A stretch of DNA of 64,000 nt, from assembly GCA_000002435.2 (NCBI GenBank), contig CM018792.1. The stretch is one strand, 5' to 3'. Source of the DNA: Giardia intestinalis (taxonomy: Eukaryota). Made by a program: the position numbers and the translations under genes. Position 1 is the stretch's first letter; the number at the start of each line of letters is the position of its first letter. Positions 1 through 64,000 of this stretch are shown piece after piece. The notes beneath the pieces are model-generated. The model did no database searches, was not told where the DNA came from, and worked only from the letters and a program-made list of their open reading frames with translations.

Positions 1-1
1 T

Positions 2-2755
2 AGATGCGCTAATCCAACACATTACTTCGACACCGCCGACAATACTTGTAAAGATGGCTGTACTGGCCTCAATGCGCATACCGGAGTATGCATAGGATCT
101 AACAAGGCTCTCTGTTATAAGGGTTACACATCACCAAGTAGTGGAGGACCCCTCTGCTCACAATATTCATGCGCTGATGCAGATCCCACCTGTGGAGGCC
201 ATGGAACGTGTAATAGTGGGACATGCACTTGCAACGAGGGAACACTGAAGTTGAACAACACATGCTACGCAAATATCTGCATCCGAGGAACAGTCTCAAA
301 TCAGAATGCATGCACTTGCACCAGTGGTTGGCAGGATGATACTGATCTCGCTCCGCTGAAATGTACCAAGCCGTCTACCTGCCCTGACTCTATAAATATT
401 AACTCAGACGCCGACCTTATTTACTTATATTCGTGTGGAAGCGCTACGTACAATCTTCTTGGGAACGTTACCGTCAGTTATCCATGGCTACCGGTTCCTT
501 CGTTCACAGGAGTGTTCAATGGCAATGGCTACGCACTTAAGGGAGTCAGGCTTTATGAGAACGATACCGTTGCAGCCCTATATAAAACCATCGACGAGAA
601 TGCCAATATCACTAATCTCATTGTAGAATTCGCGACCAACATTTCTTCTAGTACTATCAAGAAGATTGCTGGCATAACCCCGGATCTCAATGGTAAGGTC
701 TTGGCGAATGTCACAGCAGCGGGGTCTATATCTGTTAAAGTAGGTGCTATTGAGGTTGATGTCGGAGGCTTAGCAGACACGTGCATGGGTCTTGGAAACG
801 TGACGTTTTCGGGATATCTTGCCGTAGATAGCCATGCTGCCGTCCGTGTGGGTGCTTTGTGTGCTTCTGCGTCGTCTCCCCTTTCTGATCTAGCAACGAG
901 TGGGTCCATAAGCTGCACATCTCGTGGGCGCTGCTTGGTCGGTGGGCTTGTTAGCAATACCACCCACAATATTAGCTCATCATCATCCAATATAAGCATA
1001 ACTGTTTCCTCCATCAACGGACTGGTTGGCGGAGTAGTGAGCAACACAACCGGAAACCTGACTAACCTCACATTCACGGGGATAGTGTCATCTCCATTAG
1101 ACAGCACTGCTACTGTTGGAGGTATTGTCGGGGTAGCAAAACCACAGTCCTCTCAGTCGCTTACTATCAAAGGGTGCAGTGTAGTATCTAAAGCTGTATC
1201 AGCCTCATCGGCTGGAGGTCTAGTGGGGGCCATTGAGGACGGAGTAATAGAGGAGTCTTCTGTGACGCTAACGGCTCTTGAGGGGAGCATCTGTGCAGGT
1301 GGTCTTGTATGCAATGCTACTCATACCACCATCGCCAAGTCAAATAGTAATATAAACGCACTCAGGTTTACTGCTAGCTATACTGAAGAATCAGCAAAAC
1401 AATATTGTGGTGGTTTCGTAGCGAGCGCGACTGAGACAACTATTGAAGACAGCTACTCCATTGTCACTGCAAGCACCGTCAAGACCAGCAGCGAGGCTTT
1501 TGTCGGAGGTTTTGCAGGAAGCACGGATGGGCTTACTGTCAAACGCTCATACGCATCAGGTGATTCAGTTAATCTAGCACCCGACAATATTCTGCACTTT
1601 GGTGGCTTTGTAGGGTCATGCATCTGCAATATAGACTCTTCCTTTAGTAAGATTACTCTGATGGCTCTCAACAAGAGAAAAATCAACAATGCACACTTCG
1701 GTGGATTTGTGGGTATTATTAAGAGAAATTCAGCAAGTGACGGGCGGACAGCCTCAGCTTCTCCCCAAATAAGCAACTCATGGGTCTCGTCTAGCATGTC
1801 TGTTCTTCTTTCAAGTCCTGAAGCAAGCAGGGTCTTCTACGGAGGATTCTCGGGAGAAGCAGATGCCTCTACGATAACTGATTCATATACTAGATCCAAC
1901 CTTTCTGTGAACAATGACATAAATCTCTATCACACAGGGTTCGGGGCATTCAATGGACGCTTCAATGAACTAGAAACGAATATAACGCGCTGCTATGCAG
2001 ATGTAGGAATAGACGGTGCAACAGATCTGAACTTTGAGGGGAACAGTGCTTATGGAAAGAAGTGTGCTAAGTGCACTAAAGTATTGATCAATAGTGACCA
2101 GCCTGGAATTAGTGATGAAAATGCTTGTGGAAGGACCGCTGCGGAATTACAGAAAAGCGAGACGATTATGAAGGAATTCGGGTCTACTGATGCATTTGCA
2201 TTCGAGTCTGGACGTATGCCTATGATTGTCACCACTCCCAACCTTGATTCTGTAACGCATACTTACGTCTATCCTAGCTGCAATCCGTCCACACAGGGTA
2301 ACTGCTGGGATTACAAGAACACCTGGATAGTTTCTCCGGACGGAATAGGGTCTGTAGCTACGGCACCTGACTGCAAGGTGAGTAGTTGCACTTACTGCGA
2401 CGCTAGAGACTCAGGCATCTGTAGGATATGCGCCTCACGAACATTCCTTGACAGCCGTAAGACCTGCAGCGCATGCAGCAGTAGTTGTGCCGAATGCGCG
2501 ACAAAGGAATCATTCTGCACTGCTTGCAAGAGAAGTGGAGCAATGCCGAATGTGGACGGAGTGTGCATTATGCCCAGGCTCTCAAGCGCCGCCATCGCCG
2601 GTATCTCCATCGTTGTTATTTTGGTGATCAGCGGAGTTGTTGGCTTCCTTTGTTGGTGGTTCATATGCAGATCCAAGAGCAGGCCTACTGAAAATCCTGT
2701 TCATACTCTCGAGCCCTCTGTGAGCACGGTAAGTATCAACGAATCCATACTCTGA
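2..2755 (+). CDS. 5'-truncated high-cysteine membrane protein (HCMP-like). N-terminal EGF-like Cys modules, then a central block of about 10 GLUG-like repeats (GG[FLIV]V[GAS]...SY..G), then a C-terminal CxxC-rich region and one transmembrane segment with a short cytoplasmic tail. No CRGKA.
   Basis: The reading frame is open from window position 2, with no stop upstream, so the 834-aa ORF-track entry 251-2755 is only the first Met inside the window. Translation of 2-250 gives CANPTHYFDTADNTCKDGCTG...CGGHGTCNSGTCTCNEG (EGF-like). Repeats of the form FVGGFAGSTDGLTVKRSYASGDSV / HFGGFVGS / YGGFSGEADASTITDSYTRSN recur at about 930-1900. The C-terminus has CTYCDARDSGICRICASRTF...CSACSSSCAECATKESFCTACK followed by a TM segment IAGISIVVILVISGVVGFLCWWFICRSK. 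Confidence 0.8.
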   Translation, partial: RCANPTHYFDTADNTCKDGCTGLNAHTGVCIGSNKALCYKGYTSPSSGGPLCSQYSCADADPTCGGHGTCNSGTCTCNEGTLKLNNTCYANICIRGTVSNQNACTCTSGWQDDTDLAPLKCTKPSTCPDSININSDADLIYLYSCGSATYNLLGNVTVSYPWLPVPSFTGVFNGNGYALKGVRLYENDTVAALYKTIDENANITNLIVEFATNISSSTIKKIAGITPDLNGKVLANVTAAGSISVKVGAIEVDVGGLADTCMGLGNVTFSGYLAVDSHAAVRVGALCASASSPLSDLATSGSISCTSRGRCLVGGLVSNTTHNISSSSSNISITVSSINGLVGGVVSNTTGNLTNLTFTGIVSSPLDSTATVGGIVGVAKPQSSQSLTIKGCSVVSKAVSASSAGGLVGAIEDGVIEESSVTLTALEGSICAGGLVCNATHTTIAKSNSNINALRFTASYTEESAKQYCGGFVASATETTIEDSYSIVTASTVKTSSEAFVGGFAGSTDGLTVKRSYASGDSVNLAPDNILHFGGFVGSCICNIDSSFSKITLMALNKRKINNAHFGGFVGIIKRNSASDGRTASASPQISNSWVSSSMSVLLSSPEASRVFYGGFSGEADASTITDSYTRSNLSVNNDINLYHTGFGAFNGRFNELETNITRCYADVGIDGATDLNFEGNSAYGKKCAKCTKVLINSDQPGISDENACGRTAAELQKSETIMKEFGSTDAFAFESGRMPMIVTTPNLDSVTHTYVYPSCNPSTQGNCWDYKNTWIVSPDGIGSVATAPDCKVSSCTYCDARDSGICRICASRTFLDSRKTCSACSSSCAECATKESFCTACKRSGAMPNVDGVCIMPRLSSAAIAGISIVVILVISGVVGFLCWWFICRSKSRPTENPVHTLEPSVSTVSINESIL

Positions 2756-2781
2756 TGGTGACGTAAACAATCGCTTGTCCT

Positions 2782-5700
2782 CTACACATCTGCTATGTTG
2801 ATTACTGGAGGATCCTCGACTGAAGCATCCTCACTTTGAGGGAGCAGTAGCCATGAAAGTGGTATGTATCCTACTTGGATAGAAATGGAAATATAGCCTG
2901 CAGGTGGCTGTATTGTGGACAGTGGACAGGCTTCAGGAAGTGCAACTGCCGTAATATATGCGCTAATAGTGTGGACATATCCTTGCTCTTGCTCTGCTGT
3001 AGCCGAGACAAGAGATTGGATGGAGGAGTCATAAGTGCCTGCGGAAAACACTAGATTAGTAAGTTGCAGACAAATGGGAAAACGATATAGTTCAGTGCAG
3101 CTTCTATGTGCATCGGTATCTGCAAAGGTAAGAACTCCAGAGCTAGTTAGATAAAGCCTCCCGGGCGGGTCGTTGAGAAAAGCGAGGAAACAGACTCTTT
3201 CAGCGGGAACATTCCTATGCAATGCTAGCGACAATTGTAGGATTGATAGTAAGGTTTGTAAGCCATTTTCTTTCTGGACCGAAGAGACCTTCCAAGCCCC
3301 TTCCTCAATCTTACATGCAGGGTCTAGTAGCATCTGGATAAGGGAAGACTGGACAGAACAGACGGGAATATCTCTGCATGAAAGCGAATGCAACATGGAG
3401 TTCTTTGTCGTATTCACGTGCCCATTAAGGATGCTTCGAAACTCTGCTAACTCGCCATACGAGGGGCCTCTCATTGAAGATGGCTCCTCGTTGGCAAGCA
3501 AAGTCTTCAATACGCGATCGAAAATAGACACTATCTTAGAACCTGTCAAGCACTTAATTGGGGCATGAGATGGTAGCTCGAGTGTAAGTAGTGGAGAGAT
3601 AACGCTCTCTATAAGCCTATCTGGAGATATTAGTGCCATGATATCCTTAAGAAGACGAGGGGTATTTTCTGAATCAAGTTTCCCGTCAGTGCCATGGTTT
3701 GCGTTAGAACCTCTCCACTGCTCTTGTGAACATAGCCCCTCTACAACGACTGTATTGGAACTGATAGGGTCTTTTTCCTTCTCCGCCAAACGAAGACTAC
3801 TTTTTCTCCATTTATACTGTACTTGAGACCGACACACTCTGGTCGCAAGCACCTGTTTGCTTCCATGTAGTGGGAGGCTCCCTTTGATGCCCAGAACCTT
3901 GAGCACTATGTAGTATTCAAAGCAGCTTTGTACTGCACATCTGGCTCTATCATTCATGAAGTAGCGCGGATCTCCTGAGCAGAGAAATAAAAACCTATTA
4001 AGACTCCGGGTGAATAGTAGCGCGGGACAAGGGGCTTGATCTGCACCGTGTTGTGCAGTGAATAAGAAGTCAAGATATCGGAGAATCCCCGGTCCAGATT
4101 CGATACCGAGCTGTAGTGTTCTATGGGTGCACGTGTGAAGCAATCCTACAACTAGTAGGTCGAGTTGATGGATTGTCGGTGCTCTGCGGGTCTCTGTTTG
4201 TAAAAAATAATGTGTCAAAGCAGCTTTGTAAAGATCTGATGGCACGGATGGCTGTTTGTATCTAACAATTATGGGTCTGCTTAGATATAATAATTGCTCT
4301 AGTATGTGGCTCAGCCTTGCTCCCATTGCGTCAATTGCCCGGTTAACGGTATGTTGTGGAATGATCAGCCAAACGGGGAATGCTGGCATACCAGTTGTAT
4401 TAAAGTACTGGTGCATGTTAATAAGGCATAAGAGGTTCTCTAATTCGTCAGCTAAGCATGCAGGACTGGATAGTAAACACACTGTAGAATGCCGATGGAA
4501 GTCTGTCCACGACGATGGAAACTGGTAAACAATTGGTACATCCCCAAATGAGTATTGTGTCACATCGCCATAACCACGCCGATCCAGAGCAAATAGTTCG
4601 TCTAAGGAAAACATCTCTCCCTCAGAGAACACTATGGTCAAAGGGAAGTAGCACCTGCAGTGCTCAACTACCTCCTCAATAGCTTCTACTGAAGAACCAC
4701 AAGCATGCGCATCGCAAACTAAGGATGAGACTTGTTGATTGGTGAGATTGTTAGACACTGGTGTCAGCTCGTGACGCTTTGAGACCAGAGTTAGGGTAGA
4801 GTCTATCATGGCATGAGCTGCCCGGAGTAGCGAAACGACTGAGTCACAAATGCACGTTTCTGGAAGCGCTTTGCCTTTCTCATCCACTTGGAGAAAGCCT
4901 GCAGGAAAGGCACAATGCTTCTCTTCATGCGACATGACTGGTAGCCTTGGCCTTTGAGGTTGCTCCGATACGAAGATAGAGGGTTTGTTCGACAGGTTAG
5001 GACCGTGTCCCAATGGAGATGTATATTGTCCCCAAATCTGGAGCAGTAGCGTAGATGCAATTGTAAATGATTCTGGACGCAGTAAAACAGAAAGAAGGAA
5101 GGCGAGATACATACCTTTCATGGTCGGTTTCTGAAATAGTAAGGGCACATAGGTTAAATTTAGGTGCTTCCTGTCCTTTTCTAGTTCTGCGTCCATCAAG
5201 GAAGCAATGCAGTGCTCCAAGTCAGCGCATCGCTTTGCGGCTACAGAAGGGTCTCTATCTAAGAGATGCTCTAGTGAGCTCCTTGCACCGACATCTAATA
5301 GGTACAAAGACACAAGTGTCACTAGTAGACAAGAATACTGAGAGCACACCAAGATTGCAGCTGGATTTTCAGCCAAATACGATAGAAGGTCAACGGAGTC
5401 CTCGCTAAATCGTGAAATAACTACACAAGAAAGGAAGAGTTGCTTAGCTTCCTTCGTAATAGAAAACTGTGAGGGTACAATTTTGTCTAAAGCGTAGTTA
5501 ATACTGGGGTCTGGTAGAGTAGTTGAATGAGACGGCAATGGTGGTGACAGCAGGCAGGTATGGATAAAAGAAGCCATCTCCTCAAGAGACTGAGGACACA
5601 AGCATGTCAGCAACTTGATGTCGATATCATGTGTCTGCTGCGATCCGAAATGAGGCTGTGCGTCCATCAGTAAGCGCAAATCGTTGTGCAAAATAGCCAC

Positions 5701-8700
5701 TTCTAAATCTCCCCTCGATATAGTAGATCTATCATTACAAAGCTCATCTTCTAAGGGCCCTAGTCTTGACAGCGTGCATAGCGTAAGAAACAATTTGTGA
5801 ATGTGAGCGTGGGGAAGTGCTGAGGTTGAAGTTAGACGAGAAAGCATATATCTAAGAATCTGTTGGAGGACAAAGTCTATGAGTATGCGAGGGTAGAGCA
5901 CTATGTAATAAAAGACAGGATACTTTAAGGAATCGTAGCGAAATGTAATCAGGTCTGCTATGAAGTTAGTCTGTAGAAGCGTTGTCGGCTGATCCGCATG
6001 ATCTCGAGAATCACACTGATTGTCGATAGAAGATGCTGTACTAACGGATTTTAGTGGTGAGTGAGCTGAGAAAAACCGCTTTAATTCAGTCTTGATTGTA
6101 CTATTATAGAAGCTCGTTAGTTGACCGCAGAGTGTTCTTTGAAAGGGCGTTAGTGCAGCCCTGTTTGTTTCGATCAATAGTGTAGGGTCCCTTTTAGCCT
6201 GTGTTCGCAAATACCGAAGCAGGTCACACGTCAATGTAGCGCACTCTTCAATCCAGACATGCCATCGAGACCGCAATAGATAACCGAGCTGAATCTCATT
6301 GAGAATATTGACTGATTGGCCCACTGAAAATTGAGACACCTCATCTCCGATCGGATAGGAACTCCTGTTTTGCAGATCCATCAGAGGAAGAGCACGATCT
6401 GCGCCTGGAATAAGTGCATAGAATAATAAGCACACCTCGCGAAGCAGGTCTAATAATATAGAAACTGACGAGGCGGCCTTTGCACCGCTACTATGAGCAC
6501 AAGTGAGCTGCTTGTAGCCACGGTTTGTACTTTGGAAGCTATTTGATCCAGTAGAATAAGCGCTCGAGAAATCAGAAAGCATCACTTCTATCTCTGCTCG
6601 GCGTTGTGTGTACGCTTCTGCTGTCATAATTGTTTTTTCGCTACGGAAGGATTCGTTAATAGGAAAGACCCCAACGCCGTACTCTAAAAGATAGGAGTGG
6701 AATGTGTCGATAAATGTGTTTAATGACAGAGAAAGCTTAGCGAACATAGTACTTCTTCTGTGGAGTATGGACAAGCTAGTAAATTCTGGACCGAATACAG
6801 ATTCCGTTAACATATCTGTGACAGCTGCACACTCTGCTGGCTCTGGGTCGTATCCAGGACAAGGTGAGAGATTACAGAGGAAGATCACAGACCCTAGCAT
6901 GCCTGATCTGTGCATCTCTGCCTGGTGGAGAGCATGTAAAACTGAGACAGGCGTAAGACTGGGGTCGTAATCTGGTGAAAGGCTAATGATGAAAATATAC
7001 TCAGAAAGGGGTTGAAATAAATATGTAATCTGACTACCAAGAGTGATCTGCTGTCGTGCATCAACGCGGGTTGTAGCTGCCAGCAGAAGCAGCTTTCTGA
7101 GAAGAGAGTAGTTATTTTGTGGAACTTGTCGTGCACCCACATCGGAGAACACAATCGCCTTATCAGACTCGGCCAGAGCCTTTGCCACCGATGCACAGAA
7201 TTGTTTATATGGTTGACGGACACTCAGCTCAACCCTTCTTTGCCTGATGTGATGTATGTATGTGTATAATGCCTGATTCGTTGATCTAAGAGAATGAGCA
7301 GGATCTGCCGTATTTGACACTCCGACCAATGCTTCATAGAGACGGCAGAAAGGAGTTTCAAAGCGACGCAGGCTAGCTACCAGCGTGAAGATAAGAGGTG
7401 GAACCAGCACGCTATATGTTAGAAAGATTCGTCGTCCCAAAAGAAGAAATAGCATACCGGCATAAAGAAGATGCCTATAGACTTCGTGATTATTGAGGGT
7501 GTCCCTAAAGAGTATCTCGGCCAGAAAGAGAGGTGTATCCAGACACAGAGAAACCTGGAAGTGTCTAAAGAAGAGATCGGTGGATTGTAGGTCATGCTCA
7601 GTCCAAACTGAGAATAACTTAAGTCTATTAGAAGCCGAAGACGAACTGCTTGAGCGACTCCTTGAACTGGGAAGCATGATGGTTAATCCATCCTGTTGCA
7701 GTGCTTCAATCAGGATTTCTAAGGCAGTTGTGCGTGCGCCATCACTTGTGGGGCGATCTAATAGTCCAGTGACTCCATAAAGCATACAAGCAACCAGAAC
7801 TGGGGCTTCGTAACATACATGTCCTAGTATAGAAGCAAGCAGCTTACTATATCCCTTACACGCCTCCAGACACGAATAAAGGCAATTTCGCATGTAGCAA
7901 AGCTCTCCGAAGACCTTGCTATCATGCGACACCAGATTGCCCACAAAATATTGCAGGTATTTAGACGACATTGATTCTATTGGAAGGATAGAATCTTGCG
8001 CATTATTAAAGCGGGTGACATAAATGTCAGGATACAGAGAGTCGTGGGTCTTTAACCCTTGCAACGGAGCCTCTCTTGTCATGTATGCATACGCCTTGAA
8101 TAGGCTATTGATGCTATTGACATTGGCATAATATTGCTGTGCACGTGAGAAGATCATCCCAATGGCATCAACCGTAAGCTTGATATACGCCTGGAGGGGG
8201 ACCTGCCAATTGTGAGAAGAACGAGAGCACGCCCTGTGAAGTGAGAGACAGGATAGAAGTACTGCCACCTTGTGTGCTTCCCAGTTTATGCTCAGTTGTT
8301 CTGGGAGATTAGCGACCTTGGACAGCTGACAGGCGTTAACCTTACAGTGAATAAGCAGCTGTTCGGCCGTATACTTTGCTACAGGAAATAAGGGATTGAG
8401 GGAAATGGTGTGCACACTAGGAAAATCAATCTTTGTAGACCTGATAGAAAACTTTGAGAGCACATCAAAGAACATAGCTAAGGAGCCATCAAATGTATCA
8501 TCAGGAGACCGCAGGAGCTTCTTTATGCCAAAATTCCTAATGTCTAGAGGATGTGACATTGTGGCTAGACAGTCAATCGAGCCGTTATGCAATACATATA
8601 TTTTAAGATTGGAGGCTAGAATGGAATGTAGTTCTTCTGCCTTGAGATGCCTTCCAAGGCCAGCATTGAGTGACAGGGATGCAAGAATGATAGAAAGCTC

Positions 8701-11700
8701 TTCGGAAGTGAACAGTGCCCTAACAAGATTGCCTGGAGTGATCGTTGTCTGAAGGAGACAGCTCAGGGCGGGCCATCCGGTGGCTGCGCTCATGAGGATA
8801 TCCATTGAGGAAAGGATAGTAACGCAAGAGGGCTCTATGAGGTACTTTTTCATAAGAGACTCTCCTTGCTCCAGCAGGCCCTTCATTCCGCCACCTTGTT
8901 CAAAACGATGAGCGAACTCAGACATTGTGCCGCAATTCTTATTGAATGTGTGCATAACATAATGCTCCAAGTGACCTGGAACAGAAAGTATAGACGGCAA
9001 ATGAGTGTGCAGCAGCGGCTCATCAGTGTACATGCAAGTGAAGGCGGCCCCACTAGAAACCCCAGAATCAAAGTACTTTGTACTGGGAGTGCGCAGAAGA
9101 CTTTCTGCAAGCGGGGCCAGCAATCCAAATTGACTGATGCTGTGGGCAGTTGTATGATTGATAGTATACAAAAAGTAAATCGGGTTAACACCTGCAGCAA
9201 GACAAACTGCGGTTCTCAGTAGCATAAGAGTAGCGAGAAAGTCAGAATCAAAACTAGATAGATACGCAGAAAGTTCCAGCACAGCTATTGACAGATTCTT
9301 CACAAAGCTCTCCGCCGTGCGGTTAGAGGGCTTGTCAGTGCTCTTCTCCTTTTCGCCTGCAGACACATGACTAACTGAGGCTACGATCGTGTCAATGTCA
9401 ACAAGAACACGATCATTCAGTCGGCCTCGACAATCCTTGGCAGAGCCTCCGCATACTGGTGAGCCCTTGGTTCTAGAGGAAAGCAGTTGATCGGATGCAA
9501 GTGAAAGCGCAGGGGTATCATTAGAATAATTACTTAAGTAAAGGTGTTCAAGCTTCAGATCTAAAAATGATGTGTAGCCCTCCAATGCTTGGAGCAGATA
9601 TGAAATTTGTTGAAAGTGCTTGTAGTCAGCAAATGGTGTGTATAGTCTATAGCAGGGAATAGTGATTATAGAAGTAGACAAGTTAATAGGCAGTAGCGGA
9701 GTTGTGGGCCATTGAACAGGAAGATAGTTGTGAGGTAGAATGACAGACGACGAGGCAGGCTGCAAACTGAAGGAGTCCTTGAGGTCCGATAGCCTGAGGT
9801 CCAAAGAGACCCCAAAATTAGACGGCCTTTGTGGCTCTTTGCTCATTGGAGGTTCTTTTTCAGTAAGAGCAAGAGATAATAGGCATGGTGAATCAGTATG
9901 CAGTGAAAGCAGCTCGTCGATGATATGGTCAGTGGCTTCATCGGAAAAGCTTCCAGAAGTGGTATGGGCTTGTATGACTCTGTATGCATCAATGTACTTT
10001 CCAGAAGATTCTGTGGGCCAGTCACGCATAGAATTCAGTATCAGCCTGCTCAGCTTTGCTGGTGACATCAGCATGCCCCACAAAAAGAGCTTCCACAAGC
10101 ATGAATACAAGTTATGGGTGGGGTGAATGCATGGAAGAGGAGAACGTAAATACTCTTGAAGACACGATATAACTTTCACAATATGCTCTCCCATGGCTTT
10201 TGATTCTGTGTGCATTTCAAAGACACGGAGAGCCAGAGATGGGCTTATGTACCGTGGGGTATCTGGTGGAGGGATATGTCTCATCTTTGCCTCGGCAAGC
10301 TGGCGATCGTACGCCACATGTTCAAGATATAGGTCAGCTGTGAAGAGCTCAAAGTAACGAGGGAACCTTTGAAGCCAGTCTAAGTTGATATTAATGCATC
10401 CACATGCGCAGCCGACCTCCAGTGGATTGACCTTGAATTGCGAATAGATCTTAGATGATAGAGGGGCTGCTGAATCAAATCTTTTAGTATCCTCTCGACG
10501 AGGAAGAGACTCAACTGAATTAACCAAAGAATTATCATCTTGACTGACTTTCTGAAAGAGGATGCCGATCAAGTAACATAGTCCATCTGGTATCCCGGCG
10601 ACAGCAGCACTGCAAGTATTGTAGAAGGCTCTTAAATCATGCATCTCTGTAGTTAGTTCTTTAGCTCTGGGTACTTGTGAAGGCTTGCTCTCATCATTGT
10701 TCTCTGATTGGCCTGTAGTTGGTGGCTGACCATCGTCTTGTTCCAATGCTCTACGATCTTCTTTATTGTGCGCTTGCAAATAGGTCTCAATCACATCAAC
10801 TTGCCACTGCGGTGCTAACGCTTGCAGGCTGCATATGTTGAGCGCTCGAGCACCAATAGCAGGAAGTAACCCGTCCAGAATGGATACCAATTTGGCATTG
10901 GACATACTAGGAACATTCCGAAGGGCAGCAGCAAGAGCACATACGGTGCAGTGCGCATAAGCTTCCCTAATAACAAAGGCTTCAGTCTCTAGAGCCGAAG
11001 AAGAAGGCAGCTGAGGAAACCAGAATAGACAGCGCTGTAGATCAGCGAGAAAATCATAATTAGAAAAAAGGTCTGGGTAGCTAGAGAATAAAAATGATAC
11101 GGCTTTGTTCAGCATCTCATAGCAAATGCTTCTATTTGAGGAAAATGCTAATTGGACCAAGGATAGAACGTGGTCTAGGGTTAATTGTGGTAATGATACG
11201 GTGATTTTGTCTATTGTTTCTTTACATGAATGAGTAGACAAGCGAGTGTCGTGTCGTCTTTCAACTATCAACGTGGTATTCATAAGGCTGAACTCTCCAA
11301 CAATGTGAGACCCGTCTCCAAGTGTCCTTTGCCTAGGAGGTGCCGAAGCTGACAGCTGTGCTAGTTGGGAGAAAAGTGAATCCCGGTCATCCTGTTTAGA
11401 AGTGTTTGGTACGTGTAGCACGCCAGCAGACCATCTGGATAACTTATTCAGAAAAAGGGCAGCTGTGCCCTGCTTATCGTAATAAGAATGAAATGCATTA
11501 CAGATCTCACCAGCAGAAGCAGTAGCAGTCTCGGTGAGACGGGCCCACGGACCAAAGGTGTCTTGCATCAAAAGTTCAGCTATCTCAATCAGTGATGTCT
11601 TGCCCATACTTTCATCTCCGCAAACCTCTAGAAACACACCCGAAGGGTAGAGCATCGCTGAGGTGGAACATGCAGCAATAAGCACCACTATTGCGGTGCG

Positions 11701-14700
11701 AGGCTCATCAATAAATAATGTAGGAGACAGTGGTTTTTGGATGGAAAATTGATAGCAGCTAGGAATGCCATATGAATAAGCTATTGTACTGAGCACGAGA
11801 TCGTCGCGCAGCTTTGCCAATCTTGCCTGATGATCAGTCGCATTATCTTTGAAGTTGTCAGAGCACAACTTCTTGTATTGGTCTTTTATGTCCCCCTTTT
11901 TCAGCTCGTATAGTATTGCCCCGTCAAGTGAAATGTTGTCCAAAATCTGAGTCTGCGAGGCACACGACAAAGTTGAGAGTATTCCCTGCCCTATCTTGTA
12001 GCTCAGGTATGAAAATGTAATGCGCTGGCATCCAGGGTCCTTGTTCTCGAGAGATGGCACGACATAAGCAAACACCTCTGAAAGGCCGGGGCTTGATGAG
12101 CTTACAAACTTACCTATAAGGTTCTGGAGCGATCCATGGATAGAGGACGCTGCAGAGGCAAAGGCCAATGCACAATCAGATGCCGTAACGTTGAGGGTAG
12201 TCCATATGGAATCTCGTAGACAGAAACGTTTGGTAGCAACTACTTTGCTGATGTACTCACTAAGAAGTATATGCTTATCCCGCTGTTCATATGTCATAGT
12301 AGCCATTGGTGTATTGATACCCTTCTCCCACAAATCCAACAGGACGGTTATGTGCAAAGCTGAAAGGAGATAGCCTGATAGAGTGTAATGTCCAGCGGCA
12401 GAGGGACTGGCATTGCGATCTGGCGCATTAAGTTCAAACCCAAAGAGTGTGAGAAGCCGGCAAATAGATGCACGAAACGTTTGACTAATCTCAGAAAGAG
12501 GTCCTGGCGAACTAATATCAGACATTCTGCTAATCAAGTACGTCAAGGAGTATGCGTTCCATGCTGCAAAGAAGATGAACATGAGAAGATGTACAAGACC
12601 CAAGGTCGCATTAGGGGAGACATGGAAAAGAGACTGGATTGTCTCCTCACAGAACTTAAGGGTACTTATGTTTGATGCATCAGATATCCAGTGAGTGCCA
12701 TTAATGAACTGAGAAAATAAATCCGATTTAGGTGGGATCGACTTTTTGTCCAACCCCTGAAACTCGGGAAAGTACGCATACTTCGAAGGATTGGGGCTAC
12801 TAGGGGCTTTTTGAAAGGCTGTGAGTTCTCCTGAAAGATAAGCATCATAACTGTCCGGGGAAAAGTAGAGGGGGAAAGTATCTAAGTCATTAGAAGACCT
12901 CTTCTCATTGGTAGGGTTTGCAGAGAACTCTCTGCCAGGAACACAATCGCTGCGCTGCACAAGCTTAAATTGAATAAGGTTATACCAGATCAGACTAGCC
13001 ATGACCTTGGTCGGAGCGACAGAAAGGAGCTTATGCTCACCTCCAAAGACAAGGGTAAACTCCTTCCTCACCACTTCAACTATGCCCTGAAGACAGAACG
13101 GAAAAATGATCCGGATGAACAGGCTATAAACTCTTTGGATCACGTAATCGGTTATTCGCGTAAATGAATACACAGAACGCTCTGCAATCCACGCGCTTGT
13201 AATATGAGAGACGCTTGGGAGCGGAACAATAAACGATGGATCACTGTCGGAGAGCAACAGAGACACCTCCCGTTGCAGATTCATCCCACATGCCGACGGA
13301 TTCAGCAGAAGAGATGGATAGAAGGAAGTAGCGCTGTGGCTTGCATCCTGTGATAAGCATAGACTACTAGGTGGTATCTCCCTATCCATATTCCTGTGAG
13401 GTAATATCGGAGACAGTAAAAATTCCATCTCGTGGGGAATAGAACGAGGTACGATTGGTAGAATGAACTGCCTCTTATATACGTAAGTGATCGCCGGCAA
13501 GTGTTGCTGATAAAACGAATTGGACACTACTATAAGTACTGGGGTAATGTCAGAGAGATCGAACATTGCAGCTGAGATGGAGTGAAGATCGGACAGAGCT
13601 CGTACTTGGTAAACAATGAGGCTCTGCACACACAAGTCTGCATGTCGACCCAGTAACCGCTGGACTTCAGCATGGTCTGTTGTGCGGATAGCTGTCAACC
13701 CCTTCATATCACAGACCAGCTGAGCAACTTCACATGCAAATTCATACGAGCAGGACACCATCAGAATAGGGGAAATACTAATCTCAAGCATTTGCGAAAT
13801 TGTAACAGCAGTATAGATAAGCGTGAAGGACTGATTGTACTTGATCATGAGGAAGGAGAGACGGTTCTTATAGCATTGAGTAAAGAAAGGATAGAAATAC
13901 TGAACAGTATATCTATAGAACAGTGAATCGCTAATACCATTGATTTGTAGTGACAAGTATGCCTCTATGGCGTTGGTAAGGATGTCAGAATCTGCCTTAG
14001 GCAACATGAAGCTAGTCACTAAAGCAGTTCTGACCGACCAGAGTGTGTTCCGAAGAGCACTCGCATCCTTATTGTCTAACGGCACACGGGTCAGTAGGTA
14101 GTGCAATGCCGAGAGCGCTACAGATGTAGGAGAGTCTGAAGCAGATCTAGAGAGTATCATCAACTCGTCTACCTCACCGATAATGAAAGAGCTAATCTGT
14201 GCAAGACGCACTGAAGCAATCGAAAGAGCTGACAAACGACCAACCGGAGCAATCCACTTGACATCGAGAACGCTGGATAGGACCGTCATAGAACTATGAC
14301 TAATAATGTCGTATGCACTATAGAATGAAAAGTAAATCAGCTCTGGGGCATATATGTTGTCTAGAATAGATTTTGCATGCTTATCCACACACAACGGATG
14401 CCCGAACTGATCAATAAGTGGGGCAGGCGTCTCACTTGTCGGACATTGTGAAGAGGCTATCTTGGCACCTGCGCTACCTAAGTCCGCAGGTAGTAAGCAG
14501 TGCATAAATATCACAATCTTACCCATTCCATGGGGCTGAGGCAGCACGTCAGAGACACAAGCATCACGAATAGTGACGTAGGTGCCCAGGAAGCTGCCCT
14601 GGTCGTCAATAGTCATAGATGACCACTTGTTTCCAAATTCAAGACTTTCTATGGTTGCCCGAGCCTTCGCAGAGATGGGCGAGACCACAGCTAGGCCAGG

Positions 14701-17700
14701 GATTAGACCGGTAGGGCACTGCAGCTCTTTTAATATATGCGTCATCAGAATCTGCTGTTCCGTTTCAAGTAATTCAAAGCCGACAATCCCTACAAGAAGA
14801 CCAGCTGCAAGGCGGATCATCAGATGGACGATGTCTTTCTCGAAGGTGGTAGGAGTCATAAAAAGCAGAGTGGACTGGCACAACATAAGTCGTGAAAGTC
14901 GGCGCAAGATGAAGCGTGGAAAAGAACAGCAGTCTAGCTGAGGAATCTTGTCAAGTAGCAAAAAGACTATGTTTGTGCGTCTAAAGCTCTCCAAAACACG
15001 AAGCATGCTTATTTGAAGCTGGGGAGGAAGCACGCAATAGAGATCCTCTGCTTGAGGAGCTCCAATCCAGTGTGCCGACGTTTCGAAGGAGGTCATATCA
15101 TTAGACAGCGTAATATCGATGGACTGAGTGTTGGAGTCGTTTGTTGTGAATTGTAGAAATATCATAGGATAAATGGTGCAGCGCAAGTAGTCATCCATGT
15201 GTGCCCCAGCAAACTCAAACGTCTTGTTAGCAGACAAATAAGCAGCATGCGTGTGAGCAAGAGTCTTATCATCCGAGATTGCTTTCAGCAAGTGCGCAGT
15301 AGCTGCCTTGTGTCTGGCCTGCTCTCTTCTCAGTTCTACCCAAAGATCGTGCTCTAGCATAAGAAGCAGCATGTACCGCTCAATGATCCAAATATTCAAT
15401 GCATCTCCATACGAGGCGTTATACTTCACTCGCGGGGAATCCTTACATGCCTTGTTGCTCATCAGGACAAGGGGATCATGACACTGACTTTTAGCGTCTG
15501 CTCGTACCTTAAAAGTGAACAAAATAATATGCAGAAATAAGTAGGTACGCTGAAGAATAGGCCTCTGGTTCTTGAACTTCTCCACAAAATCCTCTGGGGC
15601 CATGCATCTTAGTTGATCCTCTAAAAGTATTTTCAAGGTTGTAGAGATAGCAACGCACAGCGCATCGTATACTGCTGAGTTAACTATGACAACAACGGAG
15701 TTGATAATAGTGTGGAGCTCAAATGCTAAGTCGCTTTTGCAGGACGGGACTGACGCCAGACATGCAAGCGATAAGAGATCGAGAGTTTGTTGCAATGGGA
15801 GACGGTCCATAGCAGCCACAATCTTCAGAAGCCCCGTCAGTACCTGGGAGGTACAGCGTAGCAGGGCAGACGATATTGGCTTAAAAAGGATATCTGGGAG
15901 AGAATACAACTGCGTAGGGCACCTCACTGGCTGCACTAGACTCAAAGTCTCACTGTGAGACACCAACTCGGTAATCTGCTGTTTGCCATTAGGAAAGAAC
16001 GGTGCGGTTAAGCTAGTAATACCCGGAAACGCATGGCTTCGAACCCACCGAGTGCAGATTGACAAATCCTTAATATTAGGTATAAATACATGAGACCCGG
16101 GTGCCCACAGAGGAAAAAGGAGACTCATGAAGTGGTGCGAGCCATTTAGGTAAGGCACTAGATGCTTAAGCTGCATTGTGTCATGCCCGCCTAAAGAAAT
16201 CGTTGGGGAGAACTTTGGTTGGTACTCAGTGAGTAGTAACGTACCTCGTTGCGCAACACTTTTGGGTGCCTTTGGTGGCTGCTGATTGCTACTCAGCAGC
16301 TTACTGAAGAGAAAAAGGTGTGGAGCAGTGATAAGACGATGAACAATAGTATCTAGATCTTTTAGCACTGATCCCACAAGTTTATAGACCGGTGCACTTG
16401 TTGCACAACAAACCAGTGGTGTACCTGTGCTGAGCTTTGAATTGATAAGCGACGAGTACTGCCCATATATGTTGAAAAGCGTCGTAGCCTCTTGCATGGT
16501 GAGAACATTTACCGAGTATAGCAGTGTTGGATGGTCTGCCATTGACCTAACACCTCGGTTGATTACGCTTGCTTCAATAAATGACGCGTACCCGTACATA
16601 GTCAGTGCGTACCTAAAGAGGCGAGGAACGTAACAGAGACTGTGGTAAAGAATGGTTGTAGCGCGCAGAGCAGCACGCAGGTCTTGGATGCGCCGATGAA
16701 CCGCGTCTGAATATGTCGTGCAGAGTAGAAGGCTAGAATATGGAAGTAGGGGAAGCGGCAGACAGTCTAAGCTCTGTACCACTGAAAGGATTGCACCCTT
16801 CAGTGTTCCGACTTCTGCTACCGGAATCTTATCATGATGGTGTCGAGGCCCAGCCGCCACAGAAGTTAGAATAGATTCGGACTTTGAAAGCTGGAGAGAG
16901 GAAGCTTCAGGGACAAAACGGACTAGGGGAATTGGACACCTGGACAGATCGCTAGAATATGAATTTTGTGAGCGCGGATTGGTGTATCCCGGGGGCGAGT
17001 CGAGCTGTATATGATCGATAGCAGATATGAGAACGCCTCCCAGCAGCTTTTCTGCCTCTTCCAACTCTGCAATCGCATGACTATCTGCCTGGGCCTTGAT
17101 GTAGAGGTAAGCAAGAAACTCCGAGGCACATGCAGTGCTGTGAATAGCCACAAGGATATCATCAACAGGTGGGGAGTCTGGTATGTGAAGATACGACTGT
17201 ATCTCTTTCTTGTGGAAAGTAGTAAAGAAAGGTGCACCCAAAAGATCCAGGCAAACTATGTCGTTGGCTATGTGCTGGAGAGAGGATTGGACGAGTAGAA
17301 GATAGCGCCTCCAGCCAGATGGAATAACTTTTGCTAGCATTGAGCCAGTTCTCGCTAGTATGGAAAACCCGCCACCAGAAAACCCGTAGCATTCATGACG
17401 TGGTTCCCAACTTCTAAGAAGTGTGCTCCCTTGTGCAAAGGAGTTCATATACAGCTCAGTAATATGTTGCATATTATCCACCAGAGGCTGAGTCCACAGG
17501 GAGAGTACTTGGACCGCATTTAGAGTTGAGTCTAGTACTGAGTAAAGCCTGGGAATAAATGGTAAAAGCATAGAAAGGTCCCAAGACCCTGCTTCTTGAA
17601 GAAACGTGTTCAGCTGTATGGGGTAGACAGTCGCGGTATAGAAAACCTGGATGCAGAGGTGTAGCTGTTGCAATGATGGTGCAGAACTTAAAAAGCCCCT

Positions 17701-20700
17701 TGTCTGAAGCAGCTCATCAGTTGAAACTAGTGCACCACGCCATCTCTCCAATAGCGTTTCAAGGGAAAGTAATTCAACACTGACGTAATATAATACCGAT
17801 AGAAAGTGTGCTACTGAAAGCTGATTGGATAATGAATCGTGTTGTGGTTGATGGAGAGATTGGGCCGACTTGAGTCGGAACGGAATTATGCTGTCGTTCA
17901 TAACGAAGGTCTTCAACATAGCATCTTCATGACAAATACTTTGAAGCAATATGGGCGTATCCAGATCAGGAGAAGGAAGATTCAGAAGCGAAGTTGCGCC
18001 GAATATGCTATTGAAAAATGCCAGATCGGCATCAGAATCCGCTGGGAGACCGTCTATTGTCTTAGATCGATATATAGGTGGCACAGTGAACATCTTCATT
18101 ACAGTGAAATGATCTTCATATGAAGATAGAGAGACCTTCTCACAGCCCTCAGCATCGGGAATAGTCAAGGAAGAAACGGTGATAATCTGATCAAGAAGCA
18201 TCCTGGAGGCAGTCTCCAGCCAATCTTCAGTGATAGCTGTGAGCTCCAGAAACCGTGCTCGTCGCTGCTTGAAGATTGCAACTGCCATAGCTTGCTTCTC
18301 CTTGAGAGACAGGATACGTTGTAACAGTGAGAATGCCGAGTCTTCCAGCTCATCCACAGTGAAGACTGATCGAGTGTCAAGGAAGCGTGCGCACAAGCTC
18401 TCGTATTGCACGATGGAAGCATCATATATAAACGAGTACAGCTCATGTAGCTTAATCCCAGCAAGCTGATCTAGCAAGTTCTGCTGTGCAAGAATACTGT
18501 CAGGGCTGTCTATAGGCCTTTGCAAATCTCTTTCGAGACTCTCCAGCTCACAAGATAGTGTCTTTGTGATCAGAATAAGAGAGGCATACTGTATGTATAA
18601 ATAAAGATAGCGATAGTAGGTTAGGAGGGATGCCATGCTTTTCTTAAGCTCGTGAAGTGAGATGGCAAAAATGGTCTGATAGACATTGGCAGGGAGAACG
18701 TGGAATCCATTGCCATATAGCGAAATTCCATCCAGCGTTTTGTCGATTACTGAAAAGTCTAGCTGCGGGATTAGTTTATGAAACTGTGGGTGCAGAAGGC
18801 TATATTTGGTTAAATTACTGGACACATCAGGGTCCTGAATACTAAGAAAACTTCTTGCTGATAGAAACGGGCAATCTGGAGGATTCGGATCAACCTGTCC
18901 CTGTCCCTGTACGTGTGCACGCAGTATGTGAGAACTGCCAAACTCTGAATATAGCGATGTTTCGGGATCATAAAGAGAGATGTTTCCGACGTCTTTTCCG
19001 TAGGTTGAAATGTAAGCATACACGTTCTTCATAGAACTAGTTGTAAGCGCACTCTGAATTGCGCTATAGCAACTCCCAATCATAAGCTCATCCATCACCA
19101 TGTCGATGACAAGGCGGGCAGTGGATGCAATGCTCTCAAACCTGTCATTGACCATGCGGTGGTCCAGGATGTTATGGTCAGTAATGTGCAGAAAGCTGCA
19201 ATAACCGAAGTTCTCAAACGCTGTGCCAGTCATAAGTGAAAACTGCGAAGAATCCAAGTACAGTTCTTGGAGGCTGGTTCCTGCCAAAAAGGTGTCCTTA
19301 AAGGTAAGGGGTTTTGGCAAGGCCAATGCTTCTTGTGTGGAAAGCAGCGTAGAAAGTGACGATGACTCAGTTAACGTGTTCCAGAGACGCAGAAACTCAA
19401 CAGCTTCTCCTTCTAAGTTGCTGGAGGGAAAGATCCCCATGTTACAAAAATGCTTGAGAGCGTCGAGCTGCCTGTCCGTAACAGTCAATTTTCCTGCGCT
19501 CCGTGTTGATTTGCGTGTGGAAGAAAATCTGGAGGAGCAGGAGCCCTTAGCCGAAGCCACCTCATCTTGAAAAGTATCTGAGTAGAAATCTATTAGCGAA
19601 AGAGACAATGCGCTTGTGTTCTTGTTTGGTGAAGCCGGGTTCTCTAACTGGAGCTTTATATTGAGGGTAGTTGGAAAGAAGTAGTCGAAATAGAGGGAGA
19701 CCATGATTGGTAGAGTGAAGAAAATGGTTGAAAGGTCTAGTGCAAGATTCCATAAAGGTACCAAAGAGCGCTCAACCTGCGGCACGTAGCTAATCAGCAG
19801 CGAAGAAACCAGATCGGATGTCAAGGCAGGATCCATAACGTCTGCCAAAGAGTGTGGCTGAGAGTAAACTACTATGAGCTGGTGATCAGAAGCATCACAG
19901 TTTGAAGAAAAATAGTACCCATTAAGGCGATTCTCTTCAAGAAGGCTCTCCAGATCGTCTGTTAGTGCCGTTACTTCTTCAGATTGTTTAGACTCAACAA
20001 GAGATTGAGTGGAATGCTGCACTAATTTAAGGTCTTCTTCTGAGAGAATCTTGCTAGCATCATTCATTTTCCAAATAACTTGCTGCAGTTCATAGTCTAG
20101 TGGAATTTTGACGCTCTTCAGACGCTCGGCGTAGTCTGCGTCTAGCACAGCGAGAGATGCATACAGCTGTGCATTATCGGCCTTTGCAGTCAAGTAGAGA
20201 TCATCAATGGTGAGAGATTTGTTCCTAGTAAGCTGATCGCTGTCTCGCTCGATAGCTAGCCTCATTGTCTTCTGCTTCTGCTTGTGGATATCCTCTCGCT
20301 GGCTCCTTATTCTGCAAACAGAGTCTTCCAACTGCTGTATGGAGTGAAAGTAGTAGCCATATAATGTCCTTGCTTTCGGAGAAACAATGTCCACACTACA
20401 ACGACGCAGGTGACGCGTAAACGTTATAGTCAGATTTAGCGTAACCCGATAGAGAACTCCTGGAAAGTCGAGGCTTGATGGGGAAAACCCAAGGTGGTAC
20501 AAGCGGCGCAAAATCACCCGTGCAGCAGATGGAAAGGCGAGATTGTCGTGCATGTCAGTATTACTAGTAGCTATGCAGACACCTCCCCGGGGGGCTGTAA
20601 CACACAGATCCTCTTCTGAGTCCGCAAACTCAGACTCGCTATTGTGACTAGAATCACTATTACTGCCAGACAAGCCAGAAATTCCCAAAACGTCCTTTTC

Positions 20701-23700
20701 ACCATGGTCTATTTTTGCGGCTAAAGTCCTCCGTCCACGCTTGAGGCGTTTAATTGCTCTGCGCTCCAGTAGATGTCGCTGATCAGAGACGTCGGTGTTG
20801 GCAATAATAGTACTGGTGAAGAGGCTTGTGAAATCCAAGAGAAGTGGATACATTGCAGCCGAAAGGTGTCTTGCAGCAATCAGGAAGGTATCTGGAAGAG
20901 TTCGAAATGGACAGGATAGCACGATACGTAGTTGTTGCTGCAAACCTACGCGTGATGGGTTGTAACTTAGTCTAGCATAATCCTTTTTTACAATTAGTCC
21001 AAACACGTCCTCCATGCGGGGGGCTTGACACTCTAACGGGAAGCCCGACTCAGCCAACTTCTGTAAATGGGGAATTGCCATATATTGATGCTTTATGCAG
21101 GCTTCAACATAATCGTCATAGGAATCCGTAGGTCTCGGGGTAGGAAGTAAGATCTGTCGAATCAGTTCGTTAGTCACGGTTAAATTACGGCCCGCCTGAC
21201 GTGTATTAGCGCGAGATACAGCTCTTGAAGCGGTCTCTCCTCTATGGCGAATAGCCGAACTATAGTCTTCTTCAGAGTAATAGTGCTTCTGAAATTCTAA
21301 ATTAATCAAGTAGCTTATTGTACGATAGTAACATTTCCCAGCGATAATTGTAAGCTGAAAGGGTACTATGCTTCGCCAATAAAGAAAGAAGAGGGACTTA
21401 ATGCATAAAAGCTGATCTGTGTGCTCGTGAAGGAGGATTTTAACGATGAGATTTGCCGCCAGTACAAGCTTATCTAGTACCTTAGTGTAATTATAGCTAC
21501 GTAAGTGAAGAGCGCTCTTGAGGTATGTGCTTGCCAGTTCTGACAATAAGCCCCGGTCCTCTGGGCAAACGTTTCCAAGTCGTGTCTGGAACGCATCACC
21601 TTCTGTGTTACAGTCACAAACACATTGCAGGTGTAAGCCAGAAAGGTCGGAAACATCTGTTCTTAGCTGCAGGAGAAGCTTTTGTAGCATTGACGCAATC
21701 GCGGAAAACTCGCTGTTGAAGAAATAGTTGGTCAGTTGGCCTGTTCTGGAACAAATGTCCTGCAGAGCAGGTAAAGCAGTGGACCGATAAGTACAGCCCC
21801 AGGTTACACAGTTTCTTAGGGCAGTAACGGCCTTAAAACGGGCTATCAGGCTTGATTGTCGATCCAAGACAGACATGAGAATGGGTTGATAGCGATCCTT
21901 TAAGGCACTGGAGAAGTGGTCGAGACTGTCCGATGCATTCAGCTCATCTCTAATACAAGTCAAAGAGTATCTCGAATAGTAAGAATGCAGCGAGACAGGA
22001 GCATATCGCAGTAGGCCAAGAACATTCAACTGAGTAGATATCTGTAGGCGCCGATCCTCTGGCATCGTGAGCCAGTTATCCCCTACAGACAAGAGAGTAG
22101 AAAGACTTATTTTCTGAACCCCTGCAAGGTGCTTGTTGTGGACCGCAGTAAGATGGAGTTTATATTCATGCAAATAATCCACTTGCAATTGCCTCAAGCG
22201 CTCGGGGAAGATGCCCATGGCTTGCGCCACAGAGTTAATGCGCCTCAACGTTCTGAAGAAAACGGGGTGTTGCAAATATCCAGTGTCCAAGGTGATATCG
22301 TACGAAGAATCAGCCTTGGAAATTTCCCAGTTGCAAATTGTATAGAAATTCTCCTGGGGCTCAGGGATAATGGTCTTAACAAAATCATTAGCGAGGGCAT
22401 TGGAGAGCTCGGATTCAACAACGTCCTTTGCTGAGAAAAGCTCGTCGATGGAGCATTCGGAATCAGTTACAATTGGGATGCTTGATAGCCTTTGAGGAAG
22501 AGAACTGGCTCTACACTGCCTTCTAGACTTCAAACTAGAGTGAAACATGTTCCTGGCACGCTTCTCGATCGTTGTGCGTTGAAGAGTGAAGTCATCCATT
22601 ATGCTTCCAAGCGTCTTGTCCTGGCCACAGCTGAGGGATAGATCATGTAAAGCCGTCACACTCCCTGATAGTGCAGATGTCTGAGGAGTCATATTAGACA
22701 AGGCTTGCCTAGCGTTCATTAAGTGCCGATCGTGATATGGAGAGGTGTTCCTGTTAATTCCATGAAGATTGACACTAGAGGAGTGGAGCAGGGCTTCTCT
22801 GAACTGAGGGGAAGCACGAGAAGAGGAATCTAAAAGGGGGTTCCGTATGACCTCCATACTTTGTCTAGTAAACGGATTGGTGACCGTAAAAAGTGCCTCA
22901 TTGATGCTGGAAGGCATCAGAAAAGGGTTAGCGCCATAATCAACAGGGTATTCTTCTTCTAATAGACGCATGCTTGGAAGTAGGGTCAGACGAGACACGG
23001 GAACACTATATGTTTCCCTATGAAGAACTAAGTCAGACTTTTGCAATCTGGCTTTGTAGAATGCCAATTCATCAGGTAGATCCAACAAGCTCGTCTCTGG
23101 AATTGTCGTTGCACTATTTGATTTGGCAACAAGATGTACATCCACACTCGCTCTATTGAGCCGCAGATCTAGTGACTCCAATGTTCCCACAAGAAACTTT
23201 ACACTCATCTGCGAAGTGATGCTCTCGCGCATTTCTGAGCAGTGTGCATGCATTGTCGACCTCGCTGGTGCTGCTGGCACATACAAGGACAGCGAATTGA
23301 CTGTCGGGGTGTCCAGGTTATGAATTAGAACGAGCTGAGCATCACATCCGTTATTATCATAAGCAGAAGGCAGAGATGGAAGGCAAACCTGCAGACCTAC
23401 ATCAATTTCCTTCAGCTCTTGGCAACGAGCAAACGCAGTGCGACGCCCATCAGGGCTAGCGGATAAAGCTGCAAAGTTACTAGATAGGATCCCCGAGGAT
23501 CCTGACTCTCTGTTAGACAGGTTGTTGGACCCTAACAAAAGTGGCCGTGGTCGAGTCGACGCATGGTGTGTTGATAAATGGGCCCTGAGCGGAGCGGATG
23601 GACTCTTAAGTGAAGATGTAGAAAAGTCTTTGGTTAACCGTATCGGAGCCATTGATGGGCCTCCGTGAAAAGTAAGATGCTTTAAAAATCGGACTTTTTT

Positions 23701-23706
23701 GTTCAT
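2782..23706 (-). CDS. Giant hypothetical protein (6974 aa as maximal ORF), uninterrupted single exon. Leu/Ser-rich and probably a helical-repeat scaffold. No recognisable catalytic domain. One isolated Walker-A-like GDESMGKTS (plus-strand 11596-11625). The true start may be the internal ATG at 23650-23652 (M19).
   Basis: A 20.9-kb ORF with no stop in a region of ordinary GC content, ending 26 bp from the convergent gene at 2755. The ATG at 23704-23706 is followed immediately by a non-AT-rich sequence. M19 lies 52 nt from the divergent E2 start and the two share an AT-rich element (tttaaaaatc). Confidence 0.85.
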   Translation of the reverse strand: MNKKVRFLKHLTFHGGPSMAPIRLTKDFSTSSLKSPSAPLRAHLSTHHASTRPRPLLLGSNNLSNRESGSSGILSSNFAALSASPDGRRTAFARCQELKEIDVGLQVCLPSLPSAYDNNGCDAQLVLIHNLDTPTVNSLSLYVPAAPARSTMHAHCSEMRESITSQMSVKFLVGTLESLDLRLNRASVDVHLVAKSNSATTIPETSLLDLPDELAFYKARLQKSDLVLHRETYSVPVSRLTLLPSMRLLEEEYPVDYGANPFLMPSSINEALFTVTNPFTRQSMEVIRNPLLDSSSRASPQFREALLHSSSVNLHGINRNTSPYHDRHLMNARQALSNMTPQTSALSGSVTALHDLSLSCGQDKTLGSIMDDFTLQRTTIEKRARNMFHSSLKSRRQCRASSLPQRLSSIPIVTDSECSIDELFSAKDVVESELSNALANDFVKTIIPEPQENFYTICNWEISKADSSYDITLDTGYLQHPVFFRTLRRINSVAQAMGIFPERLRQLQVDYLHEYKLHLTAVHNKHLAGVQKISLSTLLSVGDNWLTMPEDRRLQISTQLNVLGLLRYAPVSLHSYYSRYSLTCIRDELNASDSLDHFSSALKDRYQPILMSVLDRQSSLIARFKAVTALRNCVTWGCTYRSTALPALQDICSRTGQLTNYFFNSEFSAIASMLQKLLLQLRTDVSDLSGLHLQCVCDCNTEGDAFQTRLGNVCPEDRGLLSELASTYLKSALHLRSYNYTKVLDKLVLAANLIVKILLHEHTDQLLCIKSLFFLYWRSIVPFQLTIIAGKCYYRTISYLINLEFQKHYYSEEDYSSAIRHRGETASRAVSRANTRQAGRNLTVTNELIRQILLPTPRPTDSYDDYVEACIKHQYMAIPHLQKLAESGFPLECQAPRMEDVFGLIVKKDYARLSYNPSRVGLQQQLRIVLSCPFRTLPDTFLIAARHLSAAMYPLLLDFTSLFTSTIIANTDVSDQRHLLERRAIKRLKRGRRTLAAKIDHGEKDVLGISGLSGSNSDSSHNSESEFADSEEDLCVTAPRGGVCIATSNTDMHDNLAFPSAARVILRRLYHLGFSPSSLDFPGVLYRVTLNLTITFTRHLRRCSVDIVSPKARTLYGYYFHSIQQLEDSVCRIRSQREDIHKQKQKTMRLAIERDSDQLTRNKSLTIDDLYLTAKADNAQLYASLAVLDADYAERLKSVKIPLDYELQQVIWKMNDASKILSEEDLKLVQHSTQSLVESKQSEEVTALTDDLESLLEENRLNGYYFSSNCDASDHQLIVVYSQPHSLADVMDPALTSDLVSSLLISYVPQVERSLVPLWNLALDLSTIFFTLPIMVSLYFDYFFPTTLNIKLQLENPASPNKNTSALSLSLIDFYSDTFQDEVASAKGSCSSRFSSTRKSTRSAGKLTVTDRQLDALKHFCNMGIFPSSNLEGEAVEFLRLWNTLTESSSLSTLLSTQEALALPKPLTFKDTFLAGTSLQELYLDSSQFSLMTGTAFENFGYCSFLHITDHNILDHRMVNDRFESIASTARLVIDMVMDELMIGSCYSAIQSALTTSSMKNVYAYISTYGKDVGNISLYDPETSLYSEFGSSHILRAHVQGQGQVDPNPPDCPFLSARSFLSIQDPDVSSNLTKYSLLHPQFHKLIPQLDFSVIDKTLDGISLYGNGFHVLPANVYQTIFAISLHELKKSMASLLTYYRYLYLYIQYASLILITKTLSCELESLERDLQRPIDSPDSILAQQNLLDQLAGIKLHELYSFIYDASIVQYESLCARFLDTRSVFTVDELEDSAFSLLQRILSLKEKQAMAVAIFKQRRARFLELTAITEDWLETASRMLLDQIITVSSLTIPDAEGCEKVSLSSYEDHFTVMKMFTVPPIYRSKTIDGLPADSDADLAFFNSIFGATSLLNLPSPDLDTPILLQSICHEDAMLKTFVMNDSIIPFRLKSAQSLHQPQHDSLSNQLSVAHFLSVLYYVSVELLSLETLLERWRGALVSTDELLQTRGFLSSAPSLQQLHLCIQVFYTATVYPIQLNTFLQEAGSWDLSMLLPFIPRLYSVLDSTLNAVQVLSLWTQPLVDNMQHITELYMNSFAQGSTLLRSWEPRHECYGFSGGGFSILARTGSMLAKVIPSGWRRYLLLVQSSLQHIANDIVCLDLLGAPFFTTFHKKEIQSYLHIPDSPPVDDILVAIHSTACASEFLAYLYIKAQADSHAIAELEEAEKLLGGVLISAIDHIQLDSPPGYTNPRSQNSYSSDLSRCPIPLVRFVPEASSLQLSKSESILTSVAAGPRHHHDKIPVAEVGTLKGAILSVVQSLDCLPLPLLPYSSLLLCTTYSDAVHRRIQDLRAALRATTILYHSLCYVPRLFRYALTMYGYASFIEASVINRGVRSMADHPTLLYSVNVLTMQEATTLFNIYGQYSSLINSKLSTGTPLVCCATSAPVYKLVGSVLKDLDTIVHRLITAPHLFLFSKLLSSNQQPPKAPKSVAQRGTLLLTEYQPKFSPTISLGGHDTMQLKHLVPYLNGSHHFMSLLFPLWAPGSHVFIPNIKDLSICTRWVRSHAFPGITSLTAPFFPNGKQQITELVSHSETLSLVQPVRCPTQLYSLPDILFKPISSALLRCTSQVLTGLLKIVAAMDRLPLQQTLDLLSLACLASVPSCKSDLAFELHTIINSVVVIVNSAVYDALCVAISTTLKILLEDQLRCMAPEDFVEKFKNQRPILQRTYLFLHIILFTFKVRADAKSQCHDPLVLMSNKACKDSPRVKYNASYGDALNIWIIERYMLLLMLEHDLWVELRREQARHKAATAHLLKAISDDKTLAHTHAAYLSANKTFEFAGAHMDDYLRCTIYPMIFLQFTTNDSNTQSIDITLSNDMTSFETSAHWIGAPQAEDLYCVLPPQLQISMLRVLESFRRTNIVFLLLDKIPQLDCCSFPRFILRRLSRLMLCQSTLLFMTPTTFEKDIVHLMIRLAAGLLVGIVGFELLETEQQILMTHILKELQCPTGLIPGLAVVSPISAKARATIESLEFGNKWSSMTIDDQGSFLGTYVTIRDACVSDVLPQPHGMGKIVIFMHCLLPADLGSAGAKIASSQCPTSETPAPLIDQFGHPLCVDKHAKSILDNIYAPELIYFSFYSAYDIISHSSMTVLSSVLDVKWIAPVGRLSALSIASVRLAQISSFIIGEVDELMILSRSASDSPTSVALSALHYLLTRVPLDNKDASALRNTLWSVRTALVTSFMLPKADSDILTNAIEAYLSLQINGISDSLFYRYTVQYFYPFFTQCYKNRLSFLMIKYNQSFTLIYTAVTISQMLEISISPILMVSCSYEFACEVAQLVCDMKGLTAIRTTDHAEVQRLLGRHADLCVQSLIVYQVRALSDLHSISAAMFDLSDITPVLIVVSNSFYQQHLPAITYVYKRQFILPIVPRSIPHEMEFLLSPILPHRNMDREIPPSSLCLSQDASHSATSFYPSLLLNPSACGMNLQREVSLLLSDSDPSFIVPLPSVSHITSAWIAERSVYSFTRITDYVIQRVYSLFIRIIFPFCLQGIVEVVRKEFTLVFGGEHKLLSVAPTKVMASLIWYNLIQFKLVQRSDCVPGREFSANPTNEKRSSNDLDTFPLYFSPDSYDAYLSGELTAFQKAPSSPNPSKYAYFPEFQGLDKKSIPPKSDLFSQFINGTHWISDASNISTLKFCEETIQSLFHVSPNATLGLVHLLMFIFFAAWNAYSLTYLISRMSDISSPGPLSEISQTFRASICRLLTLFGFELNAPDRNASPSAAGHYTLSGYLLSALHITVLLDLWEKGINTPMATMTYEQRDKHILLSEYISKVVATKRFCLRDSIWTTLNVTASDCALAFASAASSIHGSLQNLIGKFVSSSSPGLSEVFAYVVPSLENKDPGCQRITFSYLSYKIGQGILSTLSCASQTQILDNISLDGAILYELKKGDIKDQYKKLCSDNFKDNATDHQARLAKLRDDLVLSTIAYSYGIPSCYQFSIQKPLSPTLFIDEPRTAIVVLIAACSTSAMLYPSGVFLEVCGDESMGKTSLIEIAELLMQDTFGPWARLTETATASAGEICNAFHSYYDKQGTAALFLNKLSRWSAGVLHVPNTSKQDDRDSLFSQLAQLSASAPPRQRTLGDGSHIVGEFSLMNTTLIVERRHDTRLSTHSCKETIDKITVSLPQLTLDHVLSLVQLAFSSNRSICYEMLNKAVSFLFSSYPDLFSNYDFLADLQRCLFWFPQLPSSSALETEAFVIREAYAHCTVCALAAALRNVPSMSNAKLVSILDGLLPAIGARALNICSLQALAPQWQVDVIETYLQAHNKEDRRALEQDDGQPPTTGQSENNDESKPSQVPRAKELTTEMHDLRAFYNTCSAAVAGIPDGLCYLIGILFQKVSQDDNSLVNSVESLPRREDTKRFDSAAPLSSKIYSQFKVNPLEVGCACGCININLDWLQRFPRYFELFTADLYLEHVAYDRQLAEAKMRHIPPPDTPRYISPSLALRVFEMHTESKAMGEHIVKVISCLQEYLRSPLPCIHPTHNLYSCLWKLFLWGMLMSPAKLSRLILNSMRDWPTESSGKYIDAYRVIQAHTTSGSFSDEATDHIIDELLSLHTDSPCLLSLALTEKEPPMSKEPQRPSNFGVSLDLRLSDLKDSFSLQPASSSVILPHNYLPVQWPTTPLLPINLSTSIITIPCYRLYTPFADYKHFQQISYLLQALEGYTSFLDLKLEHLYLSNYSNDTPALSLASDQLLSSRTKGSPVCGGSAKDCRGRLNDRVLVDIDTIVASVSHVSAGEKEKSTDKPSNRTAESFVKNLSIAVLELSAYLSSFDSDFLATLMLLRTAVCLAAGVNPIYFLYTINHTTAHSISQFGLLAPLAESLLRTPSTKYFDSGVSSGAAFTCMYTDEPLLHTHLPSILSVPGHLEHYVMHTFNKNCGTMSEFAHRFEQGGGMKGLLEQGESLMKKYLIEPSCVTILSSMDILMSAATGWPALSCLLQTTITPGNLVRALFTSEELSIILASLSLNAGLGRHLKAEELHSILASNLKIYVLHNGSIDCLATMSHPLDIRNFGIKKLLRSPDDTFDGSLAMFFDVLSKFSIRSTKIDFPSVHTISLNPLFPVAKYTAEQLLIHCKVNACQLSKVANLPEQLSINWEAHKVAVLLSCLSLHRACSRSSHNWQVPLQAYIKLTVDAIGMIFSRAQQYYANVNSINSLFKAYAYMTREAPLQGLKTHDSLYPDIYVTRFNNAQDSILPIESMSSKYLQYFVGNLVSHDSKVFGELCYMRNCLYSCLEACKGYSKLLASILGHVCYEAPVLVACMLYGVTGLLDRPTSDGARTTALEILIEALQQDGLTIMLPSSRSRSSSSSSASNRLKLFSVWTEHDLQSTDLFFRHFQVSLCLDTPLFLAEILFRDTLNNHEVYRHLLYAGMLFLLLGRRIFLTYSVLVPPLIFTLVASLRRFETPFCRLYEALVGVSNTADPAHSLRSTNQALYTYIHHIRQRRVELSVRQPYKQFCASVAKALAESDKAIVFSDVGARQVPQNNYSLLRKLLLLAATTRVDARQQITLGSQITYLFQPLSEYIFIISLSPDYDPSLTPVSVLHALHQAEMHRSGMLGSVIFLCNLSPCPGYDPEPAECAAVTDMLTESVFGPEFTSLSILHRRSTMFAKLSLSLNTFIDTFHSYLLEYGVGVFPINESFRSEKTIMTAEAYTQRRAEIEVMLSDFSSAYSTGSNSFQSTNRGYKQLTCAHSSGAKAASSVSILLDLLREVCLLFYALIPGADRALPLMDLQNRSSYPIGDEVSQFSVGQSVNILNEIQLGYLLRSRWHVWIEECATLTCDLLRYLRTQAKRDPTLLIETNRAALTPFQRTLCGQLTSFYNSTIKTELKRFFSAHSPLKSVSTASSIDNQCDSRDHADQPTTLLQTNFIADLITFRYDSLKYPVFYYIVLYPRILIDFVLQQILRYMLSRLTSTSALPHAHIHKLFLTLCTLSRLGPLEDELCNDRSTISRGDLEVAILHNDLRLLMDAQPHFGSQQTHDIDIKLLTCLCPQSLEEMASFIHTCLLSPPLPSHSTTLPDPSINYALDKIVPSQFSITKEAKQLFLSCVVISRFSEDSVDLLSYLAENPAAILVCSQYSCLLVTLVSLYLLDVGARSSLEHLLDRDPSVAAKRCADLEHCIASLMDAELEKDRKHLNLTYVPLLFQKPTMKGMYLAFLLSVLLRPESFTIASTLLLQIWGQYTSPLGHGPNLSNKPSIFVSEQPQRPRLPVMSHEEKHCAFPAGFLQVDEKGKALPETCICDSVVSLLRAAHAMIDSTLTLVSKRHELTPVSNNLTNQQVSSLVCDAHACGSSVEAIEEVVEHCRCYFPLTIVFSEGEMFSLDELFALDRRGYGDVTQYSFGDVPIVYQFPSSWTDFHRHSTVCLLSSPACLADELENLLCLINMHQYFNTTGMPAFPVWLIIPQHTVNRAIDAMGARLSHILEQLLYLSRPIIVRYKQPSVPSDLYKAALTHYFLQTETRRAPTIHQLDLLVVGLLHTCTHRTLQLGIESGPGILRYLDFLFTAQHGADQAPCPALLFTRSLNRFLFLCSGDPRYFMNDRARCAVQSCFEYYIVLKVLGIKGSLPLHGSKQVLATRVCRSQVQYKWRKSSLRLAEKEKDPISSNTVVVEGLCSQEQWRGSNANHGTDGKLDSENTPRLLKDIMALISPDRLIESVISPLLTLELPSHAPIKCLTGSKIVSIFDRVLKTLLANEEPSSMRGPSYGELAEFRSILNGHVNTTKNSMLHSLSCRDIPVCSVQSSLIQMLLDPACKIEEGAWKVSSVQKENGLQTLLSILQLSLALHRNVPAERVCFLAFLNDPPGRLYLTSSGVLTFADTDAHRSCTELYRFPICLQLTNLVFSAGTYDSSIQSLVSATAEQEQGYVHTISAYITAVALPEACPLSTIQPPAGYISISIQVGYIPLSWLLLPQSEDASVEDPPVINIADV
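23653..23704. promoter_or_regulatory. Putative bidirectional AT-rich initiator region. It is shared by the RAD6-like E2 gene (plus strand) and the giant gene (minus strand, if it starts at M19).
   Basis: The sequence aaaagtaagatgctttaaaaatcggacttttttgttc lies immediately 5' of both candidate start codons. Giardia promoters are short AT-rich elements within about 50 bp of the ATG. Confidence 0.4.
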
Positions 23707-24184
23707 GTCCCAGTCCTACACTAGACGCATTCTCGGGGACATGCGGCGGATGTCAGAGTACAATGGCATCTTCGCCACGGTGGACCCCAACAACATATCC
23801 CTCTGTGACGCTGTGGTCATTGGCCCCTCCAGCACAATCTGGGAACATGGCGTCTTTAGGCTTAAGGTGACATTTACTAATAATTATCCTGCCGAGCCAC
23901 CAGCGGTAAGATTTCTCTCAAGCATTTATCATCCCAACGTCTACAAAGACGGGAAGATATGCCTTGACATCCTGACCAAAAAGGAGTGGAAACCTGTATA
24001 TGATTTGGGTACTGTGCTTACCAGCATACGCTCGTTACTCTGCGACCCCAATCCCAAGGATCCCGCTAACTGTGATGCAGCATATGAGTACATATACGAC
24101 AGACATCTGTACGAAATGAAGGTGCGTGAGTGCGTGCGCAACAGCTGGCTGAACCCTTACGATGTCTACAAGAAAGAAGAGTGA
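23705..24184 (+). CDS. Ubiquitin-conjugating enzyme E2 of the RAD6/UBC2 type. UBC fold with the active-site motif HPNVYKDGKICLDIL.
   Basis: The ORF-track start at 23699 is TTG. The first ATG is at 23705 (MSQSYTRRILGDMRRM...). The sequence aligns by eye with RAD6/UBE2A: (RRLMRDFKRL...FKL.IEF.EEYPNKPP.VRF.S.MFHPNVYADGSICLDIL...W.P.YD...ILTSIQSLL.DPNP.SPAN). Confidence 0.88.
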   Translation: MSQSYTRRILGDMRRMSEYNGIFATVDPNNISLCDAVVIGPSSTIWEHGVFRLKVTFTNNYPAEPPAVRFLSSIYHPNVYKDGKICLDILTKKEWKPVYDLGTVLTSIRSLLCDPNPKDPANCDAAYEYIYDRHLYEMKVRECVRNSWLNPYDVYKKEE

Positions 24185-24232
24185 GCAGATCTACCTGCTC
24201 GGCACGTCTGAGCACCTTAGGCTTCTCAGTCC

Positions 24233-24991
24233 TTATTCTATATTGATAAACCGCGCCTCCTGCCCCTGCCGAAGTTTTATGTAAGGGGAGAACTGCTTGG
24301 GCTCTACGCGGATAGTCTTTGTGTCAATGGTTTCTGAAGAGGGCCCCCCAAGATGTGAAATTGTTAGTAAATTCAATTGTTTGTCTACTATTTCAACCTT
24401 AGTAAATCCAGGATTGACCTGGGCCGACCATGTTTTGGTTCTATTACCACTATCTGCGACGCCTATATAACACGGCTCTGCCACAGAGACAATGAAGAAT
24501 GCCCTGTTGTCTAAAACGCGCTGACCGAAGAAACTACCTTGTGTCTTAGCATGCAGGAGAGGCCCATTAATCTCCGCCTTGTCCGACGGAAACCACGAGT
24601 CGATGATGTGCATCTGGCAGCTCCAAACTGTTACTTGCTGGTACGAAAGGTTGATGTTGAATCTTCCAACGGTGGTCGGGGCAAAGCTGAATGCAAACCT
24701 TCCCAGGCGGCTGGTCTCCTTGAGCACCAGCTCCTCTGAATATTGCAGGGTATCAACGCTAGTGTTATGGTGGGTCATACTGAGCCGCAAAAGGTTTGGA
24801 AGCAGGAGCTTTGGGCAGAAATTAGACACTGGGAGGCCTTCTGTGCTGGGAATGTACACGTCTATAAAGCACGTGTACGATTTATTCAGCAACAAGACAC
24901 TGGGCTTGTTGATCCAGTGCACCTCTATATTGTCCAGGGCAGCAGTGGCATTACCATATGCTTCATAGAGAACATAGTTGCTGACACTCAT
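24233..24991 (-). CDS. Hypothetical protein (252 aa), no recognisable domain.
   Basis: ATG-initiated ORF (cat at 24989-24991). It is convergent with the E2 gene (48-bp gap) and divergent from the next gene (70-bp AT-rich gap). Confidence 0.6.
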   Translation of the reverse strand: MSVSNYVLYEAYGNATAALDNIEVHWINKPSVLLLNKSYTCFIDVYIPSTEGLPVSNFCPKLLLPNLLRLSMTHHNTSVDTLQYSEELVLKETSRLGRFAFSFAPTTVGRFNINLSYQQVTVWSCQMHIIDSWFPSDKAEINGPLLHAKTQGSFFGQRVLDNRAFFIVSVAEPCYIGVADSGNRTKTWSAQVNPGFTKVEIVDKQLNLLTISHLGGPSSETIDTKTIRVEPKQFSPYIKLRQGQEARFINIE

Positions 24992-25061
24992 GGATTGGTG
25001 CCTTGGCGGCTCGAGAAAGATTTTACTTTAGGTTTTTATTTCAAAAATAGCTGAACAGGTA

Positions 25062-28000
25062 ATGGATCCACAAAGGGCAGACCCGAAAAGTGTCAAATTG
25101 GACAGGGTCAAGCTAGTTGAGGCCGTAGTTGCGTATAGACGTTGGTTCGTGGATGCGCGTGGCAAGCCCAACCCGTCGTTCACTAAGGCACACAGTAACT
25201 TTGATATACTTTACGAGCAAATATCTGCCATTGTTGCTAAGACAGAGGCAAAGAACATGAGCTACGGCGAGACAGTTGAAAACTTTCTTGTCCTTTTGAG
25301 CTCAAATCTTTTTACTTATGCAAACAAGTTCTTCTTCACCGAAGGAGGTGGGCACAACTTCTTTGCGTCTACAGAGCACACAGCGATTGCAAAACAGATC
25401 TGGTGGGTTATCAAAGAGATACACATCTATCTCATCGACGGCGCTCTGCACCCCGTGTTAGGCGCTGGGGAGGAGTCCATCCAGGTAGGCTCAACAACCA
25501 TAACATCCACTATTACTGTGAGCGACCACCGTGCAGTGCGGATTCCTAACGGTGCTAAGTCCAAATACTACGAAGAGATACAGGCCATAAATGTCTTCAT
25601 TGATATGTTTGCGCGAAACGCAAATGCTCTACACCTTAGTAAGACAGACATGATGCAGCTCTGCCGAACGGCCTTCAGTATATGCATTGATACACCAGCG
25701 TTGTCTCTGGAGCTGCCATCATCCATTAGTTCGATGCTCATTGACTTGTCGTGTGGTGAGATAGATGCCATAGAGCTTCTCAATGCTATCTTTGACCGAT
25801 TCAAGGAATATGACATTGAGATCTCGCGTGTCTTCACCATGCTGCTCCTCTTTGTGAAGAACCAGATCAATCTCTGTTTCTTTGACGAGGAGTACGATAT
25901 GCGAGTGTGCACTTCATCAGAGAGCTCCGAGTCTAGCTACAAGCGCGGGCTTTTAAAGATGCTGAAGCGCATTCACCCTTTAGTTATTAATCTAAGATCT
26001 GCATACCCTCCGAAGTATATTGACTCGGAACTTATAGACGTCATTCTCCGCACATTCTTGGTGCACCTAATATCAATCAGTATAACTGACTCAACGCTTT
26101 ACATATACTTAAATACCTTGGCCCATAGCATAAGGTATTGCCGCAATAGCTATAGCTCCGCCGCAAATCAAATTCTTGTTTATCTTATTGTTGGATGTGA
26201 AAAGTCAAAGCTTACGAGCCCCGTTTCCAAGCGTCCCTCGTTGGCAGAAGTAACAAGCCGGATGGATCAACTGACCTCCAGTCTTAAGAAGAATGCGCCG
26301 CGCACTAGTGTAAGCTCAGCCACTCAGTCCATTGATGTGTCTCTTAAGCCCCCAGAGTTCTTAAAAATAGAGAGCTCCTTGGCCATGCAGGAAAAGCCTA
26401 CGCTGTCCTCTAAAAACGTCGCTGCATCTACACCTATTGAGTGGCATACGAAGTCAAACAGTCATTTCACCCGCTCGCCTCTGACAATGAATGATTCTCC
26501 CTCGGCTGTCTTAGAGGACAGCCTGAAAGTGATGGAGATGCCGTCCCCACTATTGTGCAACAATCAGGAGAAGGTAGCACCCATCACAACACAGCCGTCT
26601 GCCGTTCTCTCTAAGCAGATGTCTCCCCCCAGGGTTGTTCCTAAGCCCCCCTCTAAGAAGTACAACGTCAGTATCACAAATGACTCATACAATTACACTC
26701 CCATTTGGAAATATAGCGGATTTATTTTGCACCAGATGGATGCTCTAACCAATCGAGACCAGCCCTTGGATAACTTCATCTATGCAATAAGTAAGGTCGA
26801 CGGATCCCTTGTCCCTATTCTGAATTTCGTGGCTGAAACAGAGCATTATCATTACCAGATGTATTTACCAAACCTTCTTAAGTACATTATATCATTAGAT
26901 CATACGTATTTTTCGTGTCCTGGACACCTTAGTAACGCATACAAGCTGGTATCTGCGTGCATGCACATCTTACAATCTCTACTGGACATAGGATTTGCAA
27001 TGACGATAACTGAACTAGAACAGTCGGTGAAGACGATGATCTCACCCGTTAACAACGTCAGCTGCAATGTGTTACAAGGCTACTCTAGTCCTCTCCCCAT
27101 GCTCAGGAGGAACAATAGATGCTACATGAAAACGATCAGCGACGTCAAGGAGCTGACTGCCAATACGCCCGCAGACACAGCCAAGATGGACATTTACGTC
27201 GAGATAGGGAGAAAATCTATATCAAACACCATCAAGCGGAGTCATCTTTCTGTAACGTTCCCACCAGATATGAGCACACACGTTGCAGGGCTCTTCTCTT
27301 CAGACAGGACACTTAAATCTGCCAGCAGTACGACTCTTTCGGGACTCTGCACAGGGTACAACTCCCCCAAAATAAGCTCGCCAATTCCTCAGCAAGCAAG
27401 AGAGCGGAACCCCATGCTGTTCGCGCAAGAACAGACCCACTCATTCATACTGGATGGAACGGGGACCTTCAAAACAGATGACCTCCCGAGCTCCGTCATC
27501 AATAGCAAAGAGTACCATTTCCAATTTGTGTACATGCATAGTCCTCTGCTATATTTTGCACTGGAGGCATATAGCCATCTCGTAAGAATATCAAATTATA
27601 TCCTCTCCTTCTCTACAGACTCCCTTGAGGAAACGCTTATAAGTAGAGATGCTCGTAACAAGAAGACCTCAGAAATCCTCTTTTGGATACCTCTGCAATA
27701 TATAGAGGATGTGGATCCGTGGCCCAAGTACGGTGCTAAGCTTCCTCTGTCGCTCTCCCTGTTCCGGCTCAGATCTTTCGTTATCAATTTCCGTACAAAG
27801 CAGGTGAACATTGAGCAGACCCTCGACAAAAAGAAGAAGACCAAGAAGCGTAAGATGGACCTGCTCTCCCGAGCTCTACCTGGCAACAGGTTCACCCAAA
27901 GTGCCATCGAACGTAGCCTGAATAACAGTGCCATCGAACAGATGCAGCACTCTAACATCAGTATCGATGATATGATCAGCGGACTGGGCGACGAAGATCT

Positions 28001-28481
28001 TCTGGAAAAGATTCCTTTCTTTGGTGGAAAGGCATCCTCCCAGCCAGATGTCCTGGGGTCCCTATTGAGCATGATTCGGATTGGAACAGGGGTCCTAGAA
28101 AACCTTGTGCTTCTCGATTCCACATATGCAGATTTCAGATATAACATGACCATGGGCGACCTTGCCCTGGAAAATTGGCCATTTCCAATAGGAAAGATTA
28201 GCTGTCACTTTTCACTACACACAGATGGGCAAACCTTGGAAGTTGACCATCCAGTATACATAAATGCGTCCCATACGTGGGATTATTTGTATGGATTGAC
28301 AAGAACCATTGTTCTACGTATGGACAGAGACATTGTATTCAAGCGTACACTGAACTTTGGCAATTTTGTCCTCCTCTCACAGACAAAAGGCGACGAAGCT
28401 GCCCTTCAGGAGGCGCTAGAGCAGATAACGGAGCGGCACTCCAGGATTCTCTGCTATCTCCTAGGTCGGAAGGTACAATAG
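25062..28481 (+). CDS. Hypothetical protein (1139 aa), unknown function.
   Basis: ATG at 25062 preceded by tttttatttcaaaaatagctgaacaggta. Long uninterrupted ORF. Confidence 0.7.
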   Translation: MDPQRADPKSVKLDRVKLVEAVVAYRRWFVDARGKPNPSFTKAHSNFDILYEQISAIVAKTEAKNMSYGETVENFLVLLSSNLFTYANKFFFTEGGGHNFFASTEHTAIAKQIWWVIKEIHIYLIDGALHPVLGAGEESIQVGSTTITSTITVSDHRAVRIPNGAKSKYYEEIQAINVFIDMFARNANALHLSKTDMMQLCRTAFSICIDTPALSLELPSSISSMLIDLSCGEIDAIELLNAIFDRFKEYDIEISRVFTMLLLFVKNQINLCFFDEEYDMRVCTSSESSESSYKRGLLKMLKRIHPLVINLRSAYPPKYIDSELIDVILRTFLVHLISISITDSTLYIYLNTLAHSIRYCRNSYSSAANQILVYLIVGCEKSKLTSPVSKRPSLAEVTSRMDQLTSSLKKNAPRTSVSSATQSIDVSLKPPEFLKIESSLAMQEKPTLSSKNVAASTPIEWHTKSNSHFTRSPLTMNDSPSAVLEDSLKVMEMPSPLLCNNQEKVAPITTQPSAVLSKQMSPPRVVPKPPSKKYNVSITNDSYNYTPIWKYSGFILHQMDALTNRDQPLDNFIYAISKVDGSLVPILNFVAETEHYHYQMYLPNLLKYIISLDHTYFSCPGHLSNAYKLVSACMHILQSLLDIGFAMTITELEQSVKTMISPVNNVSCNVLQGYSSPLPMLRRNNRCYMKTISDVKELTANTPADTAKMDIYVEIGRKSISNTIKRSHLSVTFPPDMSTHVAGLFSSDRTLKSASSTTLSGLCTGYNSPKISSPIPQQARERNPMLFAQEQTHSFILDGTGTFKTDDLPSSVINSKEYHFQFVYMHSPLLYFALEAYSHLVRISNYILSFSTDSLEETLISRDARNKKTSEILFWIPLQYIEDVDPWPKYGAKLPLSLSLFRLRSFVINFRTKQVNIEQTLDKKKKTKKRKMDLLSRALPGNRFTQSAIERSLNNSAIEQMQHSNISIDDMISGLGDEDLLEKIPFFGGKASSQPDVLGSLLSMIRIGTGVLENLVLLDSTYADFRYNMTMGDLALENWPFPIGKISCHFSLHTDGQTLEVDHPVYINASHTWDYLYGLTRTIVLRMDRDIVFKRTLNFGNFVLLSQTKGDEAALQEALEQITERHSRILCYLLGRKVQ

Positions 28482-28614
28482 ATTCTGCAAAGCCTTTTAT
28501 GAGAGGTACACTTTGGAAAGTGTATCTTGCTCTGATTGGGACAGCCTGCAGAACGGTCTCAGAGTAAAGAATGGACCGGATCTTCTTCAATATAATTTAC
28601 ATTGTTCAGGGTTG

Positions 28615-31600
28615 ATGTCTGCGCAGCTCGCGCTAGAGCTACACTCTGCGGGCGTGACTGTGTACATCCAGACGAGTACCAGCAGATCGCTGCTTGTGGA
28701 AGAATTTGCGGATACCCTGTACTTCTTTTGTGACGGTGAAAAGGAGTTCTACTCCCTAACTCCCCCTGCAACAGCCACACCTTGCTATACGTTCACTGGG
28801 ATTGTACGACGCATGCTGGGAATGCAGATTTCAGAGACGTCTCTGCTTGTCTCTCAATGCTTGAGAATAGCCTTTACTTCTGTGCAACTGATCTCAAAGT
28901 ACTTTGACCTTGTAGTCAATGAAACGCTAGGGAAGACTGCACTGCAAACAAAGGATATTACGTCGTGTTGTATACTCGTTCCAGATTCCCTTATTGTGCT
29001 TTTGGCGCAAACCTTCGTGCAGCTCTTTCCAGCAATCCTTTCTCTTGCACCAGTGTACATTCCGCAATCGCATGTGCGTGCACTGCAGTGCACGCTCCGC
29101 GGCGCAGAGGATCACGGGATACCGACGGGATTGCATTTCCAAGCAGCTGTGCATGTATCTTCTGGTCATATGTCTTTGATCGGGCTCGGTACACGGTTCC
29201 TCTCTAAGATAGCAGCCAGCGGGGACACCCAATACAGTATAGTGTCTCAACTCGCTACCTGCATCCACAGTTGCGGCAGATTCGCTGCCAACGTTGTCGA
29301 TCGGATGCGAGTGCTCTGCTACCAGAAGCTTACTGAGATAAGATCTCGCGGGCTGATACTTGAAGACGAAGAGCATACACTGCGAATGAAGGGGGTTGAG
29401 TTCTTGCAGTCTCTCCATCAACTTCTGCTGGATGGTCTTTCTTGTGCGCTGCATGAAGATTTCGGCGATTTCAGAATCGGTCTTCCGGCAGTCCAAACAC
29501 AAAGTGGTCACGTGATATCACTGTTTCTTCCTGCAGATTTTTCTGAGGTCCTTACACTAAGTGCACACGAGTCATACAACTGTACCGAGATAGATGACAC
29601 TTTTCGCGACGAGCCAATGAATGCAGTTGTCAATAATGTAGAAGAGTTACAACTAGAGGACCTCGCACTTTCTGCAGATTACTCAGGTGAGAGGCAGCCT
29701 ATTGGGATGTACACCATGATTATTAGCGGCGATTTCTTCTACAAAATATCCCAAGAGATTACTTATGCATGCAACGATGTTCTCGATTCAATCGTGAATC
29801 CTCTTGTAGATATCCTCTCTGCCCATGCTAGCACTGGTGTAAAGCACTTACCTCCGTCTATTGCTTTATATCAATCACCCCATGATGCCGATATATTATT
29901 CGATCTCATTGGCGACCTTCTCAAGCAAAGATATCAAGGTTCGGAGCGTTCAATCTCTTTATGCATCGAGCAGCTACCACTGAGAGATTGTATTCCTCTG
30001 TTCCTTAACAATATTTCTGTTTTCAGGAGCTACGTGATACCACACTATGCGCTGAATGTTAGTGTCTCCTACCCTCTGGGCCAACAGGTTATTCATCTTG
30101 TCTATGACGACTCTCCCTCGGATCTGGGTATCATGTCTTGTTCTGACCGAGACCAGTTTATTCAGAATATTGACTTGTTAGAGAGGCACTTCATAGACAA
30201 CTTTCAAACCAATCTATCAATCCTGCGGCCTATTTTCAAGAGCGTTGATATAATTATTGAGCAAGAGGTTGATCTGCGCATTGCAATAACAAACACAGCA
30301 TACTCTCCGTTTCCACAAGAAGATACGCTCCACGGATTGGTACTTCGAAGGCCTTTAGTTTTCAGCCAGTCCGCTATTTGCTTGCAAGCACTACACATCA
30401 TTCTCGAGCCGACGCTCGGGCTGGGTCTTCTAGGTGTTAGTAGAGCACGAGACTATCTCGATACATGTGAGGCTGTAGTAAGGCTGTGCGGTATGTCCCA
30501 GGACATTAACAACGGAGTTCCTCAGGAGAAGGTTATCGAATGGGATGCCATGAAGGATCTCGTGCTTTCGTCTTGCAACAGTAAGTTCCCAGGATGCAAT
30601 CTTCTCAGTCGCTCGAGGCTACTCAGAATAGATTTGGGCACACCAGCCCACGTGCCTCACAAGCTGCCGGAGCCAACGTGCAGAGTGCTTTTAGATCTGG
30701 CTAGGCGATACGCAGGAAGCCCTGTTCCATGGTATATTGATCTAATTATTAACAGAACACATGCTGTTCTCTCTCTTCACTACTTTTTGGAAAAGATCCA
30801 CCTCCTTCTTACGGGAGAAATGCACAACCGCTTTATAACTAGAAATGAAAGCATTGATGGGTTGTTTAGAACGGGAAAGGTCTATTATGGGTTATATAGA
30901 AACAGGTTGCACAGCATCTTTCTATTCGATGTTGAATGCCTTTTTGGCCGAGAAGAAGCTGCACTAGATCATCAAGGTCCGCTAGGGGGATCCAGGTCTG
31001 ACCTTCCATCAACTATTAATCCTGCGTACATCACCCTTATGGAGGCTTCTCTCAACCTGCATATAGGGTGCACTTCAGAGCATATCATACGGGTTGTGGA
31101 CATTTTATACGATAACGAGCAAGAGATGCACTCAAAATATGCTGCAGTAATAACCGAGCTTCTGTTCCCACCAAATCTGTCCCCGCTTCCCCTGTTTGAG
31201 GGGTCTCCCAGGGATATTTGGGCATTCTTCCAAAATATTAAAATCATAGGGGATTTACGTCACTTTATTGAAAGAGCAGGAGACCACGGATTCCTTAACC
31301 ATAGACATCTATATTACAATAGCAGAGGAGTGCTGTGCACGATGGTGAGACCCCGCTGCTTCCGAGATCAGGATTTCCTGAGCCTTCCGAGGCTGTTTGC
31401 TGCGTTTAAAACTGTTGAAAATTACATCACATATCTTTCTAGCTCTGTAGAAGCAGGTCCAGGCCCATTGAGCGACTGGTGTTTCCTGTACAACATGGCT
31501 TCGTCCCTCCTGCCCATAAATTTCAAGACAAACGAGTTTAATGATGCTCTATTGCTCTATAAAAAAATGTATGATTTAAAGGGCATCACTTCCATCACAA

Positions 31601-31908
31601 AAATATCGCTGATAGACTGTGTGATGTATCATATAATGAGGCTGCTTCAAACCCTTAGTCAGGCCCCATCCACCCGAGACTCCCTTTGCCCGTGGCACGT
31701 TGATTGCTTAGCTTCTGATGTCATGCACTCGAATGATAGACTTTTGGCATTCACGTTTATCGCTAAAGATACAATTTCAGATAAGGCTATGCGGCACCAC
31801 TCTGCTGTGATAGCTCTCAAGACTTTGCCCGTATCCATTAGCAGCTTGGGGGATATTTCCATGATTATTCGCGCGTCGTTTGTATATGGGCTAAGCAAAG
31901 AAGTCTAA
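28615..31908 (+). CDS. Hypothetical protein (about 1097 aa from the first ATG; ORF open from 28513), unknown function.
   Basis: The ORF-track start at 28513 is TTG. The first in-frame ATG is at 28615, preceded by aatataatttacattgttcagggttg. Long ORF. Confidence 0.65.
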   Translation: MSAQLALELHSAGVTVYIQTSTSRSLLVEEFADTLYFFCDGEKEFYSLTPPATATPCYTFTGIVRRMLGMQISETSLLVSQCLRIAFTSVQLISKYFDLVVNETLGKTALQTKDITSCCILVPDSLIVLLAQTFVQLFPAILSLAPVYIPQSHVRALQCTLRGAEDHGIPTGLHFQAAVHVSSGHMSLIGLGTRFLSKIAASGDTQYSIVSQLATCIHSCGRFAANVVDRMRVLCYQKLTEIRSRGLILEDEEHTLRMKGVEFLQSLHQLLLDGLSCALHEDFGDFRIGLPAVQTQSGHVISLFLPADFSEVLTLSAHESYNCTEIDDTFRDEPMNAVVNNVEELQLEDLALSADYSGERQPIGMYTMIISGDFFYKISQEITYACNDVLDSIVNPLVDILSAHASTGVKHLPPSIALYQSPHDADILFDLIGDLLKQRYQGSERSISLCIEQLPLRDCIPLFLNNISVFRSYVIPHYALNVSVSYPLGQQVIHLVYDDSPSDLGIMSCSDRDQFIQNIDLLERHFIDNFQTNLSILRPIFKSVDIIIEQEVDLRIAITNTAYSPFPQEDTLHGLVLRRPLVFSQSAICLQALHIILEPTLGLGLLGVSRARDYLDTCEAVVRLCGMSQDINNGVPQEKVIEWDAMKDLVLSSCNSKFPGCNLLSRSRLLRIDLGTPAHVPHKLPEPTCRVLLDLARRYAGSPVPWYIDLIINRTHAVLSLHYFLEKIHLLLTGEMHNRFITRNESIDGLFRTGKVYYGLYRNRLHSIFLFDVECLFGREEAALDHQGPLGGSRSDLPSTINPAYITLMEASLNLHIGCTSEHIIRVVDILYDNEQEMHSKYAAVITELLFPPNLSPLPLFEGSPRDIWAFFQNIKIIGDLRHFIERAGDHGFLNHRHLYYNSRGVLCTMVRPRCFRDQDFLSLPRLFAAFKTVENYITYLSSSVEAGPGPLSDWCFLYNMASSLLPINFKTNEFNDALLLYKKMYDLKGITSITKISLIDCVMYHIMRLLQTLSQAPSTRDSLCPWHVDCLASDVMHSNDRLLAFTFIAKDTISDKAMRHHSAVIALKTLPVSISSLGDISMIIRASFVYGLSKEV

Positions 31909-31925
31909 GTCTCTTGTCTGACCTC

Positions 31926-33275
31926 CTACATCAATACTCGTGTTTTAAAGCGCGACGACCCCTTGGATGACTCCATCGGAACAGGACATTTTAGATCCAG
32001 CAAGAGCATACCATTGTATCCGGTCGGATCCCTGTCCCAGCGACCTCTTCCAGGTGTTTTCCCCAGTGCTACGAAGATGTAGAGCTTCATATGTTGGACT
32101 ACTAGTTTCAAATTATTGACGAACCCATCAACTGCGTAATCTGCCACCTTCTCTAAATTGGAGTCGACACACCTCCATAACGAAACAAGACCGTGACAGC
32201 CGGAGATAATAATATCGCCATTCGGAATGCAATCCAGGGCGGTCACCAATCTTCTACAGTAGTCTGTGGATGGTATAAATGTATGCCTTGCTGAATCACT
32301 CTCAAGGAACCGCAAGCAGTCGTGGGGGTGCACTTGCATGACTGGCTTACGCTTCTCTAAAGTGTGCACTAGTAGCCCAAGGGCACATCCTGCAATGAAA
32401 ACATCAGTTCTAATCCAACACACACACTCGAGTGAGACACCTGACGTAAAGATCAGTTGCGTCTGCTTGTTATAGTCGAAGAAACGCACTGACTTATCAA
32501 CAGAACAAGTAATAACTGCATTGTGCTCTGCTCCCATGTCTGCACACCCCGTGATTTGATCTTCGTGTCCCCGTAAGGTGAACATCTCACAATGATCGTC
32601 CAAGTTGAAGACCTTAAGAGTACTTTGCATACAGATAGTAAGTACGTGGCCAAAAATCCGCATTGATAACGCTACATTATCCAGAATGATGCTGAAGAGA
32701 GATTTTCCCGTTCTCCCGTTGCGCACATTGACTAGGCAATCCAACCCTGTTGAAGCCACATATGCCCCATCGGCACTGGCAGCCAACGCAGTAATGCCTC
32801 CAAAGTGTCCCTCGTGGTACGGATCCCGTATTCTTGAGGTTGAGTGTATGCTTGCGTAGGGGTGTCTGTTCAACCTGACCCCAATGATATCATAGCGAAA
32901 CGGCTGTTTGCGGCCATGGACCCGGATTTTTGGCCTCCCCCGTACAATGAATAGCTGCTTCAGAGGCTTTTCTTCCGCGGAGATGTCTTCGATATTAGAT
33001 GGCTGCAGAGACCATGCAGAAACTGTCCCGTCACCAGACCCAAGGTAAATAGTATCATCGCTATGTGCTACGCAAGTAAATTCCATCTTGTGCCCGCCTC
33101 TGAGCATCAGTCGATCCTCTTTCGTTCCTCTGAAATGCGACAATATCTCCCTTGTGGCCACCTTGGAAAGAGCCTGAACCTGCTCCCGAAGAATTGACGC
33201 AACATCCCCACCAGCCTTTTTGATGACCTCTAGATCCTGAAGGGCAGATTGGCGTCGTAGAGCATCAGCACTCAT
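31926..33275 (-). CDS. WD40-repeat protein (449 aa).
   Basis: WD-like segments are present (e.g. GHEDQITGCADMGAEHNAVITCSVDKSVRFFD and TIYLGSGDGTVSAWSL). The ATG is at 33273-33275, with an AT-rich 32-bp divergent spacer to the next gene. Confidence 0.7.
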   Translation of the reverse strand: MSADALRRQSALQDLEVIKKAGGDVASILREQVQALSKVATREILSHFRGTKEDRLMLRGGHKMEFTCVAHSDDTIYLGSGDGTVSAWSLQPSNIEDISAEEKPLKQLFIVRGRPKIRVHGRKQPFRYDIIGVRLNRHPYASIHSTSRIRDPYHEGHFGGITALAASADGAYVASTGLDCLVNVRNGRTGKSLFSIILDNVALSMRIFGHVLTICMQSTLKVFNLDDHCEMFTLRGHEDQITGCADMGAEHNAVITCSVDKSVRFFDYNKQTQLIFTSGVSLECVCWIRTDVFIAGCALGLLVHTLEKRKPVMQVHPHDCLRFLESDSARHTFIPSTDYCRRLVTALDCIPNGDIIISGCHGLVSLWRCVDSNLEKVADYAVDGFVNNLKLVVQHMKLYIFVALGKTPGRGRWDRDPTGYNGMLLLDLKCPVPMESSKGSSRFKTRVLM

Positions 33276-33307
33276 TTCAATTTATTGACTTGCTTTTTAA
33301 TTCTTTC

Positions 33308-34417
33308 ATGTGTCAATCTGAATGTGACCACCTGGAGCTGACGGTCGTTGAGAGGCAGCGGATAAGAGAGATGCTTCATCGTCCCCCCGTTTTACTCGTG
33401 ATAGGAATGGCTGGAGCAGGTAAGACGACCTTTATCCAGCGCTTGGCTGCTGAGCTCAACCAGCATCAGGCCGCGTATGCGTTAAAGCCACGAATACGGC
33501 AAGATATTGTTAGTAAGGTGCCTTATATCGTTAACCTGGATCCTGCTGTCTTGGACACTCCGTACATCCCCTCGGTCGACATCCGAGACACGTTTAACAT
33601 CGGAGACCTCATGAAGAAGCATCACTGGGGTCCCAACGGAGCCATCATGGCCACCCTTAACCTTTTCGCAACCAAGATCGATGAGCTGGACAACTTGATG
33701 CGTAAGAAGGCAGAGCGGACCTCTTGCTACGTCGTCGACACGCCTGGGCAGATAGAGGTATTTACTTGGAGCTCGTCAGGGGAGATAGTCTCTAAGTTCT
33801 TCGGCTCTGCATACCCCACCATTCTGCTCTATATCGTGGATAGCGAGCGTTGCCTTAATCCCATAACATTTGTAGCCTCTATGCTGTACTGCTGCAGCAT
33901 TATGGAGCGCCTTGAGCTCCCTGTAATCATAGTCTTTAACAAGAGCGATCTTATCGCTCCGTCTTTGAGTGTAGAGCCAGATACATTCAATAGGTGGGCA
34001 CCATGGGTCTATATGCGGAATAACGTTGCTCTCTCTGAGGCGTTTAGTGACTTCCAAGAGCGGAACGTTAATAGTATTGCTTATTCAGATATCTTCTACG
34101 AATCTCTGAGCACCATTCTGGAAGAGTTTTATAATGTAATAGATTACGTTAATGTAAGTAGCTACACAGGATTGGGATTTGAGGGGTTGCTGGACAAGAT
34201 TCGGAGAGTCAGTGCACAGTACATTGAGGAGTACCCGACCCGGTTGGATGAACATCGACGAGCTGTAGAACAAGAGAAGCAGCAAAAGGAACGCGAGAAA
34301 GAAGATCCCTACCAGAGTCTATTTGCAGATATGTCATTGCTGCCAACTCGCTATGTCTGTGGAGATGACGGGGTGGAGGTTCTAGAGGACTCGGCAAACC
34401 TGGATGGCGTTGACTAA
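33308..34417 (+). CDS. GPN-loop GTPase (XAB1/GPN1-like). Motifs present: P-loop GMAGAGKTT, GPN motif GPNGAI, and switch region VVDTPGQIEVF.
   Basis: Motifs read directly from the translation. The ORF-track start at 33290 is TTG, and the first ATG is at 33308. Confidence 0.88.
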   Translation: MCQSECDHLELTVVERQRIREMLHRPPVLLVIGMAGAGKTTFIQRLAAELNQHQAAYALKPRIRQDIVSKVPYIVNLDPAVLDTPYIPSVDIRDTFNIGDLMKKHHWGPNGAIMATLNLFATKIDELDNLMRKKAERTSCYVVDTPGQIEVFTWSSSGEIVSKFFGSAYPTILLYIVDSERCLNPITFVASMLYCCSIMERLELPVIIVFNKSDLIAPSLSVEPDTFNRWAPWVYMRNNVALSEAFSDFQERNVNSIAYSDIFYESLSTILEEFYNVIDYVNVSSYTGLGFEGLLDKIRRVSAQYIEEYPTRLDEHRRAVEQEKQQKEREKEDPYQSLFADMSLLPTRYVCGDDGVEVLEDSANLDGVD

Positions 34418-34461
34418 TAACTTGTAAGCTGCTGTGACAGAAGTAAAACACACAAGGTGAT

Positions 34462-35115
34462 CTAATTTACGCACACTTCGACCTCACGGTCCTCCTCTAT
34501 CTCCACAGAGTCAGGCCTATCTTCGTTCTTATCTCTAACGGTGCCAATGGCCGCAGAATGGTGCACAGACGTATCAGTCAAGACCGGGTCGTGGCTAGGG
34601 ATTGCATTTATGTCTCGCTCGATAGTGATCTCGTCCATTAATTCGGCCATCATGTTATCGACCTCGTCTTTGTTTCCTGAGATGATCTGGTCTATCTCAT
34701 TTATGCTCGCCTTATCTGCTGCTACGTGCTGTTGAATCTCGTCCATCGTTTCTTTTAGCTTCTCCCCGTCAATCTGCATTTTGTTCAACAGCTCATTAGT
34801 CTTCTTCATGGCATCAACAAGGGATATCTGACTGACTCTCTCTTGAAGGAGACGCTTCTGGCGTGCTGCCTCGACGCAGGTCACCGAGAGGAGACTGGAG
34901 TACTTCTTTGCTTCCTTTTCGAGACACAAGTACATCTTTGCTAGATCAGTGTTGTGATCCTTAAGACTCTGAATGGCTTTCTTATGAAACTCGCTTGCAC
35001 GCGCAGAAGCCTGCTCGGCTTGTGTGTTTCGTCTGTCGCACTCATTCTGGAGTTTAAGAAGTGCTATGTCCAGCTCGTTGAACTTCTTGTTTGCCTTTTT
35101 TCCAAACAAGCCCAT
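34462..35115 (-). CDS. ESCRT-III Snf7-family protein (Vps60/CHMP5- or Vps20/CHMP6-like). It has an N-terminal MGLFGKK and an acidic C-terminal MDEI/ELMDEI helix region.
   Basis: MGLFGKKANKK...LKLQ...KRLLQERV...MKKTNELLNKMQIDGEKLKETMDEIQQ...EVDNMMAELMDEI matches the charged-N/acidic-C architecture of CHMP proteins. ATG at 35113-35115. Confidence 0.75.
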   Translation of the reverse strand: MGLFGKKANKKFNELDIALLKLQNECDRRNTQAEQASARASEFHKKAIQSLKDHNTDLAKMYLCLEKEAKKYSSLLSVTCVEAARQKRLLQERVSQISLVDAMKKTNELLNKMQIDGEKLKETMDEIQQHVAADKASINEIDQIISGNKDEVDNMMAELMDEITIERDINAIPSHDPVLTDTSVHHSAAIGTVRDKNEDRPDSVEIEEDREVEVCVN

Positions 35116-35117
35116 AG

Positions 35118-35156
35118 GTTTCTAGTGTAAGCTTCTAGCGTAAGTTTCTAGTGTAA
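35118..35156. repeat. Tandem direct repeat, 3 copies of 13 bp (gtttctagtgtaa / gcttctagcgtaa / gtttctagtgtaa). It begins 2 nt upstream of the ESCRT-III start codon, inside the 126-bp divergent promoter region shared with the kinase gene.
   Basis: Read directly from the sequence. Copies 1 and 3 are identical and copy 2 differs at 2 positions. Each unit contains CTAGAA on the minus strand. Confidence 0.8.
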
Positions 35157-35241
35157 GATGGGCTTTATTTTTGTTTCAGGGAAATGTATTCGAGAAATAT
35201 AAATTCTATGCATTAATATTTTTTGAAAGCAAGCTCCCCGC

Positions 35242-37083
35242 ATGAGGACATCTCCGAAGGCCCTGGAAAAGGGGTCAAAGCAAAAAATGATCGTGCAAAT
35301 AGGACCTTACTATATAAATGCAAGGCCGCGGGCAAAGGGCGGGTACAGCTATGTGTACCAGGGCTGGCATGAGAGCGACGAACGGATCCAGTTAGCATTC
35401 AAGCTTCTCCTTCTTCACGATCGCCGTGGTTTCCTTAGCAGGTCGCAGACAAGAGACATCGACAACATGGTGTCCTTGGTGGATGCTATGAGCAGGAGAC
35501 CGGGTGCAACCAGCAATCACCCGGATCTATATGTAGATTTTCCGTTTCTTCCCCTTCTAGATATCATCGATGTCAGTTCATCTACCAAAAGCAATGTACA
35601 TCGCTTAAAGGAGTACGAGAGCGAAGCGAATGCAGAACTTTCCCTCCTGCTTGTCTTCCCCTTTTGTGAGTTAGATCTTAAGACCTACCTCAAGCACGGC
35701 TCTCTTTATTCTGCAAAAGAAGAGGATGTGCTGCGTGTTGCTTATCAGATTCTTCGGGCCGTTGGAATTATGCATTCTTTAGGATGGTCGCACAGGGATC
35801 TCAAACCAGAGAATATGCTTATCTCCAGGGATGGCCAGCTGCTTCTCTGTGATTTTGGCATGGCACGCTGTGAAGTGACCTTTCTGCGACGGTTTGGAGT
35901 CAGCTACAACTATGATTACAGAGGAAATAGTTACACAGACACTAAGATGCCGATTAGAGAATACGACGAACGGTGTGCCGTTGCATATGATCCACTCGAG
36001 GGCTTAGACCGCACACAGCAGCCGGGGATCGTCTCGCGTCGCCTCCTCCCACCAGCTGGTGCCACATCCATCTGTGGGACCATATGGTGGCGAGCACCGG
36101 AGCAATCCTTCAGGAAGAACGTCAACTGCTCAGGGTTCATTGGTGACTCGTGGAGCCTCGGGTGCATTTTGATACAGTTGTTATTCGATTACCCCGCCTT
36201 TCACTCCAAGGACAGGGACGAGAATACTGGCTCAGGGGAAGTCCTTGCTTACGTCAACCAGCTCCGGCCACTGGCAGAGAATGAAGACTTCCTGGAGGCT
36301 ATAGTTTCTTTCAACGGTGTGTCTCGATCATTCATAGATTCCTTTAGGGCTGTCACAACGAAGCTGAATAAGGCTCGCGCAGCAGACCTGCAACGGATTT
36401 TAGCCATGCCACGCGAGCAAGTAGAGGCAGTATTGGCAAATGCACGCGACAGTAATGCTGGACGTGAAGACAGCAATTTACAGGAACCGCCAGTTAAACA
36501 CAGCGACGACCCACTGAAACAGATACCTTCACACATTAAGCAACTGATTATACTCAACAGACACGCTATACTATCGCCATACAGGGACTGCGACGCGATC
36601 TACTCCACAAGCAGATACACCTTGAAACAAGCATGCTTTTTAATGCTGGTTCTCCGGTTTGCACCCTTGCCAAAGGTTGTGGAGATGATGGACAAACCCG
36701 CCATCTCCGTGCAAGAGCTCACCATACTCCTAGAGCTGTCGCCGACAGCTATATGCTTCTACAATATGTACTCAGACCTGGTGTCCAAATTAATGAACCC
36801 TAACCCCCTTCGCCGCCTGATGCCCACAGAGGCCTTGACACATCCTATCTTTGACAACGTTCAGAACTCCTTTTTCTTCAAGCTGAATACCAGCAACTCT
36901 ACGTTTACCAAGCCCGACGAAACCAACAGCGCGAACAACTTCCTTCAGAAGATTAGCGCCATTCTAAACAGAAAGGTGGACTTCAACAAGGATTACCTGC
37001 CGGTTTTATTGAATGAAATCTCACACAGAACCCTCGACGAACTAGTCTTCACTTATTGTCCAAATTCACTAGACGACGTCTAG
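35242..37083 (+). CDS. Ser/Thr protein kinase with an intact catalytic core (HRDLKPENMLI, DFGMA, WWRAPE; CMGC-like) and a long C-terminal extension.
   Basis: Kinase subdomain motifs are visible in the translation. ATG at 35242 after an AT-rich leader. Confidence 0.8.
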   Translation: MRTSPKALEKGSKQKMIVQIGPYYINARPRAKGGYSYVYQGWHESDERIQLAFKLLLLHDRRGFLSRSQTRDIDNMVSLVDAMSRRPGATSNHPDLYVDFPFLPLLDIIDVSSSTKSNVHRLKEYESEANAELSLLLVFPFCELDLKTYLKHGSLYSAKEEDVLRVAYQILRAVGIMHSLGWSHRDLKPENMLISRDGQLLLCDFGMARCEVTFLRRFGVSYNYDYRGNSYTDTKMPIREYDERCAVAYDPLEGLDRTQQPGIVSRRLLPPAGATSICGTIWWRAPEQSFRKNVNCSGFIGDSWSLGCILIQLLFDYPAFHSKDRDENTGSGEVLAYVNQLRPLAENEDFLEAIVSFNGVSRSFIDSFRAVTTKLNKARAADLQRILAMPREQVEAVLANARDSNAGREDSNLQEPPVKHSDDPLKQIPSHIKQLIILNRHAILSPYRDCDAIYSTSRYTLKQACFLMLVLRFAPLPKVVEMMDKPAISVQELTILLELSPTAICFYNMYSDLVSKLMNPNPLRRLMPTEALTHPIFDNVQNSFFFKLNTSNSTFTKPDETNSANNFLQKISAILNRKVDFNKDYLPVLLNEISHRTLDELVFTYCPNSLDDV

Positions 37084-37091
37084 TCAAAAAA

Positions 37092-37613
37092 ATGAATTTG
37101 CTTCTAAAGGTGAATTATTTCAGTGATCACGTCATAAAAACATTAAAATCCAATTTCCATGTTAACTTTAAAAGAGCAAAGCTAACTGAAACGACCATGC
37201 GTCCAAGAAATCCAGATATTGCACAAATAACGTGCAGGGCGGTCATTAAGCTGGAGTTATGCCCTCACAAGGCTGCTCGCATATTTGGTTTGCATCCTCG
37301 AACTCTATACCACTGGATGTCCCAGTACCGAGGCGGTACACTCATGGAGTCCCGCTCGAAAACCCCGCGACCTCTTCAGGAGGACGTTTGCAAGCTCTTC
37401 ATTGAGATGAAGGCTCAGTCCTCGTCTGTCCATCTCAAGGAGCTGAAGGACGCCCTCGCAGAAAGGCTAGGGATAAACGTTTGCCTATCAACAGTTCACA
37501 ATTGGTTGGCTAAGTGGGAGAGCTCGAACGCCATGGCAGACGGAAGCAATCGTGCTAGCCACAGTCAACATAACACGCACAACCCCCACAGTAGTCACAA
37601 TGCTCATTGCTAG
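37092..37613 (+). CDS. Small helix-turn-helix protein (psq/transposase-N-terminus-like HTH: AARIFGLHPRTLYHWMSQYR) with a His/Asn/Ser-rich tail. Hypothetical DNA-binding protein.
   Basis: The ORF-track start at 37056 is TTG and overlaps the kinase 3' end. The first ATG is at 37092, 8 bp after the kinase stop. The HTH-like segment resembles the 'GVSRSTLYRW' motif class. Confidence 0.5.
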   Translation: MNLLLKVNYFSDHVIKTLKSNFHVNFKRAKLTETTMRPRNPDIAQITCRAVIKLELCPHKAARIFGLHPRTLYHWMSQYRGGTLMESRSKTPRPLQEDVCKLFIEMKAQSSSVHLKELKDALAERLGINVCLSTVHNWLAKWESSNAMADGSNRASHSQHNTHNPHSSHNAHC

Positions 37614-37657
37614 ACGATTGACTGGCTGCACCTCAGCTCGTCTCGGTCGCAGTTTGG

Positions 37658-38857
37658 CTACTTTGTAGTAAATGATAAGTCGTTTGCGATACTGACAAGT
37701 TCTGCGGCGTCCTCCAAGGCCAGACTAAGTTTGTAAATATCTCTGAGACGGCCAAGGAGACTGGACCCAAGTACTCTGTTGAAACACTCGTTCATGTTGA
37801 TCAGGCCCTTTGCCTCTTTGTGATACAACTGAACCTTTTGCTGGAGCTCTGGACCAACTCCTCCCAGAAGGTCTTCTATGCTTGCACGATCGGTAAGGAA
37901 CGTATGACGCTCTTCTACGACCGCGGCAATTCGCTCGAGAAGATTCTTCACGGCTCCATGGACTTCCGATATCTCCTGGGTGCGTGTGTGCAGCTTGTGT
38001 ACCAAAAGCTCATTATCTGTTTTGAGAGACTCGTGTTTGAGTAGCAGATCATCTAATGTAGCGTTCAGGTCAGCAACCTGTTGCTCTAGGGCAGAGACCA
38101 CCACCCTATGTGCGTTTTGTTTTTCTATGAGACTGCCCGCAGATGCATCATACTCCGCAGACAACGCCTGTTCAAGACTCAGCGAAGACGCTTCCTCCTT
38201 GGTCAGACGCGTGTAGACACCGGAAACATAGTCCATGGAGGCGCTCAGACTACGGAGGTTATCGTAGCTGCGCATCACCGGAGCACCCTCACTCCGGTCT
38301 GTAGGCCCCGACTCGAACGCGCTGTCTGTCAGAAGACGGTCGTGGGCAGCCTCGATAAATGAGCCGTACACGCCGTAGGTCTTGTTCCTCTCCATAAGAA
38401 TAGAGAGCAGGGCCGTCGCCCCCGCGATGGTGTCTGTGAGCCCCGACATCTCCTGCATGACACATGAGATTCCTTCGTAGCGCTTTGCTGTCAGCCGGAG
38501 ATTCTTGTTCTGCTTGTCCTTGCTACGCGAGACATATATGTCTATCTCGGCTTTGCGCCGCATAAGCTCCTGTCGCCGAATTTCTAGGGCTTTCTCTCTG
38601 GCCGCAAGCTGAGCCGAACGAGCTTCGTACTCTGCCTGTGTCTGTTTCAGGATGGCGGTGATCTCCGCAAGATTCTGCTCCTGTTCCTCTAGCTCTGTAT
38701 TATACACTCCAGTGGGCTGAGAAATCTCGTGCTCTGCAAGCCTGTACTTGACCGCCTGAATATCTGTATGAGTCAAGAAGGTCTTCTGGGCGTGACCTGT
38801 AGCTGAGAGTGAAAGCTTTGGTAGTGGTGCATTGACTGTGTTGCCATGTTTTCGCAT
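37658..38857 (-). CDS. Coiled-coil hypothetical protein (399 aa).
   Basis: ATG at 38855-38857. Long heptad-like E/K/Q/L-rich stretches. Confidence 0.65.
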   Translation of the reverse strand: MRKHGNTVNAPLPKLSLSATGHAQKTFLTHTDIQAVKYRLAEHEISQPTGVYNTELEEQEQNLAEITAILKQTQAEYEARSAQLAAREKALEIRRQELMRRKAEIDIYVSRSKDKQNKNLRLTAKRYEGISCVMQEMSGLTDTIAGATALLSILMERNKTYGVYGSFIEAAHDRLLTDSAFESGPTDRSEGAPVMRSYDNLRSLSASMDYVSGVYTRLTKEEASSLSLEQALSAEYDASAGSLIEKQNAHRVVVSALEQQVADLNATLDDLLLKHESLKTDNELLVHKLHTRTQEISEVHGAVKNLLERIAAVVEERHTFLTDRASIEDLLGGVGPELQQKVQLYHKEAKGLINMNECFNRVLGSSLLGRLRDIYKLSLALEDAAELVSIANDLSFTTK

Positions 38858-38882
38858 TTTAGTTTAACTTTAGATCCATCCC

Positions 38883-41879
38883 CTAGTTATCAAACAGGCT
38901 GAGATAGTTAGTCTCGATAGTTGCCTTCCGGTGCATCCACGCGTGCTTAAACCAGCTCACTATATTGATCATGCTCAGGACCATGACTGCAGTCAATACC
39001 CCCATCAAAAGAATCACTACTAAGAGCGAAGACATTGGTAAAATGCAGCTCAAACGATCACTGCTTACTCGGAAAAAGGGAGGACAGGTCTCCATTACGT
39101 TCCTGGCTTCATAGATTCCGCATGCCCCTGGATCTGCGAAGATTGAAAAGGGGAGAGGACTTGGGCACGCTGTACAGTTAATGATCGCTGTGCCGGAAGA
39201 AGATCCTCCAGTTGAGATGCAGTCAGATTGGCAGGCATCAGTACAGTTTCCTCCACTTACACTGAAAAACACATTCTGGCCTATTTTCATCTTGGGCGCC
39301 TCTACATACACGTTTCCCCCAGCCCCACTGCCGCCACAAACCACACGATTTGAGACATTGTCTAACTTGGAAGATCGTCCTTCCTCGCCATTTGCCACAA
39401 TGGACCCTAAGAGGGTAAGATGAACCGCTGCAACAATGTACGCAGTACCTCCTGCCCGACCACCCAGGACCCCGTCACATGTATCCCCCGGATTTCCCGA
39501 AATCTGACCCTTGTTGGAGTCGTGCAGTTTGTAAAGCCGTATGCTTGTATTGACTAGGGGCGCAGGGCTTCCTCGACTGCACCCGCCAAACAAGACATTT
39601 GAACCACCACAGCAATTAAATTGTCGCCGTGTTGACATGGGTCCGTGAAGAATAAGTGAGCCAAGGGAAACAAATGGTGCTTGAATGTACAAAGTAGGGT
39701 CCTTGTATGAATTAGAGGCTAAGAAAATATACCCGAGAAGCTCTACTGTTGAGGCTACCGCTTGAATTCTGTTTGCAACTATCAATCCAGCTTCAGATTG
39801 TTTCATGTATGTGCTCGAAATCCTCAACGATCCTTCTATCGCGGTGGCTTGGGTGAGCAGCTGTTTGCCATTAACTACCGAAAGGAGGCCCTCAAATGTG
39901 CTATCATGATCAATGAACAAGTTAGACATTACGGAGATAGGAAGCCCGTTAGCCTCTAGTGATCCCCATGTATGCTTAACGTGAACTTTGCCTCTAATAT
40001 CAAGAGAATTTATGGCTACAGACTTATAGGCCCTTACATAGATAGCTTTGCGGAGTGCATCGAACCTGGCATTTGCATCTGATGACGATAAGAGCAAGAG
40101 TGACATTGTGTATTGAGAAGACAGCGTGCCGGCGTAAAACAGGTTGTGCACATAGCAATCCAATGTATGGTGATACTGATTTGGCCCAGGCAGTCGCATG
40201 AGAGTGCCATAGTTGATCACAACGTTTGCATCTATTAGGGCAGCACCGAGTAGGTAGCCGCGTTCAACATATAGAGTTCCTGGCTCGAATAATAGATAAG
40301 TTAGGCAGTCATCCTCAGATAAGAACAGTTGGGTATTTGATTCATTAGATGGTGCTCCTATTGTCTGAATACAGGTCAAATAAAGGTTCTCATCGTCCAA
40401 TGGGACTTCAGTCATGGGTTGCAGGTATATGCTTTCTATGTACAGGCTACGGTTTATATTTTCGTTAATTAGGTATTCTGAAAGTATCTCCTTTCTTGAC
40501 TCACCCATAGAAGACTGACCCCCTGGATTGGTGTCTGCTAAGTGCTGTGTTTTGTTTGCAAGTGGCAAGCTGCGTACCTGGAGATAAGATGTCTTTGTGA
40601 CTGTTAGGTGGGCCAGCATTCCGCTGCTAATTATGGCACCGTCTTCAAAGTAAAGGTAGCTCAGATCAGCATATATATGCCCGACCAAAACGCGCATCTT
40701 GAAGACAGCAGACGCCACCCGTGAGAGTTTAAGAGAATTGACCACCAGCAGCCGGTGCTCAACAGTTAGATTATTAATGTTATAAAATGAATATTGCATT
40801 ATATTAATAGAAGAGGATTTGGAAGTAAATGATTCAAGGCCGTCTGCAACCAGAGTATCCCCTTCAAGAAGACTTCCTTCGTATAGGGTAACTGAATACA
40901 GATATGAGTAGTCGGATTGTGTAACATTGGGCGAGGTGCCGTCAGCTGGCTGTGGCTTATGTGTAGACTGCATTTGATAGTCTTGTTGGGCAAAGTAAAT
41001 GGTTTCGAATGATAAAGCACCTTTTATTTGTGTTCCAGCACTAAGTTCAATGGTATCTGCAGTGATGGTCCCGTACGTGTGTACCCAGGTATCGCCCTTA
41101 GCCCGCAGAGCATAGGCAACAACTGAGGCATTGGCTTTGATACTGTCTGTCGTGATGTTCTGTGTAACAGATATAAGAGCATGGCTATTTAAGCTTATCG
41201 CCTTGGCAAATAAAGAGCCAGAGATCGAAAGAATAGACTCGGTGCTTACCTCCAGCAACACCACATCTATGCCCTGGCAAGCTAGGGAGCTCTTGTCCCA
41301 TAACTCGAGGGTTCCTAGCTTGATGGGAATGGACGCGCGTATTATCGAGCCACGGGTCAAGACCAGCCTGTCTGAAACAGTGAACGAGGAGTCTATGGAT
41401 GACGACACATTCACCAGATGCAGTTGCAGCGCATCGAGGCCCAAGATTTGGGTGGGTCGAGAGGAGTGCAAGCTAAGATTAACGTCTGGGGCATAAACTG
41501 CAATGGGGCTGTTAATAAGCATTATAGCAGCGCTTATTACGTTAGTTCGCTTGCCCGGGGCTTGGCTTTCGCACGAATAGGTAACGGTGAGGGAAGCCTC
41601 GATGACCACAAAAGATAAATAGAGAGAATCCACCCTGTTAGCGGCATAGATACTGATGTTTGTAGGCGACGTAGCGATCAAGTCGCCATACTGGAACGCT
41701 TGCGTGCAGATTATCGACACATTATGTAAAATCTTAGTCGTGGTGACCCATGGCGGTGGGCAGCCGTAGCACGACTCCGTGAGCTGCTCGTCTGTCCATG
41801 TATTGATTTTTTCGCAGACAGACACCACAGAGAGCGTAGAGGGAAGACATAGAAGACATGTTAGCAACAATAGAGACAT
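38883..41879 (-). CDS. Large type-I membrane/surface protein (998 aa). It has an N-terminal signal peptide MSLLLLTCLLCLPSTLS, a long Ser/Thr/Asn-rich ectodomain with a Gly/Cys-rich stalk, and one C-terminal TM segment (LLVVILLMGVLTAVMVLSMINIV).
   Basis: ATG at 41877-41879. Signal peptide and TM segment read from the translation. It lies 25 bp from the upstream gene and 5 bp from the downstream gene. Confidence 0.7.
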   Translation of the reverse strand: MSLLLLTCLLCLPSTLSVVSVCEKINTWTDEQLTESCYGCPPPWVTTTKILHNVSIICTQAFQYGDLIATSPTNISIYAANRVDSLYLSFVVIEASLTVTYSCESQAPGKRTNVISAAIMLINSPIAVYAPDVNLSLHSSRPTQILGLDALQLHLVNVSSSIDSSFTVSDRLVLTRGSIIRASIPIKLGTLELWDKSSLACQGIDVVLLEVSTESILSISGSLFAKAISLNSHALISVTQNITTDSIKANASVVAYALRAKGDTWVHTYGTITADTIELSAGTQIKGALSFETIYFAQQDYQMQSTHKPQPADGTSPNVTQSDYSYLYSVTLYEGSLLEGDTLVADGLESFTSKSSSINIMQYSFYNINNLTVEHRLLVVNSLKLSRVASAVFKMRVLVGHIYADLSYLYFEDGAIISSGMLAHLTVTKTSYLQVRSLPLANKTQHLADTNPGGQSSMGESRKEILSEYLINENINRSLYIESIYLQPMTEVPLDDENLYLTCIQTIGAPSNESNTQLFLSEDDCLTYLLFEPGTLYVERGYLLGAALIDANVVINYGTLMRLPGPNQYHHTLDCYVHNLFYAGTLSSQYTMSLLLLSSSDANARFDALRKAIYVRAYKSVAINSLDIRGKVHVKHTWGSLEANGLPISVMSNLFIDHDSTFEGLLSVVNGKQLLTQATAIEGSLRISSTYMKQSEAGLIVANRIQAVASTVELLGYIFLASNSYKDPTLYIQAPFVSLGSLILHGPMSTRRQFNCCGGSNVLFGGCSRGSPAPLVNTSIRLYKLHDSNKGQISGNPGDTCDGVLGGRAGGTAYIVAAVHLTLLGSIVANGEEGRSSKLDNVSNRVVCGGSGAGGNVYVEAPKMKIGQNVFFSVSGGNCTDACQSDCISTGGSSSGTAIINCTACPSPLPFSIFADPGACGIYEARNVMETCPPFFRVSSDRLSCILPMSSLLVVILLMGVLTAVMVLSMINIVSWFKHAWMHRKATIETNYLSLFDN

Positions 41880-41884
41880 TTACT

Positions 41885-42583
41885 TTAAATATAGGGTAAG
41901 CCGCTCCTGGGACCCACGGGATCGCGAGTGTCGGGCCGTGCAGGCTCCCATATGGCATTTGGTGGAAGGTGCTTAGGTCTTTTGACTCCCTGGAGTGGAT
42001 CAGCAAAGTCGCCTAGCCCATCCGGAAAACAGGGGTCTGGACTCGGCTCGTTACTTTTATGAAACATAGGGTGATTAAGTCCGATTAAGTTTCCGTTTTT
42101 CTCCAAATCAAGAGGACCACTGAAAGCTGTTTTCTTCACAGGCAATTTTCCAATCACCGCGCTACCCTGTGGCAACTTGCTTTGAACTTGATTATTGGAC
42201 TGGAAGCCCATAGGGGCATCGCTAGTGCTACTGTTGACGGCGGAGGGCCTGTGTGAGAGAGACATCCCTGACATCCCAACGGCCTTCCAAGCCGATAGAA
42301 ACTCTTGTATTCGGTCCAGCATTGACTCGTCACGAGCTACGATGCATTGCATACTAGATGCATCCTTTTCAAGGAGCACAGTGACGGTATCCTTCTCCGG
42401 GTCTTCTGCGGCGGTGAGGTACGCAACGGCGAAGTTCGGCAGGCTGATCTTCTCCTTTTTGAGAGGCAAGGGTCCTATTTCCTTTAAGCCCAACGTGCTA
42501 GAGATAGCGCTGCAAATGGCATCGCTAGACATATTGGTTTTTTGCGGCAATCGACAGGCATAACAGTCTGCGAGTATACCCAT
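41885..42583 (-). CDS. Hypothetical protein (232 aa).
   Basis: ATG at 42581-42583. No recognisable domain. Confidence 0.55.
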   Translation of the reverse strand: MGILADCYACRLPQKTNMSSDAICSAISSTLGLKEIGPLPLKKEKISLPNFAVAYLTAAEDPEKDTVTVLLEKDASSMQCIVARDESMLDRIQEFLSAWKAVGMSGMSLSHRPSAVNSSTSDAPMGFQSNNQVQSKLPQGSAVIGKLPVKKTAFSGPLDLEKNGNLIGLNHPMFHKSNEPSPDPCFPDGLGDFADPLQGVKRPKHLPPNAIWEPARPDTRDPVGPRSGLPYI

Positions 42584-42598
42584 CTACGGCATAACACT

Positions 42599-43018
42599 AT
42601 GGCTATCTTCTGGATCTCCAGATTTGCTCATACATGCTTCAGGTCCCTCTCAGTCTTTCTCTTTCACTTTGTAAGAGATCTTAGACATCCTAAGGATCGG
42701 GTGAAGTGTAGACCATACACTTTCAATCACGAGTCATGCTTGCGTGAGCTTAGGTCAGTAGCCAACATCTATGTGGAGGTAGATAACTCTATGGGCCACG
42801 CAGACTTTGAGGATGAGGCAGACCAGTGTTGGATTCTCGCTGTGCCTTGGCTCCTGCAGCCCTGCCTTGTTCAACATAAGCGTCCCCTCGTGGCCATCAC
42901 ATCGTTGACTGCGCAGCTTGAGCATCTCCGCAGATGTTCGATAGAAGCCGGCCAGCAGTTAGCACTTTGTTTCCTCGGAGTCACATACAGTGCCACGGCC
43001 GATGGCAAGACAGATTAA
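42599..43018 (+). CDS. Possible small hypothetical ORF (140 aa from the first ATG), of doubtful reality.
   Basis: It is the only sizeable ORF in the 630-bp gap between the two minus-strand genes. The ORF-track start is TTG. No AT-rich leader precedes it. Confidence 0.25.
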   Translation: MAIFWISRFAHTCFRSLSVFLFHFVRDLRHPKDRVKCRPYTFNHESCLRELRSVANIYVEVDNSMGHADFEDEADQCWILAVPWLLQPCLVQHKRPLVAITSLTAQLEHLRRCSIEAGQQLALCFLGVTYSATADGKTD

Positions 43019-43216
43019 TCACGTCCCGGAATGCGCCACTCCTATGCCCGCTGCTCTCACAGCCGTCGCCGGCCCCCAGGTAGTCAACGACCGTGGTGAC
43101 ACCAGCATACATACTTCTGCCTTGTTTACTAGGAGAAGGGCTGTATTGTCCCAGCACGATAGAAACTGGGTACGCATACAAGCAAGGCAGACAGGAGAAG
43201 ACATTGATCTGCGCCG

Positions 43217-45253
43217 TCACAGAAGATCCGGCTCCTCTAGAAGGAACTCGTTGTGGCTCTCTGACCCGGAATTTATGCTGCGTAATTTGCTAACTCGGAC
43301 CCCCCGCTTCTTCGCAAGCTTGACGAGGAACGGAGTAGCCACGATGAAACCGACGATGATGAGGCCCAAGATAACAATCGTAGAGATGAGTCCTGCACCC
43401 CTGCTGGAGAAGTTAGAGTCCAGCTTACCGCAGTAGAGACCCATGACTGAGCTGATGGCGAAAACCTGGCCAGACGTGCACCGATCGCAAGAGACCAGCT
43501 TCTTGCTGTTTGCCATATAGGACGCACATTCGCTCGGACACGTTAGACACGTATCCCCTTCAGCGAAATAGTATCCCTGCACACACACGCCAGACTCACA
43601 AGTAGTGTCTGTGCACTCTCCCTTGCAGCCTTCCAAGCACGGGGAGCACCGATCTCCATCAACTGAAATGCCATAGCCGGCTAGGCACTCGCTGCATGCA
43701 GAGCCGTCATATGTATAGACCTTGCAATTCTCTACTTGTCCTTTCGCACACTTCTGATCATCAGGTGATATGTAAAATCCTAGTTTGCAAGTGCCGCAAT
43801 ACTTTGCTGTTTCTGCGCACAGCTCACAGTTGGGATCCTCACACTTTTCCAACGTATTCTTGTAGCTATCATACCGATAGCCATTGAATCCTAGTATGCA
43901 GTTCGAAATCTCCGGTCCCTTGCACAACTGACAGTTATCCACACACTTCTTGCACGCACCGTCAGCTACGTAAAAGCCGCCCCGACACGTGCTGCAGCCT
44001 TTGGTTGGATCTGTGGTATTATCCGCGTGGAGACAGTTCTCTATCACCAAGCCCACTTTAACGCATGTGCCATTCTGCAGGACAAAGCCATCATCGCAAT
44101 TGGTGCAGTTTGTCGCAGTGTTCTCACAAGCAAGGCAGTTGTCGTCGCACCGGACACAGAGGTTGTCGTACAAGTAGTAGCCAGGCAAGCATTCAGTGCA
44201 GCGGAAGCGGTCGCTGCATCCTATACAGTTCATGATGGCCCCGTAGCAGGGGACGCAAAAGCCGTTTTCTAAAAACTCGTTACTCTTACAACTTTTGGTC
44301 GGTAGATCAGAGCACCAAATGCCATATATCTTTGGTCCTACCGTGAGTTGGGACGAGTCCGTACACCGGGTACAAACAGGAATGCTGTGTGCCTCGTCGT
44401 AGTAGCAGTCGGCACAATTAGTTGGACACTTGGCACACACCTTTGCGTACGAATGGTAATAGTAACCTTGTGCGCAGCCAGTGGAGAGACATTTGCCAGG
44501 AAACTGGCGCTCATCATCGGCGCAGATAGCGCAGCCTTGCTGACACGCCTGGCAGGTACTGTCAGAAGTGAGGGCATAGCCGGGCATGCAGAAAGTGCAC
44601 TTGCTGGAATCGCACGTGCTGCAATTGCCAGTACAACTTACACATGTTGCTGATTGTGACGTTGTTGATGGCGTAGAAAGCCTATAACCTGGCTTGCAGA
44701 CAGTGCATGCTCCATCATCTGCGCAAGTGTCACAGTTAGTACCGGTACAGGCAGCTGGACTCTTCGTCGAGGGGTTAACATAGTACCCTGAGGCGGCCCT
44801 CGTGCACTCAGTGGCGCTCTTGCAGGATAGACAGTTATCAGCACACTTTGTGCAGGGGGTTGATCCCGCGCCCGAGTGGAAGTACCCCTCTGCGCAGGTC
44901 ATGCACTTTCCTGTGTCATGGACGCACTTGCTACACCCTGTATATAAGTCCTTGGGCTCCTTGCATGTCCCGTCCTGTGCTCTGCAGTGGGCCTCGCTGC
45001 ACGCCGTGCACTTCCCCGGGCCGGTGCAGCGCTCACAGGTGGGATCGCACGGCTTGCAGTACCCTCCCTCGAGATACGCCCCGGAAGCGCACCTCGTGCA
45101 CGCGCCTGCCCCGGTGCACTCCAGGCACCACTTTATCGCCGCAGCGCACTCAACACACATGCTCCCGGTCAGGTAGTGGTTTTTGGGGCAGCTCATCTTC
45201 CCTCCACGCGAAGGCGCGGTGGCCAGAGCGACGAGCACCACCAACGCATGCAT
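43217..45253 (-). CDS. High-cysteine membrane protein (HCMP/VSP-like). It has a signal peptide MHALVVLVALATA, dozens of CxxC/CxC motifs, GGYC, and one C-terminal TM segment with a 40-aa cytoplasmic tail. No CRGKA.
   Basis: The ORF-track start at 45256 is TTG. The ATG is at 45251-45253 with AT-rich upstream sequence (ttaaaaattaatacttttag on the coding strand). Cys-rich repeats and the TM segment GLIIVGFIVATPFLV read from the translation. Confidence 0.85.
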   Translation of the reverse strand: MHALVVLVALATAPSRGGKMSCPKNHYLTGSMCVECAAAIKWCLECTGAGACTRCASGAYLEGGYCKPCDPTCERCTGPGKCTACSEAHCRAQDGTCKEPKDLYTGCSKCVHDTGKCMTCAEGYFHSGAGSTPCTKCADNCLSCKSATECTRAASGYYVNPSTKSPAACTGTNCDTCADDGACTVCKPGYRLSTPSTTSQSATCVSCTGNCSTCDSSKCTFCMPGYALTSDSTCQACQQGCAICADDERQFPGKCLSTGCAQGYYYHSYAKVCAKCPTNCADCYYDEAHSIPVCTRCTDSSQLTVGPKIYGIWCSDLPTKSCKSNEFLENGFCVPCYGAIMNCIGCSDRFRCTECLPGYYLYDNLCVRCDDNCLACENTATNCTNCDDGFVLQNGTCVKVGLVIENCLHADNTTDPTKGCSTCRGGFYVADGACKKCVDNCQLCKGPEISNCILGFNGYRYDSYKNTLEKCEDPNCELCAETAKYCGTCKLGFYISPDDQKCAKGQVENCKVYTYDGSACSECLAGYGISVDGDRCSPCLEGCKGECTDTTCESGVCVQGYYFAEGDTCLTCPSECASYMANSKKLVSCDRCTSGQVFAISSVMGLYCGKLDSNFSSRGAGLISTIVILGLIIVGFIVATPFLVKLAKKRGVRVSKLRSINSGSESHNEFLLEEPDLL

Positions 45254-45857
45254 CAACAGCTGTCTAAAAGTATTAATTTTTAATCTTAGATCGTGTTATC
45301 AGTGGAAGTAGTGTTCGGATTATATGAAAGAGGCTCGCACATGACACAATCACCAAGGAGCAGATCACATCTCGGGTGGTCGGTGACCGAGGCCTGTGCG
45401 AACCCATTACAGGGGCGGCCCTATAACGGATGGGCTGCTCTCGGACAAGTCGCCCCATGCTTCTAGTGTCAGGCAGCACGCTACTGTACTTTGTAAGGTA
45501 GCCTTGGCCACGCACTGGCACACTAAGACACGATAATCGCCTTTGACATTAACTACTCGCCTAGAAGGCACGGGTTGGATGCCCTGTGCGATAAGCGTGT
45601 GCAGATCTGAGTCATGGCGCCACAAGTGACGAGCCGGCCACGGAGGGCCTTTGCGGACAGAACGAGTCTGACCTGTCCAGGGCTAACCCCACAGCTTCTG
45701 CTTGCCGAACAGGGGTATCTACTGACTAGATAGTAGGTCAGGTATGCCGGTCGCGGTGCTGGCTCTCAGTCTGCAACTGGGAGGCCAGCGGCCAACAGAG
45801 AGACAGTCCGTACCATTTTAAAGTAAAATCGTCGGGGAAAATCTGCTGCGGCGACAG

Positions 45858-46229
45858 ATGCCCTTCAGCCCCATTTCCGCGCCCGAGTACGAGACAAACG
45901 ACTGGTATGAGCCGACCGCCTCTGCGCTGAAGAAGATCAACGAGGCCGGGGAGCTGGAGCTCATCACGTTCCACGGGCCGTGGTGCAAGGACTGCCAGTA
46001 CAGCATCCCCGTCTTCAACAGGATCATGACGTACGTGACGAACGACAAGATCAAGGTCACCGTCGCCACCGTCGACAAGGAGACCCGCACGGACAGCGCC
46101 GGCCTTTGCGAGAAGTACGGCGTCAAGAAGGTCCCGTCCTGGGTCGTCCTCCGCGGGGGGAAGGAGATCGGCCGGATCGTCGAGAACTTCACGGTCTCCT
46201 TCGACGAGGACGTGGCCGCCATGCTCTAG
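45858..46229 (+). CDS. Thioredoxin-fold protein with an atypical WCKDC active site (123 aa).
   Basis: ITFHGPWCKDCQ...YGVKKVPSWVVLRGGKEIGRIV matches the thioredoxin signature (WCxxC ... cis-Pro ... G-rich). The gene is GC-rich. Confidence 0.75.
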   Translation: MPFSPISAPEYETNDWYEPTASALKKINEAGELELITFHGPWCKDCQYSIPVFNRIMTYVTNDKIKVTVATVDKETRTDSAGLCEKYGVKKVPSWVVLRGGKEIGRIVENFTVSFDEDVAAML

Positions 46230-46270
46230 GCCTTCCACCAGGAGTGAATTCTTTTGGCGCTTGTACGCTC

Positions 46271-46615
46271 ATGGAGAGTCCTTGCGGTTCGGGGGCGCGG
46301 CGGCTGGACGTGCTTGCGTTCATGCCAGACGAGCGCACGCAGAGGCTCCTCGTGGCCCAGAGGCAGCAGGAGTTCTCGGCGGCCGTTGTAGCACATCAGC
46401 CGCGGATCGCCGAGGTGCGCGTCCAGATGCACAACCTGCGGGACAGAGAGGGCTACGCCGTAAGGTATGGGGTCACGGCGGTCCCCACTTGGGTCTTTCT
46501 GCGCGATGGACAAGAGCTCGGGAGAATTGTTTGTGAGCCCCGAGGCTCGTTTGCAGAAGAGATAGGAAGAATCCTGGCCGCATCCACCCAGGAGCAAGAC
46601 AGAGAGAACAGCTAG
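46271..46615 (+). CDS. Thioredoxin-like paralogue lacking the CxxC active site (114 aa). Tandem duplicate of the preceding gene.
   Basis: YGVTAVPTWVFLRDGQELGRIV parallels YGVKKVPSWVVLRGGKEIGRIV of the upstream gene. LAFMPDERTQ replaces HGPWCKDCQ. The ATG at 46271 is the first Met in a frame that is open from 45980. Confidence 0.6.
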   Translation: MESPCGSGARRLDVLAFMPDERTQRLLVAQRQQEFSAAVVAHQPRIAEVRVQMHNLRDREGYAVRYGVTAVPTWVFLRDGQELGRIVCEPRGSFAEEIGRILAASTQEQDRENS

Positions 46616-46648
46616 AGGGACCCGTGTCGGCCGCTCGTCAAAAAACAA

Positions 46649-49291
46649 ATGGCGTCTCTATGCTGCGTCGCATGCGCCAACCTTGTTCGCCCAGGAGCCC
46701 ATAGGATCCTGTGTCCGCTGTGTAAACTTGAATTGGAAACCCACGCACACAAACGCCAGGAATTAAAATGTCAGTCGTGCATCCTAACAGAGCACTTCGC
46801 AGACGACAAGCATAGCGCGGCCCACAAGAGCCTCATCTTAAAGGCGTACGTCTCAATGGAGCAAGCCCGGACCAAGGCGGAGGCTAGCCTGTACCTTGCA
46901 GAGAGCAAGAAGACGAGCATCGAGGAGAAGATCGATCGCAACGAGCTTGACAGGTTTGGCAGAGTGGCCACGACGATAGAACAGGCGCTCGAAGTCCAGA
47001 TCAGCAAGCTCGAAAAGATCACCGAGGAGAACTTCCTGGCGTCCGAGCTGTGGGTGCGGAACATGAAGGCCCGCCTGGCCTCCGTCTACCAGGGATGCAT
47101 AGCAAGCAATCAGGCAACGGTCGACTTCATTGCCCAGAGGGCTGGAAACCTGGTCTTCATGTCGACTGCGGCTGAGCTTCTCGCGTCCATGGAGGATCTC
47201 GCCACCAGACACATGCACCAGCTTGCCAGCTCCTCCACTGATCGCTCCGCACCAGCTGCCCATGCTCCCACTGGCCCTCTTATCTCGCTCATCCGCCAGA
47301 ATGTCATGGATACGCTCTCGGCGTCTTTACCGCTGTTCAAGTCTCACCACAACATCAAGGGCATCCTAGACTCCGTCGCCCTAGCAAAGAATATATACGT
47401 GGGCCACGCAGACCTATTCAAAATCCACATTCTCAAGACTGGTCTGTACGTCTTGCCTGCCGCATTGGTACTTCCCCCCAGAACAACCCTGGGCGGGGCT
47501 TCCAGCAGGGGCGGGACAGACGTCGCAGAGCAGAAGGCGCAGTGCAGGTTTGAGTCCCGCGTCACCCAGTCCCTTACCGCTAACAGGAAGCGTCGCTCTG
47601 TTGTGTACGGCACCGTCATACTCACAGACAATAGCACGATCTTCAACCTTCACATAATAGGGAGAGTGTACGTCATCGGAAGCAACGCGAACATCATCAA
47701 CTGCACGATCGAGTCCACGCCCGCCTACTCTTCAGAGTCCTTCACAGACCGGTACACGGGGCTACCCGGGTGTCCCATAGCGTCAAGGGACCGCTCCATG
47801 GCGTCGTCTGTCCCCCGGCTCCAGAAGCTGCTGAGGTCTTCGTCTCCCAACAACCTCTCGCTGGCAGCCATCTCGCAGGCTCTAGAAAGAGTGGGGGTGA
47901 CTCTAACTGCGGATTCGCTGGCGCACTTGGAGCGTGATCTTGCTACCATTAACCCGTGTCTCGTCGTGACCAACAGGTCTACGAGTACGCTACTGATTAA
48001 GTCCAGGATTAACTCGAATAGTTTGGCGAGCCTTCCATTCAGTCTGTCGCACAAGCTTCCCGAGAGCGAAAGCAGCCTGTATGTTGGGCCAAGGTGCCCC
48101 GTTCTTGTATCCTCGGCGTCCCAGCTGTACATTCATGGCTCCTCTGTCTTCTGCACACAAATCAACCCCCTCGCGATGACCACGAGCTTTCGAACCGTGG
48201 CGTTATCCCCCATCTTAGAACTCGACACGCAAAGAAGCTTGATGAACAGCGCTATCAGTCGCACACAGGGCTTTGGCGGACAAGGCAGCAGACATCCCAG
48301 GGAGTCCCGCAGCCTAGAGGCCGCCGAGGAGCCAGCCAAGAACCTTCCCTTCATGCTCACGCCAGACAGGTTTCTCAGGGATAGAGAGATGATTGTGAAG
48401 GGGTCCCTCATTGTCGTCAAGGAGGGCTCCCATCTAGCAATGAGTGATACTCACCTGTTCAACTCCTTTGTGGGGGTGTACACTTCCGATGGCTCCGTCC
48501 ACGCCAACACGTGCTTCATCAATAACTGCTGCGTGGGGGCGATTGTGGCGAACGACGCATACGATGCGCGGTTTGTCTACACTGTGTTTAGCGAAAATGG
48601 CATTGGTGTCATGATGCACAGGCTCAGGAACACATCAGCCCTCTACTTGTCGCGCTACGAGATGAGCTCCGTCTGCGGGCTTGTCATATCCAACACGGCC
48701 ATAGACACGAACATCAACTACAAGTACCGGGTGTCGGAGCAGAGAGCAGCCCCTGCTCCGGAAGCCCCTAGCCCAGCAGAGCAGGAGGAGGACAGCATCA
48801 TTGGGGGATCTCTAGTCTTCGACACAGTGCCCTCATCTGTGGTGCAGTCCCAATCAGGGGAGGCCACCGGAAAGCCCATGTACGGTACCCTGTCTCTTCG
48901 GACGTCCCCCGTTCTAACAAAGTCCACTCACCTCACGAGCGCAACGAAGCTGCCGGAGCACCATTGCATCCTCGTGAGCAAATGCGACTACCAAGCCTCG
49001 AACGTGTCCTCCCTTGCCATTGTCGAGGAGCATGCAGGCCACCACTCCATCAACACTGCGAGCTGCATACTGCTGCACAGGAACAGAATCGAAGTGACTC
49101 AGAAGCGAGCTCCTAGGAGATCCGTCATTCTTCAGGGGGAAAACGTTTCACAGTGGTTCACTAGCATTCCCGCGACAAACTGGATTATCCCCTCGGCAGA
49201 CCCCGGGGAGTACATAGAGATAATCCCGAGAGGGACCGACCTGGCGCAGATTCTGTCAACAAATCTAGTCAGCAATACGGCGACAATCTAG
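46649..49291 (+). CDS. Hypothetical protein (880 aa) with an N-terminal Cys/His-rich zinc-finger-like motif (CCVAC...CPLC...H.H...CQSC), then a coiled-coil, then a long Ser/Thr-rich region.
   Basis: ATG at 46649 (caaaaaacaaATGgcg). Long ORF. Confidence 0.65.
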   Translation: MASLCCVACANLVRPGAHRILCPLCKLELETHAHKRQELKCQSCILTEHFADDKHSAAHKSLILKAYVSMEQARTKAEASLYLAESKKTSIEEKIDRNELDRFGRVATTIEQALEVQISKLEKITEENFLASELWVRNMKARLASVYQGCIASNQATVDFIAQRAGNLVFMSTAAELLASMEDLATRHMHQLASSSTDRSAPAAHAPTGPLISLIRQNVMDTLSASLPLFKSHHNIKGILDSVALAKNIYVGHADLFKIHILKTGLYVLPAALVLPPRTTLGGASSRGGTDVAEQKAQCRFESRVTQSLTANRKRRSVVYGTVILTDNSTIFNLHIIGRVYVIGSNANIINCTIESTPAYSSESFTDRYTGLPGCPIASRDRSMASSVPRLQKLLRSSSPNNLSLAAISQALERVGVTLTADSLAHLERDLATINPCLVVTNRSTSTLLIKSRINSNSLASLPFSLSHKLPESESSLYVGPRCPVLVSSASQLYIHGSSVFCTQINPLAMTTSFRTVALSPILELDTQRSLMNSAISRTQGFGGQGSRHPRESRSLEAAEEPAKNLPFMLTPDRFLRDREMIVKGSLIVVKEGSHLAMSDTHLFNSFVGVYTSDGSVHANTCFINNCCVGAIVANDAYDARFVYTVFSENGIGVMMHRLRNTSALYLSRYEMSSVCGLVISNTAIDTNINYKYRVSEQRAAPAPEAPSPAEQEEDSIIGGSLVFDTVPSSVVQSQSGEATGKPMYGTLSLRTSPVLTKSTHLTSATKLPEHHCILVSKCDYQASNVSSLAIVEEHAGHHSINTASCILLHRNRIEVTQKRAPRRSVILQGENVSQWFTSIPATNWIIPSADPGEYIEIIPRGTDLAQILSTNLVSNTATI

Positions 49292-49594
49292 GTCACAGGC
49301 GCGGATGTCGGAGGCCTAGAATGCTTTAGAGGGCACCAGAGGACAATCATCATTAGCTCTGAGTAGCAAGAACTGAGACTCTATTTAGGGCTGGTGCGTC
49401 TGGCGAAGGCATAGCAACAAGTGGTGTTTAGGTAAAGAATAACGCTCCCATCTCTGGACGGGTGTCTATGTCCATTTTGTATCTATAAAGGGCGTTGTCT
49501 GGCAGGAGGGAGAGGCGTCGATGAAGGAGGTTTGCATCTTGTACTCGCATAACACTAATCGTAGCCCTGGGCCCTCTTCTCAATTCGGAACGAA

Positions 49595-50040
49595 TTAAGG
49601 AGTCTCTGCCGTAGGATGACCGAACTGGCCGTCATCTAAACCTCTGCATGAGCATAGCAGGTGCGAGCCAGTCAGCGCTTTTTCAGGGCATCCTCGTTGG
49701 GTCTGAGTGCTCACTAATAGTTTCTGCCTCTTCTTGTCTCGAGGTGTGTGTGCACTCGACAGCACCCGTGCAGGACGGCCGTCCCCACAGAGCTGCAGAC
49801 CCTGCCGCTCTGCGACGGGCCGGGCGGTGTGCCTGAGTGTGCCCCCGCTAAGGCTCTGGTTCCCGCAGTAGAGTCTGGGAGGGTGGTCCATGGGTCCAGA
49901 ACGAGCCTGCATACAAGGCAACTATCATGGCCGGCGGCACGAGGGGCCGTATCTCCCATCGAACCCTGCTGGGTGGTATCGTCATGGTGGATGAGTGAGG
50001 AGTAAGGATTCCAAAACTGGCTGAGACTTTTTGCAAAGTT
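49595..50040. other. GC-rich non-coding island of about 450 bp inside a roughly 1-kb gene-free interval, flanked by strongly AT-rich DNA. Candidate structured ncRNA locus; strand undetermined.
   Basis: No ORF longer than about 110 aa. Short overlapping ORFs occur on both strands, which is typical of non-coding GC-rich sequence. The composition contrasts sharply with 50040-50327. Confidence 0.35.
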
Positions 50041-50327
50041 TTATTCTCCTTAGTTGCTATTATGACTATTGAGACTGGTTCTTTAGATATCTGTATTTAA
50101 GTTTAAGGGTTGCATTTGTAAGTATCTACCGTATACTAGTAACTAGGTAATTATCATTAAGCGAGTGTTTGAAGTTTTCTTCTATAGAAAGAATTCTGCT
50201 TCGAGATTGGTTTTTGATTTTGCTAACAGATGCATTCAACGAAAACACTCTTTATTAGTTATAAAATCTAATATTATCTGTAATAGTCGGTATCATGATA
50301 TAATAAACACATCCAACCGAGACTTAA

Positions 50328-51047
50328 ATGTTGTTAGTGCCTCTCTACTTCATACTGGGCGTGCTTACAGCAACATGCACTGGCAGAGCACAGAATAACT
50401 GCGCAAATAATAAGTGCGAAATGCTCGGCGCTACCGAAATCTGCACCCAGTGTAACGCCGGGTATGTCCCCATCGGCGGCGTCTGCACTGCGCACAACGA
50501 TCAGGCCGTTGTCGCTGGGACCGGCGCCGGCTGCCAAAAGACAGGGGACACGGCTGTTGACGGGGGGTCCACCGTGTGTGAGAAGTGCACCGAGGCCAAC
50601 TACTTCCTCTTTATGGGCGGCTGCTACAAGACAGGCGAGGCCCCCGGAAATCTGATCTGCACGGCCGCAGCCTCTGGGAAGTGCAGCGCCTGTGTTGAGA
50701 ACGGGAATGTCTTCAAGAACAAGAATAGCAGCCCAACGCTCGGTACAGAGTGCATTCTGTGCTCAGACGACACAGGCTCGAATAACAACAAGGGCGTTGC
50801 TAACTGCGCGACGTGCACTGCCCCGTCGGCGGACTCGGGCACCGCCACCTGCAAGACGTGCTTGCCTGAGTTTGCTCTTGACGGGTCGGCGAATGCATGT
50901 ATATCTAACAGTGGTACTGGTGGAAACGTCAACAAGAGCGGCCTCTCCACTGGTGCTATTGCAGGAATCGCCGTGGCCGTTGTTATCGTCGTCGGGGGCC
51001 TTGTGGGCTTCCTCTGCTGGTGGTTCCTCTGCCGGGGAAAGGCGTAG
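50328..51047 (+). CDS. Variant-specific surface protein (VSP), small (239 aa). It has a signal peptide, CxxC repeats, a GGCY motif, a TM segment and the invariant C-terminal CRGKA.
   Basis: MLLVPLYFILGVLTATC..., MGGCYKTG, and ...GGLVGFLCWWFLCRGKA* read from the translation. About 300 bp of AT-rich sequence lies upstream. Confidence 0.95.
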   Translation: MLLVPLYFILGVLTATCTGRAQNNCANNKCEMLGATEICTQCNAGYVPIGGVCTAHNDQAVVAGTGAGCQKTGDTAVDGGSTVCEKCTEANYFLFMGGCYKTGEAPGNLICTAAASGKCSACVENGNVFKNKNSSPTLGTECILCSDDTGSNNNKGVANCATCTAPSADSGTATCKTCLPEFALDGSANACISNSGTGGNVNKSGLSTGAIAGIAVAVVIVVGGLVGFLCWWFLCRGKA

Positions 51048-51058
51048 ATTTAGATGTG

Positions 51059-51073
51059 ACTTAGGTAGTAAAC
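51059..51073 (+). terminator. VSP-type extended polyadenylation signal ACTTAGGTAGTAAAC, containing the AGTAAAC core (51067-51073), 12 nt after the VSP stop.
   Basis: Exact match to the conserved VSP 3' motif ACTYAGRTAGTRAAY, which includes the Giardia poly(A) signal AGTRAAY. Confidence 0.8.
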
Positions 51074-51298
51074 GTAGTATAGATGGATTCCGTGCTTGGC
51101 GACCGTCTGGCCACTGGGTCCCTGATGAAGATGAATTCATCTTATTTAAAAGGTGGCCATGCTCATCTCGAATGCTCTCCTGATCGTTTTCAGATGTTCG
51201 TTAGAGCAATCACCTAATATATGGAGCTTCAATAGGGACCTCATAAAAGTGATTCAGGGCAAAACAGGTCCAACTGAATTTCTTTTCAAACTTTCCAG

Positions 51299-53080
51299 AT
51301 GGACGTGTACATACCCCCAACTCTCATTCTAAAGCGCACAATGTCTACAAGGAATGAAGATTTTGTTTGTCTTGTCCGTTCTCAGCTGAGCAGCAAGCTG
51401 TTTGTGATCCGTGGGATCTATTTGCACTCCATGAATTCTGCCCAGTTGAATGCATTGGCACAGCTACGGAAACTTGTGGACCAGCTGGAGCATCCTGTGC
51501 TTCTTAGGCACTTCAAAATTGATCAAGGGATTGCCAATAAGTGTTTTGTTCACAGCGAGTACTGTGAGCTAGGATCTCTAGAATTGGAGCTTGTGCAGCG
51601 CCGCGAAGATGGGGAATATATCAATGAGCTTCTCATTTGGGAGTACATTGCCCAATTGGTTGATATAACACTTTTTATTGTCAGTCAAGTTGGCGTGGAA
51701 AATATGGATGGGCAGTTCTTTCTCTACCGGTTTTTCAAGCCATCCAACATCTTTCTGTGCGAGAATGGTTGTATTAAAACGGGCGATTATGGTTTCTTCA
51801 GCCCACCCACACGGCACACAGAGGTATTTCGCGTCGGGAAATGGATCAATTACGTAGCACCAGAGGTATTTCGAGGACAATCTCCAACTCTCCGATCAGC
51901 AATATTTTCGTTTGGTTGTGTAGTGTATGCATTGTGCACATGCACTGATCCGCACTTATTTGACGTTGGGGAGACAGAAATAGTGCCCCCAAGAGTGAGC
52001 CCGTCATTGGTGATACCAATCCAGTACTCTCTGGCGTTGCGGACATTAATGCATGATATGCTCAAAGTCAGCCCCAAAGATAGAATAACCTTTAGTAAGA
52101 TTGCACGCCACAAGTTGGTAGAGGAAGCACGGTATAGGGTGAGGGCTAAGCAACTTGGCCAGCAACAGTACAATCTGCCAGCAATAGCTGAGCCAATAAG
52201 ACCCGAATCAGCGGTGCATAATGAAACGTCTACTACTGAGTTAAACATCGTGAGCACCGAATCCCAACAACAACAGGCAGAAAGTCTTCCTACACTAAAG
52301 CACCGGATTATCAATCCTGTCATCACAGAGAAGGGCGTCATAAATTCACACGGACACCAGCTGTACTTTCTACGGACGGCAGGAATGCCCAAGAAGTACA
52401 TCCAGAAGTACAAGTCAACTACAAATGTGCTCCATTACGCTGCATCAACGCGCAATTTTGACCTTCTTGAACGGAGGCTCGATTTCGCCGGAGGGTTTGA
52501 CGATGACGGTCGGACTGCGTTGATGATATGTGTAGAAGTGGGGTTTATGAAGGGCCTCAAGGTACTACTTGAGTATGAGGCTAGAAAGCGGTGTAAAAAC
52601 ATCTACAAATACGAGCGTGTGATCTCCACACATCCCAACGCCCTTACCATTGCGGCAATACGAGGGTCTCTGGAGTTTGTTAAGGAACTTTATGACGTAG
52701 AGGGGGCAGACAAGAATCCAGACGGTTTGACGCCCCTTATGTGTGCCGCCATCAACGGAAAGCTGGATGTGGTAAAGTTCTTAGTGGTAAAACAGAGCCG
52801 ACTGCGATCTCCAGGAAACAAGACGGCGCTTATGCATGCTGCTGAGCACGGCCACACACGCTGCGTGGAGACTCTTTGTGCCTGGGAGATAGGGCTGCAA
52901 GATGACAATGGCATGACTGCACTGATGCTTGCAGCTATCAACGGACATTTGGGATGTGTTCGACAACTCTGCAACATGGAAGGCAACATGCGGAATAAGA
53001 ATAACTTGCTAGCTGTTGATCTGGTCAATGCAACACGCTACCAAAATATATATAAGGTGCTTTATGACGTCGAAGGTTGA
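51299..53080 (+). CDS. NEK-like pseudokinase with C-terminal ankyrin repeats. HRD is degenerated to RFFKPSNIF and DFG to DYG.
   Basis: Residual kinase subdomains are visible (GDYGF...YVAPEVF...FSFGCVVYALCT). At least 4 ankyrin repeats follow (TALMICVEVGF..., LTPLMCAAINGKLDVVKFLV, KTALMHAAEHGHTRCVETL, MTALMLAAINGHLGCVRQL). Confidence 0.8.
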   Translation: MDVYIPPTLILKRTMSTRNEDFVCLVRSQLSSKLFVIRGIYLHSMNSAQLNALAQLRKLVDQLEHPVLLRHFKIDQGIANKCFVHSEYCELGSLELELVQRREDGEYINELLIWEYIAQLVDITLFIVSQVGVENMDGQFFLYRFFKPSNIFLCENGCIKTGDYGFFSPPTRHTEVFRVGKWINYVAPEVFRGQSPTLRSAIFSFGCVVYALCTCTDPHLFDVGETEIVPPRVSPSLVIPIQYSLALRTLMHDMLKVSPKDRITFSKIARHKLVEEARYRVRAKQLGQQQYNLPAIAEPIRPESAVHNETSTTELNIVSTESQQQQAESLPTLKHRIINPVITEKGVINSHGHQLYFLRTAGMPKKYIQKYKSTTNVLHYAASTRNFDLLERRLDFAGGFDDDGRTALMICVEVGFMKGLKVLLEYEARKRCKNIYKYERVISTHPNALTIAAIRGSLEFVKELYDVEGADKNPDGLTPLMCAAINGKLDVVKFLVVKQSRLRSPGNKTALMHAAEHGHTRCVETLCAWEIGLQDDNGMTALMLAAINGHLGCVRQLCNMEGNMRNKNNLLAVDLVNATRYQNIYKVLYDVEG

Positions 53081-53117
53081 TAAGTTTAGTGGAGATATGG
53101 AACACAAAAAATAAGTA

Positions 53118-54197
53118 ATGGATTGCGAAAGCAGATCTGCCGTACTCACTTCACCTACGGTATATGCTGATATTGGCGGCAGTTTGGTGAAGGTTGCACT
53201 GGTTACTCTGGTGCCCCAAGCGGAAGTCCCTCAGAAGACTCCAGTTCCGCCTCACAAAGTCTGCTCCAACGGAAGCTTTGACCGGTGCTTTTGCCCTCAC
53301 CTCACTATAGACTCTCCGCTTCTCGGCGGATCCATATTCTTCTATGTGTTTCCGACAACCCACAACCTGGAACTCTTTTTGAGCTTTCTGTCGGATGTGT
53401 GCTCTAGAAAGTCGTTGAAAGGAAGCTGCCTTCACTTTACTGGAGGCGGGGCTCTGAAGTATGTCGACCTCATCAAGACAGCGACGCTTGCTGACCGAGT
53501 GCAGTATCATGATGAACTACAGACAATTGTGGGTGGTCTAAAGCTTTTGTCGAAGCTTGGCTTAGAGGGCGAACTGCAGGAACTCACACCACATGGTTTA
53601 GAGTCGTTTAACGGTGTTCTCGATCATTTTCTTCTGGTGCAGATAGGGTCTGGGATATCCATTGTGGAGGTTACAGGAAATAAAACGACCAGGATTGATG
53701 GAAGCGCACTAGGTGGTGCCACATTCATGGGACTTAGTTCCTGCATATGTGGAGTCAATCAAGAGTTCAAGGACTTACTTGGAGCAGCACGAAAGGGGGC
53801 TGCTAACTCTGCAGACCTTTTGGTTGGAGACATTTGTAACTCCGAAACGTATTTAAATATGCTTGATCCAGACGTTCTAGCTGCATGTGGAGGGAAAATG
53901 CGAGACGGTGACATCGATACTAATTCTAAACTAGCATCTGTTCTACGAATGCTTGTGATAAACGCTATACACATATCTGTCTTGAATGCCCGCCTGACCA
54001 ATTCAACAATCATACTATTGTCTGGAGGTTTTATGGACTCCATAGAAGCAACCACAGAGTACTATGCAGAGGCTCTGTCTTGGTATGGCCAAGAGCGTTT
54101 AAAAGGACTCGTTGTAAGACATCACGGTTTCTTGGGTGTTCTAGGCATAATAACGGCTCTCAAAGGATGGTCTAGTGCAAATCTTCAGTTCAAGTAA
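53118..54197 (+). CDS. Pantothenate kinase, eukaryotic type II (Fumble-like).
   Basis: YADIGGSLVKVALV (compare DIGGTLVKL), LLVQIGSGISIVEV (compare NIGSGVSI), and IDGSALGGATFMGLSSCICG (compare GTSLGGGTFLGL) are type II PanK signature blocks. Confidence 0.82.
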   Translation: MDCESRSAVLTSPTVYADIGGSLVKVALVTLVPQAEVPQKTPVPPHKVCSNGSFDRCFCPHLTIDSPLLGGSIFFYVFPTTHNLELFLSFLSDVCSRKSLKGSCLHFTGGGALKYVDLIKTATLADRVQYHDELQTIVGGLKLLSKLGLEGELQELTPHGLESFNGVLDHFLLVQIGSGISIVEVTGNKTTRIDGSALGGATFMGLSSCICGVNQEFKDLLGAARKGAANSADLLVGDICNSETYLNMLDPDVLAACGGKMRDGDIDTNSKLASVLRMLVINAIHISVLNARLTNSTIILLSGGFMDSIEATTEYYAEALSWYGQERLKGLVVRHHGFLGVLGIITALKGWSSANLQFK

Positions 54198-54200
54198 AAA

Positions 54201-57200
54201 ATGGCGCAAGAGCTCATCTCGGATGGCTACCGAGACGCGGTTTTCGTCGACCGGGGCTCCGCGGGGGCGCTGTTCCGCGCAGTGCGGGTACAGGACGGGG
54301 TCGTCGTCGCGGTGCGGGCCCTCGACCCGGAGCGGATCGGGGTTGCGCGCTGCGAGGAGCTCGCCCGAGAGCACACCGCGGCCGCAGCCCTCCCCCACCC
54401 CAGGCTCCTCGCCTGCGGGCCTGCGGTCTCGGAGCCTGACGCGGTCCTCCTTGAGACCGAGTGGTGCCCCGACGGGTCGCTCGCAGGGCTCCTCCGGCGG
54501 CAGCGGCGGGCAGGCCCCTTCTCTGAGGACCGCATCTGGGAGCTCGCGGCCCAGCTCGCAGAGGCGTTGGCGTTCCTCCACAGCCCGCTCAAGGCCCGGG
54601 GCGTCCTCGCCCACGGCCGCGTCTCACCCTCCGCCGTCCTCCTCGCCGGCCCGCGCGCGAAGCTCGGGGACTGTCTCCGTGCCCCGTCTCCACCGGGCCC
54701 GTACGCGGCACCAGAGGTCGCTCGGGGCGGCCCCCCGACACCTGCAGCAGACGTCTGGGCCCTGGGGTGCGTCCTCGTCGAGCTCTGCACCCTTCGCGCG
54801 CCCTGCTGGGACCCCGCTGCGCTCGCCGCAGACCCTGTGCCCGCTCTCGAGCGCTGCCCTGACACCCTCCGCGCCGCTGCCGCCGCGTGCCTCTGCGTCG
54901 ACCCCGCCCGCCGGATCTCCGCCGCGACCTTCGTGACCTTCCCGCCCGCCCTCTGGGCCCTCCACCGCGTCGAGCAGGCCGCACCCTCTGCGGTCCCTCG
55001 CGTTCAGTTATCATCCGCATTACTGAGATCCTCTGGAATTGCTCAAGGGTTTATGTCTCACCTCGGACAACAAGAAAACGTATTTTCTGCAGTTGCACAA
55101 AATGACCCCGAGATGCTCAAGTCGGCAATCCAGTCGCTCGGTGACACAGCTCCGCTAGCACAGCTACTAATGGAAGCGTGTGATAAAAAGGCGTACAAGG
55201 TAATGCCCCATCTTTGCAGACTGGTCGCTGCAACAAAGACTCCTATTACGTTGTCGTGGTGGAAGGGAAATCAGGTCACGAGAAAAACACTGCTTATGCT
55301 TGCTGTTGAGACACAGGCCATTGAAATGATTGAAAGAAACATGGATAGTCTATGTGCAATGTATGAGGATTGTACTGCGCTTATGATTGCGGCCAAAGAG
55401 GGAAAGTATCGGTGTTTGATGCATCTCCTTTGTGAGCTGGGTATTTCATCGTCTACGGGAAAGAGTGCCTTGATGTATGCAGCTGAGTATGGATTCTCTG
55501 ATTGTGTATCTCTCCTTCTGCCGGAAGTCGGAAAGGAAGATGACCATGGTTTAACGGCACATGCTTATGCGACTAAGAACGGACACGCAGGATGCATAGC
55601 TATTCTGTCTCAATACGAGTCAGAAACTGCGCACTCTAAAACTGACCTATGCAAACTTTCAGCGATTAGGCAGAGTGAAGATGGTAGCGAGCCAAGTGCT
55701 CCTGAACTTCCTGTGTTGGATGCCTCTAGATCATCTAGGTGTACCCAGTCAAAAAGCAGAATTCATAAGCCGGAACCCATGTTAGTGGAACCAGGCCCTG
55801 TCAATCAGCTCTTACTTAGCAAAACCACTGCCTCTACTGGACGTTTCATAGCTTCGACCTCTTTGAGCCCGGATGACCCCATCACAACGATACTATCTCC
55901 GATGAAGTCTCCAGACTCTAAGCAGCCACGACTAGTTAAAAGTGATACAATCAACGAACTACATGCGCTTGCTCGCGAGTCTCAAGATGAAGTTGTAAAG
56001 CCACTTTTGGCAACTCGCTCTGTAAGCCAGGCTAATCGTCAACCTCACCCGAAGACATCTTCTGATTACAAGAAGACATCTAAGCCCGGCAGTAGATCGC
56101 ACAGCAAAGAGCGAGACACTCTTGAAAATGCGATTCTACGCAACAATCCATCTGCTGTCGTCCTTCACCTTCATGATTTCGCCGCAAACCCACAGCCATA
56201 TGTGGACTTGGTATTCACAGAGAAAAAGTTCAAAGTCTTGCCAACTCTCTGCCGCTATCTTGCAAAAAAACACCTCAAGGCAAAAATACGCACCAGGGTT
56301 GCAACGCCCGTCGAAGAGTTAACATCTCTAATGCGAGCGGTGATAAATTGCGACCACCAGGGCGTGAAGGAGCATATAAGGGAGGCTGGTAATGAGTACG
56401 TGGGATGGCTAAGCTATACAGACACAACGGGCAAGGGATACATTCTGAGTAATTGCACAGCACTCATGATTGCAGCGGCAAGAGGAGACGCCGAGTGTAC
56501 AAAGCACCTCTTATGCGAAATGGGTGTATATTTAAACAGTAAGTGCACTTCTCTGACATATGCCATTCTCGGTGGGCACCATGAATGTGTCAGACTCCTG
56601 CTTCTGGAGTCTGACATCAGTGGCTGCACAATGCTTATGCGGTGCTGCTTCTTTAATAACCATAAGGAAATCCCTAATTATCTCACTGAAGCCAAGGCAG
56701 CTATAGGCCCCGGCCGCACAGCTCTTATGATTGCAGCGCAACTTGGAAACAAAGAAAGTGTAGAAGCTCTGGTTGACTACGAGGGCGGTCTGCAGGACAA
56801 AGATGGCATTACGGCTCTGTATCTGGCATCCAGTAACAATCAGCTGGATTGCATCAAGCTTCTTCTGGAAAAAGAAAAGCGGATCAAGACTAATGTCGGC
56901 TGGACAGCACTAATGGCAGCTGCGCAGAAGGGCCATGCAGATAGTGTGCAGCTCTTGTTGGAGGCAGAGAGTGGATACCAGAAAAGTGATGGCTGGACTG
57001 CCTTGATGCTGGCAGCGCAGGCTGGGCATGCGGATTGTGCATCCTTGCTAGCTTCCAAAGAGGCATGCATGACAAAGCCGGATGGGTGGACTGCCCTAAT
57101 GATCGCTGCTCAAGAAGGTCACCATCGGGTTGTCAAAGTCCTGATGAAGAGCGAAGCAGGACGGCAACAGAAGACAGGAATATCAGCCCTTATGTTGGCT

Positions 57201-57398
57201 GCACAGAGCGGGCACGATAGATGCGTCTTGCTCCTACGAGAGCTTGAGGCTCAGCTCGTGGACAAACGCGGATTGACTGCCCTAGATTATGCTTCCCAAC
57301 TAAAGGAAGATAACATCGATCGTGAACAGCAGGAAAAGCACGCTCTTTGTGTTTCATATTTACAAGCCGGCGGTTCTGGTAAGGACAAGACTAATTAG
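54201..57398 (+). CDS. NEK-like pseudokinase (very GC-rich N-terminal about 270 aa) fused to about 15 ankyrin repeats (1065 aa), of the 'protein 21.1'/NEK-ankyrin type.
   Basis: LETEWCPDGSLAGLL (hinge), YAAPEV, and DVWALGCVLVELCT (NEK subdomain IX) are retained, but HRD is replaced by AHGRVSPSAVLL and DFG by LGDC. Repeated TALMxAA.G...CV..LL modules run from about 55300 onward. The ATG lies 3 bp after the PanK stop. Confidence 0.82.
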   Translation: MAQELISDGYRDAVFVDRGSAGALFRAVRVQDGVVVAVRALDPERIGVARCEELAREHTAAAALPHPRLLACGPAVSEPDAVLLETEWCPDGSLAGLLRRQRRAGPFSEDRIWELAAQLAEALAFLHSPLKARGVLAHGRVSPSAVLLAGPRAKLGDCLRAPSPPGPYAAPEVARGGPPTPAADVWALGCVLVELCTLRAPCWDPAALAADPVPALERCPDTLRAAAAACLCVDPARRISAATFVTFPPALWALHRVEQAAPSAVPRVQLSSALLRSSGIAQGFMSHLGQQENVFSAVAQNDPEMLKSAIQSLGDTAPLAQLLMEACDKKAYKVMPHLCRLVAATKTPITLSWWKGNQVTRKTLLMLAVETQAIEMIERNMDSLCAMYEDCTALMIAAKEGKYRCLMHLLCELGISSSTGKSALMYAAEYGFSDCVSLLLPEVGKEDDHGLTAHAYATKNGHAGCIAILSQYESETAHSKTDLCKLSAIRQSEDGSEPSAPELPVLDASRSSRCTQSKSRIHKPEPMLVEPGPVNQLLLSKTTASTGRFIASTSLSPDDPITTILSPMKSPDSKQPRLVKSDTINELHALARESQDEVVKPLLATRSVSQANRQPHPKTSSDYKKTSKPGSRSHSKERDTLENAILRNNPSAVVLHLHDFAANPQPYVDLVFTEKKFKVLPTLCRYLAKKHLKAKIRTRVATPVEELTSLMRAVINCDHQGVKEHIREAGNEYVGWLSYTDTTGKGYILSNCTALMIAAARGDAECTKHLLCEMGVYLNSKCTSLTYAILGGHHECVRLLLLESDISGCTMLMRCCFFNNHKEIPNYLTEAKAAIGPGRTALMIAAQLGNKESVEALVDYEGGLQDKDGITALYLASSNNQLDCIKLLLEKEKRIKTNVGWTALMAAAQKGHADSVQLLLEAESGYQKSDGWTALMLAAQAGHADCASLLASKEACMTKPDGWTALMIAAQEGHHRVVKVLMKSEAGRQQKTGISALMLAAQSGHDRCVLLLRELEAQLVDKRGLTALDYASQLKEDNIDREQQEKHALCVSYLQAGGSGKDKTN

Positions 57399-57927
57399 AC
57401 ACACAGAAGAGCTCATTGCAAAGAGCTATGCTGACATTTGTAATCTCAGTAAATGGCAGTGGCGTAGCAAATAGCGCGTCTTCGTCTATCCGAGGGTCTA
57501 AGTACTTGCGCAGTTCTTGTTTGAAAAGCCTATTCCGCTCCTGTTCAGAAGCAACGGCTGCTCTTTCAGCTGTTCGAAGTCTGGCATATTCCCCGTTAGA
57601 TGCCAAGCCTTGAATAGATGCCAACTCTTCGCTAGCTAACGCTGCCTCCTGAAAGATTCGACGATCTCTTCCAGCCTCTGCCGAAGCGAGGAGAGCTCGA
57701 TGAATCTGATTAATCTGCTGTTGCTGCTGATATCTGTGACTGTCTGCAGGGATCCGGAAATGGCTATACTGCTGTATGGACGCCTCCACGGCGTTATTCT
57801 TCTCAGGCTTGATAACATACGGTAGCTTTATTGCTTCGGAGAGTGTCACACCGATGTTTGCCTGCTTCCTCGGCCTGCCTCTGCCGGTTTGTTTGCGCAC
57901 AATGAATGGAGCTGAGAACACCTCCAT
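57391..57927 (-). CDS. Hypothetical protein with an AT-hook (GRGRPRK) (178 aa). Its 3' end overlaps the convergent NEK-ankyrin gene by 8 bp.
   Basis: ATG at 57925-57927. The AT-hook motif is near the N-terminus. Confidence 0.55.
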   Translation of the reverse strand: MEVFSAPFIVRKQTGRGRPRKQANIGVTLSEAIKLPYVIKPEKNNAVEASIQQYSHFRIPADSHRYQQQQQINQIHRALLASAEAGRDRRIFQEAALASEELASIQGLASNGEYARLRTAERAAVASEQERNRLFKQELRKYLDPRIDEDALFATPLPFTEITNVSIALCNELFCVSN

Positions 57928-58279
57928 ACCTTCTAGAAATGCTAGTTAAAAAATACAAACGACAACACGTCTAACAGTCTCGCGTTCAGAGACCCCTCAG
58001 CCCCTTCCGAGCGGTCTGTCTTGGGGCGAGGAGCGGAAGACACACGATCACGATCTTTCTCAGCGCTTTTTGGGCGGTGAGTTTTCTCCGACTCCACGCC
58101 CATCGAGATTGGCAACTAAGAGCCCACGGAAATCCCTGGAAGGATCATCTTCTCCCTGCTGCGCTGATACGCTGTTGCAAAGGGCATTAGATCGTATCTG
58201 CCCTAGTCCAGGTCCAGCTGCTTATGACACTTCGCGAAGCGCCACTGCCCTGAGCACTCGGTATACAAGCACAGCATCC

Positions 58280-58669
58280 ATGTCCAAGGTTGGGCGAAGG
58301 TGGAGGGATGGTACACCAGGTCCTGGTCCAAAATACCTTCCAAATCTGATAAAGAGGTCTTCTCCGCAATACCGTTTCTCTACTACAAGCAGATTTCCTT
58401 GCCCAGAAGATGAGGAGAATCAAGTCAGTTCACTATCATATAGACCGAATCACTTTGCATGTAGCCAGTATGGCTTCGGGACGCTGTCTAATAACCCAAA
58501 ACTGTACGCAATCGACAGATTCAACGGAGTGCACCACACAAGCAATGGTCCGGGACCGGCTGGATACTTCCTAAATACCAAGTTTACGCTTGAGACCTCC
58601 GGAAAGTCCTACATGTCTAATTCGCCTGCCACACGCAACAGTTACATACTCAACAGTCCATTCTTCTAA
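58280..58669 (+). CDS. STPGR (sperm-tail PG-rich repeat)-like protein, probably flagellar. The ORF is open from 58070 and encodes a further PGP-Y motif upstream of the first ATG.
   Basis: Motifs SPGPAAYD, TPGPGPKYLP and GPGPAGYFLN are present. The first in-frame ATG is at 58280. The ORF-track start at 58070 is TTG. Confidence 0.55.
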   Translation: MSKVGRRWRDGTPGPGPKYLPNLIKRSSPQYRFSTTSRFPCPEDEENQVSSLSYRPNHFACSQYGFGTLSNNPKLYAIDRFNGVHHTSNGPGPAGYFLNTKFTLETSGKSYMSNSPATRNSYILNSPFF

Positions 58670-58670
58670 A

Positions 58671-59471
58671 TTAATTAGTGCTCATATCTTCTACCTCGAG
58701 GGCCTCTGCTCTCTTTGACTTCTTGATTCTAAGAACCAGCAGGACCAAGAGAATGACCAACGCGACGATTTCTACTATGACGATTACTGTAAAGACAACT
58801 ATCTGCTGAGAGTAATTGGACACCACTTGACACTTATCGCCAGATACTCCTGGGAAGCAATTACATGAATATGTGTCAGAAAAACTTTCGTCGGGCAAGA
58901 AAGCCCTCTTGTACTCACAGATCCCGTAGTCCTTGCAATAGTGAATTGTATTATCTGGTGCTATGTACACATCGCATGCATTAATCTCACAGTACCTTCC
59001 ATTATATCCTGGAAAGCACTGGCACGTCGCGTTTTCCTGCGTTGCATAGCATATTCCATGACCACTACACGCCGTTGAGTTATAAACGCAGTTGTTGTGC
59101 ACGCACAGTAAACCAGAAACGTTCTGAGTAGCTTTGTTGCACAACTGACAGGTTGCTCCCGACCTGCTGACAACGCAAACGCACTTATGGGAGCCATCAT
59201 CTTGCAGCTCGCAAACTCCTACGGTGGAGTCCACGCAGCCCCCATCCTGCGTTGTGAGCCCACAGGTATCTGTTTGGCAGTCATCACCGCCGTAGCTGAA
59301 GGGGCAGCTACAGATCCCACTGATGCACTTCCGACCCGTTAGAGTCTTGCCATTAGCGGCCATGCTTGTACAATCACTATCACTGGTGCACTGCTTGAGA
59401 TCCGAAAGCTCAGGTTGGCCCCCCTCAAGAGTCCGTCTCAAAGGTTTTACGGGATAATTGACGAAGGTCAT
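58671..59471 (-). CDS. EGF-repeat single-pass membrane protein (266 aa) with tenascin-like EGF modules and a C-terminal TM segment.
   Basis: CSGHGICYATQENATCQCFPGYNGRYCEI and related EGF modules. TM segment IVVFTVIVIVEIVALVILLVLLVL. ATG at 59469-59471. No obvious N-terminal signal peptide. Confidence 0.7.
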   Translation of the reverse strand: MTFVNYPVKPLRRTLEGGQPELSDLKQCTSDSDCTSMAANGKTLTGRKCISGICSCPFSYGGDDCQTDTCGLTTQDGGCVDSTVGVCELQDDGSHKCVCVVSRSGATCQLCNKATQNVSGLLCVHNNCVYNSTACSGHGICYATQENATCQCFPGYNGRYCEINACDVYIAPDNTIHYCKDYGICEYKRAFLPDESFSDTYSCNCFPGVSGDKCQVVSNYSQQIVVFTVIVIVEIVALVILLVLLVLRIKKSKRAEALEVEDMSTN

Positions 59472-59488
59472 TTTTTGTTACGTTTACC

Positions 59489-60262
59489 TTACATATGAGC
59501 ATCTACATCTGCCCTGCTCATCATCTCTGCTTTGTATGCCTCAACTTCTGCGTCTGACATTATGGGAAGAGAAACGTCACCAATTCGTATCTGGTATATC
59601 GCTAAGTCTATCACCATCCGGTGCATCCGGAGAAAGGGCATGCCCAGCAGTGTCCCAACAACGTTCTCTACTACCATAAAATTGGTGGCAAAGTATTCGT
59701 CACCATACTTGAGCTGCACAAGATGGATCTTGCCTACTATCTTGCTGGACCCTATTCCCAGAGCTTTTCCCTCCTGCCGTTTGTCTATGTGGTCTTCCAG
59801 CCCGCAGCGGATTGCAGTTTCTAGGCTGATTGTTGAGAACTCCGCACCGGTATCGATTACAGCAATGTCTGGGTGTCCGTTCAACTCTATGTGAATATAC
59901 ACACTGTTGGTATTATTAACAAGAAGCTCAGGATAGTGATCATATACTTGTTTGATGTCTTCGTCAATAAGTCGCTGGACTGCTGGGGGGTTTGCACGTC
60001 CTCTCGCAAGAGCCTTCTGGATGGGGGCCGAGAAGGTGGCAGAAGGGTTCATGTAAATGAGGGTGGAATTAGGTTGGATGCTGCTGCACTTACTGTCATG
60101 GGTCAATGTTTGGCCATTTATCCGAACAATCGCATTGACAGCATGGCCAGGCATGCTGCACATCTTCATAAACCTTTCTATCAGCTGAAGAACCGTCTCA
60201 TCGGGAAGAATGTCTATGGTAGTCGATAGCTTGTGCCCATACACCACTGTCACTGTCGGCAT
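59489..60262 (-). CDS. Ddi1-like protein: an N-terminal ubiquitin-like domain plus a retroviral-type aspartyl protease domain (D-T-G-A).
   Basis: VYIHIELNGHPDIAVIDTGAEFSTISLETAIRCGL matches the Ddi1 retropepsin (RVP) block (...VNGHPVKAFVDSGAQ.TIMS...CGI). ATG at 60260-60262. Confidence 0.8.
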   Translation of the reverse strand: MPTVTVVYGHKLSTTIDILPDETVLQLIERFMKMCSMPGHAVNAIVRINGQTLTHDSKCSSIQPNSTLIYMNPSATFSAPIQKALARGRANPPAVQRLIDEDIKQVYDHYPELLVNNTNSVYIHIELNGHPDIAVIDTGAEFSTISLETAIRCGLEDHIDKRQEGKALGIGSSKIVGKIHLVQLKYGDEYFATNFMVVENVVGTLLGMPFLRMHRMVIDLAIYQIRIGDVSLPIMSDAEVEAYKAEMMSRADVDAHM

Positions 60263-60371
60263 TTTATTTTGTCAATCTTCAAACTGTTATTAAGTATTTA
60301 CAATTTATAAGTAATTGGATTTAGGTTCGCTATCGAAAGTCAGGATCCTTCTTGGACAAACTTGCAGCAAC

Positions 60372-61829
60372 CTAGTCCAAATAGTCTACAGTATCTTTAT
60401 CCTTAATGGTAGTGCGGCAGTATGGACAACTATCCTTGAGTGTCTCAAGACAATCGAGACATACCACAACATGCTTGCAAGGATACAGTATAACGTTCCG
60501 CAGTTTGTCCAGACAAATGCAACAAACGAGAGAGTCAGAGTCGTCGCTGAGAAACTCTTCAATCTCCTGGAAAAGAGTGTCCATCATGCGGTTGGCACTA
60601 TTCGTGAAGTCGGCGTCTTGCTTGTCTTTAGCAACGGGGACCCCAAGGGTGAGGCTGACGTAATAAAACGGAGTGATGAAGTCTACCACAAACGAAGTCA
60701 TTACATCTAGTAGTCTGTCGCAAAAGTCTACGATCTCGTCATAGCCTCGATACTCATCTTTATACGACTGAAAAGCACGAACGAGAAAGTCGACAATGGA
60801 TCTAAAGGTCTTGCTCGTGGGGATGAAGGCGTGCTGGAGAGATTCATTGAACAGGAAGATGGACAGAGGGCTTATTTCTTGCACATGCTGAGTAGCCAAG
60901 TCTTTGTTTTCAGGCTTCATAGTCGCGGTTGCGATGTCCGCATATTGTAAATTGGCATACTGGAGAGCTGTTCGTCCGTTCTTGTCTTTGAGAGGCACCT
61001 CATCCTTGAGGATCTTTGCTGCATCCAACTTTGAGTGGGAGGCAGCGTACATAAGGGCAGTCATCCCCCGGTTATCCTGCATGTTCTTTTCGTACTTGAT
61101 CAGCGCGGAAATAGACTGGATATGTCCTCGTTCTGCAGCACTCATCAGCGCAGTCTTACCCTCAACATCCTTTTTCCCTGCTTGCCCCTTTGAGATGAAG
61201 AAATCTATGAGATCAACCTTATTTTCCCTAGCTGCTGTCATGAGCGGAGTCTCCCCGTTCAAGCCGGTAATTGATCCCTCTTTGTCCCACAGCTTCTTGA
61301 CGAAATCTATGCACCCTGACATAGTAGCAAAAAGAAGAGCAGTGAAGCCACAATTGTCCTGACGCCCACACTCTGACAGAAGAAGCTCGCAGAGGTCTGT
61401 GTGCTTGTAGCGCGCAGCCTGCATCAACGCGGTCATGCCACGATATTGGGTGAGTCCCTGCTCCTCCTTGAGCAGAAGGGTCACAGCATCTTTGTGCCCC
61501 TTCCACACTGCGTACATCAAGGCCGTTGTTTTATCATGTGTCTGCTTCTTAGCCATATAGGGCATGAGAAAGGATATCACGGACGTATGGCCGTTCTCCG
61601 CGGCGTACATTAAAGGGGTCTTCCCCCGGGAATCTACTATGTCTTTCTCGCTCTCAAAGAGGATCTTAACCATTTCTAAGTCTCCGGCAGCTGCCGCCTT
61701 GCAAAGGCCCGTCGTCCCCATGAAATTGGAAATGCCGGCCATGTTTTTAACGTTCTCGCGTACAAAGTCATAATTTCGGCCGACAACCGCGTCGAACCAG
61801 GTGTCCATCTGGGGATGATACGACCGCAT
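60372..61829 (-). CDS. Ankyrin-repeat protein with a C-terminal C3HC4 RING finger (putative E3 ubiquitin ligase; protein 21.1 family-like).
   Basis: At least 8 ankyrin repeats (KTPLMYAAENGHTSVISFL..., TALMYAVWKGHKDAVTLLL...). RING: CCICLDKLRNVILYPCKHVVVCLDCLETLKDSCPYCR. ATG at 61827-61829. Confidence 0.8.
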   Translation of the reverse strand: MRSYHPQMDTWFDAVVGRNYDFVRENVKNMAGISNFMGTTGLCKAAAAGDLEMVKILFESEKDIVDSRGKTPLMYAAENGHTSVISFLMPYMAKKQTHDKTTALMYAVWKGHKDAVTLLLKEEQGLTQYRGMTALMQAARYKHTDLCELLLSECGRQDNCGFTALLFATMSGCIDFVKKLWDKEGSITGLNGETPLMTAARENKVDLIDFFISKGQAGKKDVEGKTALMSAAERGHIQSISALIKYEKNMQDNRGMTALMYAASHSKLDAAKILKDEVPLKDKNGRTALQYANLQYADIATATMKPENKDLATQHVQEISPLSIFLFNESLQHAFIPTSKTFRSIVDFLVRAFQSYKDEYRGYDEIVDFCDRLLDVMTSFVVDFITPFYYVSLTLGVPVAKDKQDADFTNSANRMMDTLFQEIEEFLSDDSDSLVCCICLDKLRNVILYPCKHVVVCLDCLETLKDSCPYCRTTIKDKDTVDYLD

Positions 61830-61868
61830 TACGATTTTTTGGGTTTATGTGGAAATTTACATTTTTTA

Positions 61869-63890
61869 CTATTTGGAGAGCAGTAAATTTATCCGACAAT
61901 CGTCCCCAACACCTATTTCCAGTTTGGGATGCATACTGTCCTGCACTCTGGAGCCCAATAATGCCGACTGCTGCGTACTATAAATGTTGGTGGCATCCAT
62001 GTTCTCAGTAGTTGAGGCGGTAGTGAGCTCGATAATGGAACGTAGAGGATCGGCAAGCATGTCCTTTGATTGGTGGAAAGGTCCCCTTTGTGGATGATTG
62101 GTTTCAAGTATTTGAAGTGGGGGCTTTAGGTTGGCTGATCTGAGGTCTCCTTGGGGTGCTTGGCTGGCGCCTAATTGTCCCAAGAACTGGGGTGGCTGTA
62201 CAGCTGGAAGTGCTGGCTCAAGAGTTGGGGGCCCAACAGCAGGAGCTGGATGTGCCTCTTGCTGATACGGAGTGAGTTGCTGTGTTAAGGACATCTGAAG
62301 CATTTGCTGATGCAGGTGCTCCTGTTGCCTTTGTGTGAAGATCTTTTCGGAGGCAGGTTTAGATAACTCTTCCTTGATATTGGGCCTATCAGCATCCTGA
62401 GTAGCCTTATATAAGCTTGATGCAGTGTTATTCTTTCTGGAAATGGTTTTCCGTAGAAAATCAAGCCATGCTGTCTTGGGCGTAAGTGCTGTTGCATCAC
62501 TGTTTGTAGAACCAAATATTACAGTATTAGACTGTTTTGATCTCATCAGTGCGAGCTCCTTAGAGAAGCTTTCTGTTGCAATCAGTAAGTCCTTCATTAA
62601 GAATTTAAAGGTAGGATCCTTTGATAAGAGCTCTATGATCTCGTCAACTGTGTAGTCAGTCAGCTCATCTAATCGCTTCTTGAGTGCAGCTCCTTGTTCT
62701 GGTTCAGATAGAAGGGCCAGTGGTACATCATTGATCTTGTTGAGGTTCTCTTGACTCAAGAGATTATCTCTAGATAGCATCTCCGATATGTCTCGTTTTA
62801 GATTGATAGCGTTTTCATTGCTCTTTTCAGGACTAAAGTTAATGAATCCACTCAAGCTGGCATTGTTTGCTGCAGGTTGACTATCCACATAATGTATGAC
62901 ACTACGGACCGAGGGAGTTGCAATCGCAGTGGCGTGTGGTGGTGCATCGGAAGGCCCGTGAGAGTAGTTCTCAGACGTCTCTCTGGACCTCTGTTGATCG
63001 TAGGACATAAACGTATTCTTGTGCATTTTATCCATATTCTTTTTCAGAGCTAGCATGGACGCATCTGACTTTTTCTTAGTGTTGCTCAAGAGGTCTACGA
63101 CACTGAATGCCGTATCAGCATCGTTAGTAGTATGTATAGGGAGGTTAGATGATTGCAAATTAGAAACATCTTTGAGCCTAGCAGAATACCTTACCGCTTG
63201 GGCCAGATCATTCCGAGGTTCTGTCATTCCTCCAACGCTAGATCCGCTTGCTCCTCGCTTGGAGCTGTAGTTGCGCTGCCGCTCTTGCCGCATGGGTTGA
63301 GCTGTCTGCCGCATGGGGCTCGGGGATCTTAGCCTATTTGCATAGTCAAACCGAGCCATCAAGGGTTCCATATTTGGTAGTAGGTCAGCAGCCACCACTG
63401 GCTTTCTGTGAGCGGGTTTGCTCTTACCTGCAAGCCCGGGTTGCGCAGAAGTAATGGCAGGGCTCCTTGGTGTAGAGCTAATTGAATTGAATGCGTTTAA
63501 GTAGTCCATGGTGTTGCCAAAGCTGTCTTCAGAAGAGTGCTGTGGAGCAACTGCAGTGGCTGGAGGTACTTCAGCTCTTGTGTCCACCAGCCACTGGAGA
63601 GCGGCACTCTTTGGGGTCTGCTGGAGCCCAGATGAAAGAGACGTATCCCTTGGGTTATTAAGTGCACCACTGGCCGACATTTTACGAGGATCAGTGAAGG
63701 GAATCGGATAGAACTCTGCTTCGTTATAGAACTCAGCATCATCATAAGAGGCAACATCGTCTCCCAAGGCGTATTCTTGATCGAGGAACTCATGGAGCTC
63801 GATATCTGGGTAAGTGCCGATGGGCATATAGTTGTTGAGAAGCCTTACACGCTGCTCGATTCGAGCCCGGTTGCTTGCTCGCCTAGCCAT
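61869..63890 (-). CDS. Hypothetical Ser/Pro/Gln-rich protein (673 aa).
   Basis: ATG at 63888-63890. Low-complexity composition and no recognisable domain. Confidence 0.6.
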   Translation of the reverse strand: MARRASNRARIEQRVRLLNNYMPIGTYPDIELHEFLDQEYALGDDVASYDDAEFYNEAEFYPIPFTDPRKMSASGALNNPRDTSLSSGLQQTPKSAALQWLVDTRAEVPPATAVAPQHSSEDSFGNTMDYLNAFNSISSTPRSPAITSAQPGLAGKSKPAHRKPVVAADLLPNMEPLMARFDYANRLRSPSPMRQTAQPMRQERQRNYSSKRGASGSSVGGMTEPRNDLAQAVRYSARLKDVSNLQSSNLPIHTTNDADTAFSVVDLLSNTKKKSDASMLALKKNMDKMHKNTFMSYDQQRSRETSENYSHGPSDAPPHATAIATPSVRSVIHYVDSQPAANNASLSGFINFSPEKSNENAINLKRDISEMLSRDNLLSQENLNKINDVPLALLSEPEQGAALKKRLDELTDYTVDEIIELLSKDPTFKFLMKDLLIATESFSKELALMRSKQSNTVIFGSTNSDATALTPKTAWLDFLRKTISRKNNTASSLYKATQDADRPNIKEELSKPASEKIFTQRQQEHLHQQMLQMSLTQQLTPYQQEAHPAPAVGPPTLEPALPAVQPPQFLGQLGASQAPQGDLRSANLKPPLQILETNHPQRGPFHQSKDMLADPLRSIIELTTASTTENMDATNIYSTQQSALLGSRVQDSMHPKLEIGVGDDCRINLLLSK

Positions 63891-64000
63891 TGAGTTTAGT
63901 CTTGACGACCTAGGATCTGTTAAGTTGGCAGTTCTACGGGCCAGTCGTCCAGGTGAATCGGCAGGATAGAGGTGCAGAACAACGCGCTTAAGCGCGTCGT

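Follow-up and report, generated by a model that had tools for sequence, protein, structure and literature searches.

The window analysed here, the whole 64,000-nucleotide stretch of Giardia intestinalis DNA, contains on its minus strand an uninterrupted open reading frame of 6974 codons with an ATG start (2782 to 23706 in the ORF listing of the window), the translation of which has only one stop codon, the terminal one. Given the base composition of the window, the chance of a stop-free run of 6974 codons is about 1e-157, and the GC content along the giant gene (45-47%) is equal to that of its surroundings. When translated from the ATG at 23652, the 6956-aa product is identical to P0001 (XP_037901934.1/KAE8303643.1, Giardia intestinalis WB), which is annotated as "hypothetical protein GL50803_0060603", while in isolate DH the 6974-aa form is annotated as DHA2_152048. 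The mass of the product, estimated from its length alone, is ~0.77 MDa. As described in the earlier note, the giant gene sits head-to-head with a RAD6-like E2 gene: the neighbour at 23705-24184 on the plus strand, 52 bp from ATG 23652, encodes an E2 of the UQ_con family with RAD6/UBC2/UBE2A/B as its closest PDB entries. Amino acid positions are numbered throughout on the 6974-aa long ORF, in which the annotated ATG at 23652 corresponds to aa 19 (M19). The features of the giant gene are as follows:

2782..23652, minus strand: coding sequence GL50803_0060603, 6956 aa, stop codon at 2782-2784, product identical to P0001
23653..23706, minus strand: eighteen in-frame codons to the alternative ATG, probably non-coding; the DH annotation disagrees
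16960..23652, minus strand: N-terminal third (aa 19-2249), poorly conserved, with 30-70% of columns gapped against the Hexamita orthologue
3607..16959, minus strand: conserved core (aa 2250-6700), colinear with Hexamita inflata P0033
13477..13767, minus strand: possible second alpha/beta island (aa about 3314-3410), strands PILMV and PVLIVV, pLDDT below 45
11593..11619, minus strand: Walker A / P-loop GDESMGKTS (aa 4030-4038), the sole such motif in the protein
6832..9081, minus strand: block best conserved with Hexamita (aa 4876-5625), BLASTP E = 3e-18
6877..7239, minus strand: predicted alpha/beta island (aa about 5490-5610), the only model part with pLDDT 55-76
4078..4869, minus strand: stretch of 264 aa (aa 6280-6543) free of polymorphism in the assemblage-A isolates compared

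An artefact of assembly or annotation, whereby fused genes or a concealed frameshift would have produced such a long reading frame, has a negligible probability. No evidence was found in its support, and genes of 6955-6956 aa were called in more than 10 independent Logan assemblies from different sequencing runs, whose contigs were retrieved via the identical E2 and 252-aa neighbour genes and represent assemblage A without exception. Neither a frameshift nor a stop, which the earlier note had named among the signs of an artefact, interrupts the ORF in these assemblies, and the intact gene in more than 10 of them therefore demonstrates that the giant ORF is no assembly artefact. Another Giardia lineage possesses a colinear, full-length orthologue (6990 aa), which also speaks against this explanation, as does a dN/dS of about 0.34, measured over the first 9.9 kb of the gene, with synonymous changes in excess, indicating that GL50803_0060603 is under purifying selection. 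The ORF from 2782 to 23652 is a genuine protein-coding gene, and the proposal of a real and very large single-exon gene holds. The gene had not gone unnoticed: its existing annotation is that of a hypothetical protein, and UniRef gives one Hexamita copy the name 'Dynein heavy chain'. A full-text literature search with the gene identifiers found no paper, and gene number 60603 was absent from the supplementary tables of three Giardia omics papers.

With regard to the start codon, the ATG at 23652 appears more plausible than that at 23706, because the latter overlaps the start codon of the E2 gene (CATG, 23704-23707) and because the first residue of the Giardia-lineage orthologue P0027 corresponds to M19. 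Gene callers run on the assemblies also place the start at 23652. Thus, of the two ATGs proposed earlier for comparison, the sequence and P0027 favour 23652, whereas the annotation of isolate DH starts at the upstream ATG (23706). The 52 bp from 23653 to 23704 constitute an A/T-rich spacer common to the giant gene and the divergent E2 gene.

An exhaustive HMMER search of 1.84 billion proteins with a 1200-aa window of the protein retrieved only two colinear orthologues, P0027 and P0029. P0027 is a Giardia-lineage protein of 6990 aa with 55% identity, and the Hexamita inflata orthologue is at least 5430 aa in length with about 20% identity. Between aa 2332 and aa 6965, six BLASTP segments match the 5430-aa Hexamita copy P0033 in colinear order, which is also what the global alignment shows. 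Judged by these alignments, the family is at least diplomonad-wide, comprising Giardia and Hexamita, so that the description of the protein as lineage-specific holds only in part. Conservation is concentrated in the core, with conserved blocks at aa 2250-2700, 2850-3100, 3226-3450, 3900-4125, 4876-5625, 5926-6225 and 6376-6675, while the N-terminal third (aa 19-2249) appears to be an extension that is largely specific to the Giardia lineage. Among the assemblage-A isolates, aa 6280-6543 contained 0 variable amino acid sites, compared to about 11 expected at the average rate.

Searches for known domains supported the earlier description of a protein with no recognisable domains. Pfam scans of the Giardia protein, run on the full length and on 700-aa tiles in two registers, yielded only noise, as did those of the Hexamita orthologue, whole or in tiles of 600-700 aa. 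Nothing relevant was found in phmmer and single-sequence searches of the PDB, and four family-segment profiles searched against all PDB sequences gave no relevant match and no dynein; HMMER likewise placed the protein in no known family. The lone match from the PDB searches, tropomyosin, was dismissed as coiled-coil noise. The dynein and midasin AAA, PIKK, HECT and BEACH signatures, which had been reported as missing, were also absent from the Pfam scans.

These searches bear on whether the product might be a giant of a known type that has diverged past recognition, either a lipid-transfer protein of the VPS13/BLTP1 type or a midasin, UBR4, BEACH, PIKK or HECT giant. We consider this very improbable, as nothing other than its size and the general divergence of Giardia sequences points in that direction, and Pfam matches to these families were nil. 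As for the VPS13/BLTP group, neither a chorein region nor an N-terminal transmembrane helix was found, the N-terminus looks disordered and without a hydrophobic anchor, the single hydrophobic segment of the entire protein lies at aa 2959-2981, and the two windows that were modelled are mostly helical rather than forming a beta-groove. As for midasin, Pfam detected no AAA_5 or VWA, the only P-loop is the single Walker A at aa 4030, and an acidic or MIDAS-type tail is absent. As for a giant E3, there was no Pfam match to a UBR box, RING, zinc module or HECT, and with only one CxxC in its entire 6974 aa, the protein is unlikely to contain a UBR box, a RING or a zinc finger.

The family does conserve the Walker A motif at aa 4030-4038. 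The motif had been reported previously at 11596-11625, a few bases from its actual position, and was confirmed as the only one in the protein. It is preceded by the hydrophobic stretch GVFLEVC and followed by LIEIAELL. The pattern [AG]x4GK[ST] or GxxxxGK[ST] occurred exactly once in each of the three orthologues and in the same aligned column (GDESMGKTS in the giant, GNKGIGKTA in P0027 and GQRAQGKST in Hexamita), with hydrophobic residues before it and a helix-like LI(E/D)(I/V)A after it. Thus, across ~20% identity the G, the GK and the S/T were kept while the x positions varied. The earlier note had held that such a motif would be expected by chance in about one of four such proteins (~0.25 per protein); the computed expectation was 0.05-0.17 per protein, and the motif, conserved at one column in three orthologues, is not a chance match. 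A conserved Walker A in a strand-loop-helix context is what marks a P-loop NTPase, from which we infer that the module at aa ~4015-4050 binds nucleotide. No Walker B (hhhhD/E) or other catalytic acidic motif was conserved within 150 aa past the P-loop in the three-way alignment, and the region past the P-loop is highly polymorphic. The GTPase-like motifs DKQG and NKLS in this region were rejected, as they are incorrectly spaced and P0027 carries a deletion of this segment.

Two AlphaFold models, with mean pLDDT values of 33 and 30, were mostly helical with alpha/beta islands, and overall the product appears to be mostly alpha-helical. In the first model (aa 4751-5800), long helices were predicted at aa about 5171-5208 and 5264-5309, although with low confidence. 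In the island at aa ~5490-5610, the strand AIVFSDV is followed by a loop and the helix NNYSLLRKLLLLA, with IVFTNFGSSGANNTN as the Hexamita equivalent, and in the model this strand-loop-helix resembles a degenerate P-loop element. The PIL of the possible island at aa ~3314-3410 is invariant in the three-way alignment, and hhalign between the putative islands detected no similarity. Hydrophobic-moment and Chou-Fasman profiles did not separate helical from beta-rich regions. A helical-repeat scaffold, as the protein had been pictured, was not borne out, since self-BLAST detected no internal repeats or duplication and the two low-confidence models combine helices with alpha/beta islands.

A purely structural helical megaprotein, in which the P-loop would be a relic that is retained for structural reasons and binds no nucleotide, is consistent with the mainly helical secondary structure in AlphaFold, the absence of a conserved Walker B or catalytic motif, the high polymorphism past the P-loop and a constraint that is relaxed overall (dN/dS 0.34). 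We regard it as unlikely, given that the retention of G, GK and S/T with varying x positions at ~20% identity is the pattern of a ligand-contacting loop, and given that internal repeats are absent.

The remaining question is whether the protein descends from dynein. Flagellate proteins of >5000 aa with a P-loop in mid-chain are most often dynein relatives, and a member of the Hexamita cluster, P0035 (A0ABP1IAW4, CAL6011647.1), carries the UniRef name 'Dynein heavy chain'. In a Foldseek search of the PDB with the aa 4751-5800 model, dynein heavy chains occupied ranks 1-5, 8, 13 and 15, none of them significant and the model being poor. The best match was yeast dynein 9dn5_A (E = 0.05), and the others included 9dmw_A, DNAH10 (8j07_k8), trypanosomatid chains and human dynein-1 (9bly_A). 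A bias toward long chains does not by itself explain this result, because the second AlphaFold model, which is comparable in general type, retrieved no dyneins in Foldseek. When the flanks of the Hexamita P-loop were compared to human dynein in fixed register, AAA4 was the best match (z = 2.6, p = 0.006), with z of about 0.8-1.2 for AAA1-3.

Dynein-specific tests at the sequence level were negative. The dynein Pfam families (DHC_N2 linker, AAA_6/7/8/9, AAA_lid_11, Dynein_heavy and Dynein_C) gave 0 matches in the Giardia and Hexamita proteins and their tiles at E <= 10; when sliding windows of the family were aligned by hhalign with a dynein AAA1 profile of 120 sequences, only a 13-column match at the P-loop was returned; the family HMM scored the human DYNC1H1 motor (residues 1879-4646, verified) no better than shuffled copies; and a C-terminal Smith-Waterman comparison with dynein was not significant (p = 0.72, Hexamita). 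Four resemblances to dynein seen by eye were unsupported on testing and are regarded as post hoc pattern matching: 'HWIG/HWLG' likened to EYLG, a Hexamita pseudo-P-loop at 1724, 1011 aa before the real one (human AAA1-AAA4, 1031 aa), the C-terminal 'WIERGAAF' likened to 'YERGVAV', and 'GSSGANN' compared to 'GVSGAGK'.

These negative tests, together with the conserved P-loop and the failure of Pfam, PDB and HMMER searches (the last against 1.84 billion proteins) to relate the protein to a known family, also fit a diplomonad-specific giant scaffold without dynein ancestry, which would have a P-loop NTPase module of its own (AAA+/STAND-like or GTPase-like) and in which nucleotide binding would regulate the assembly or conformation of a lineage-specific structure. 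Foldseek with the aa 5490-5610 island points the same way insofar as it retrieved P-loop GTPases (IF2, RABL3, EF-Tu, G-alpha-i and GIMAP7) in addition to dynein heavy chains, none significant. Against such a scaffold stand the UniRef name of the Hexamita copy, the mostly dynein chains in the top Foldseek ranks of the first model, the AAA4-like flanks of the Hexamita P-loop and the prevalence of dynein relatives among flagellate giants of this kind, and we would sooner doubt it than accept it. The same somewhat doubtful standing applies to the broader proposal that the protein is the founder of an undescribed giant P-loop family of diplomonads, possibly of Fornicata more widely, that is unrelated to dynein, midasin and other megaproteins. 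Such a family would add a novel type of cytoskeletal component, regulated by nucleotide, to organisms whose microtubule organelles are unusual.

Our leading hypothesis, to which we assign a probability of about 0.4, is that GL50803_0060603 encodes a dynein-heavy-chain-like protein that has diverged very far, binds ATP and is probably non-motile. The product is a megaprotein conserved in diplomonads that would be mostly helical, with at least one working P-loop module at aa about 4015-4050 and with degenerate P-loop-like alpha/beta modules probably at aa about 5490-5610 and perhaps at 3314-3410. In this preferred, still speculative reading, it may descend with extreme divergence from a dynein heavy chain and be an 'orphan' like the non-motile DNHD1 and DNAHX. 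Its AAA+-type core would have a single Walker A left and no recognisable Walker B, and nucleotide binding, probably of ATP, would serve as a structural or conformational switch and not for motor action. The long Giardia-specific N-terminal extension could then act as an attachment 'tail'. Orphan dyneins of diplomonads have been documented (Kollmar 2016, PMC5100056), and DNHD1 and DNAHX are described as non-motile dynein heavy chains with a degenerate AAA1 and many insertions (bioRxiv 10.1101/2025.01.18.633724).

Should dynein ancestry be correct, no known dynein heavy chain would have diverged further, and the protein would be, after animal DNHD1 and DNAHX, the second independent case of a motor converted into an ATP-binding scaffold without motility; otherwise, it would belong to a new family of giant NTPases. 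A giant with one putative nucleotide-binding loop has been kept since before the split of Giardia and the free-living Hexamita. The microtubule cytoskeleton of Giardia comprises eight flagella with long cytoplasmic axonemes, the ventral disc and the median body; its proteins are largely of unknown ancestry, and about half of the proteome is 'hypothetical'. It is plausible that the giant is a major structural or regulatory element of this cytoskeleton, and in the speculative dynein reading it would be a large structural or regulatory part of the microtubule and flagellar cytoskeleton of diplomonads. Taken alone, the giant is another uncharacterised Giardia orphan, and current knowledge is not overturned.

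Several known giants resemble the protein in part. Huntingtin, UBR4, VPS13 and BLTP1 share its size, its leucine-rich composition and, for the greater part of the chain, the absence of enzymatic signatures, whereas the giant has no HEAT/ARM, chorein or UBR Pfam match and no internal repeats, and its conserved P-loop is absent from those families. Midasin/Rea1 (about 5000 aa) belongs to the same size class and also has an AAA+ P-loop inside a long helical protein; its six tandem N-terminal AAA modules, several Walker A motifs, acidic region and C-terminal MIDAS are all missing from the giant. RNF213 (mysterin, 5200 aa) is similar in size and combines long helical arms with an AAA core in mid-chain, not all modules of which have kept their Walker motifs. 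RNF213 possesses a RING and a zinc-binding E3 module, in contrast to the giant, where a zinc-finger signature is absent and CxxC occurs once, and no PDB chain, RNF213 included, matches the giant by sequence; the adjacency of the giant to an E2 gene is probably a coincidence of a compact genome. Compared to canonical dyneins, the giant (6956 aa) is about 2300 aa longer and has one Walker A where they have four, and no linker, stalk or microtubule-binding domain was identified in it from the low-confidence models. DNHD1 (class-12 DHC), the sea-urchin DNAHX and the orphans of Kollmar 2016 are recognisable as dyneins by sequence, whereas the giant is not by Pfam, HMMER or hhalign. What it shares with these orphan or non-motile dyneins is that it is a giant single polypeptide of a flagellate, that its putative nucleotide-binding loop lies deep in the chain with no obvious catalytic Walker B, and that it carries large insertions relative to its orthologue.

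The earlier note had proposed that a real and very large single-exon gene lies at the beginning of the window, and this was borne out by the ORF listing and translation, as follows:

2782-23706, minus strand: giant ORF of 6974 codons from the ATG, with one stop codon, at its end

Since stop codons make up ~5% of random codons at the base composition of the window, the probability of 6974 codons without a stop by chance is ~1e-157; the GC content of the gene (45-47%) is ordinary. The 6956-aa product from the ATG at 23652 has an identical entry in Giardia intestinalis WB, XP_037901934.1/KAE8303643.1, named "hypothetical protein GL50803_0060603", and in isolate DH the annotation gives the 6974-aa form from the ATG at 23706, DHA2_152048. 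The gene is therefore already in the databases, as a hypothetical protein only, and no paper mentioning it was found in a literature search. Gene callers reported a 6955-6956-aa product on more than 10 contigs that were assembled independently, each set from a different sequencing run, throughout which the frameshift or stop that the earlier note would have taken as a sign of misassembly was absent, and an artefact is ruled out. Comparison of two assemblage-A haplotypes over the first 9.9 kb gave 165 differing sites (77.5 synonymous and 87.5 non-synonymous) and a dN/dS of ~0.34, showing that selection is purifying but relaxed. Among the full-length assemblage-A proteins there were 297 variable positions, with none in aa 6280-6543 (264 aa; numbering from the upstream ATG) compared to ~11 expected. 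Overall, these results establish a real, constrained gene that encodes a roughly 7000-aa protein.

A giant gene starting at the ATG at 23706 would have no spacer to the divergent E2 (ubiquitin-conjugating enzyme) gene, since this ATG overlaps the E2 start codon (CATG at 23704-23707); a start at 23652 (residue 19, M19) gives the two genes a common A/T-rich spacer of 52 bp (23653-23704). In addition, the alignment with the Giardia-lineage orthologue P0027 runs from residue 19 on, and P0027 begins with "MA", the same as the WB protein at M19. Because of the overlap without a spacer and the beginning of P0027 at the M19 equivalent, the ATG at 23652 is favoured as the start of the giant gene. Other genes observed in the window include:

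251-2755, plus strand: 834-aa ORF with a C-terminal match to the domain of the variant-specific surface proteins (VSP) of Giardia and weak GLUG-motif matches
23705-24184, plus strand: E2 gene
25062-28481, plus strand: 1139-aa ORF, GL50803_0010291, hypothetical protein
28513-31908, plus strand: 1131-aa ORF
43217-45256, minus strand: VSP-like ORF
46649-49291, plus strand: 880-aa ORF
51299-53080, plus strand: protein-kinase gene with C-terminal ankyrin repeats
53118-54197: pantothenate-kinase-like (Fumble) gene, between the two kinase-ankyrin genes
54201-57398, plus strand: second protein-kinase gene with C-terminal ankyrin repeats

The E2 is specifically RAD6/UBC2/UBE2A/B-like: that subfamily accounts for all of the 17 best PDB matches (E = 1e-44 to 1e-37), ahead of the next class at about 1e-28. 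The VSP domain occurs in genes neighbouring the giant gene; the 834-aa ORF converges on its 3' end, where the stop codons of the two genes lie just 26 bp apart, and looks like a cysteine-rich membrane protein because of its VSP and GLUG-motif matches. The adjoining 1139-aa and 1131-aa ORFs, nearly equal in size, and the 880-aa ORF had no Pfam match, and paralogy between the first two was not detectable (best BLASTP E = 1.3). The GC content is 55-58% at ~43000-50000, which holds the VSP-like and 880-aa ORFs, and at 54000-56000, which overlaps the second kinase-ankyrin gene, versus 45-49% elsewhere. A kinase with C-terminal ankyrin repeats is the typical architecture of the expanded Giardia NEK kinases.

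The giant protein had no Pfam match, whether searched as two halves (E <= 1) or as 700-aa tiles set in two registers (E <= 10), no phmmer match among all PDB sequences, and no internal repeat by self-BLAST. It contains one CxxC and one hydrophobic segment (aa 2959-2981), and no N-terminal anchor was found. As far as these tools reach, the first description of the usual giant-protein hallmarks as absent is thus correct, and the Pfam, PDB, HMMER and hhalign runs together placed the protein in no well-known family. Lipid-transfer, midasin, E3-ligase, BEACH and PIKK readings were rejected on the defining features tested (Pfam, anchor, CxxC, modelled windows). No relationship to any described family was detected by sequence methods.

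An exhaustive HMMER search of 1.84 billion proteins, using aa 5351-6550 (picked for low polymorphism), returned only three: P0027, the 85-aa fragment P0028, and P0029 of Hexamita inflata (4331 aa, E = 2.5e-5). No Giardia muris or Spironucleus orthologue was found with this query. P0027 (6990 aa) is colinear with the giant protein from end to end at 55% identity; it was seen in one Logan assembly only (one contig, 32 kb), and its 90% cluster has no NCBI or UniRef counterpart. The cluster of P0029 also contains the longer Hexamita copies P0033 (5430 aa) and P0035 (5214 aa). BLASTP against P0033 gave six colinear segments (aa 2332-2615, 2873-3071, 3898-4049, 4949-5595, 6019-6228 and 6882-6965), the best reported E being 3e-18 for aa 4949-5595, and a global three-way alignment agreed with them. 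The colinear segments and this alignment establish a family common to Giardia and Hexamita and so at least diplomonad-wide. Its conserved core spans aa ~2250-6700; the N-terminal third is poorly conserved and much shorter in Hexamita. The several Hexamita copies are 98-99% mutually identical and their gene models are inconsistent (P0036 and P0031 are 2961 and 1494 aa, respectively), with P0029 parting from the other copies beyond residue 4224; in some copies the gene has probably been truncated or split by the annotation.

The three-way alignment placed one Walker A motif in each orthologue:

WB, aa 4030: GDESMGKTS
P0027: GNKGIGKTA
Hexamita: GQRAQGKST

The earlier note had regarded GDESMGKTS as a probable chance match. 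However, shuffling of the giant protein gave an expectation of 0.05 for Gx4GK[ST] and 0.17 for [AG]x4GK[ST], and exactly one such motif occurs per orthologue, all at the same alignment column. Conservation is confined to the glycines, the lysine and the hydroxyl residue, with variation at the residues in between; hydrophobic residues precede each motif, and LI(E/D)(I/V)A follows. This is the pattern expected of a selected phosphate-binding loop, and nucleotide binding by the predicted P-loop is likely for that reason. The alignment thus establishes one conserved P-loop deep in the chain; no conserved Walker B was found in it. The 105 residues directly after the P-loop (aa 4057-4161; window ~11224-11538) hold 13 of the 297 variable assemblage-A positions, a density ~3 times the average and unusual in a catalytic domain. 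Of the earlier interpretation, the real giant gene and the lack of a domain match stand and the chance Walker A does not; what is new and useful is that the P-loop is conserved and that Hexamita has an orthologue. A helical protein with a purely structural role, its P-loop a relic, would fit the missing Walker B but less readily the selected loop, and we consider it improbable.

The naming of P0035 as "Dynein heavy chain" in UniRef was taken as a lead, and the sequence tests that followed were mostly negative. The dynein Pfam families did not match the Hexamita protein, whole or tiled. The human DYNC1H1 reference was checked (a 228-aa AAA1 fragment was 100% identical to a database dynein fragment, and a 2768-aa stretch matched residues 1879-4646 of PDB human dynein-1 with 6374 bits). 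When sliding family windows were aligned by hhalign to a dynein AAA1 profile of 120 sequences, only a 13-column P-loop match came up; the real dynein motor scored no better than 200 shuffled copies against the family HMM, and PDB searches with profiles built from four segments of the family (aa 2875-4074, 3850-4750, 4751-5800 and 5801-6974) turned up no dynein. Several resemblances seen by eye, one at the C-terminus, were rejected as not significant once scored. One test was positive: in a comparison anchored at the P-loop in a fixed register, the residues flanking the Hexamita motif scored better against human AAA4 (z = 2.6, p = 0.006) than against AAA1-3 (z ~0.8-1.2); the Giardia flanks, with a 6-aa insertion there, showed no such preference. 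These negatives sit well with the main rival, a diplomonad-specific scaffold of non-dynein ancestry that carries a P-loop module of its own, which we judge somewhat less probable than a dynein descendant and more probable than the relic P-loop.

The AlphaFold windows suggested earlier were run on two regions, from three-sequence alignments only, and both models were poor:

Model 1, aa 4751-5800: mean pLDDT 33
Model 2, aa 2875-4074: mean pLDDT 30.5

The only moderately confident part of model 1 was an alpha/beta island at aa ~5490-5610 (pLDDT 55-76), whose strand-loop-helix (AIVFSDV...NNYSLLRKLLLLA; Hexamita equivalent IVFTNFGSSGANNTN) resembles a degenerate P-loop element; a second island, at aa ~3314-3410, is hinted at in model 2. 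When model 1 was compared with the PDB by Foldseek, no match was significant. Among its non-significant matches, ranks 1-5, 8, 13 and 15 were dynein heavy chains (yeast dynein 9dn5_A at E = 0.05; 9dmw_A; human DNAH10; trypanosomatid chains; human dynein-1), with P-loop GTPases next after the dyneins. In contrast, model 2, of the same general type, had no dynein in its top 50, and the Foldseek results are therefore a weak, region-specific pointer to dynein rather than a demonstration, and one that speaks against the rival without dynein ancestry.

We put forward the dynein link for GL50803_0060603 as a hypothesis. In the reading we prefer, at a probability of roughly 0.4, an ancestral dynein heavy chain would have diverged beyond sequence recognition, retaining one nucleotide-binding site with no evident catalytic Walker B, and the giant protein would serve the microtubule cytoskeleton of diplomonads as a structural or regulatory element that is non-motile and depends on nucleotide. 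"Orphan diplomonad dyneins", one with a tail unalignable to any class, were reported in Kollmar's survey (PMC5100056); since those are recognisable by sequence, GL50803_0060603 is probably not among them. The proposed descendant would be analogous to DNHD1 and DNAHX of animals, which are described as insertion-rich, with a degenerate AAA1, and probably non-motile (bioRxiv 10.1101/2025.01.18.633724).

Follow-up and report, generated by a model that had tools for sequence, protein, structure and literature searches.

Thioredoxin reductase (GL50803_9827), on which Giardia relies, also acts as a drug activator and has been proposed as a drug target, but according to published papers a functional thioredoxin partner of this enzyme has not been identified. 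A pair of adjacent thioredoxin-like genes in Giardia intestinalis, one with the active-site motif WCKDC and the other without any CxxC, raises the questions of whether both are genuine genes, to which kind of thioredoxin they belong, and what the cysteine-less member may do. The pair lies within a 64,000-nucleotide stretch of G. intestinalis WB chromosome 4 (contig CM018792.1), hereafter the window, from whose first letter all positions are counted.

Layout and expression of the gene pair

Two adjacent, co-oriented ORFs had been listed in a preliminary description of the window, and both were recovered at their positions together with the peptides quoted from them. The upstream gene, T1 (45858-46229, +), encodes 123 aa, and the downstream gene, T2 (46271-46615, +), encodes 114 aa; the two are in different frames and are separated by 41 nt. 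By exact-sequence look-up in NCBI and UniProt, T1 is GL50803_104250 (XP_001709555.1 / A8B4C4), annotated as "Thioredoxin," and T2 is GL50803_60606 (XP_037901938.1 / A0A644F4V1), annotated as "hypothetical protein." Both are already in the databases, and the pair is two separate genes. A secretome supplement places GL50803_104250 on GLCHR04, with peptides and chromosome 4 coordinates. The WB genome carries a second copy of the pair on another chromosome, consisting of GL50803_3910 (A8B5E9) and its neighbor GL50803_33978. Over T1, T2, and the flanks, contigs with a GL50803_33978-type T2 match the window at about 99% identity, and GL50803_3910 differs from the window T1 at three residues, the window holding the chromosome 4 copy GL50803_104250 / GL50803_60606. 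No tandem repeats were found within 40-58 kb of the window.

Upstream of T1, the region 45813-45857 (+) contains the AT-rich elements ccATTTTAAAgt and gAAAATc, which are kept in six loci from five lineages. Giardia promoters are short and AT-rich, and by analogy these elements are regarded as the putative promoter/initiator of T1. The intergenic spacer (46230-46270, +; 41 nt) carries AGTGAAT at 46242-46248, 13 nt past the T1 stop, which fits AGTRAAY, the Giardia polyadenylation signal consensus, and is thus the putative poly(A) signal of T1. All six loci have an AGTRAAY motif 11-14 nt past the T1 stop. On the basis of this conserved motif and of unequal RNA levels, T1 and T2 are separate transcription units.

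The region is GC-rich, as had been claimed, with 58-59% GC at 45-47 kb against ~46-48% in most of the window, and GC3 is 0.96 in T1 and 0.73 in T2. The suggestion that high GC3 points to high expression holds for T1, the peptides of which are abundant in the secretome supplement and the RNA of which reaches ~10 on an apparent log2 scale, but fails for T2, with RNA at ~4-5.6 on the same scale in the meta-table, about 40-fold (~5 log2 units) lower. RNA was detected for both genes, at a low level for T2. For T2 protein, the proteomic columns of the meta-table give no value, and the parts of the secretome and proteome supplements that were covered do not list it. Some of the weak T2 RNA signal could stem from read-through of the very abundant T1 transcript. 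Peptides of the predicted T2 sequence that are specific to it include YGVTAVPTWVFLR and ILAASTQEQDR.

T1 and its thioredoxin subfamily

The active site of T1, W42-C43-K44-D45-C46, was read directly from the sequence at 45981-45995 (+), and WCKDC is invariant across the aligned T1 orthologs, including that of G. muris. A third cysteine outside the CxxC, Cys84 in GLCEKY (46107-46109, +), likewise does not vary among the aligned T1 sequences, and T2 has Ala, Thr, or Val at this position. T1 passes the gathering score of Pfam PF00085 (40.7 bits, cut-off 23.5) and that of PF14595 (26.9 bits, cut-off 25), the latter being passed by Spironucleus, Hexamita, and bacterial relatives as well. Its AlphaFold model (pLDDT 78) matches thioredoxins. 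In a motif census of the closest relatives of single-domain size, all but two of ~93 domains carry W-C-x-D-[C/S/T/V]. The WCKDC site had been called atypical, which is correct in comparison with the classic WCGPC but not within T1's own W-C-x-D-[C/S/T] subfamily, where the census reveals this kind of motif to be the norm. T1 is a member of a distinct subfamily of thioredoxins whose defining feature is this site and which diplomonads and many bacteria share.

The dN/dS of T1 is 0.02-0.1 between distant assemblages and 0.18 for the close A-E pair. In the literature, GL50803_3910 is called a putative Giardia thioredoxin, and the HA-tagged protein is cytosolic. According to papers citing the original work, thioredoxin reductase activity could not be measured in Giardia extracts with recombinant GL50803_3910 (Leitsch, 2011). 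T1 is a candidate for an abundant, cytosolic-type dithiol oxidoreductase. T2, searched by its gene ids and accessions, has no main-text mention in the searchable literature and occurs in omics tables only.

T2, a cysteine-less paralog under selection

The proposed homology of T1 and T2 was borne out, well beyond what chance would give, by BLASTP (36% identity over 64 aa, E 3e-12) and by a comparison of the T1-ortholog and T2-ortholog profiles (97.7% probability, E 1.6e-12), in which the match spans the C-terminal 50 columns. The two proteins align without gaps from F38/F17 to the YGV block and are of equal length from the first shared strand to YGV, and T2 is short of ~30 N-terminal residues relative to T1. 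In this gapless alignment, the former active-site loop of T2, F17-M-P-D-E-R-T-Q-R25 (46319-46345, +), places Arg22 and Arg25 at the positions of both catalytic cysteines of T1. F17, M18, P19, E21, R22, and T23 are invariant among the T2 orthologs. The T2 alignment contains no conserved cysteine column, and the P15 and L008 orthologs have no cysteine at all. T2 thus agrees with its earlier description as lacking a CxxC and being redox-inactive, and thiol-disulfide exchange by T2 is excluded at the sequence level, because there is neither a CxxC nor a conserved cysteine. T2 carries neither WCGPC (ERTQR at the aligned positions) nor the W-C-x-D-[C/S/T] motif, and it is Arg-rich with 0-3 Lys and a pI of 5.9-8.4, the pI of T1 being about 5.

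Against PF00085, T2 scored 13.2 bits (E 0.09), under the gathering score; there was no match to PF14595 and no Pfam match above threshold. In sequence comparisons, T2 was recognizable only via T1, by BLASTP and profile-profile alignment, and since it scored only 13 bits against the generic Pfam Thioredoxin, the likeness is specifically to T1. The AlphaFold model of T2, built from five sequences that were T2 orthologs alone, has a pLDDT of 73.9, and its secondary-structure elements follow one another as expected, giving a beta-alpha-beta-alpha-beta-beta-alpha topology. Its best 50 Foldseek matches in the PDB are all thioredoxins or thioredoxin-derived/thioredoxin-fold entries, with a probability of 1.00 and TM of 0.5-0.6. 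The cis-proline loop V71-P72-T73-W74 (46481-46492, +) is invariant in T2 orthologs and aligns with VPSW of T1. T2 is accordingly predicted by the model to keep a minimal thioredoxin fold. The earlier assignment of both proteins to this fold was therefore upheld, for T1 by its PF00085 score and for T2 by a predicted model that matches thioredoxins only.

Judged by its sequence, T2 is a diverged paralog from T1's own W-C-x-D-[C/S/T] subfamily. It is about equally far from all subfamily members (24-26% identity) and, in a neighbor-joining tree, forms a long branch that is not sister to Giardia T1. T2 may have arisen by tandem duplication of a T1-like gene, which we infer from the adjacency and shared length of the genes and not from the phylogeny. 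The syntenic locus of G. muris has no T2, with just 38 nt from the T1 stop to the next gene, and the duplication may postdate the split from G. muris, or predate it and have been followed by loss of T2 in G. muris. A T2-profile search of a word-based index retrieved four G. intestinalis clusters as the only T2 relatives, its other matches being generic thioredoxins without significance; because the index is word-based, very diverged T2 relatives could be missed.

The T2 ORF is intact, 113-114 aa long, and always beside T1 in six loci of the G. intestinalis complex representing five lineages. Conservation of the pair in relatives was hence confirmed for all G. intestinalis loci examined but not for G. 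muris, which has T1 without T2. Between distant assemblages, T2 has a dN/dS of 0.08-0.19, at a dS of about 1-2.4, which is saturated, and its non-synonymous change is 2-4 times faster than that of T1. Of the six frames, only that of T2 is free of stops, with a pN/pS of 0.25 (Fisher p <= 1e-10 for distant pairs). T2 indels come in multiples of three, and the region upstream of Met18 shows mostly synonymous changes and a 6-nt indel. Purifying selection has preserved T2 throughout the G. intestinalis species complex. An antisense ORF (46226-46648, -) was rejected as the cause of the conservation, as stops occur in all three minus-strand frames in other lineages.

Two explanations would deny T2 the status of a gene. 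It had been a worry that the two ORFs were one gene split by an assembly frameshift, and they could also be joined by programmed read-through or frameshifting: the T2 frame is open upstream into T1 in the window (ORF 45980-46615), and P15 and L001 have both genes in one frame, with no further stop in the spacer. However, each ORF has its own full C-terminal thioredoxin half, and a stop codon, a poly(A)-type motif, and a new ATG separate them in six independent loci. The frame of T2 relative to T1 varies by lineage (2, 0, 0, 1, 0), the assemblage B spacer contains an in-frame TGA, and the C-terminal T1 peptide IVENFTVSFDEDVAAML has been seen by mass spectrometry. The varying frame, the assemblage B stop, and this peptide rule out a split gene or read-through fusion, which is left with practically no probability. 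Alternatively, T2 could be a decaying pseudogene, or a chance ORF held open by GC-rich sequence, and its RNA could be T1 read-through. The lack of a Pfam match above threshold, the missing annotation in the P15 assembly and the truncated one in GS, the low RNA, and the absence of T2 protein from the tables checked would all suit such an origin. It is nevertheless very improbable, given an intact ORF in five lineages despite saturated synonymous sites, a pN/pS of 0.25 confined to the T2 frame, which is also the sole stop-free one, indels in multiples of three, and a fold predicted confidently from T2's own orthologs; we rejected it on the frame-specific purifying selection.

Possible roles of T2 and comparison with known systems

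T2 is probably a lineage-specific, selectively kept, redox-dead thioredoxin-fold paralog of tandem-duplication origin that acts as a non-redox binding pseudoenzyme. The parts of T2 that are most conserved are the loops MPDERT (the former active site), VPTW (cis-Pro), and V-x-E-P (after the last strand). In thioredoxin structures in general, these three loops form the canonical substrate-binding face. T2 may work as a low-abundance, non-redox binding protein via this face, a putative use that is suggested because the three loops are its best-conserved parts. Candidate ligands would be a thioredoxin client, the reductase, or T1 itself.

Other roles deserve consideration. T2 may have been neofunctionalized for a task unrelated to thioredoxin clients, for example as a structural or scaffold protein in which the fold is a stable framework only. 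Its faster non-synonymous change, the loss of the N-terminal segment and of all cysteines, and the changed charge (Arg-rich, few Lys, raised pI) are in line with this, and elsewhere the thioredoxin fold is known from redox-inactive proteins that serve structural roles. The best-conserved segments, however, are precisely the loops of the canonical substrate-binding face, and no particular alternative role is indicated by the results, which makes neofunctionalization of this kind unlikely, if still credible. More speculatively, T1 and T2 could form a dedicated module, as suggested in the preliminary description, with T2 as a regulatory, adaptor, or chaperone subunit that binds either T1 or the T1-reductase pair. 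The tandem order is strict in every G. intestinalis locus examined, T2 stems from T1's subfamily, the RNAs of both genes shift the same way in some metronidazole-resistant lines, and the reported failure to find a functional thioredoxin for the reductase would fit as well. On a metagenomic hexamitid-like scaffold, one polypeptide combines a cysteine-less domain (WNSDS) with two CxxC domains of the subfamily, so dead and active domains can coexist physically. Yet RNA levels that lie ~40-fold apart speak against a stoichiometric partnership, T2 protein is unreported in the tables checked, the genes are separate transcription units, G. muris retains T1 without T2, and the duplication mechanism explains adjacency equally well in a compact genome. 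We therefore regard such a module as doubtful and distinctly improbable. A still bolder proposal, to which we give only a very slight chance, is that T2 is the missing accessory factor of a non-canonical Giardia thioredoxin system, a cysteine-less adaptor that docks on T1 or on thioredoxin reductase and enables, gates, or redirects the electron flow; if true, it would explain why function with the reductase could not be demonstrated for the T1-type protein on its own.

With T2 seen as a non-redox binding pseudoenzyme, the locus offers, within a minimal eukaryote, a clean example of a lineage-specific pseudoenzyme and is otherwise an ordinary outcome of gene duplication. The subfamily placement of T1 and its kept cysteine-free neighbor provide two concrete and cheap handles on the question of the missing thioredoxin.

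Compared with classic thioredoxin (E. coli TrxA, WCGPC), T1 is alike in fold, in the CxxC at a helix N-terminus, and in the cis-proline loop, but differs in its WCKDC site and in its N-terminal segment, which bears a DWYEP motif and is modeled without a first beta-strand; T2 is without any CxxC. Both score below the cut-off of TIGR01068 (96.8), T1 with 35.7 bits and T2 with 17.8 bits. T1 resembles the Thioredoxin_9-like group (PF14595) in its Asp-containing site and its C-terminal GRIVE-x-P-x-x-S/T-x-E-x-D block, and its relatives there include proteins of Spironucleus salmonicida and Hexamita inflata as well as bacterial "thioredoxin family proteins." The bacterial members are mostly about 170 aa long and extended at the N-terminus, and many are monothiol (WCxDS/T). 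T2 fits this subfamily, by profile-profile comparison, far better than it fits generic thioredoxin, by its Pfam score, with the whole motif replaced. No solved structure was found for any member of the subfamily, for which the best PDB sequence matches are protein disulfide isomerase (PDI) domains.

Redox-inactive members of the thioredoxin fold include the PDI b/b' domains, ERp29, and the thioredoxin-like domain of E. coli YbbN/CnoX. Proteins of this type, like T2, have no functional CxxC and are kept by selection; they act by protein binding and not through redox chemistry. No specific homology of T2 to these examples was found. In contrast to them, T2 is a free-standing protein of 114 aa, belongs to another subfamily, and is found in the G. 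intestinalis complex only.

Identity, setting and expression of the tandem genes

The thioredoxin gene T1 (45858–46229, + strand) encodes a protein of 123 aa identical to XP_001709555.1 / KAE8303657.1 / A8B4C4, annotated as "Thioredoxin" in Giardia intestinalis WB (ATCC 50803). Its paralog T2 (46271–46615, + strand) encodes 114 aa identical to XP_037901938.1 / KAE8303658.1, "hypothetical protein GL50803_0060606" of the same strain, whose UniRef name is "Thioredoxin". A proteomics supplement places GL50803_104250 at GLCHR04:684965-685336(+) with 123 aa, and its peptides INEAGELELITFHGPWCKDCQYSIPVFNR and IVENFTVSFDEDVAAML are both contained exactly in T1. The WCKDC motif of T1 (45981–45995, +) and the FMPDERTQR segment of T2 (46319–46345, +) were read from the sequence where the preliminary description had placed them, and the region is indeed GC-rich (58–59% GC, against ~46–48% across most of the window), with a GC3 of 0.96 in T1 and 0.73 in T2 compared to 0.45–0.62 in most other long ORFs of the window. 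The window is eukaryotic DNA, and the neighboring gene (43217–45256, − strand) encodes a cysteine-rich membrane protein matching the Giardia VSP family. Elsewhere in the window, 54201–57398 (+) encodes a NEK-type kinase with ankyrin repeats, whose Ala/Pro/Arg-rich N-terminal kinase-domain region reaches 68.6% GC against the same ~46–48% background, and one third of the window is taken up by one uninterrupted ORF of 6974 codons (2782–23706, − strand).

High GC3 had been taken as a sign of high expression, which holds for T1 and fails for T2. In WB as well as GS, T1 ranks with the more abundant proteins of secretome preparations, with RNA values of ~10 in one transcriptome table (Krakovka et al., 2022) and 175–574 units in another study (Ansell et al., 2017), and this high expression fits its extreme codon bias. 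Both T2 copies have RNA values of ~4–5.6, similar to the downstream gene GL50803_114014, and are given as "NA" in the protein columns (Krakovka et al., 2022). On a log2 scale, which the methods of that study suggest, T2 RNA would lie ~40-fold below that of T1. GL50803_3910, a near-identical paralog of T1, has been called the putative Giardia thioredoxin and is cytosolic when HA-tagged; the recombinant protein is described by a citing paper, from Leitsch (2011), as having no measurable reductase activity in extracts, and later papers state that a functional Giardia thioredoxin has not been identified. The T2 identifiers were not mentioned in the main texts of the literature searched. Both genes are already publicly annotated and the paralog of T1 has been studied, while T2 as a conserved redox-dead paralog appears to be undescribed.

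Conservation of T2 as a separate gene

The loci compared comprised the second assemblage A-type copy (L010–L012), assemblage E strain P15 (L013), assemblage B (L007), and two more lineages from public read sets (L001–L004, L008–L009). An intact T2 ORF of 113–114 aa lies 24–41 nt after T1, between the same flanking genes, at every locus, so that the tandem arrangement is conserved in all G. intestinalis loci compared. By Nei-Gojobori estimates, the dN/dS of T2 is 0.08–0.19 between distant assemblages, where synonymous divergence is ~1–2.4, and 0.4 for the close A–E pair; the corresponding values of T1 are 0.02–0.10 and 0.18. Five of the six frames across the T2 core contain a stop in at least one of the five lineages; the annotated frame contains none, and its pN/pS is the lowest (0.25; p ≤ 1e-10 in Fisher tests on distant pairs). 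The intact ORF, low dN/dS, and frame-specific selection make it very unlikely that T2 is a pseudogene or a chance ORF. The first strand, LDVLxF, is encoded ahead of the invariant Met18; since the changes in this stretch are mostly synonymous and its indel is 6 nt, the longer start is taken as the coding start. In public records, the intact T2 ORF of the P15 assembly (L013:4412-4756) is not annotated, and the GS (assemblage B) entry GL50581_660 starts at the internal Met18, giving 91 aa, by which the first beta-strand would be lost.

The two ORFs are separate genes. An AGTRAAY motif, which we take to be the Giardia polyadenylation signal, occurs 11–14 nt past the T1 stop in all six of the loci (AGTGAAT at 46242 in the window), and T1 transcripts should thus end before T2. 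Together with the varying frame of T2 relative to T1 between lineages (2, 0, 0, 1, 0), the in-frame TGA in the assemblage B spacer, and the observed C-terminal peptide of T1 (proteomics supplement), this excludes both an assembly frameshift splitting one gene and a conserved recoding fusion. T2 itself has no canonical AGTRAAY before the ATG of the next gene, 33 nt away in the window (46616–46648), nor at the orthologous loci; the conserved start region CAAAAAACAAATG of that gene follows directly, and the T2 3′ end probably overlaps this downstream gene.

A second T1–T2 unit of strain WB, GL50803_3910 / GL50803_33978, lies on a different chromosome record of 4.0 Mb; its identity to window 45700–46760 (compared with L011 and L012, and also L010) is ~99% and extends into both flanking genes. 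Contig L011 matches the window exactly over the T1 coding sequence and differs from it at 10 sites in T2, six of them non-synonymous, a pattern that could stem from gene conversion or chimeric short-read assembly.

Thioredoxin ancestry and loss of the redox site

The paralogy proposed for the pair is borne out by BLASTP (36% identity over 64 residues, E 3e-12) and by profile–profile comparison of the two ortholog sets (97.7% probability, E 1.6e-12). T1 scores above threshold against two Pfam models, Thioredoxin (40.7 bits) and Thioredoxin_9 (26.9 bits); T2 reaches only 13 bits against the generic Thioredoxin model and is therefore recognizable via T1 and not via thioredoxins in general. In the multiple alignment, the two proteins are gap-free between F38/F17 and the YGV block, and Cys43 and Cys46 of T1 align with Arg22 and Arg25 of T2. 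The third conserved cysteine of T1, Cys84, aligns with Ala, Thr, or Val, and T2 orthologs have no conserved cysteine column, two of them having no cysteine at all. Arginine at both catalytic positions and the absence of a conserved cysteine confirm the suggested loss of redox chemistry. T2 also has no counterpart of the first ~30 residues of T1, which contain DWYEP and, by prediction, an N-terminal helix. Cys84 (46107–46109, in GLCEKY) is invariant across all Giardia orthologs of T1 and also present in proteins P0075 and P0092; it may serve as a resolving thiol or a regulatory one.

An AlphaFold model of T2 built from five T2 orthologs alone (mean pLDDT 73.9) has the element order beta-alpha-beta-alpha-beta-beta-alpha, and all 50 PDB matches listed by Foldseek are thioredoxins or thioredoxin-derived/thioredoxin-fold entries (probability 1.00, TM 0.5–0.6). 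The T1 model, built likewise (pLDDT 78), shares this core and adds a helix at the N-terminus, and the models support the predicted thioredoxin fold.

A T1-ortholog profile searched against 1.84 billion representative proteins gave 2751 matches at E ≤ 0.001. Among the best 150 of these, long multi-domain matches are protein-disulfide-isomerase-like with WCGHC, and nearly all matches of single-domain size carry W-C-x-D-[C/S/T], including WCSDS (15), WCGDS (13), WCPDC (11), WCPDS (11), WCKDS (6), WCGDC (5), and WCKDC (2). The WCKDC site is thus atypical, as first described, relative to classic thioredoxin and ordinary within this Asp-containing subfamily. Named members are from Spironucleus salmonicida (WCGDC) and Hexamita inflata (WCPDC), besides a bacterial "thioredoxin family protein", and several of the named relatives pass PF14595. 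No close solved structure and no characterized member of the subfamily was found, and it appears to be uncharacterized. The subfamily is large, and its bacterial members (P0104, P0107, P0129, P0147, P0199, and others) are mostly monothiol WCxDS/T proteins of ~170 aa, with N-terminal extensions resembling export signals; the diplomonad proteins may derive from bacterial transfer. P0075, the closest T1 relative outside G. intestinalis and G. muris, also carries WCKDC and comes from a very GC-rich organism (L014–L016, Logan contigs from SRR149443xx, 68% GC); no T2-like gene adjoins it on these contigs, and its neighbors differ, including an Upf1-like helicase.

A search with the T2-ortholog profile retrieved four clusters only, all from G. 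intestinalis, below which stood non-significant generic thioredoxins. The G. muris T1 ortholog shares 69% identity and lies in a locus syntenic with the window, with orthologs of window genes 24233–24991, 25062–28481, 31926–33275, and 33308–34417 on one side and of 46649–49291 on the other. It lies (L005, CM016925.1) where two gene blocks meet that are separated by ~21 kb in the window (24233–34417 and 46649–49291), and the 880-aa gene is inverted relative to the window, which together indicate local rearrangement around the thioredoxin locus. No T2 was found there by tblastn, and the gap between the T1 stop and the next gene is only 38 nt. Either T2 was gained after the split from G. muris, or it was lost in G. 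muris. T2 is 24–26% identical to every subfamily member, with G. intestinalis T1 only marginally the closest, and takes no settled position among them in a neighbor-joining tree; we infer tandem duplication from the adjacency and the identical spacing of elements.

Possible role of T2

Selection has maintained T2, a cysteine-free protein with a predicted thioredoxin fold that is derived from the T1 subfamily and transcribed at a low level. Three loops form the substrate-binding groove of thioredoxins: those of the active site and of the cis-proline, and the one that follows the last strand. All three are among the most conserved segments in the T2 ortholog alignment, as M18-P-D-E-R-T23 (former active site), V71-P-T-W74 (cis-Pro), and V-x-E-P (following the last strand); the other such segment is QPRIAEV-VQMHN-RD-EGY, after strand 2. 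This conservation of the groove loops suggests that T2 may still bind a protein partner on the groove face, without the ability to exchange electrons. The most economical reading of these sequence patterns is that T2 would be a pseudoenzyme that serves as a binder, a decoy, or an adaptor.

The stronger idea of the preliminary description, that T1 and T2 form a dedicated regulatory or chaperone module, seems improbable given the expression imbalance between the two genes, their separate transcripts, and the presence of T1 without T2 in G. muris. It draws slight encouragement from a metagenomic protein of the same subfamily, in which a cysteine-less WNSDS domain precedes WCADC and WCPDC domains. 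The two genes called on its scaffold (L017:406-1497; ENA, 1660 bp) are one frame broken by a single TAG, which, read as Gln under the hexamitid diplomonad code, yields three tandem subfamily domains; if so, the redox site would have been lost independently in the WNSDS domain, here within a fusion protein. The earlier account overreaches both on functional partnership and on WCKDC as exceptional.

The status of T2 as a putative pseudoenzyme touches the standing question of the thioredoxin system of Giardia. T1 falls far below the curated equivalog cut-off for classic thioredoxin (35.7 against 96.8 bits), and the solved structures nearest to it by sequence are protein disulfide isomerase domains. 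T2 is a further case of the familiar inactive thioredoxin-fold paralogs.

Follow-up and report, generated by a model that had tools for sequence, protein, structure and literature searches.

In our study, a window of 64,000 nucleotides of Giardia intestinalis WB (the whole stretch of DNA that was analysed) was found to contain the open reading frame GL50803_0027635, whose annotated product has 129 aa (KAE8303665.1) and starts at the ATG at 58280. Judged from its conservation between lineages, GL50803_0027635 is mis-annotated, and the real gene is about twice the annotated length (57959-58669). Because no lineage examined has an ATG at the front of this conserved region, translation most likely starts at a conserved ACG codon (57959-61), a reading that we favour with moderate confidence.

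The first-pass annotation of this DNA had stated that the "M" at 58070 in the mechanical ORF list is a TTG, that the first in-frame ATG is at 58280 and that the frame is open upstream of 58070. All three statements were correct when checked against the sequence, and the frame was found to be open to 57950, with an in-frame TAA at 57947-49. At the other end, the plus-strand ORF was terminated by a TAA stop at 58667-69. The TTG at 58070 has no special status, being aligned to TTA in assemblage B and in the fourth lineage (L002) and thus not conserved. The problem had been set at this position, but coding-type sequence reaches 57959, where the conserved ACG closely follows a promoter-like element. 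The anomaly is larger than had been described: the 107 codons before the annotated ATG are coding-like, beyond the first repeat. The three motifs that had been recognised (SPGPAAYD, TPGPGPKYLP and GPGPAGYFLN) were all confirmed, and their positions are given in Table 1 together with those of the other features.

Table 1. Features of the GL50803_0027635 locus, in positions of the window. A, E and B are assemblages, L002 is the fourth Giardia lineage and P0052 is the outgroup.
Feature	Position	Strand	Remark
Divergent neighbour GL50803_5859, 178 aa, hypothetical	57391-57927	-	31 nt between its ATG and the ACG
AT-rich element TAGTTAAAAAA, resembling the Giardia transcription initiator	57943-57953	+	Weight-matrix score 6.2
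In-frame TAA closing the frame upstream	57947-57949	+	Stops present in every lineage
Conserved in-frame ACG, proposed non-AUG initiation codon	57959-57961	+	Present in A1, A variant, E, B and L002
N-terminal extension, 107 codons, predicted coding	57959-58279	+	dN/dS and codon-position bias; absent from the WB and P15 annotations
Proposed full CDS, 236 codons and stop, 26.0 kDa, pI 9.7	57959-58669	+	Open frame, conserved length
TTG ("M" of the mechanical ORF list)	58070-58072	+	Aligned to TTA in B and L002
ATC (Ile) in A and E, ATG in B and L002	58196-58198	+	The ATG is the start of the GS annotation GL50581_533
PG-rich repeat 1, SPGPAAYD	58205-58228	+	Best Pfam SHIPPO-rpt stretch
Annotated start ATG of GL50803_0027635, read here as an internal Met	58280-58282	+	No initiator-like element nearby
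PG-rich repeat 2, TPGPGPKYLP	58313-58342	+	PGPKYLP invariant, outgroup P0052 included
Degenerate repeat 3, SSLSYRPN	58427-58450	+	Counterpart in the SHIPPO 1-like protein of Hexamita by hhalign: ASPTQYKPD
PG-rich repeat 4, GPGPAGYFLN	58547-58576	+	GPGPAGYF invariant in four Giardia lineages

The lineages compared were assemblages A, E and B and the fourth lineage L002, with dS values of ~0.5 to >2. The dN/dS (NG86) among these four was 0.09-0.22 upstream of the annotated start (106 codons), against 0.10-0.19 in the annotated part. The variable upstream sites were distributed 38/30/83 over the three codon positions, an excess at the third position (chi-square p = 9e-8). Stop counts showed that the plus-strand frame of 57959-58669 was the only one of the six to be open in all four lineages. 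The extension was free of indels, and the full ORF had 236, 236, 236 and 234 codons across the four. A chance open frame or non-coding conservation was ruled out by the dN/dS, the three-periodicity and the six-frame stop counts, and antisense ORFs as the origin of the constraint were ruled out by the stops in every minus-strand frame of every lineage. The earlier suggestion that the N-terminal motif is non-coding and arose by coincidence was rejected on the upstream dN/dS of ~0.1-0.2 and the periodicity of the substitutions. On this evidence the 107-codon extension is almost certainly coding, and because the purifying selection is at the protein level, the whole ORF appears to be translated in all the Giardia intestinalis lineages examined. 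The extension was rich in Ser, Thr, Pro and Arg (for example SPTPRPSRLATKSP at 58085-58126) and contained repeat 1. The predicted peptides unique to it were SETPQPLPSGLSWGEER, THDHDLSQR, FLGGEFSPTPRPSR, SLEGSSSPCCADTLLQR, ICPSPGPAAYDTSR and YTSTASMSK.

The region 57928-58680 was base-identical in nine independent assemblage-A Logan assemblies, except that L012 differed by a single substitution at 58381; a tenth assembly, a 99% variant, contained the same features. A sequencing or assembly error was ruled out by the nine matching assemblies together with the variant. The sequencing frameshift that the first-pass annotation had offered as an explanation was likewise discarded, as the independent assemblies were identical and the ATG-less frame was kept in four deeply diverged lineages.

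The in-frame stop preceded the ACG by 3, 0, 5 and 10 codons in WB, E, B and L002, respectively, without an intervening ATG, and in E the TAA was directly 5' of the ACG. The first in-frame ATG was found at codon 80 in B and L002 and at codon 105-108 in E and A, and the "M" starts given before codon 80 in the databases were TTG or GTG codons relabelled by gene callers. With stops closing the frame and the first ATG only at codon 80 or 105-108, translation would begin without a genomic ATG. A comparison with orthologues in other isolates had been proposed as a check, and the ATG-less conserved frame was found in A, E, B and L002; among the four explanations offered earlier, a non-AUG start is the best supported. 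In the interval from the stop of E to the invariant SRSETPQP peptide (57980-58003), the ACG was the sole conserved near-cognate. Its third base was conserved, with just 29% of the comparable four-fold sites being invariant in the four lineages, and ACG was the rarest Thr codon in GL50803_0027635. A start at the in-frame ATG 57902 with stop-codon readthrough was ruled out, as this ATG was missing in B and L002 and two stops were present in E. Frameshifting from out-of-frame ATGs was ruled out as well; the first of these (+85 in E, B and L002, ahead of 58280) is 3' of already conserved codons, and the ORF from there has 9 codons.

Giardia transcripts begin inside an AT-rich consensus, and their 5' UTRs are mostly <20 nt (PMC3792122). 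An AT-rich element, TAGTTAAAAAA, was found in the 31-nt spacer common to GL50803_5859 and the proposed CDS. With a weight matrix that we derived from the consensus variants of the TSS-seq study (PMC3792122), it scored 6.2; the median of 19 likely gene starts of the window was 4.8, and 6.2 was reached by only 1.6% of random 40-nt windows. The equivalent elements in E, B and L002 scored 4.8-5.7, and in all four lineages the element, which scored much as genuine gene starts of the window do, preceded the ACG by 3-11 nt. In assemblage B the context AAAACAAAACG mirrored the common initiator and ATG 11-mer AAAATAAAATG, with ACG replacing ATG. The divergent arrangement with GL50803_5859 was also kept in E, B and L002, and the element could mainly serve this neighbour.

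In the proposed mechanism, transcription would begin at the initiator-like element, at ~57948, and the resulting leader would be very short (~10 nt), which is typical for Giardia mRNAs. The ribosome would then initiate at the first conserved near-cognate, the ACG at 57959-61, presumably with initiator Met-tRNA, and the ATGs of the current annotations would be ordinary internal methionines. That a cap-proximal ACG on a ~10-nt leader is the sole start from which Giardia translates this conserved gene of cytoskeletal type is, in our judgement from the sequence comparisons, an evenly balanced proposition. ACG is usually inefficient as a start codon in other eukaryotes. A conserved RNA structure downstream of the ACG was unsupported (RNAalifold over 122 nt: only -10.3 kcal/mol, covariation negligible). 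No report of non-AUG initiation in Giardia was found in the searchable literature, nor was Giardia ribosome profiling, and the searched full-text literature (including localisation and proteomics) and TSS-seq supplements contained no published record of GL50803_27635.

Most known non-AUG cases are N-terminal extensions beside an AUG-initiated isoform, with scanning ribosomes and long leaders, whereas here the ACG would be the principal start and would stand ~10 nt from the cap. The locus resembles the conserved near-cognate initiation of other eukaryotes (PMC5666671) in its coding-type conservation before the first AUG, its upstream in-frame stop and the conserved ACG at the head of the conserved region, which are the usual comparative criteria for non-AUG calls. 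It also resembles the short-leader genes of Giardia (PMC3792122) in having an AT-rich element at the typical distance from the first codon, the difference being that the codon after the initiator is ACG instead of ATG. The set of initiation factors in Giardia is reduced, with only four identifiable eIF3 subunits (PMC4705826).

The first seven codons were less conserved than the remainder of the ORF, and conservation alone therefore does not fix the exact start. Initiation at a non-AUG codon other than the ACG, either a lineage-specific near-cognate near the first codons or several starts, is a possibility that we consider unlikely. Candidates for it were the ATA at 57953 in WB, a TTG in B and, for E and L002, ATA as codon 2 and codon 6, and the TTG is already used by the assemblage-B annotations. 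However, none of these alternative near-cognates was conserved, starts further upstream were excluded in E by the TAA directly before the ACG, and every lineage had the ACG, its third base included.

About equally improbable is a cis- or trans-spliced 5' exon that would give the ATG; the ORF in the genome would then open with the last part of an intron, whose terminal AG might be that of CTAACAG (57971-77). Most validated Giardia introns are within the first 3-130 nt of the CDS (PMC10711314, Table 1), and according to PMC4085374 several of them were found through missing start codons, a missing or misplaced start in a small gene being the classical signature of start-proximal introns in Giardia. 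The locus is in this respect like the cis-spliced ferredoxin 27266, dynein light chain 15124, Rpn10 15604 and Sec61beta 60002, which are small genes with a start seemingly missing or misplaced. The YAG at 57975-77 was kept in all lineages, with CTAAC or CTGAC before it in A and B, and it falls where the ORF is least conserved. However, the fused branch-point and 3' splice-site motif CT[AG]ACACACAG, which has an invariant spacing (PMC10711314, PMC6679479), was absent at CTAACAG, where the CTAAC abuts the AG without the 4-nt spacer; E (CTAATAG) and L002 (TCAATAG) contained no CTRAC, and the motif had no exact match anywhere in the window. Unlike the cis-spliced genes named above, the locus has no in-phase [G/C]TATGT donor, no CTRACACACAG acceptor and no reported junction. 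The sole conserved donor-like site nearby, GTATGG (57774), was antisense to the GL50803_5859 CDS and out of phase with every acceptor at 57950-58010; it yields phase-2 exons, and the acceptors at 57978-58001 require phase 1 or 0. A conserved upstream ATG with a donor within 1.1 kb was found only at sites inside or antisense to neighbouring CDS, none of them in phase, and a trans-spliced intron half with the 3' motif was not found at the locus, the motif being absent. GL50803_0027635 was not among the 42 junctions surveyed in 70 RNA-seq libraries (PMC10711314), none of the seven junctions listed there for chr4 fell in the window, and a transcriptome-wide search for trans-splicing gave one extra case, the p68 helicase gene (PMC5224939).

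The distance between the promoter-like element and the conserved coding sequence, ~30 nt, also speaks against a spliced exon, as does the outgroup. The closest distant homologue, P0052 (30% identity, synteny not shared), has a genuine ATG start, and the alignment placed its N-terminus, MYSSMHLAARR, within two residues of the ACG position; this coincidence argues against a substantial missing upstream exon. The rare intron that had been suggested to supply the start is thus disfavoured by the lack of Giardia splice motifs and of a phase-compatible donor and by its absence from the RNA-seq intron catalogues.

It is very improbable that the current annotation is right, with the start at the ATG at 58280 in A and E or at codon 80 in B, and with the upstream 320 nt as a 5' UTR. 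The first PGP motif of A and E would then be an untranslated relic of a start loss by ATG to ATC at 58196, and codon 80 is indeed ATC in A and E as against ATG in B and L002; long 5' UTRs, of 146-406 nt, are described for a few genes of Giardia in PMC3792122. Against this, the upstream purifying selection equalled that of the CDS in every pair, including WB-E, for which the upstream dN/dS was 0.14-0.16, and the frame was open in all lineages with the five others closed. The 78 codons before 58196, upstream of the ATG of B, were as constrained as the remainder (dN/dS 0.07-0.20), and 58196 is for this reason best read as an internal Met/Ile substitution. The out-of-frame ATGs at +85 would intercept scanning ribosomes in E, B and L002, and no promoter-like element was found near either ATG, the best initiator score in the first 330 nt of the ORF being -6.6. 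Scarcely credible, finally, is an RNA-level change that makes the AUG, such as C-to-U editing of the ACG, or an assembly error that masks a genomic ATG: the ACG is one transition from ATG, and start codons created by ACG-to-AUG editing occur in plant organelles; we know of no mRNA editing system in Giardia, and a masked ATG is excluded by the nine identical independent assemblies and by the ACG in five lineages.

The predicted protein was compared with the SHIPPO/STPGR family (PF07004), represented by mammalian ODF3/SHIPPO1, Giardia DAP9148 and DAP103164 and the SHIPPO 1-like protein of Hexamita inflata. The first-pass annotation had assigned the gene to this family, which is plausible; the match is weak, as the Pfam SHIPPO-rpt score of WB was 17.3 bits (E 0.011) against the 20-bit gathering score. 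Assemblage E scored 16.0 and P0052 17.3, B and L002 gave no match, and the Hexamita comparator scored 47.5 bits; the sub-threshold matches recurred at the same repeat. In repeat 1, all four Giardia lineages shared an unchanged PSPGPAAY, of which P0052 retained PS.GP.AY, and (S/G)PGPKYLP was also invariant in the four lineages; the first two repeats were kept in P0052, the protein alignment being shallow (5 sequences). The profile of the Giardia orthologues matched the Hexamita protein with an E of 2.6e-5 (hmmsearch, 1.84 billion representatives). By hhalign the probability was 88% (E 2.9e-6, 135 columns), the repeats were aligned one to one, and repeat 2 was aligned to SPGPKYNP. With moderate confidence, these profile comparisons point to a detectable homology to an accepted SHIPPO family member.

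The predicted protein is like the family in being small and basic and in its PGP-x(1-3)-Y motifs ~35-40 residues apart. It differs from the family in falling below the Pfam gathering score with two orthologues unmatched, in having three clear repeats and one degenerate repeat, and in an 82-residue Ser/Thr/Pro/Arg-rich N-terminal region without a family match. The product is presumably a basic, divergent SHIPPO/STPGR-like repeat protein associated with microtubules or the axoneme, and it is repeat-rich and probably extended in shape. ODF3 is present as a chain in PDB entry 8snb, which we take to be a sperm doublet microtubule structure; searches of PDB sequences gave no chain with the GL50803_0027635 sequence and no solved relative. 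In the search for further outgroups P0052 was the only other relative found, and the metagenome scan yielded nothing beyond a generic STPGR gene with multiple repeats, which came from an unrelated eukaryote.

The WB and P15 models (129 aa each) would omit 45% of the protein, including one repeat, and the GS model (157 aa) one third of it. In two assemblage-B records the long ORF was present but misnamed as an enzyme. If the ACG start is true, it would, by our literature search, be the first non-AUG start to be documented in Giardia, and the near-cognate would be the only start of the gene rather than a minor alternative. It would also suggest that ATG-less genes lie behind some Giardia annotations with an unusually long 5' UTR or a short hypothetical ORF, these being truncated models. 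Annotation pipelines that accept only ATG would miss or shorten such genes, and coding constraint between assemblages upstream of annotated starts would be a cheap route to more of them. The choice of start codon in Giardia, with its extremely short leaders and stripped-down initiation apparatus, is poorly understood, and an ACG start conserved in nature would offer a genetically tractable probe of start selection in this organism.

In WB (assemblage A1) the gene with sperm-tail PG-rich (SHIPPO/STPGR) repeats is listed as GL50803_0027635, and its product as a 129-aa hypothetical protein read from the ATG at 58280 (KAE8303665.1). The first-pass annotation had reported a TTG at 58070 (the "M" of the ORF track), a first in-frame ATG at 58280 and three PGP-Y motifs, and all of them were present; the frame, said to be open upstream of 58070, was open to 57950, behind a TAA at 57947–49. 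The P15 (assemblage E) orthologue, GLP15_3974, was annotated in identical form, and the GS (assemblage B) orthologue, GL50581_533, was a 157-aa model beginning MHPSPGPAAY. Two further assemblage B entries, ESU41266.1 and KWX11952.1, were 241–244-aa models from a TTG, labelled "tRNA pseudouridine synthase A"; this name looks like an annotation-transfer error, because no pseudouridine-synthase domain was detectable in their ORF by Pfam. The C-terminus of KWX11952.1 was frameshifted (…RNRLHTQQPIFQIN). The database "M" residues upstream of codon 80, counted from an ACG at 57959–61, were TTG or GTG relabelled by gene callers. In the gene calls stored with the Logan assemblage A contigs (L005–L014) the gene was missing and a 53-aa antisense ORF was called instead; ATG-less genes such as this one appear to be invisible to the callers behind them. 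The further neighbours were a DDI1-like protease and an ankyrin/RING "Protein 21.1".

The orthologous DNA was recovered from assemblage B (L001), assemblage E/P15 (L016) and a fourth Giardia lineage (L002–L004, Logan assemblies), with flanking genes common to all. Because the synonymous divergence among lineages was large (dS about 0.5 to over 2), constraint was easily visible. This comparison of orthologues, which the first-pass annotation had suggested, found the upstream frame constrained and the head ATG-less in each lineage, and a separate earlier computation of constraint agreed with the Nei-Gojobori values in the table. The ORF was 236, 236, 236 and 234 codons long in the four lineages, no indels were found, and only one of the six frames, the gene's own, was stop-free in all four. 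A non-coding upstream motif, present by coincidence, is therefore excluded by the dN/dS, the codon-position bias, the sole open frame and the conserved length. Nine independently assembled assemblage A data sets matched the window over 57928–58680, save one substitution (58381, in L012), and a tenth was a 99% variant with unchanged features; errors of assembly or sequencing are therefore excluded. The alignments showed a gene of 236 codons which, by this constraint, is translated end to end in all lineages examined; 107 of these codons are absent from the WB and P15 models.

Features of the locus, in window coordinates unless stated otherwise
Feature	Location	Strand	Remarks
GL50803_5859 (divergent neighbour)	57391-57927	minus	
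Notch-like EGF protein (neighbour)	58671-59471	minus	
Proposed full ORF	57959-58669	+	236 codons plus stop
Assemblage B long-form ORF (ESU41266.1, KWX11952.1)	L001 2128-2853		orthologous to 57959-58669
53-aa antisense ORF call	L005-L014 locus coordinates 1325-1486 (about 57942-58103)	minus	
Best initiator-like site near the gene, TAGTTAAAAAA	57943-53	+	score 6.2; centre 11 nt upstream of ACG
PGP-Y motifs	58205-28, 58313-42, 58547-76		
Degenerate fourth motif	58427-50		
106 codons, ACG to annotated ATG	from 57959		dN/dS 0.09-0.22 (Nei-Gojobori); variable sites by codon position 38/30/83 (chi-square p = 9e-8)
78 codons upstream of B's ATG position			dN/dS 0.07-0.20 (Nei-Gojobori); variable sites 28/23/63
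Annotated part	58280 onward		dN/dS 0.10-0.19 (Nei-Gojobori); variable sites 39/41/89

The head of the gene contained no genomic ATG. An in-frame stop was located three (WB), zero (E), five (B) or ten (L002) codons upstream of the ACG, no ATG was found between that stop and the ACG in any of the four, and B and L002 reached their first in-frame ATG at codon 80, E at codon 105 and WB at codon 108. At 58196–98, A and E contained ATC whereas B and L002 contained ATG; because the 78 codons upstream were equally constrained, the preferred reading is an internal Met/Ile substitution and not the loss of a start codon. Readthrough from an in-frame ATG at 57902 was rejected (the ATG was missing in B and L002, and E contained two stops), as were out-of-frame ATGs, which were located downstream of codons already conserved. 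We know of no RNA editing in Giardia, and no conserved RNA structure was found downstream of the ACG.

Strong protein conservation started at SRSETPQP (codons 8–15, 57980–58003) and, in assemblage E, a TAA was present immediately 5' of the ACG; the start therefore falls within codons 1–7. The sole near-cognate codon found there in all lineages was the ACG of codon 1. Its third base was conserved, whereas only 29% of comparable four-fold sites were invariant in these lineages, and ACG was the rarest Thr codon of the gene; both features give modest backing to ACG as the start codon, for which we put the chance at slightly better than even. Another non-AUG start is unlikely; the remaining near-cognates in codons 1–7 were each confined to some lineages, CTG to B and ATA to E and L002. 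Initiation at non-AUG codons is an established phenomenon in other eukaryotes (PMC5666671); for Giardia, our literature search turned up no such report.

Most Giardia leaders are very short, as confirmed by TSS-seq in WB, which placed the start nucleotide in the middle of an AT-rich 11-nt consensus whose variants include AAAATAAAATG and AAATTAAAAAT (PMC3792122). A crude weight matrix was made from these variants; its median score was 4.8 for 19 long ORFs in the window and -6.9 for random 40-nt windows, 1.6% of which reached 6.2, the score of the best site near the gene. Equivalent sites in E, B and L002 scored 4.8–5.7 and were located 3–11 nt upstream of the ACG; in assemblage B, AAAACAAAACG was the frequent initiator+ATG 11-mer with ACG replacing ATG. 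This arrangement matches an ordinary Giardia gene start, except that the presumed start codon reads ACG, and we infer that transcription would start at the AT-rich element, a putative initiator, and translation at the conserved ACG. In the divergent spacer towards GL50803_5859, assemblage A contained a 13-nt insertion (CTTCTAGAAATGC, 57930–57942) relative to E, B and L002, which shifted the element away from the ATG of GL50803_5859, not from the ACG.

An ATG supplied by a spliced exon, as the first-pass annotation had proposed, is improbable, and the features expected of Giardia splicing were all missing at the gene. Giardia introns contain a strict [G/C]TATGT donor and a fused branch-point/acceptor, CT[AG]ACACACAG, of invariant spacing (PMC10711314, PMC6679479). 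No exact match to the fused motif was found within the window; CTAACAG at 57971–77 lacked the spacer, and CTRAC was lost in E and L002. The nearest donor-like sequence, GTATGG (57774), was conserved but antisense to the GL50803_5859 coding sequence, and its phase was wrong for every acceptor. A 70-library RNA-seq survey (all eight validated introns and 34 candidates) contained no entry for the gene, none of its seven chromosome-4 junctions mapped in the window, and a transcriptome-wide trans-splicing search yielded one new case only, in the p68 helicase gene. The annotated model, with its start at the ATG at 58280, is very improbable at best; the upstream codons were as constrained as the annotated part, and matrix scoring found no initiator-like element before the internal ATGs comparable to that of the ACG.

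Elsewhere in the window, CTAACCCCACAG (45683–45694, plus strand), in a GC-rich block at 44–50 kb, came close to the fused splice motif but was longer by one base; just downstream, 45911–46615 (plus) contained a 120-codon ATG-less open stretch followed by a 114-aa ATG ORF. Within 40 nt of its first ATG, a giant 6974-aa ORF (23706..2782, minus) showed nothing resembling the AT-rich initiator; this ATG scored -15.1, the worst among the 19 long ORFs, and the true start of the ORF may lie elsewhere.

The full protein (26.0 kDa, pI 9.7) contained three clear repeats and a degenerate one after an 82-residue Ser/Thr/Pro/Arg-rich basic N-terminal region. A Giardia-sequence profile searched against 1.84 billion representatives found three relatives only: the Giardia cluster, a 221-aa homologue (P0052, E 8.9e-7) and a Hexamita inflata "SHIPPO 1-like" protein (E 2.6e-5), which itself scored 47.5 bits against PF07004. 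Profile-profile comparison with the Hexamita protein (88% probability, E 2.9e-6) paired the repeats one to one. The earlier STPGR assignment is moderately supported by this homology and by the PGP-Y repeats, but the first repeat scored 17.3 bits with Pfam SHIPPO-rpt (PF07004), just below the threshold of 20; the most fitting description of the product is a short, divergent SHIPPO/STPGR-like protein. P0052 contained a genuine ATG start with an in-frame TAA upstream, and its N-terminus, MYSSMHLAARR, aligned to TTTHLTASR at the head of the Giardia ORF. This suggests that the ACG position is where the ancestral protein began and that the ORF lacks no upstream exon of appreciable size; P0052 is taken as supporting evidence only, because it is a distant homologue (30% identity) that shows no shared synteny. 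The metagenome contig L017 (JGI Ga0073921_1004613) encoded at 1201–2043 a canonical eukaryotic STPGR/SHIPPO protein with at least 10 PGPG-x-Y repeats, its frame continuing past the contig end, which matched ODF3 of PDB 8snb (E 1.4e-5). ODF3 is a chain of this entry, which we take to be the sperm doublet microtubule. The two recognised Giardia SHIPPO proteins, DAP9148 and DAP103164, localise to the ventral disc, axonemes and median body (bioRxiv 10.1101/361105). Because of that localisation and of ODF3 in 8snb, a microtubule-associated role may reasonably be inferred. Our literature search found no papers mentioning GL50803_0027635.

Seven WB genes with unusually long 5' UTRs of 151–406 nt (GL50803_29096, 29595, 27713, 28770, 31608, 15887 and 32766; PMC3792122, Table 1) are candidates for an ATG-less coding extension too. 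The work yields a well-founded correction of the annotation and a mechanistic lead open to testing; it does not demonstrate a new mechanism. If true, a cap-proximal ACG as the only start of a gene would be uncommon and convenient for experiments.
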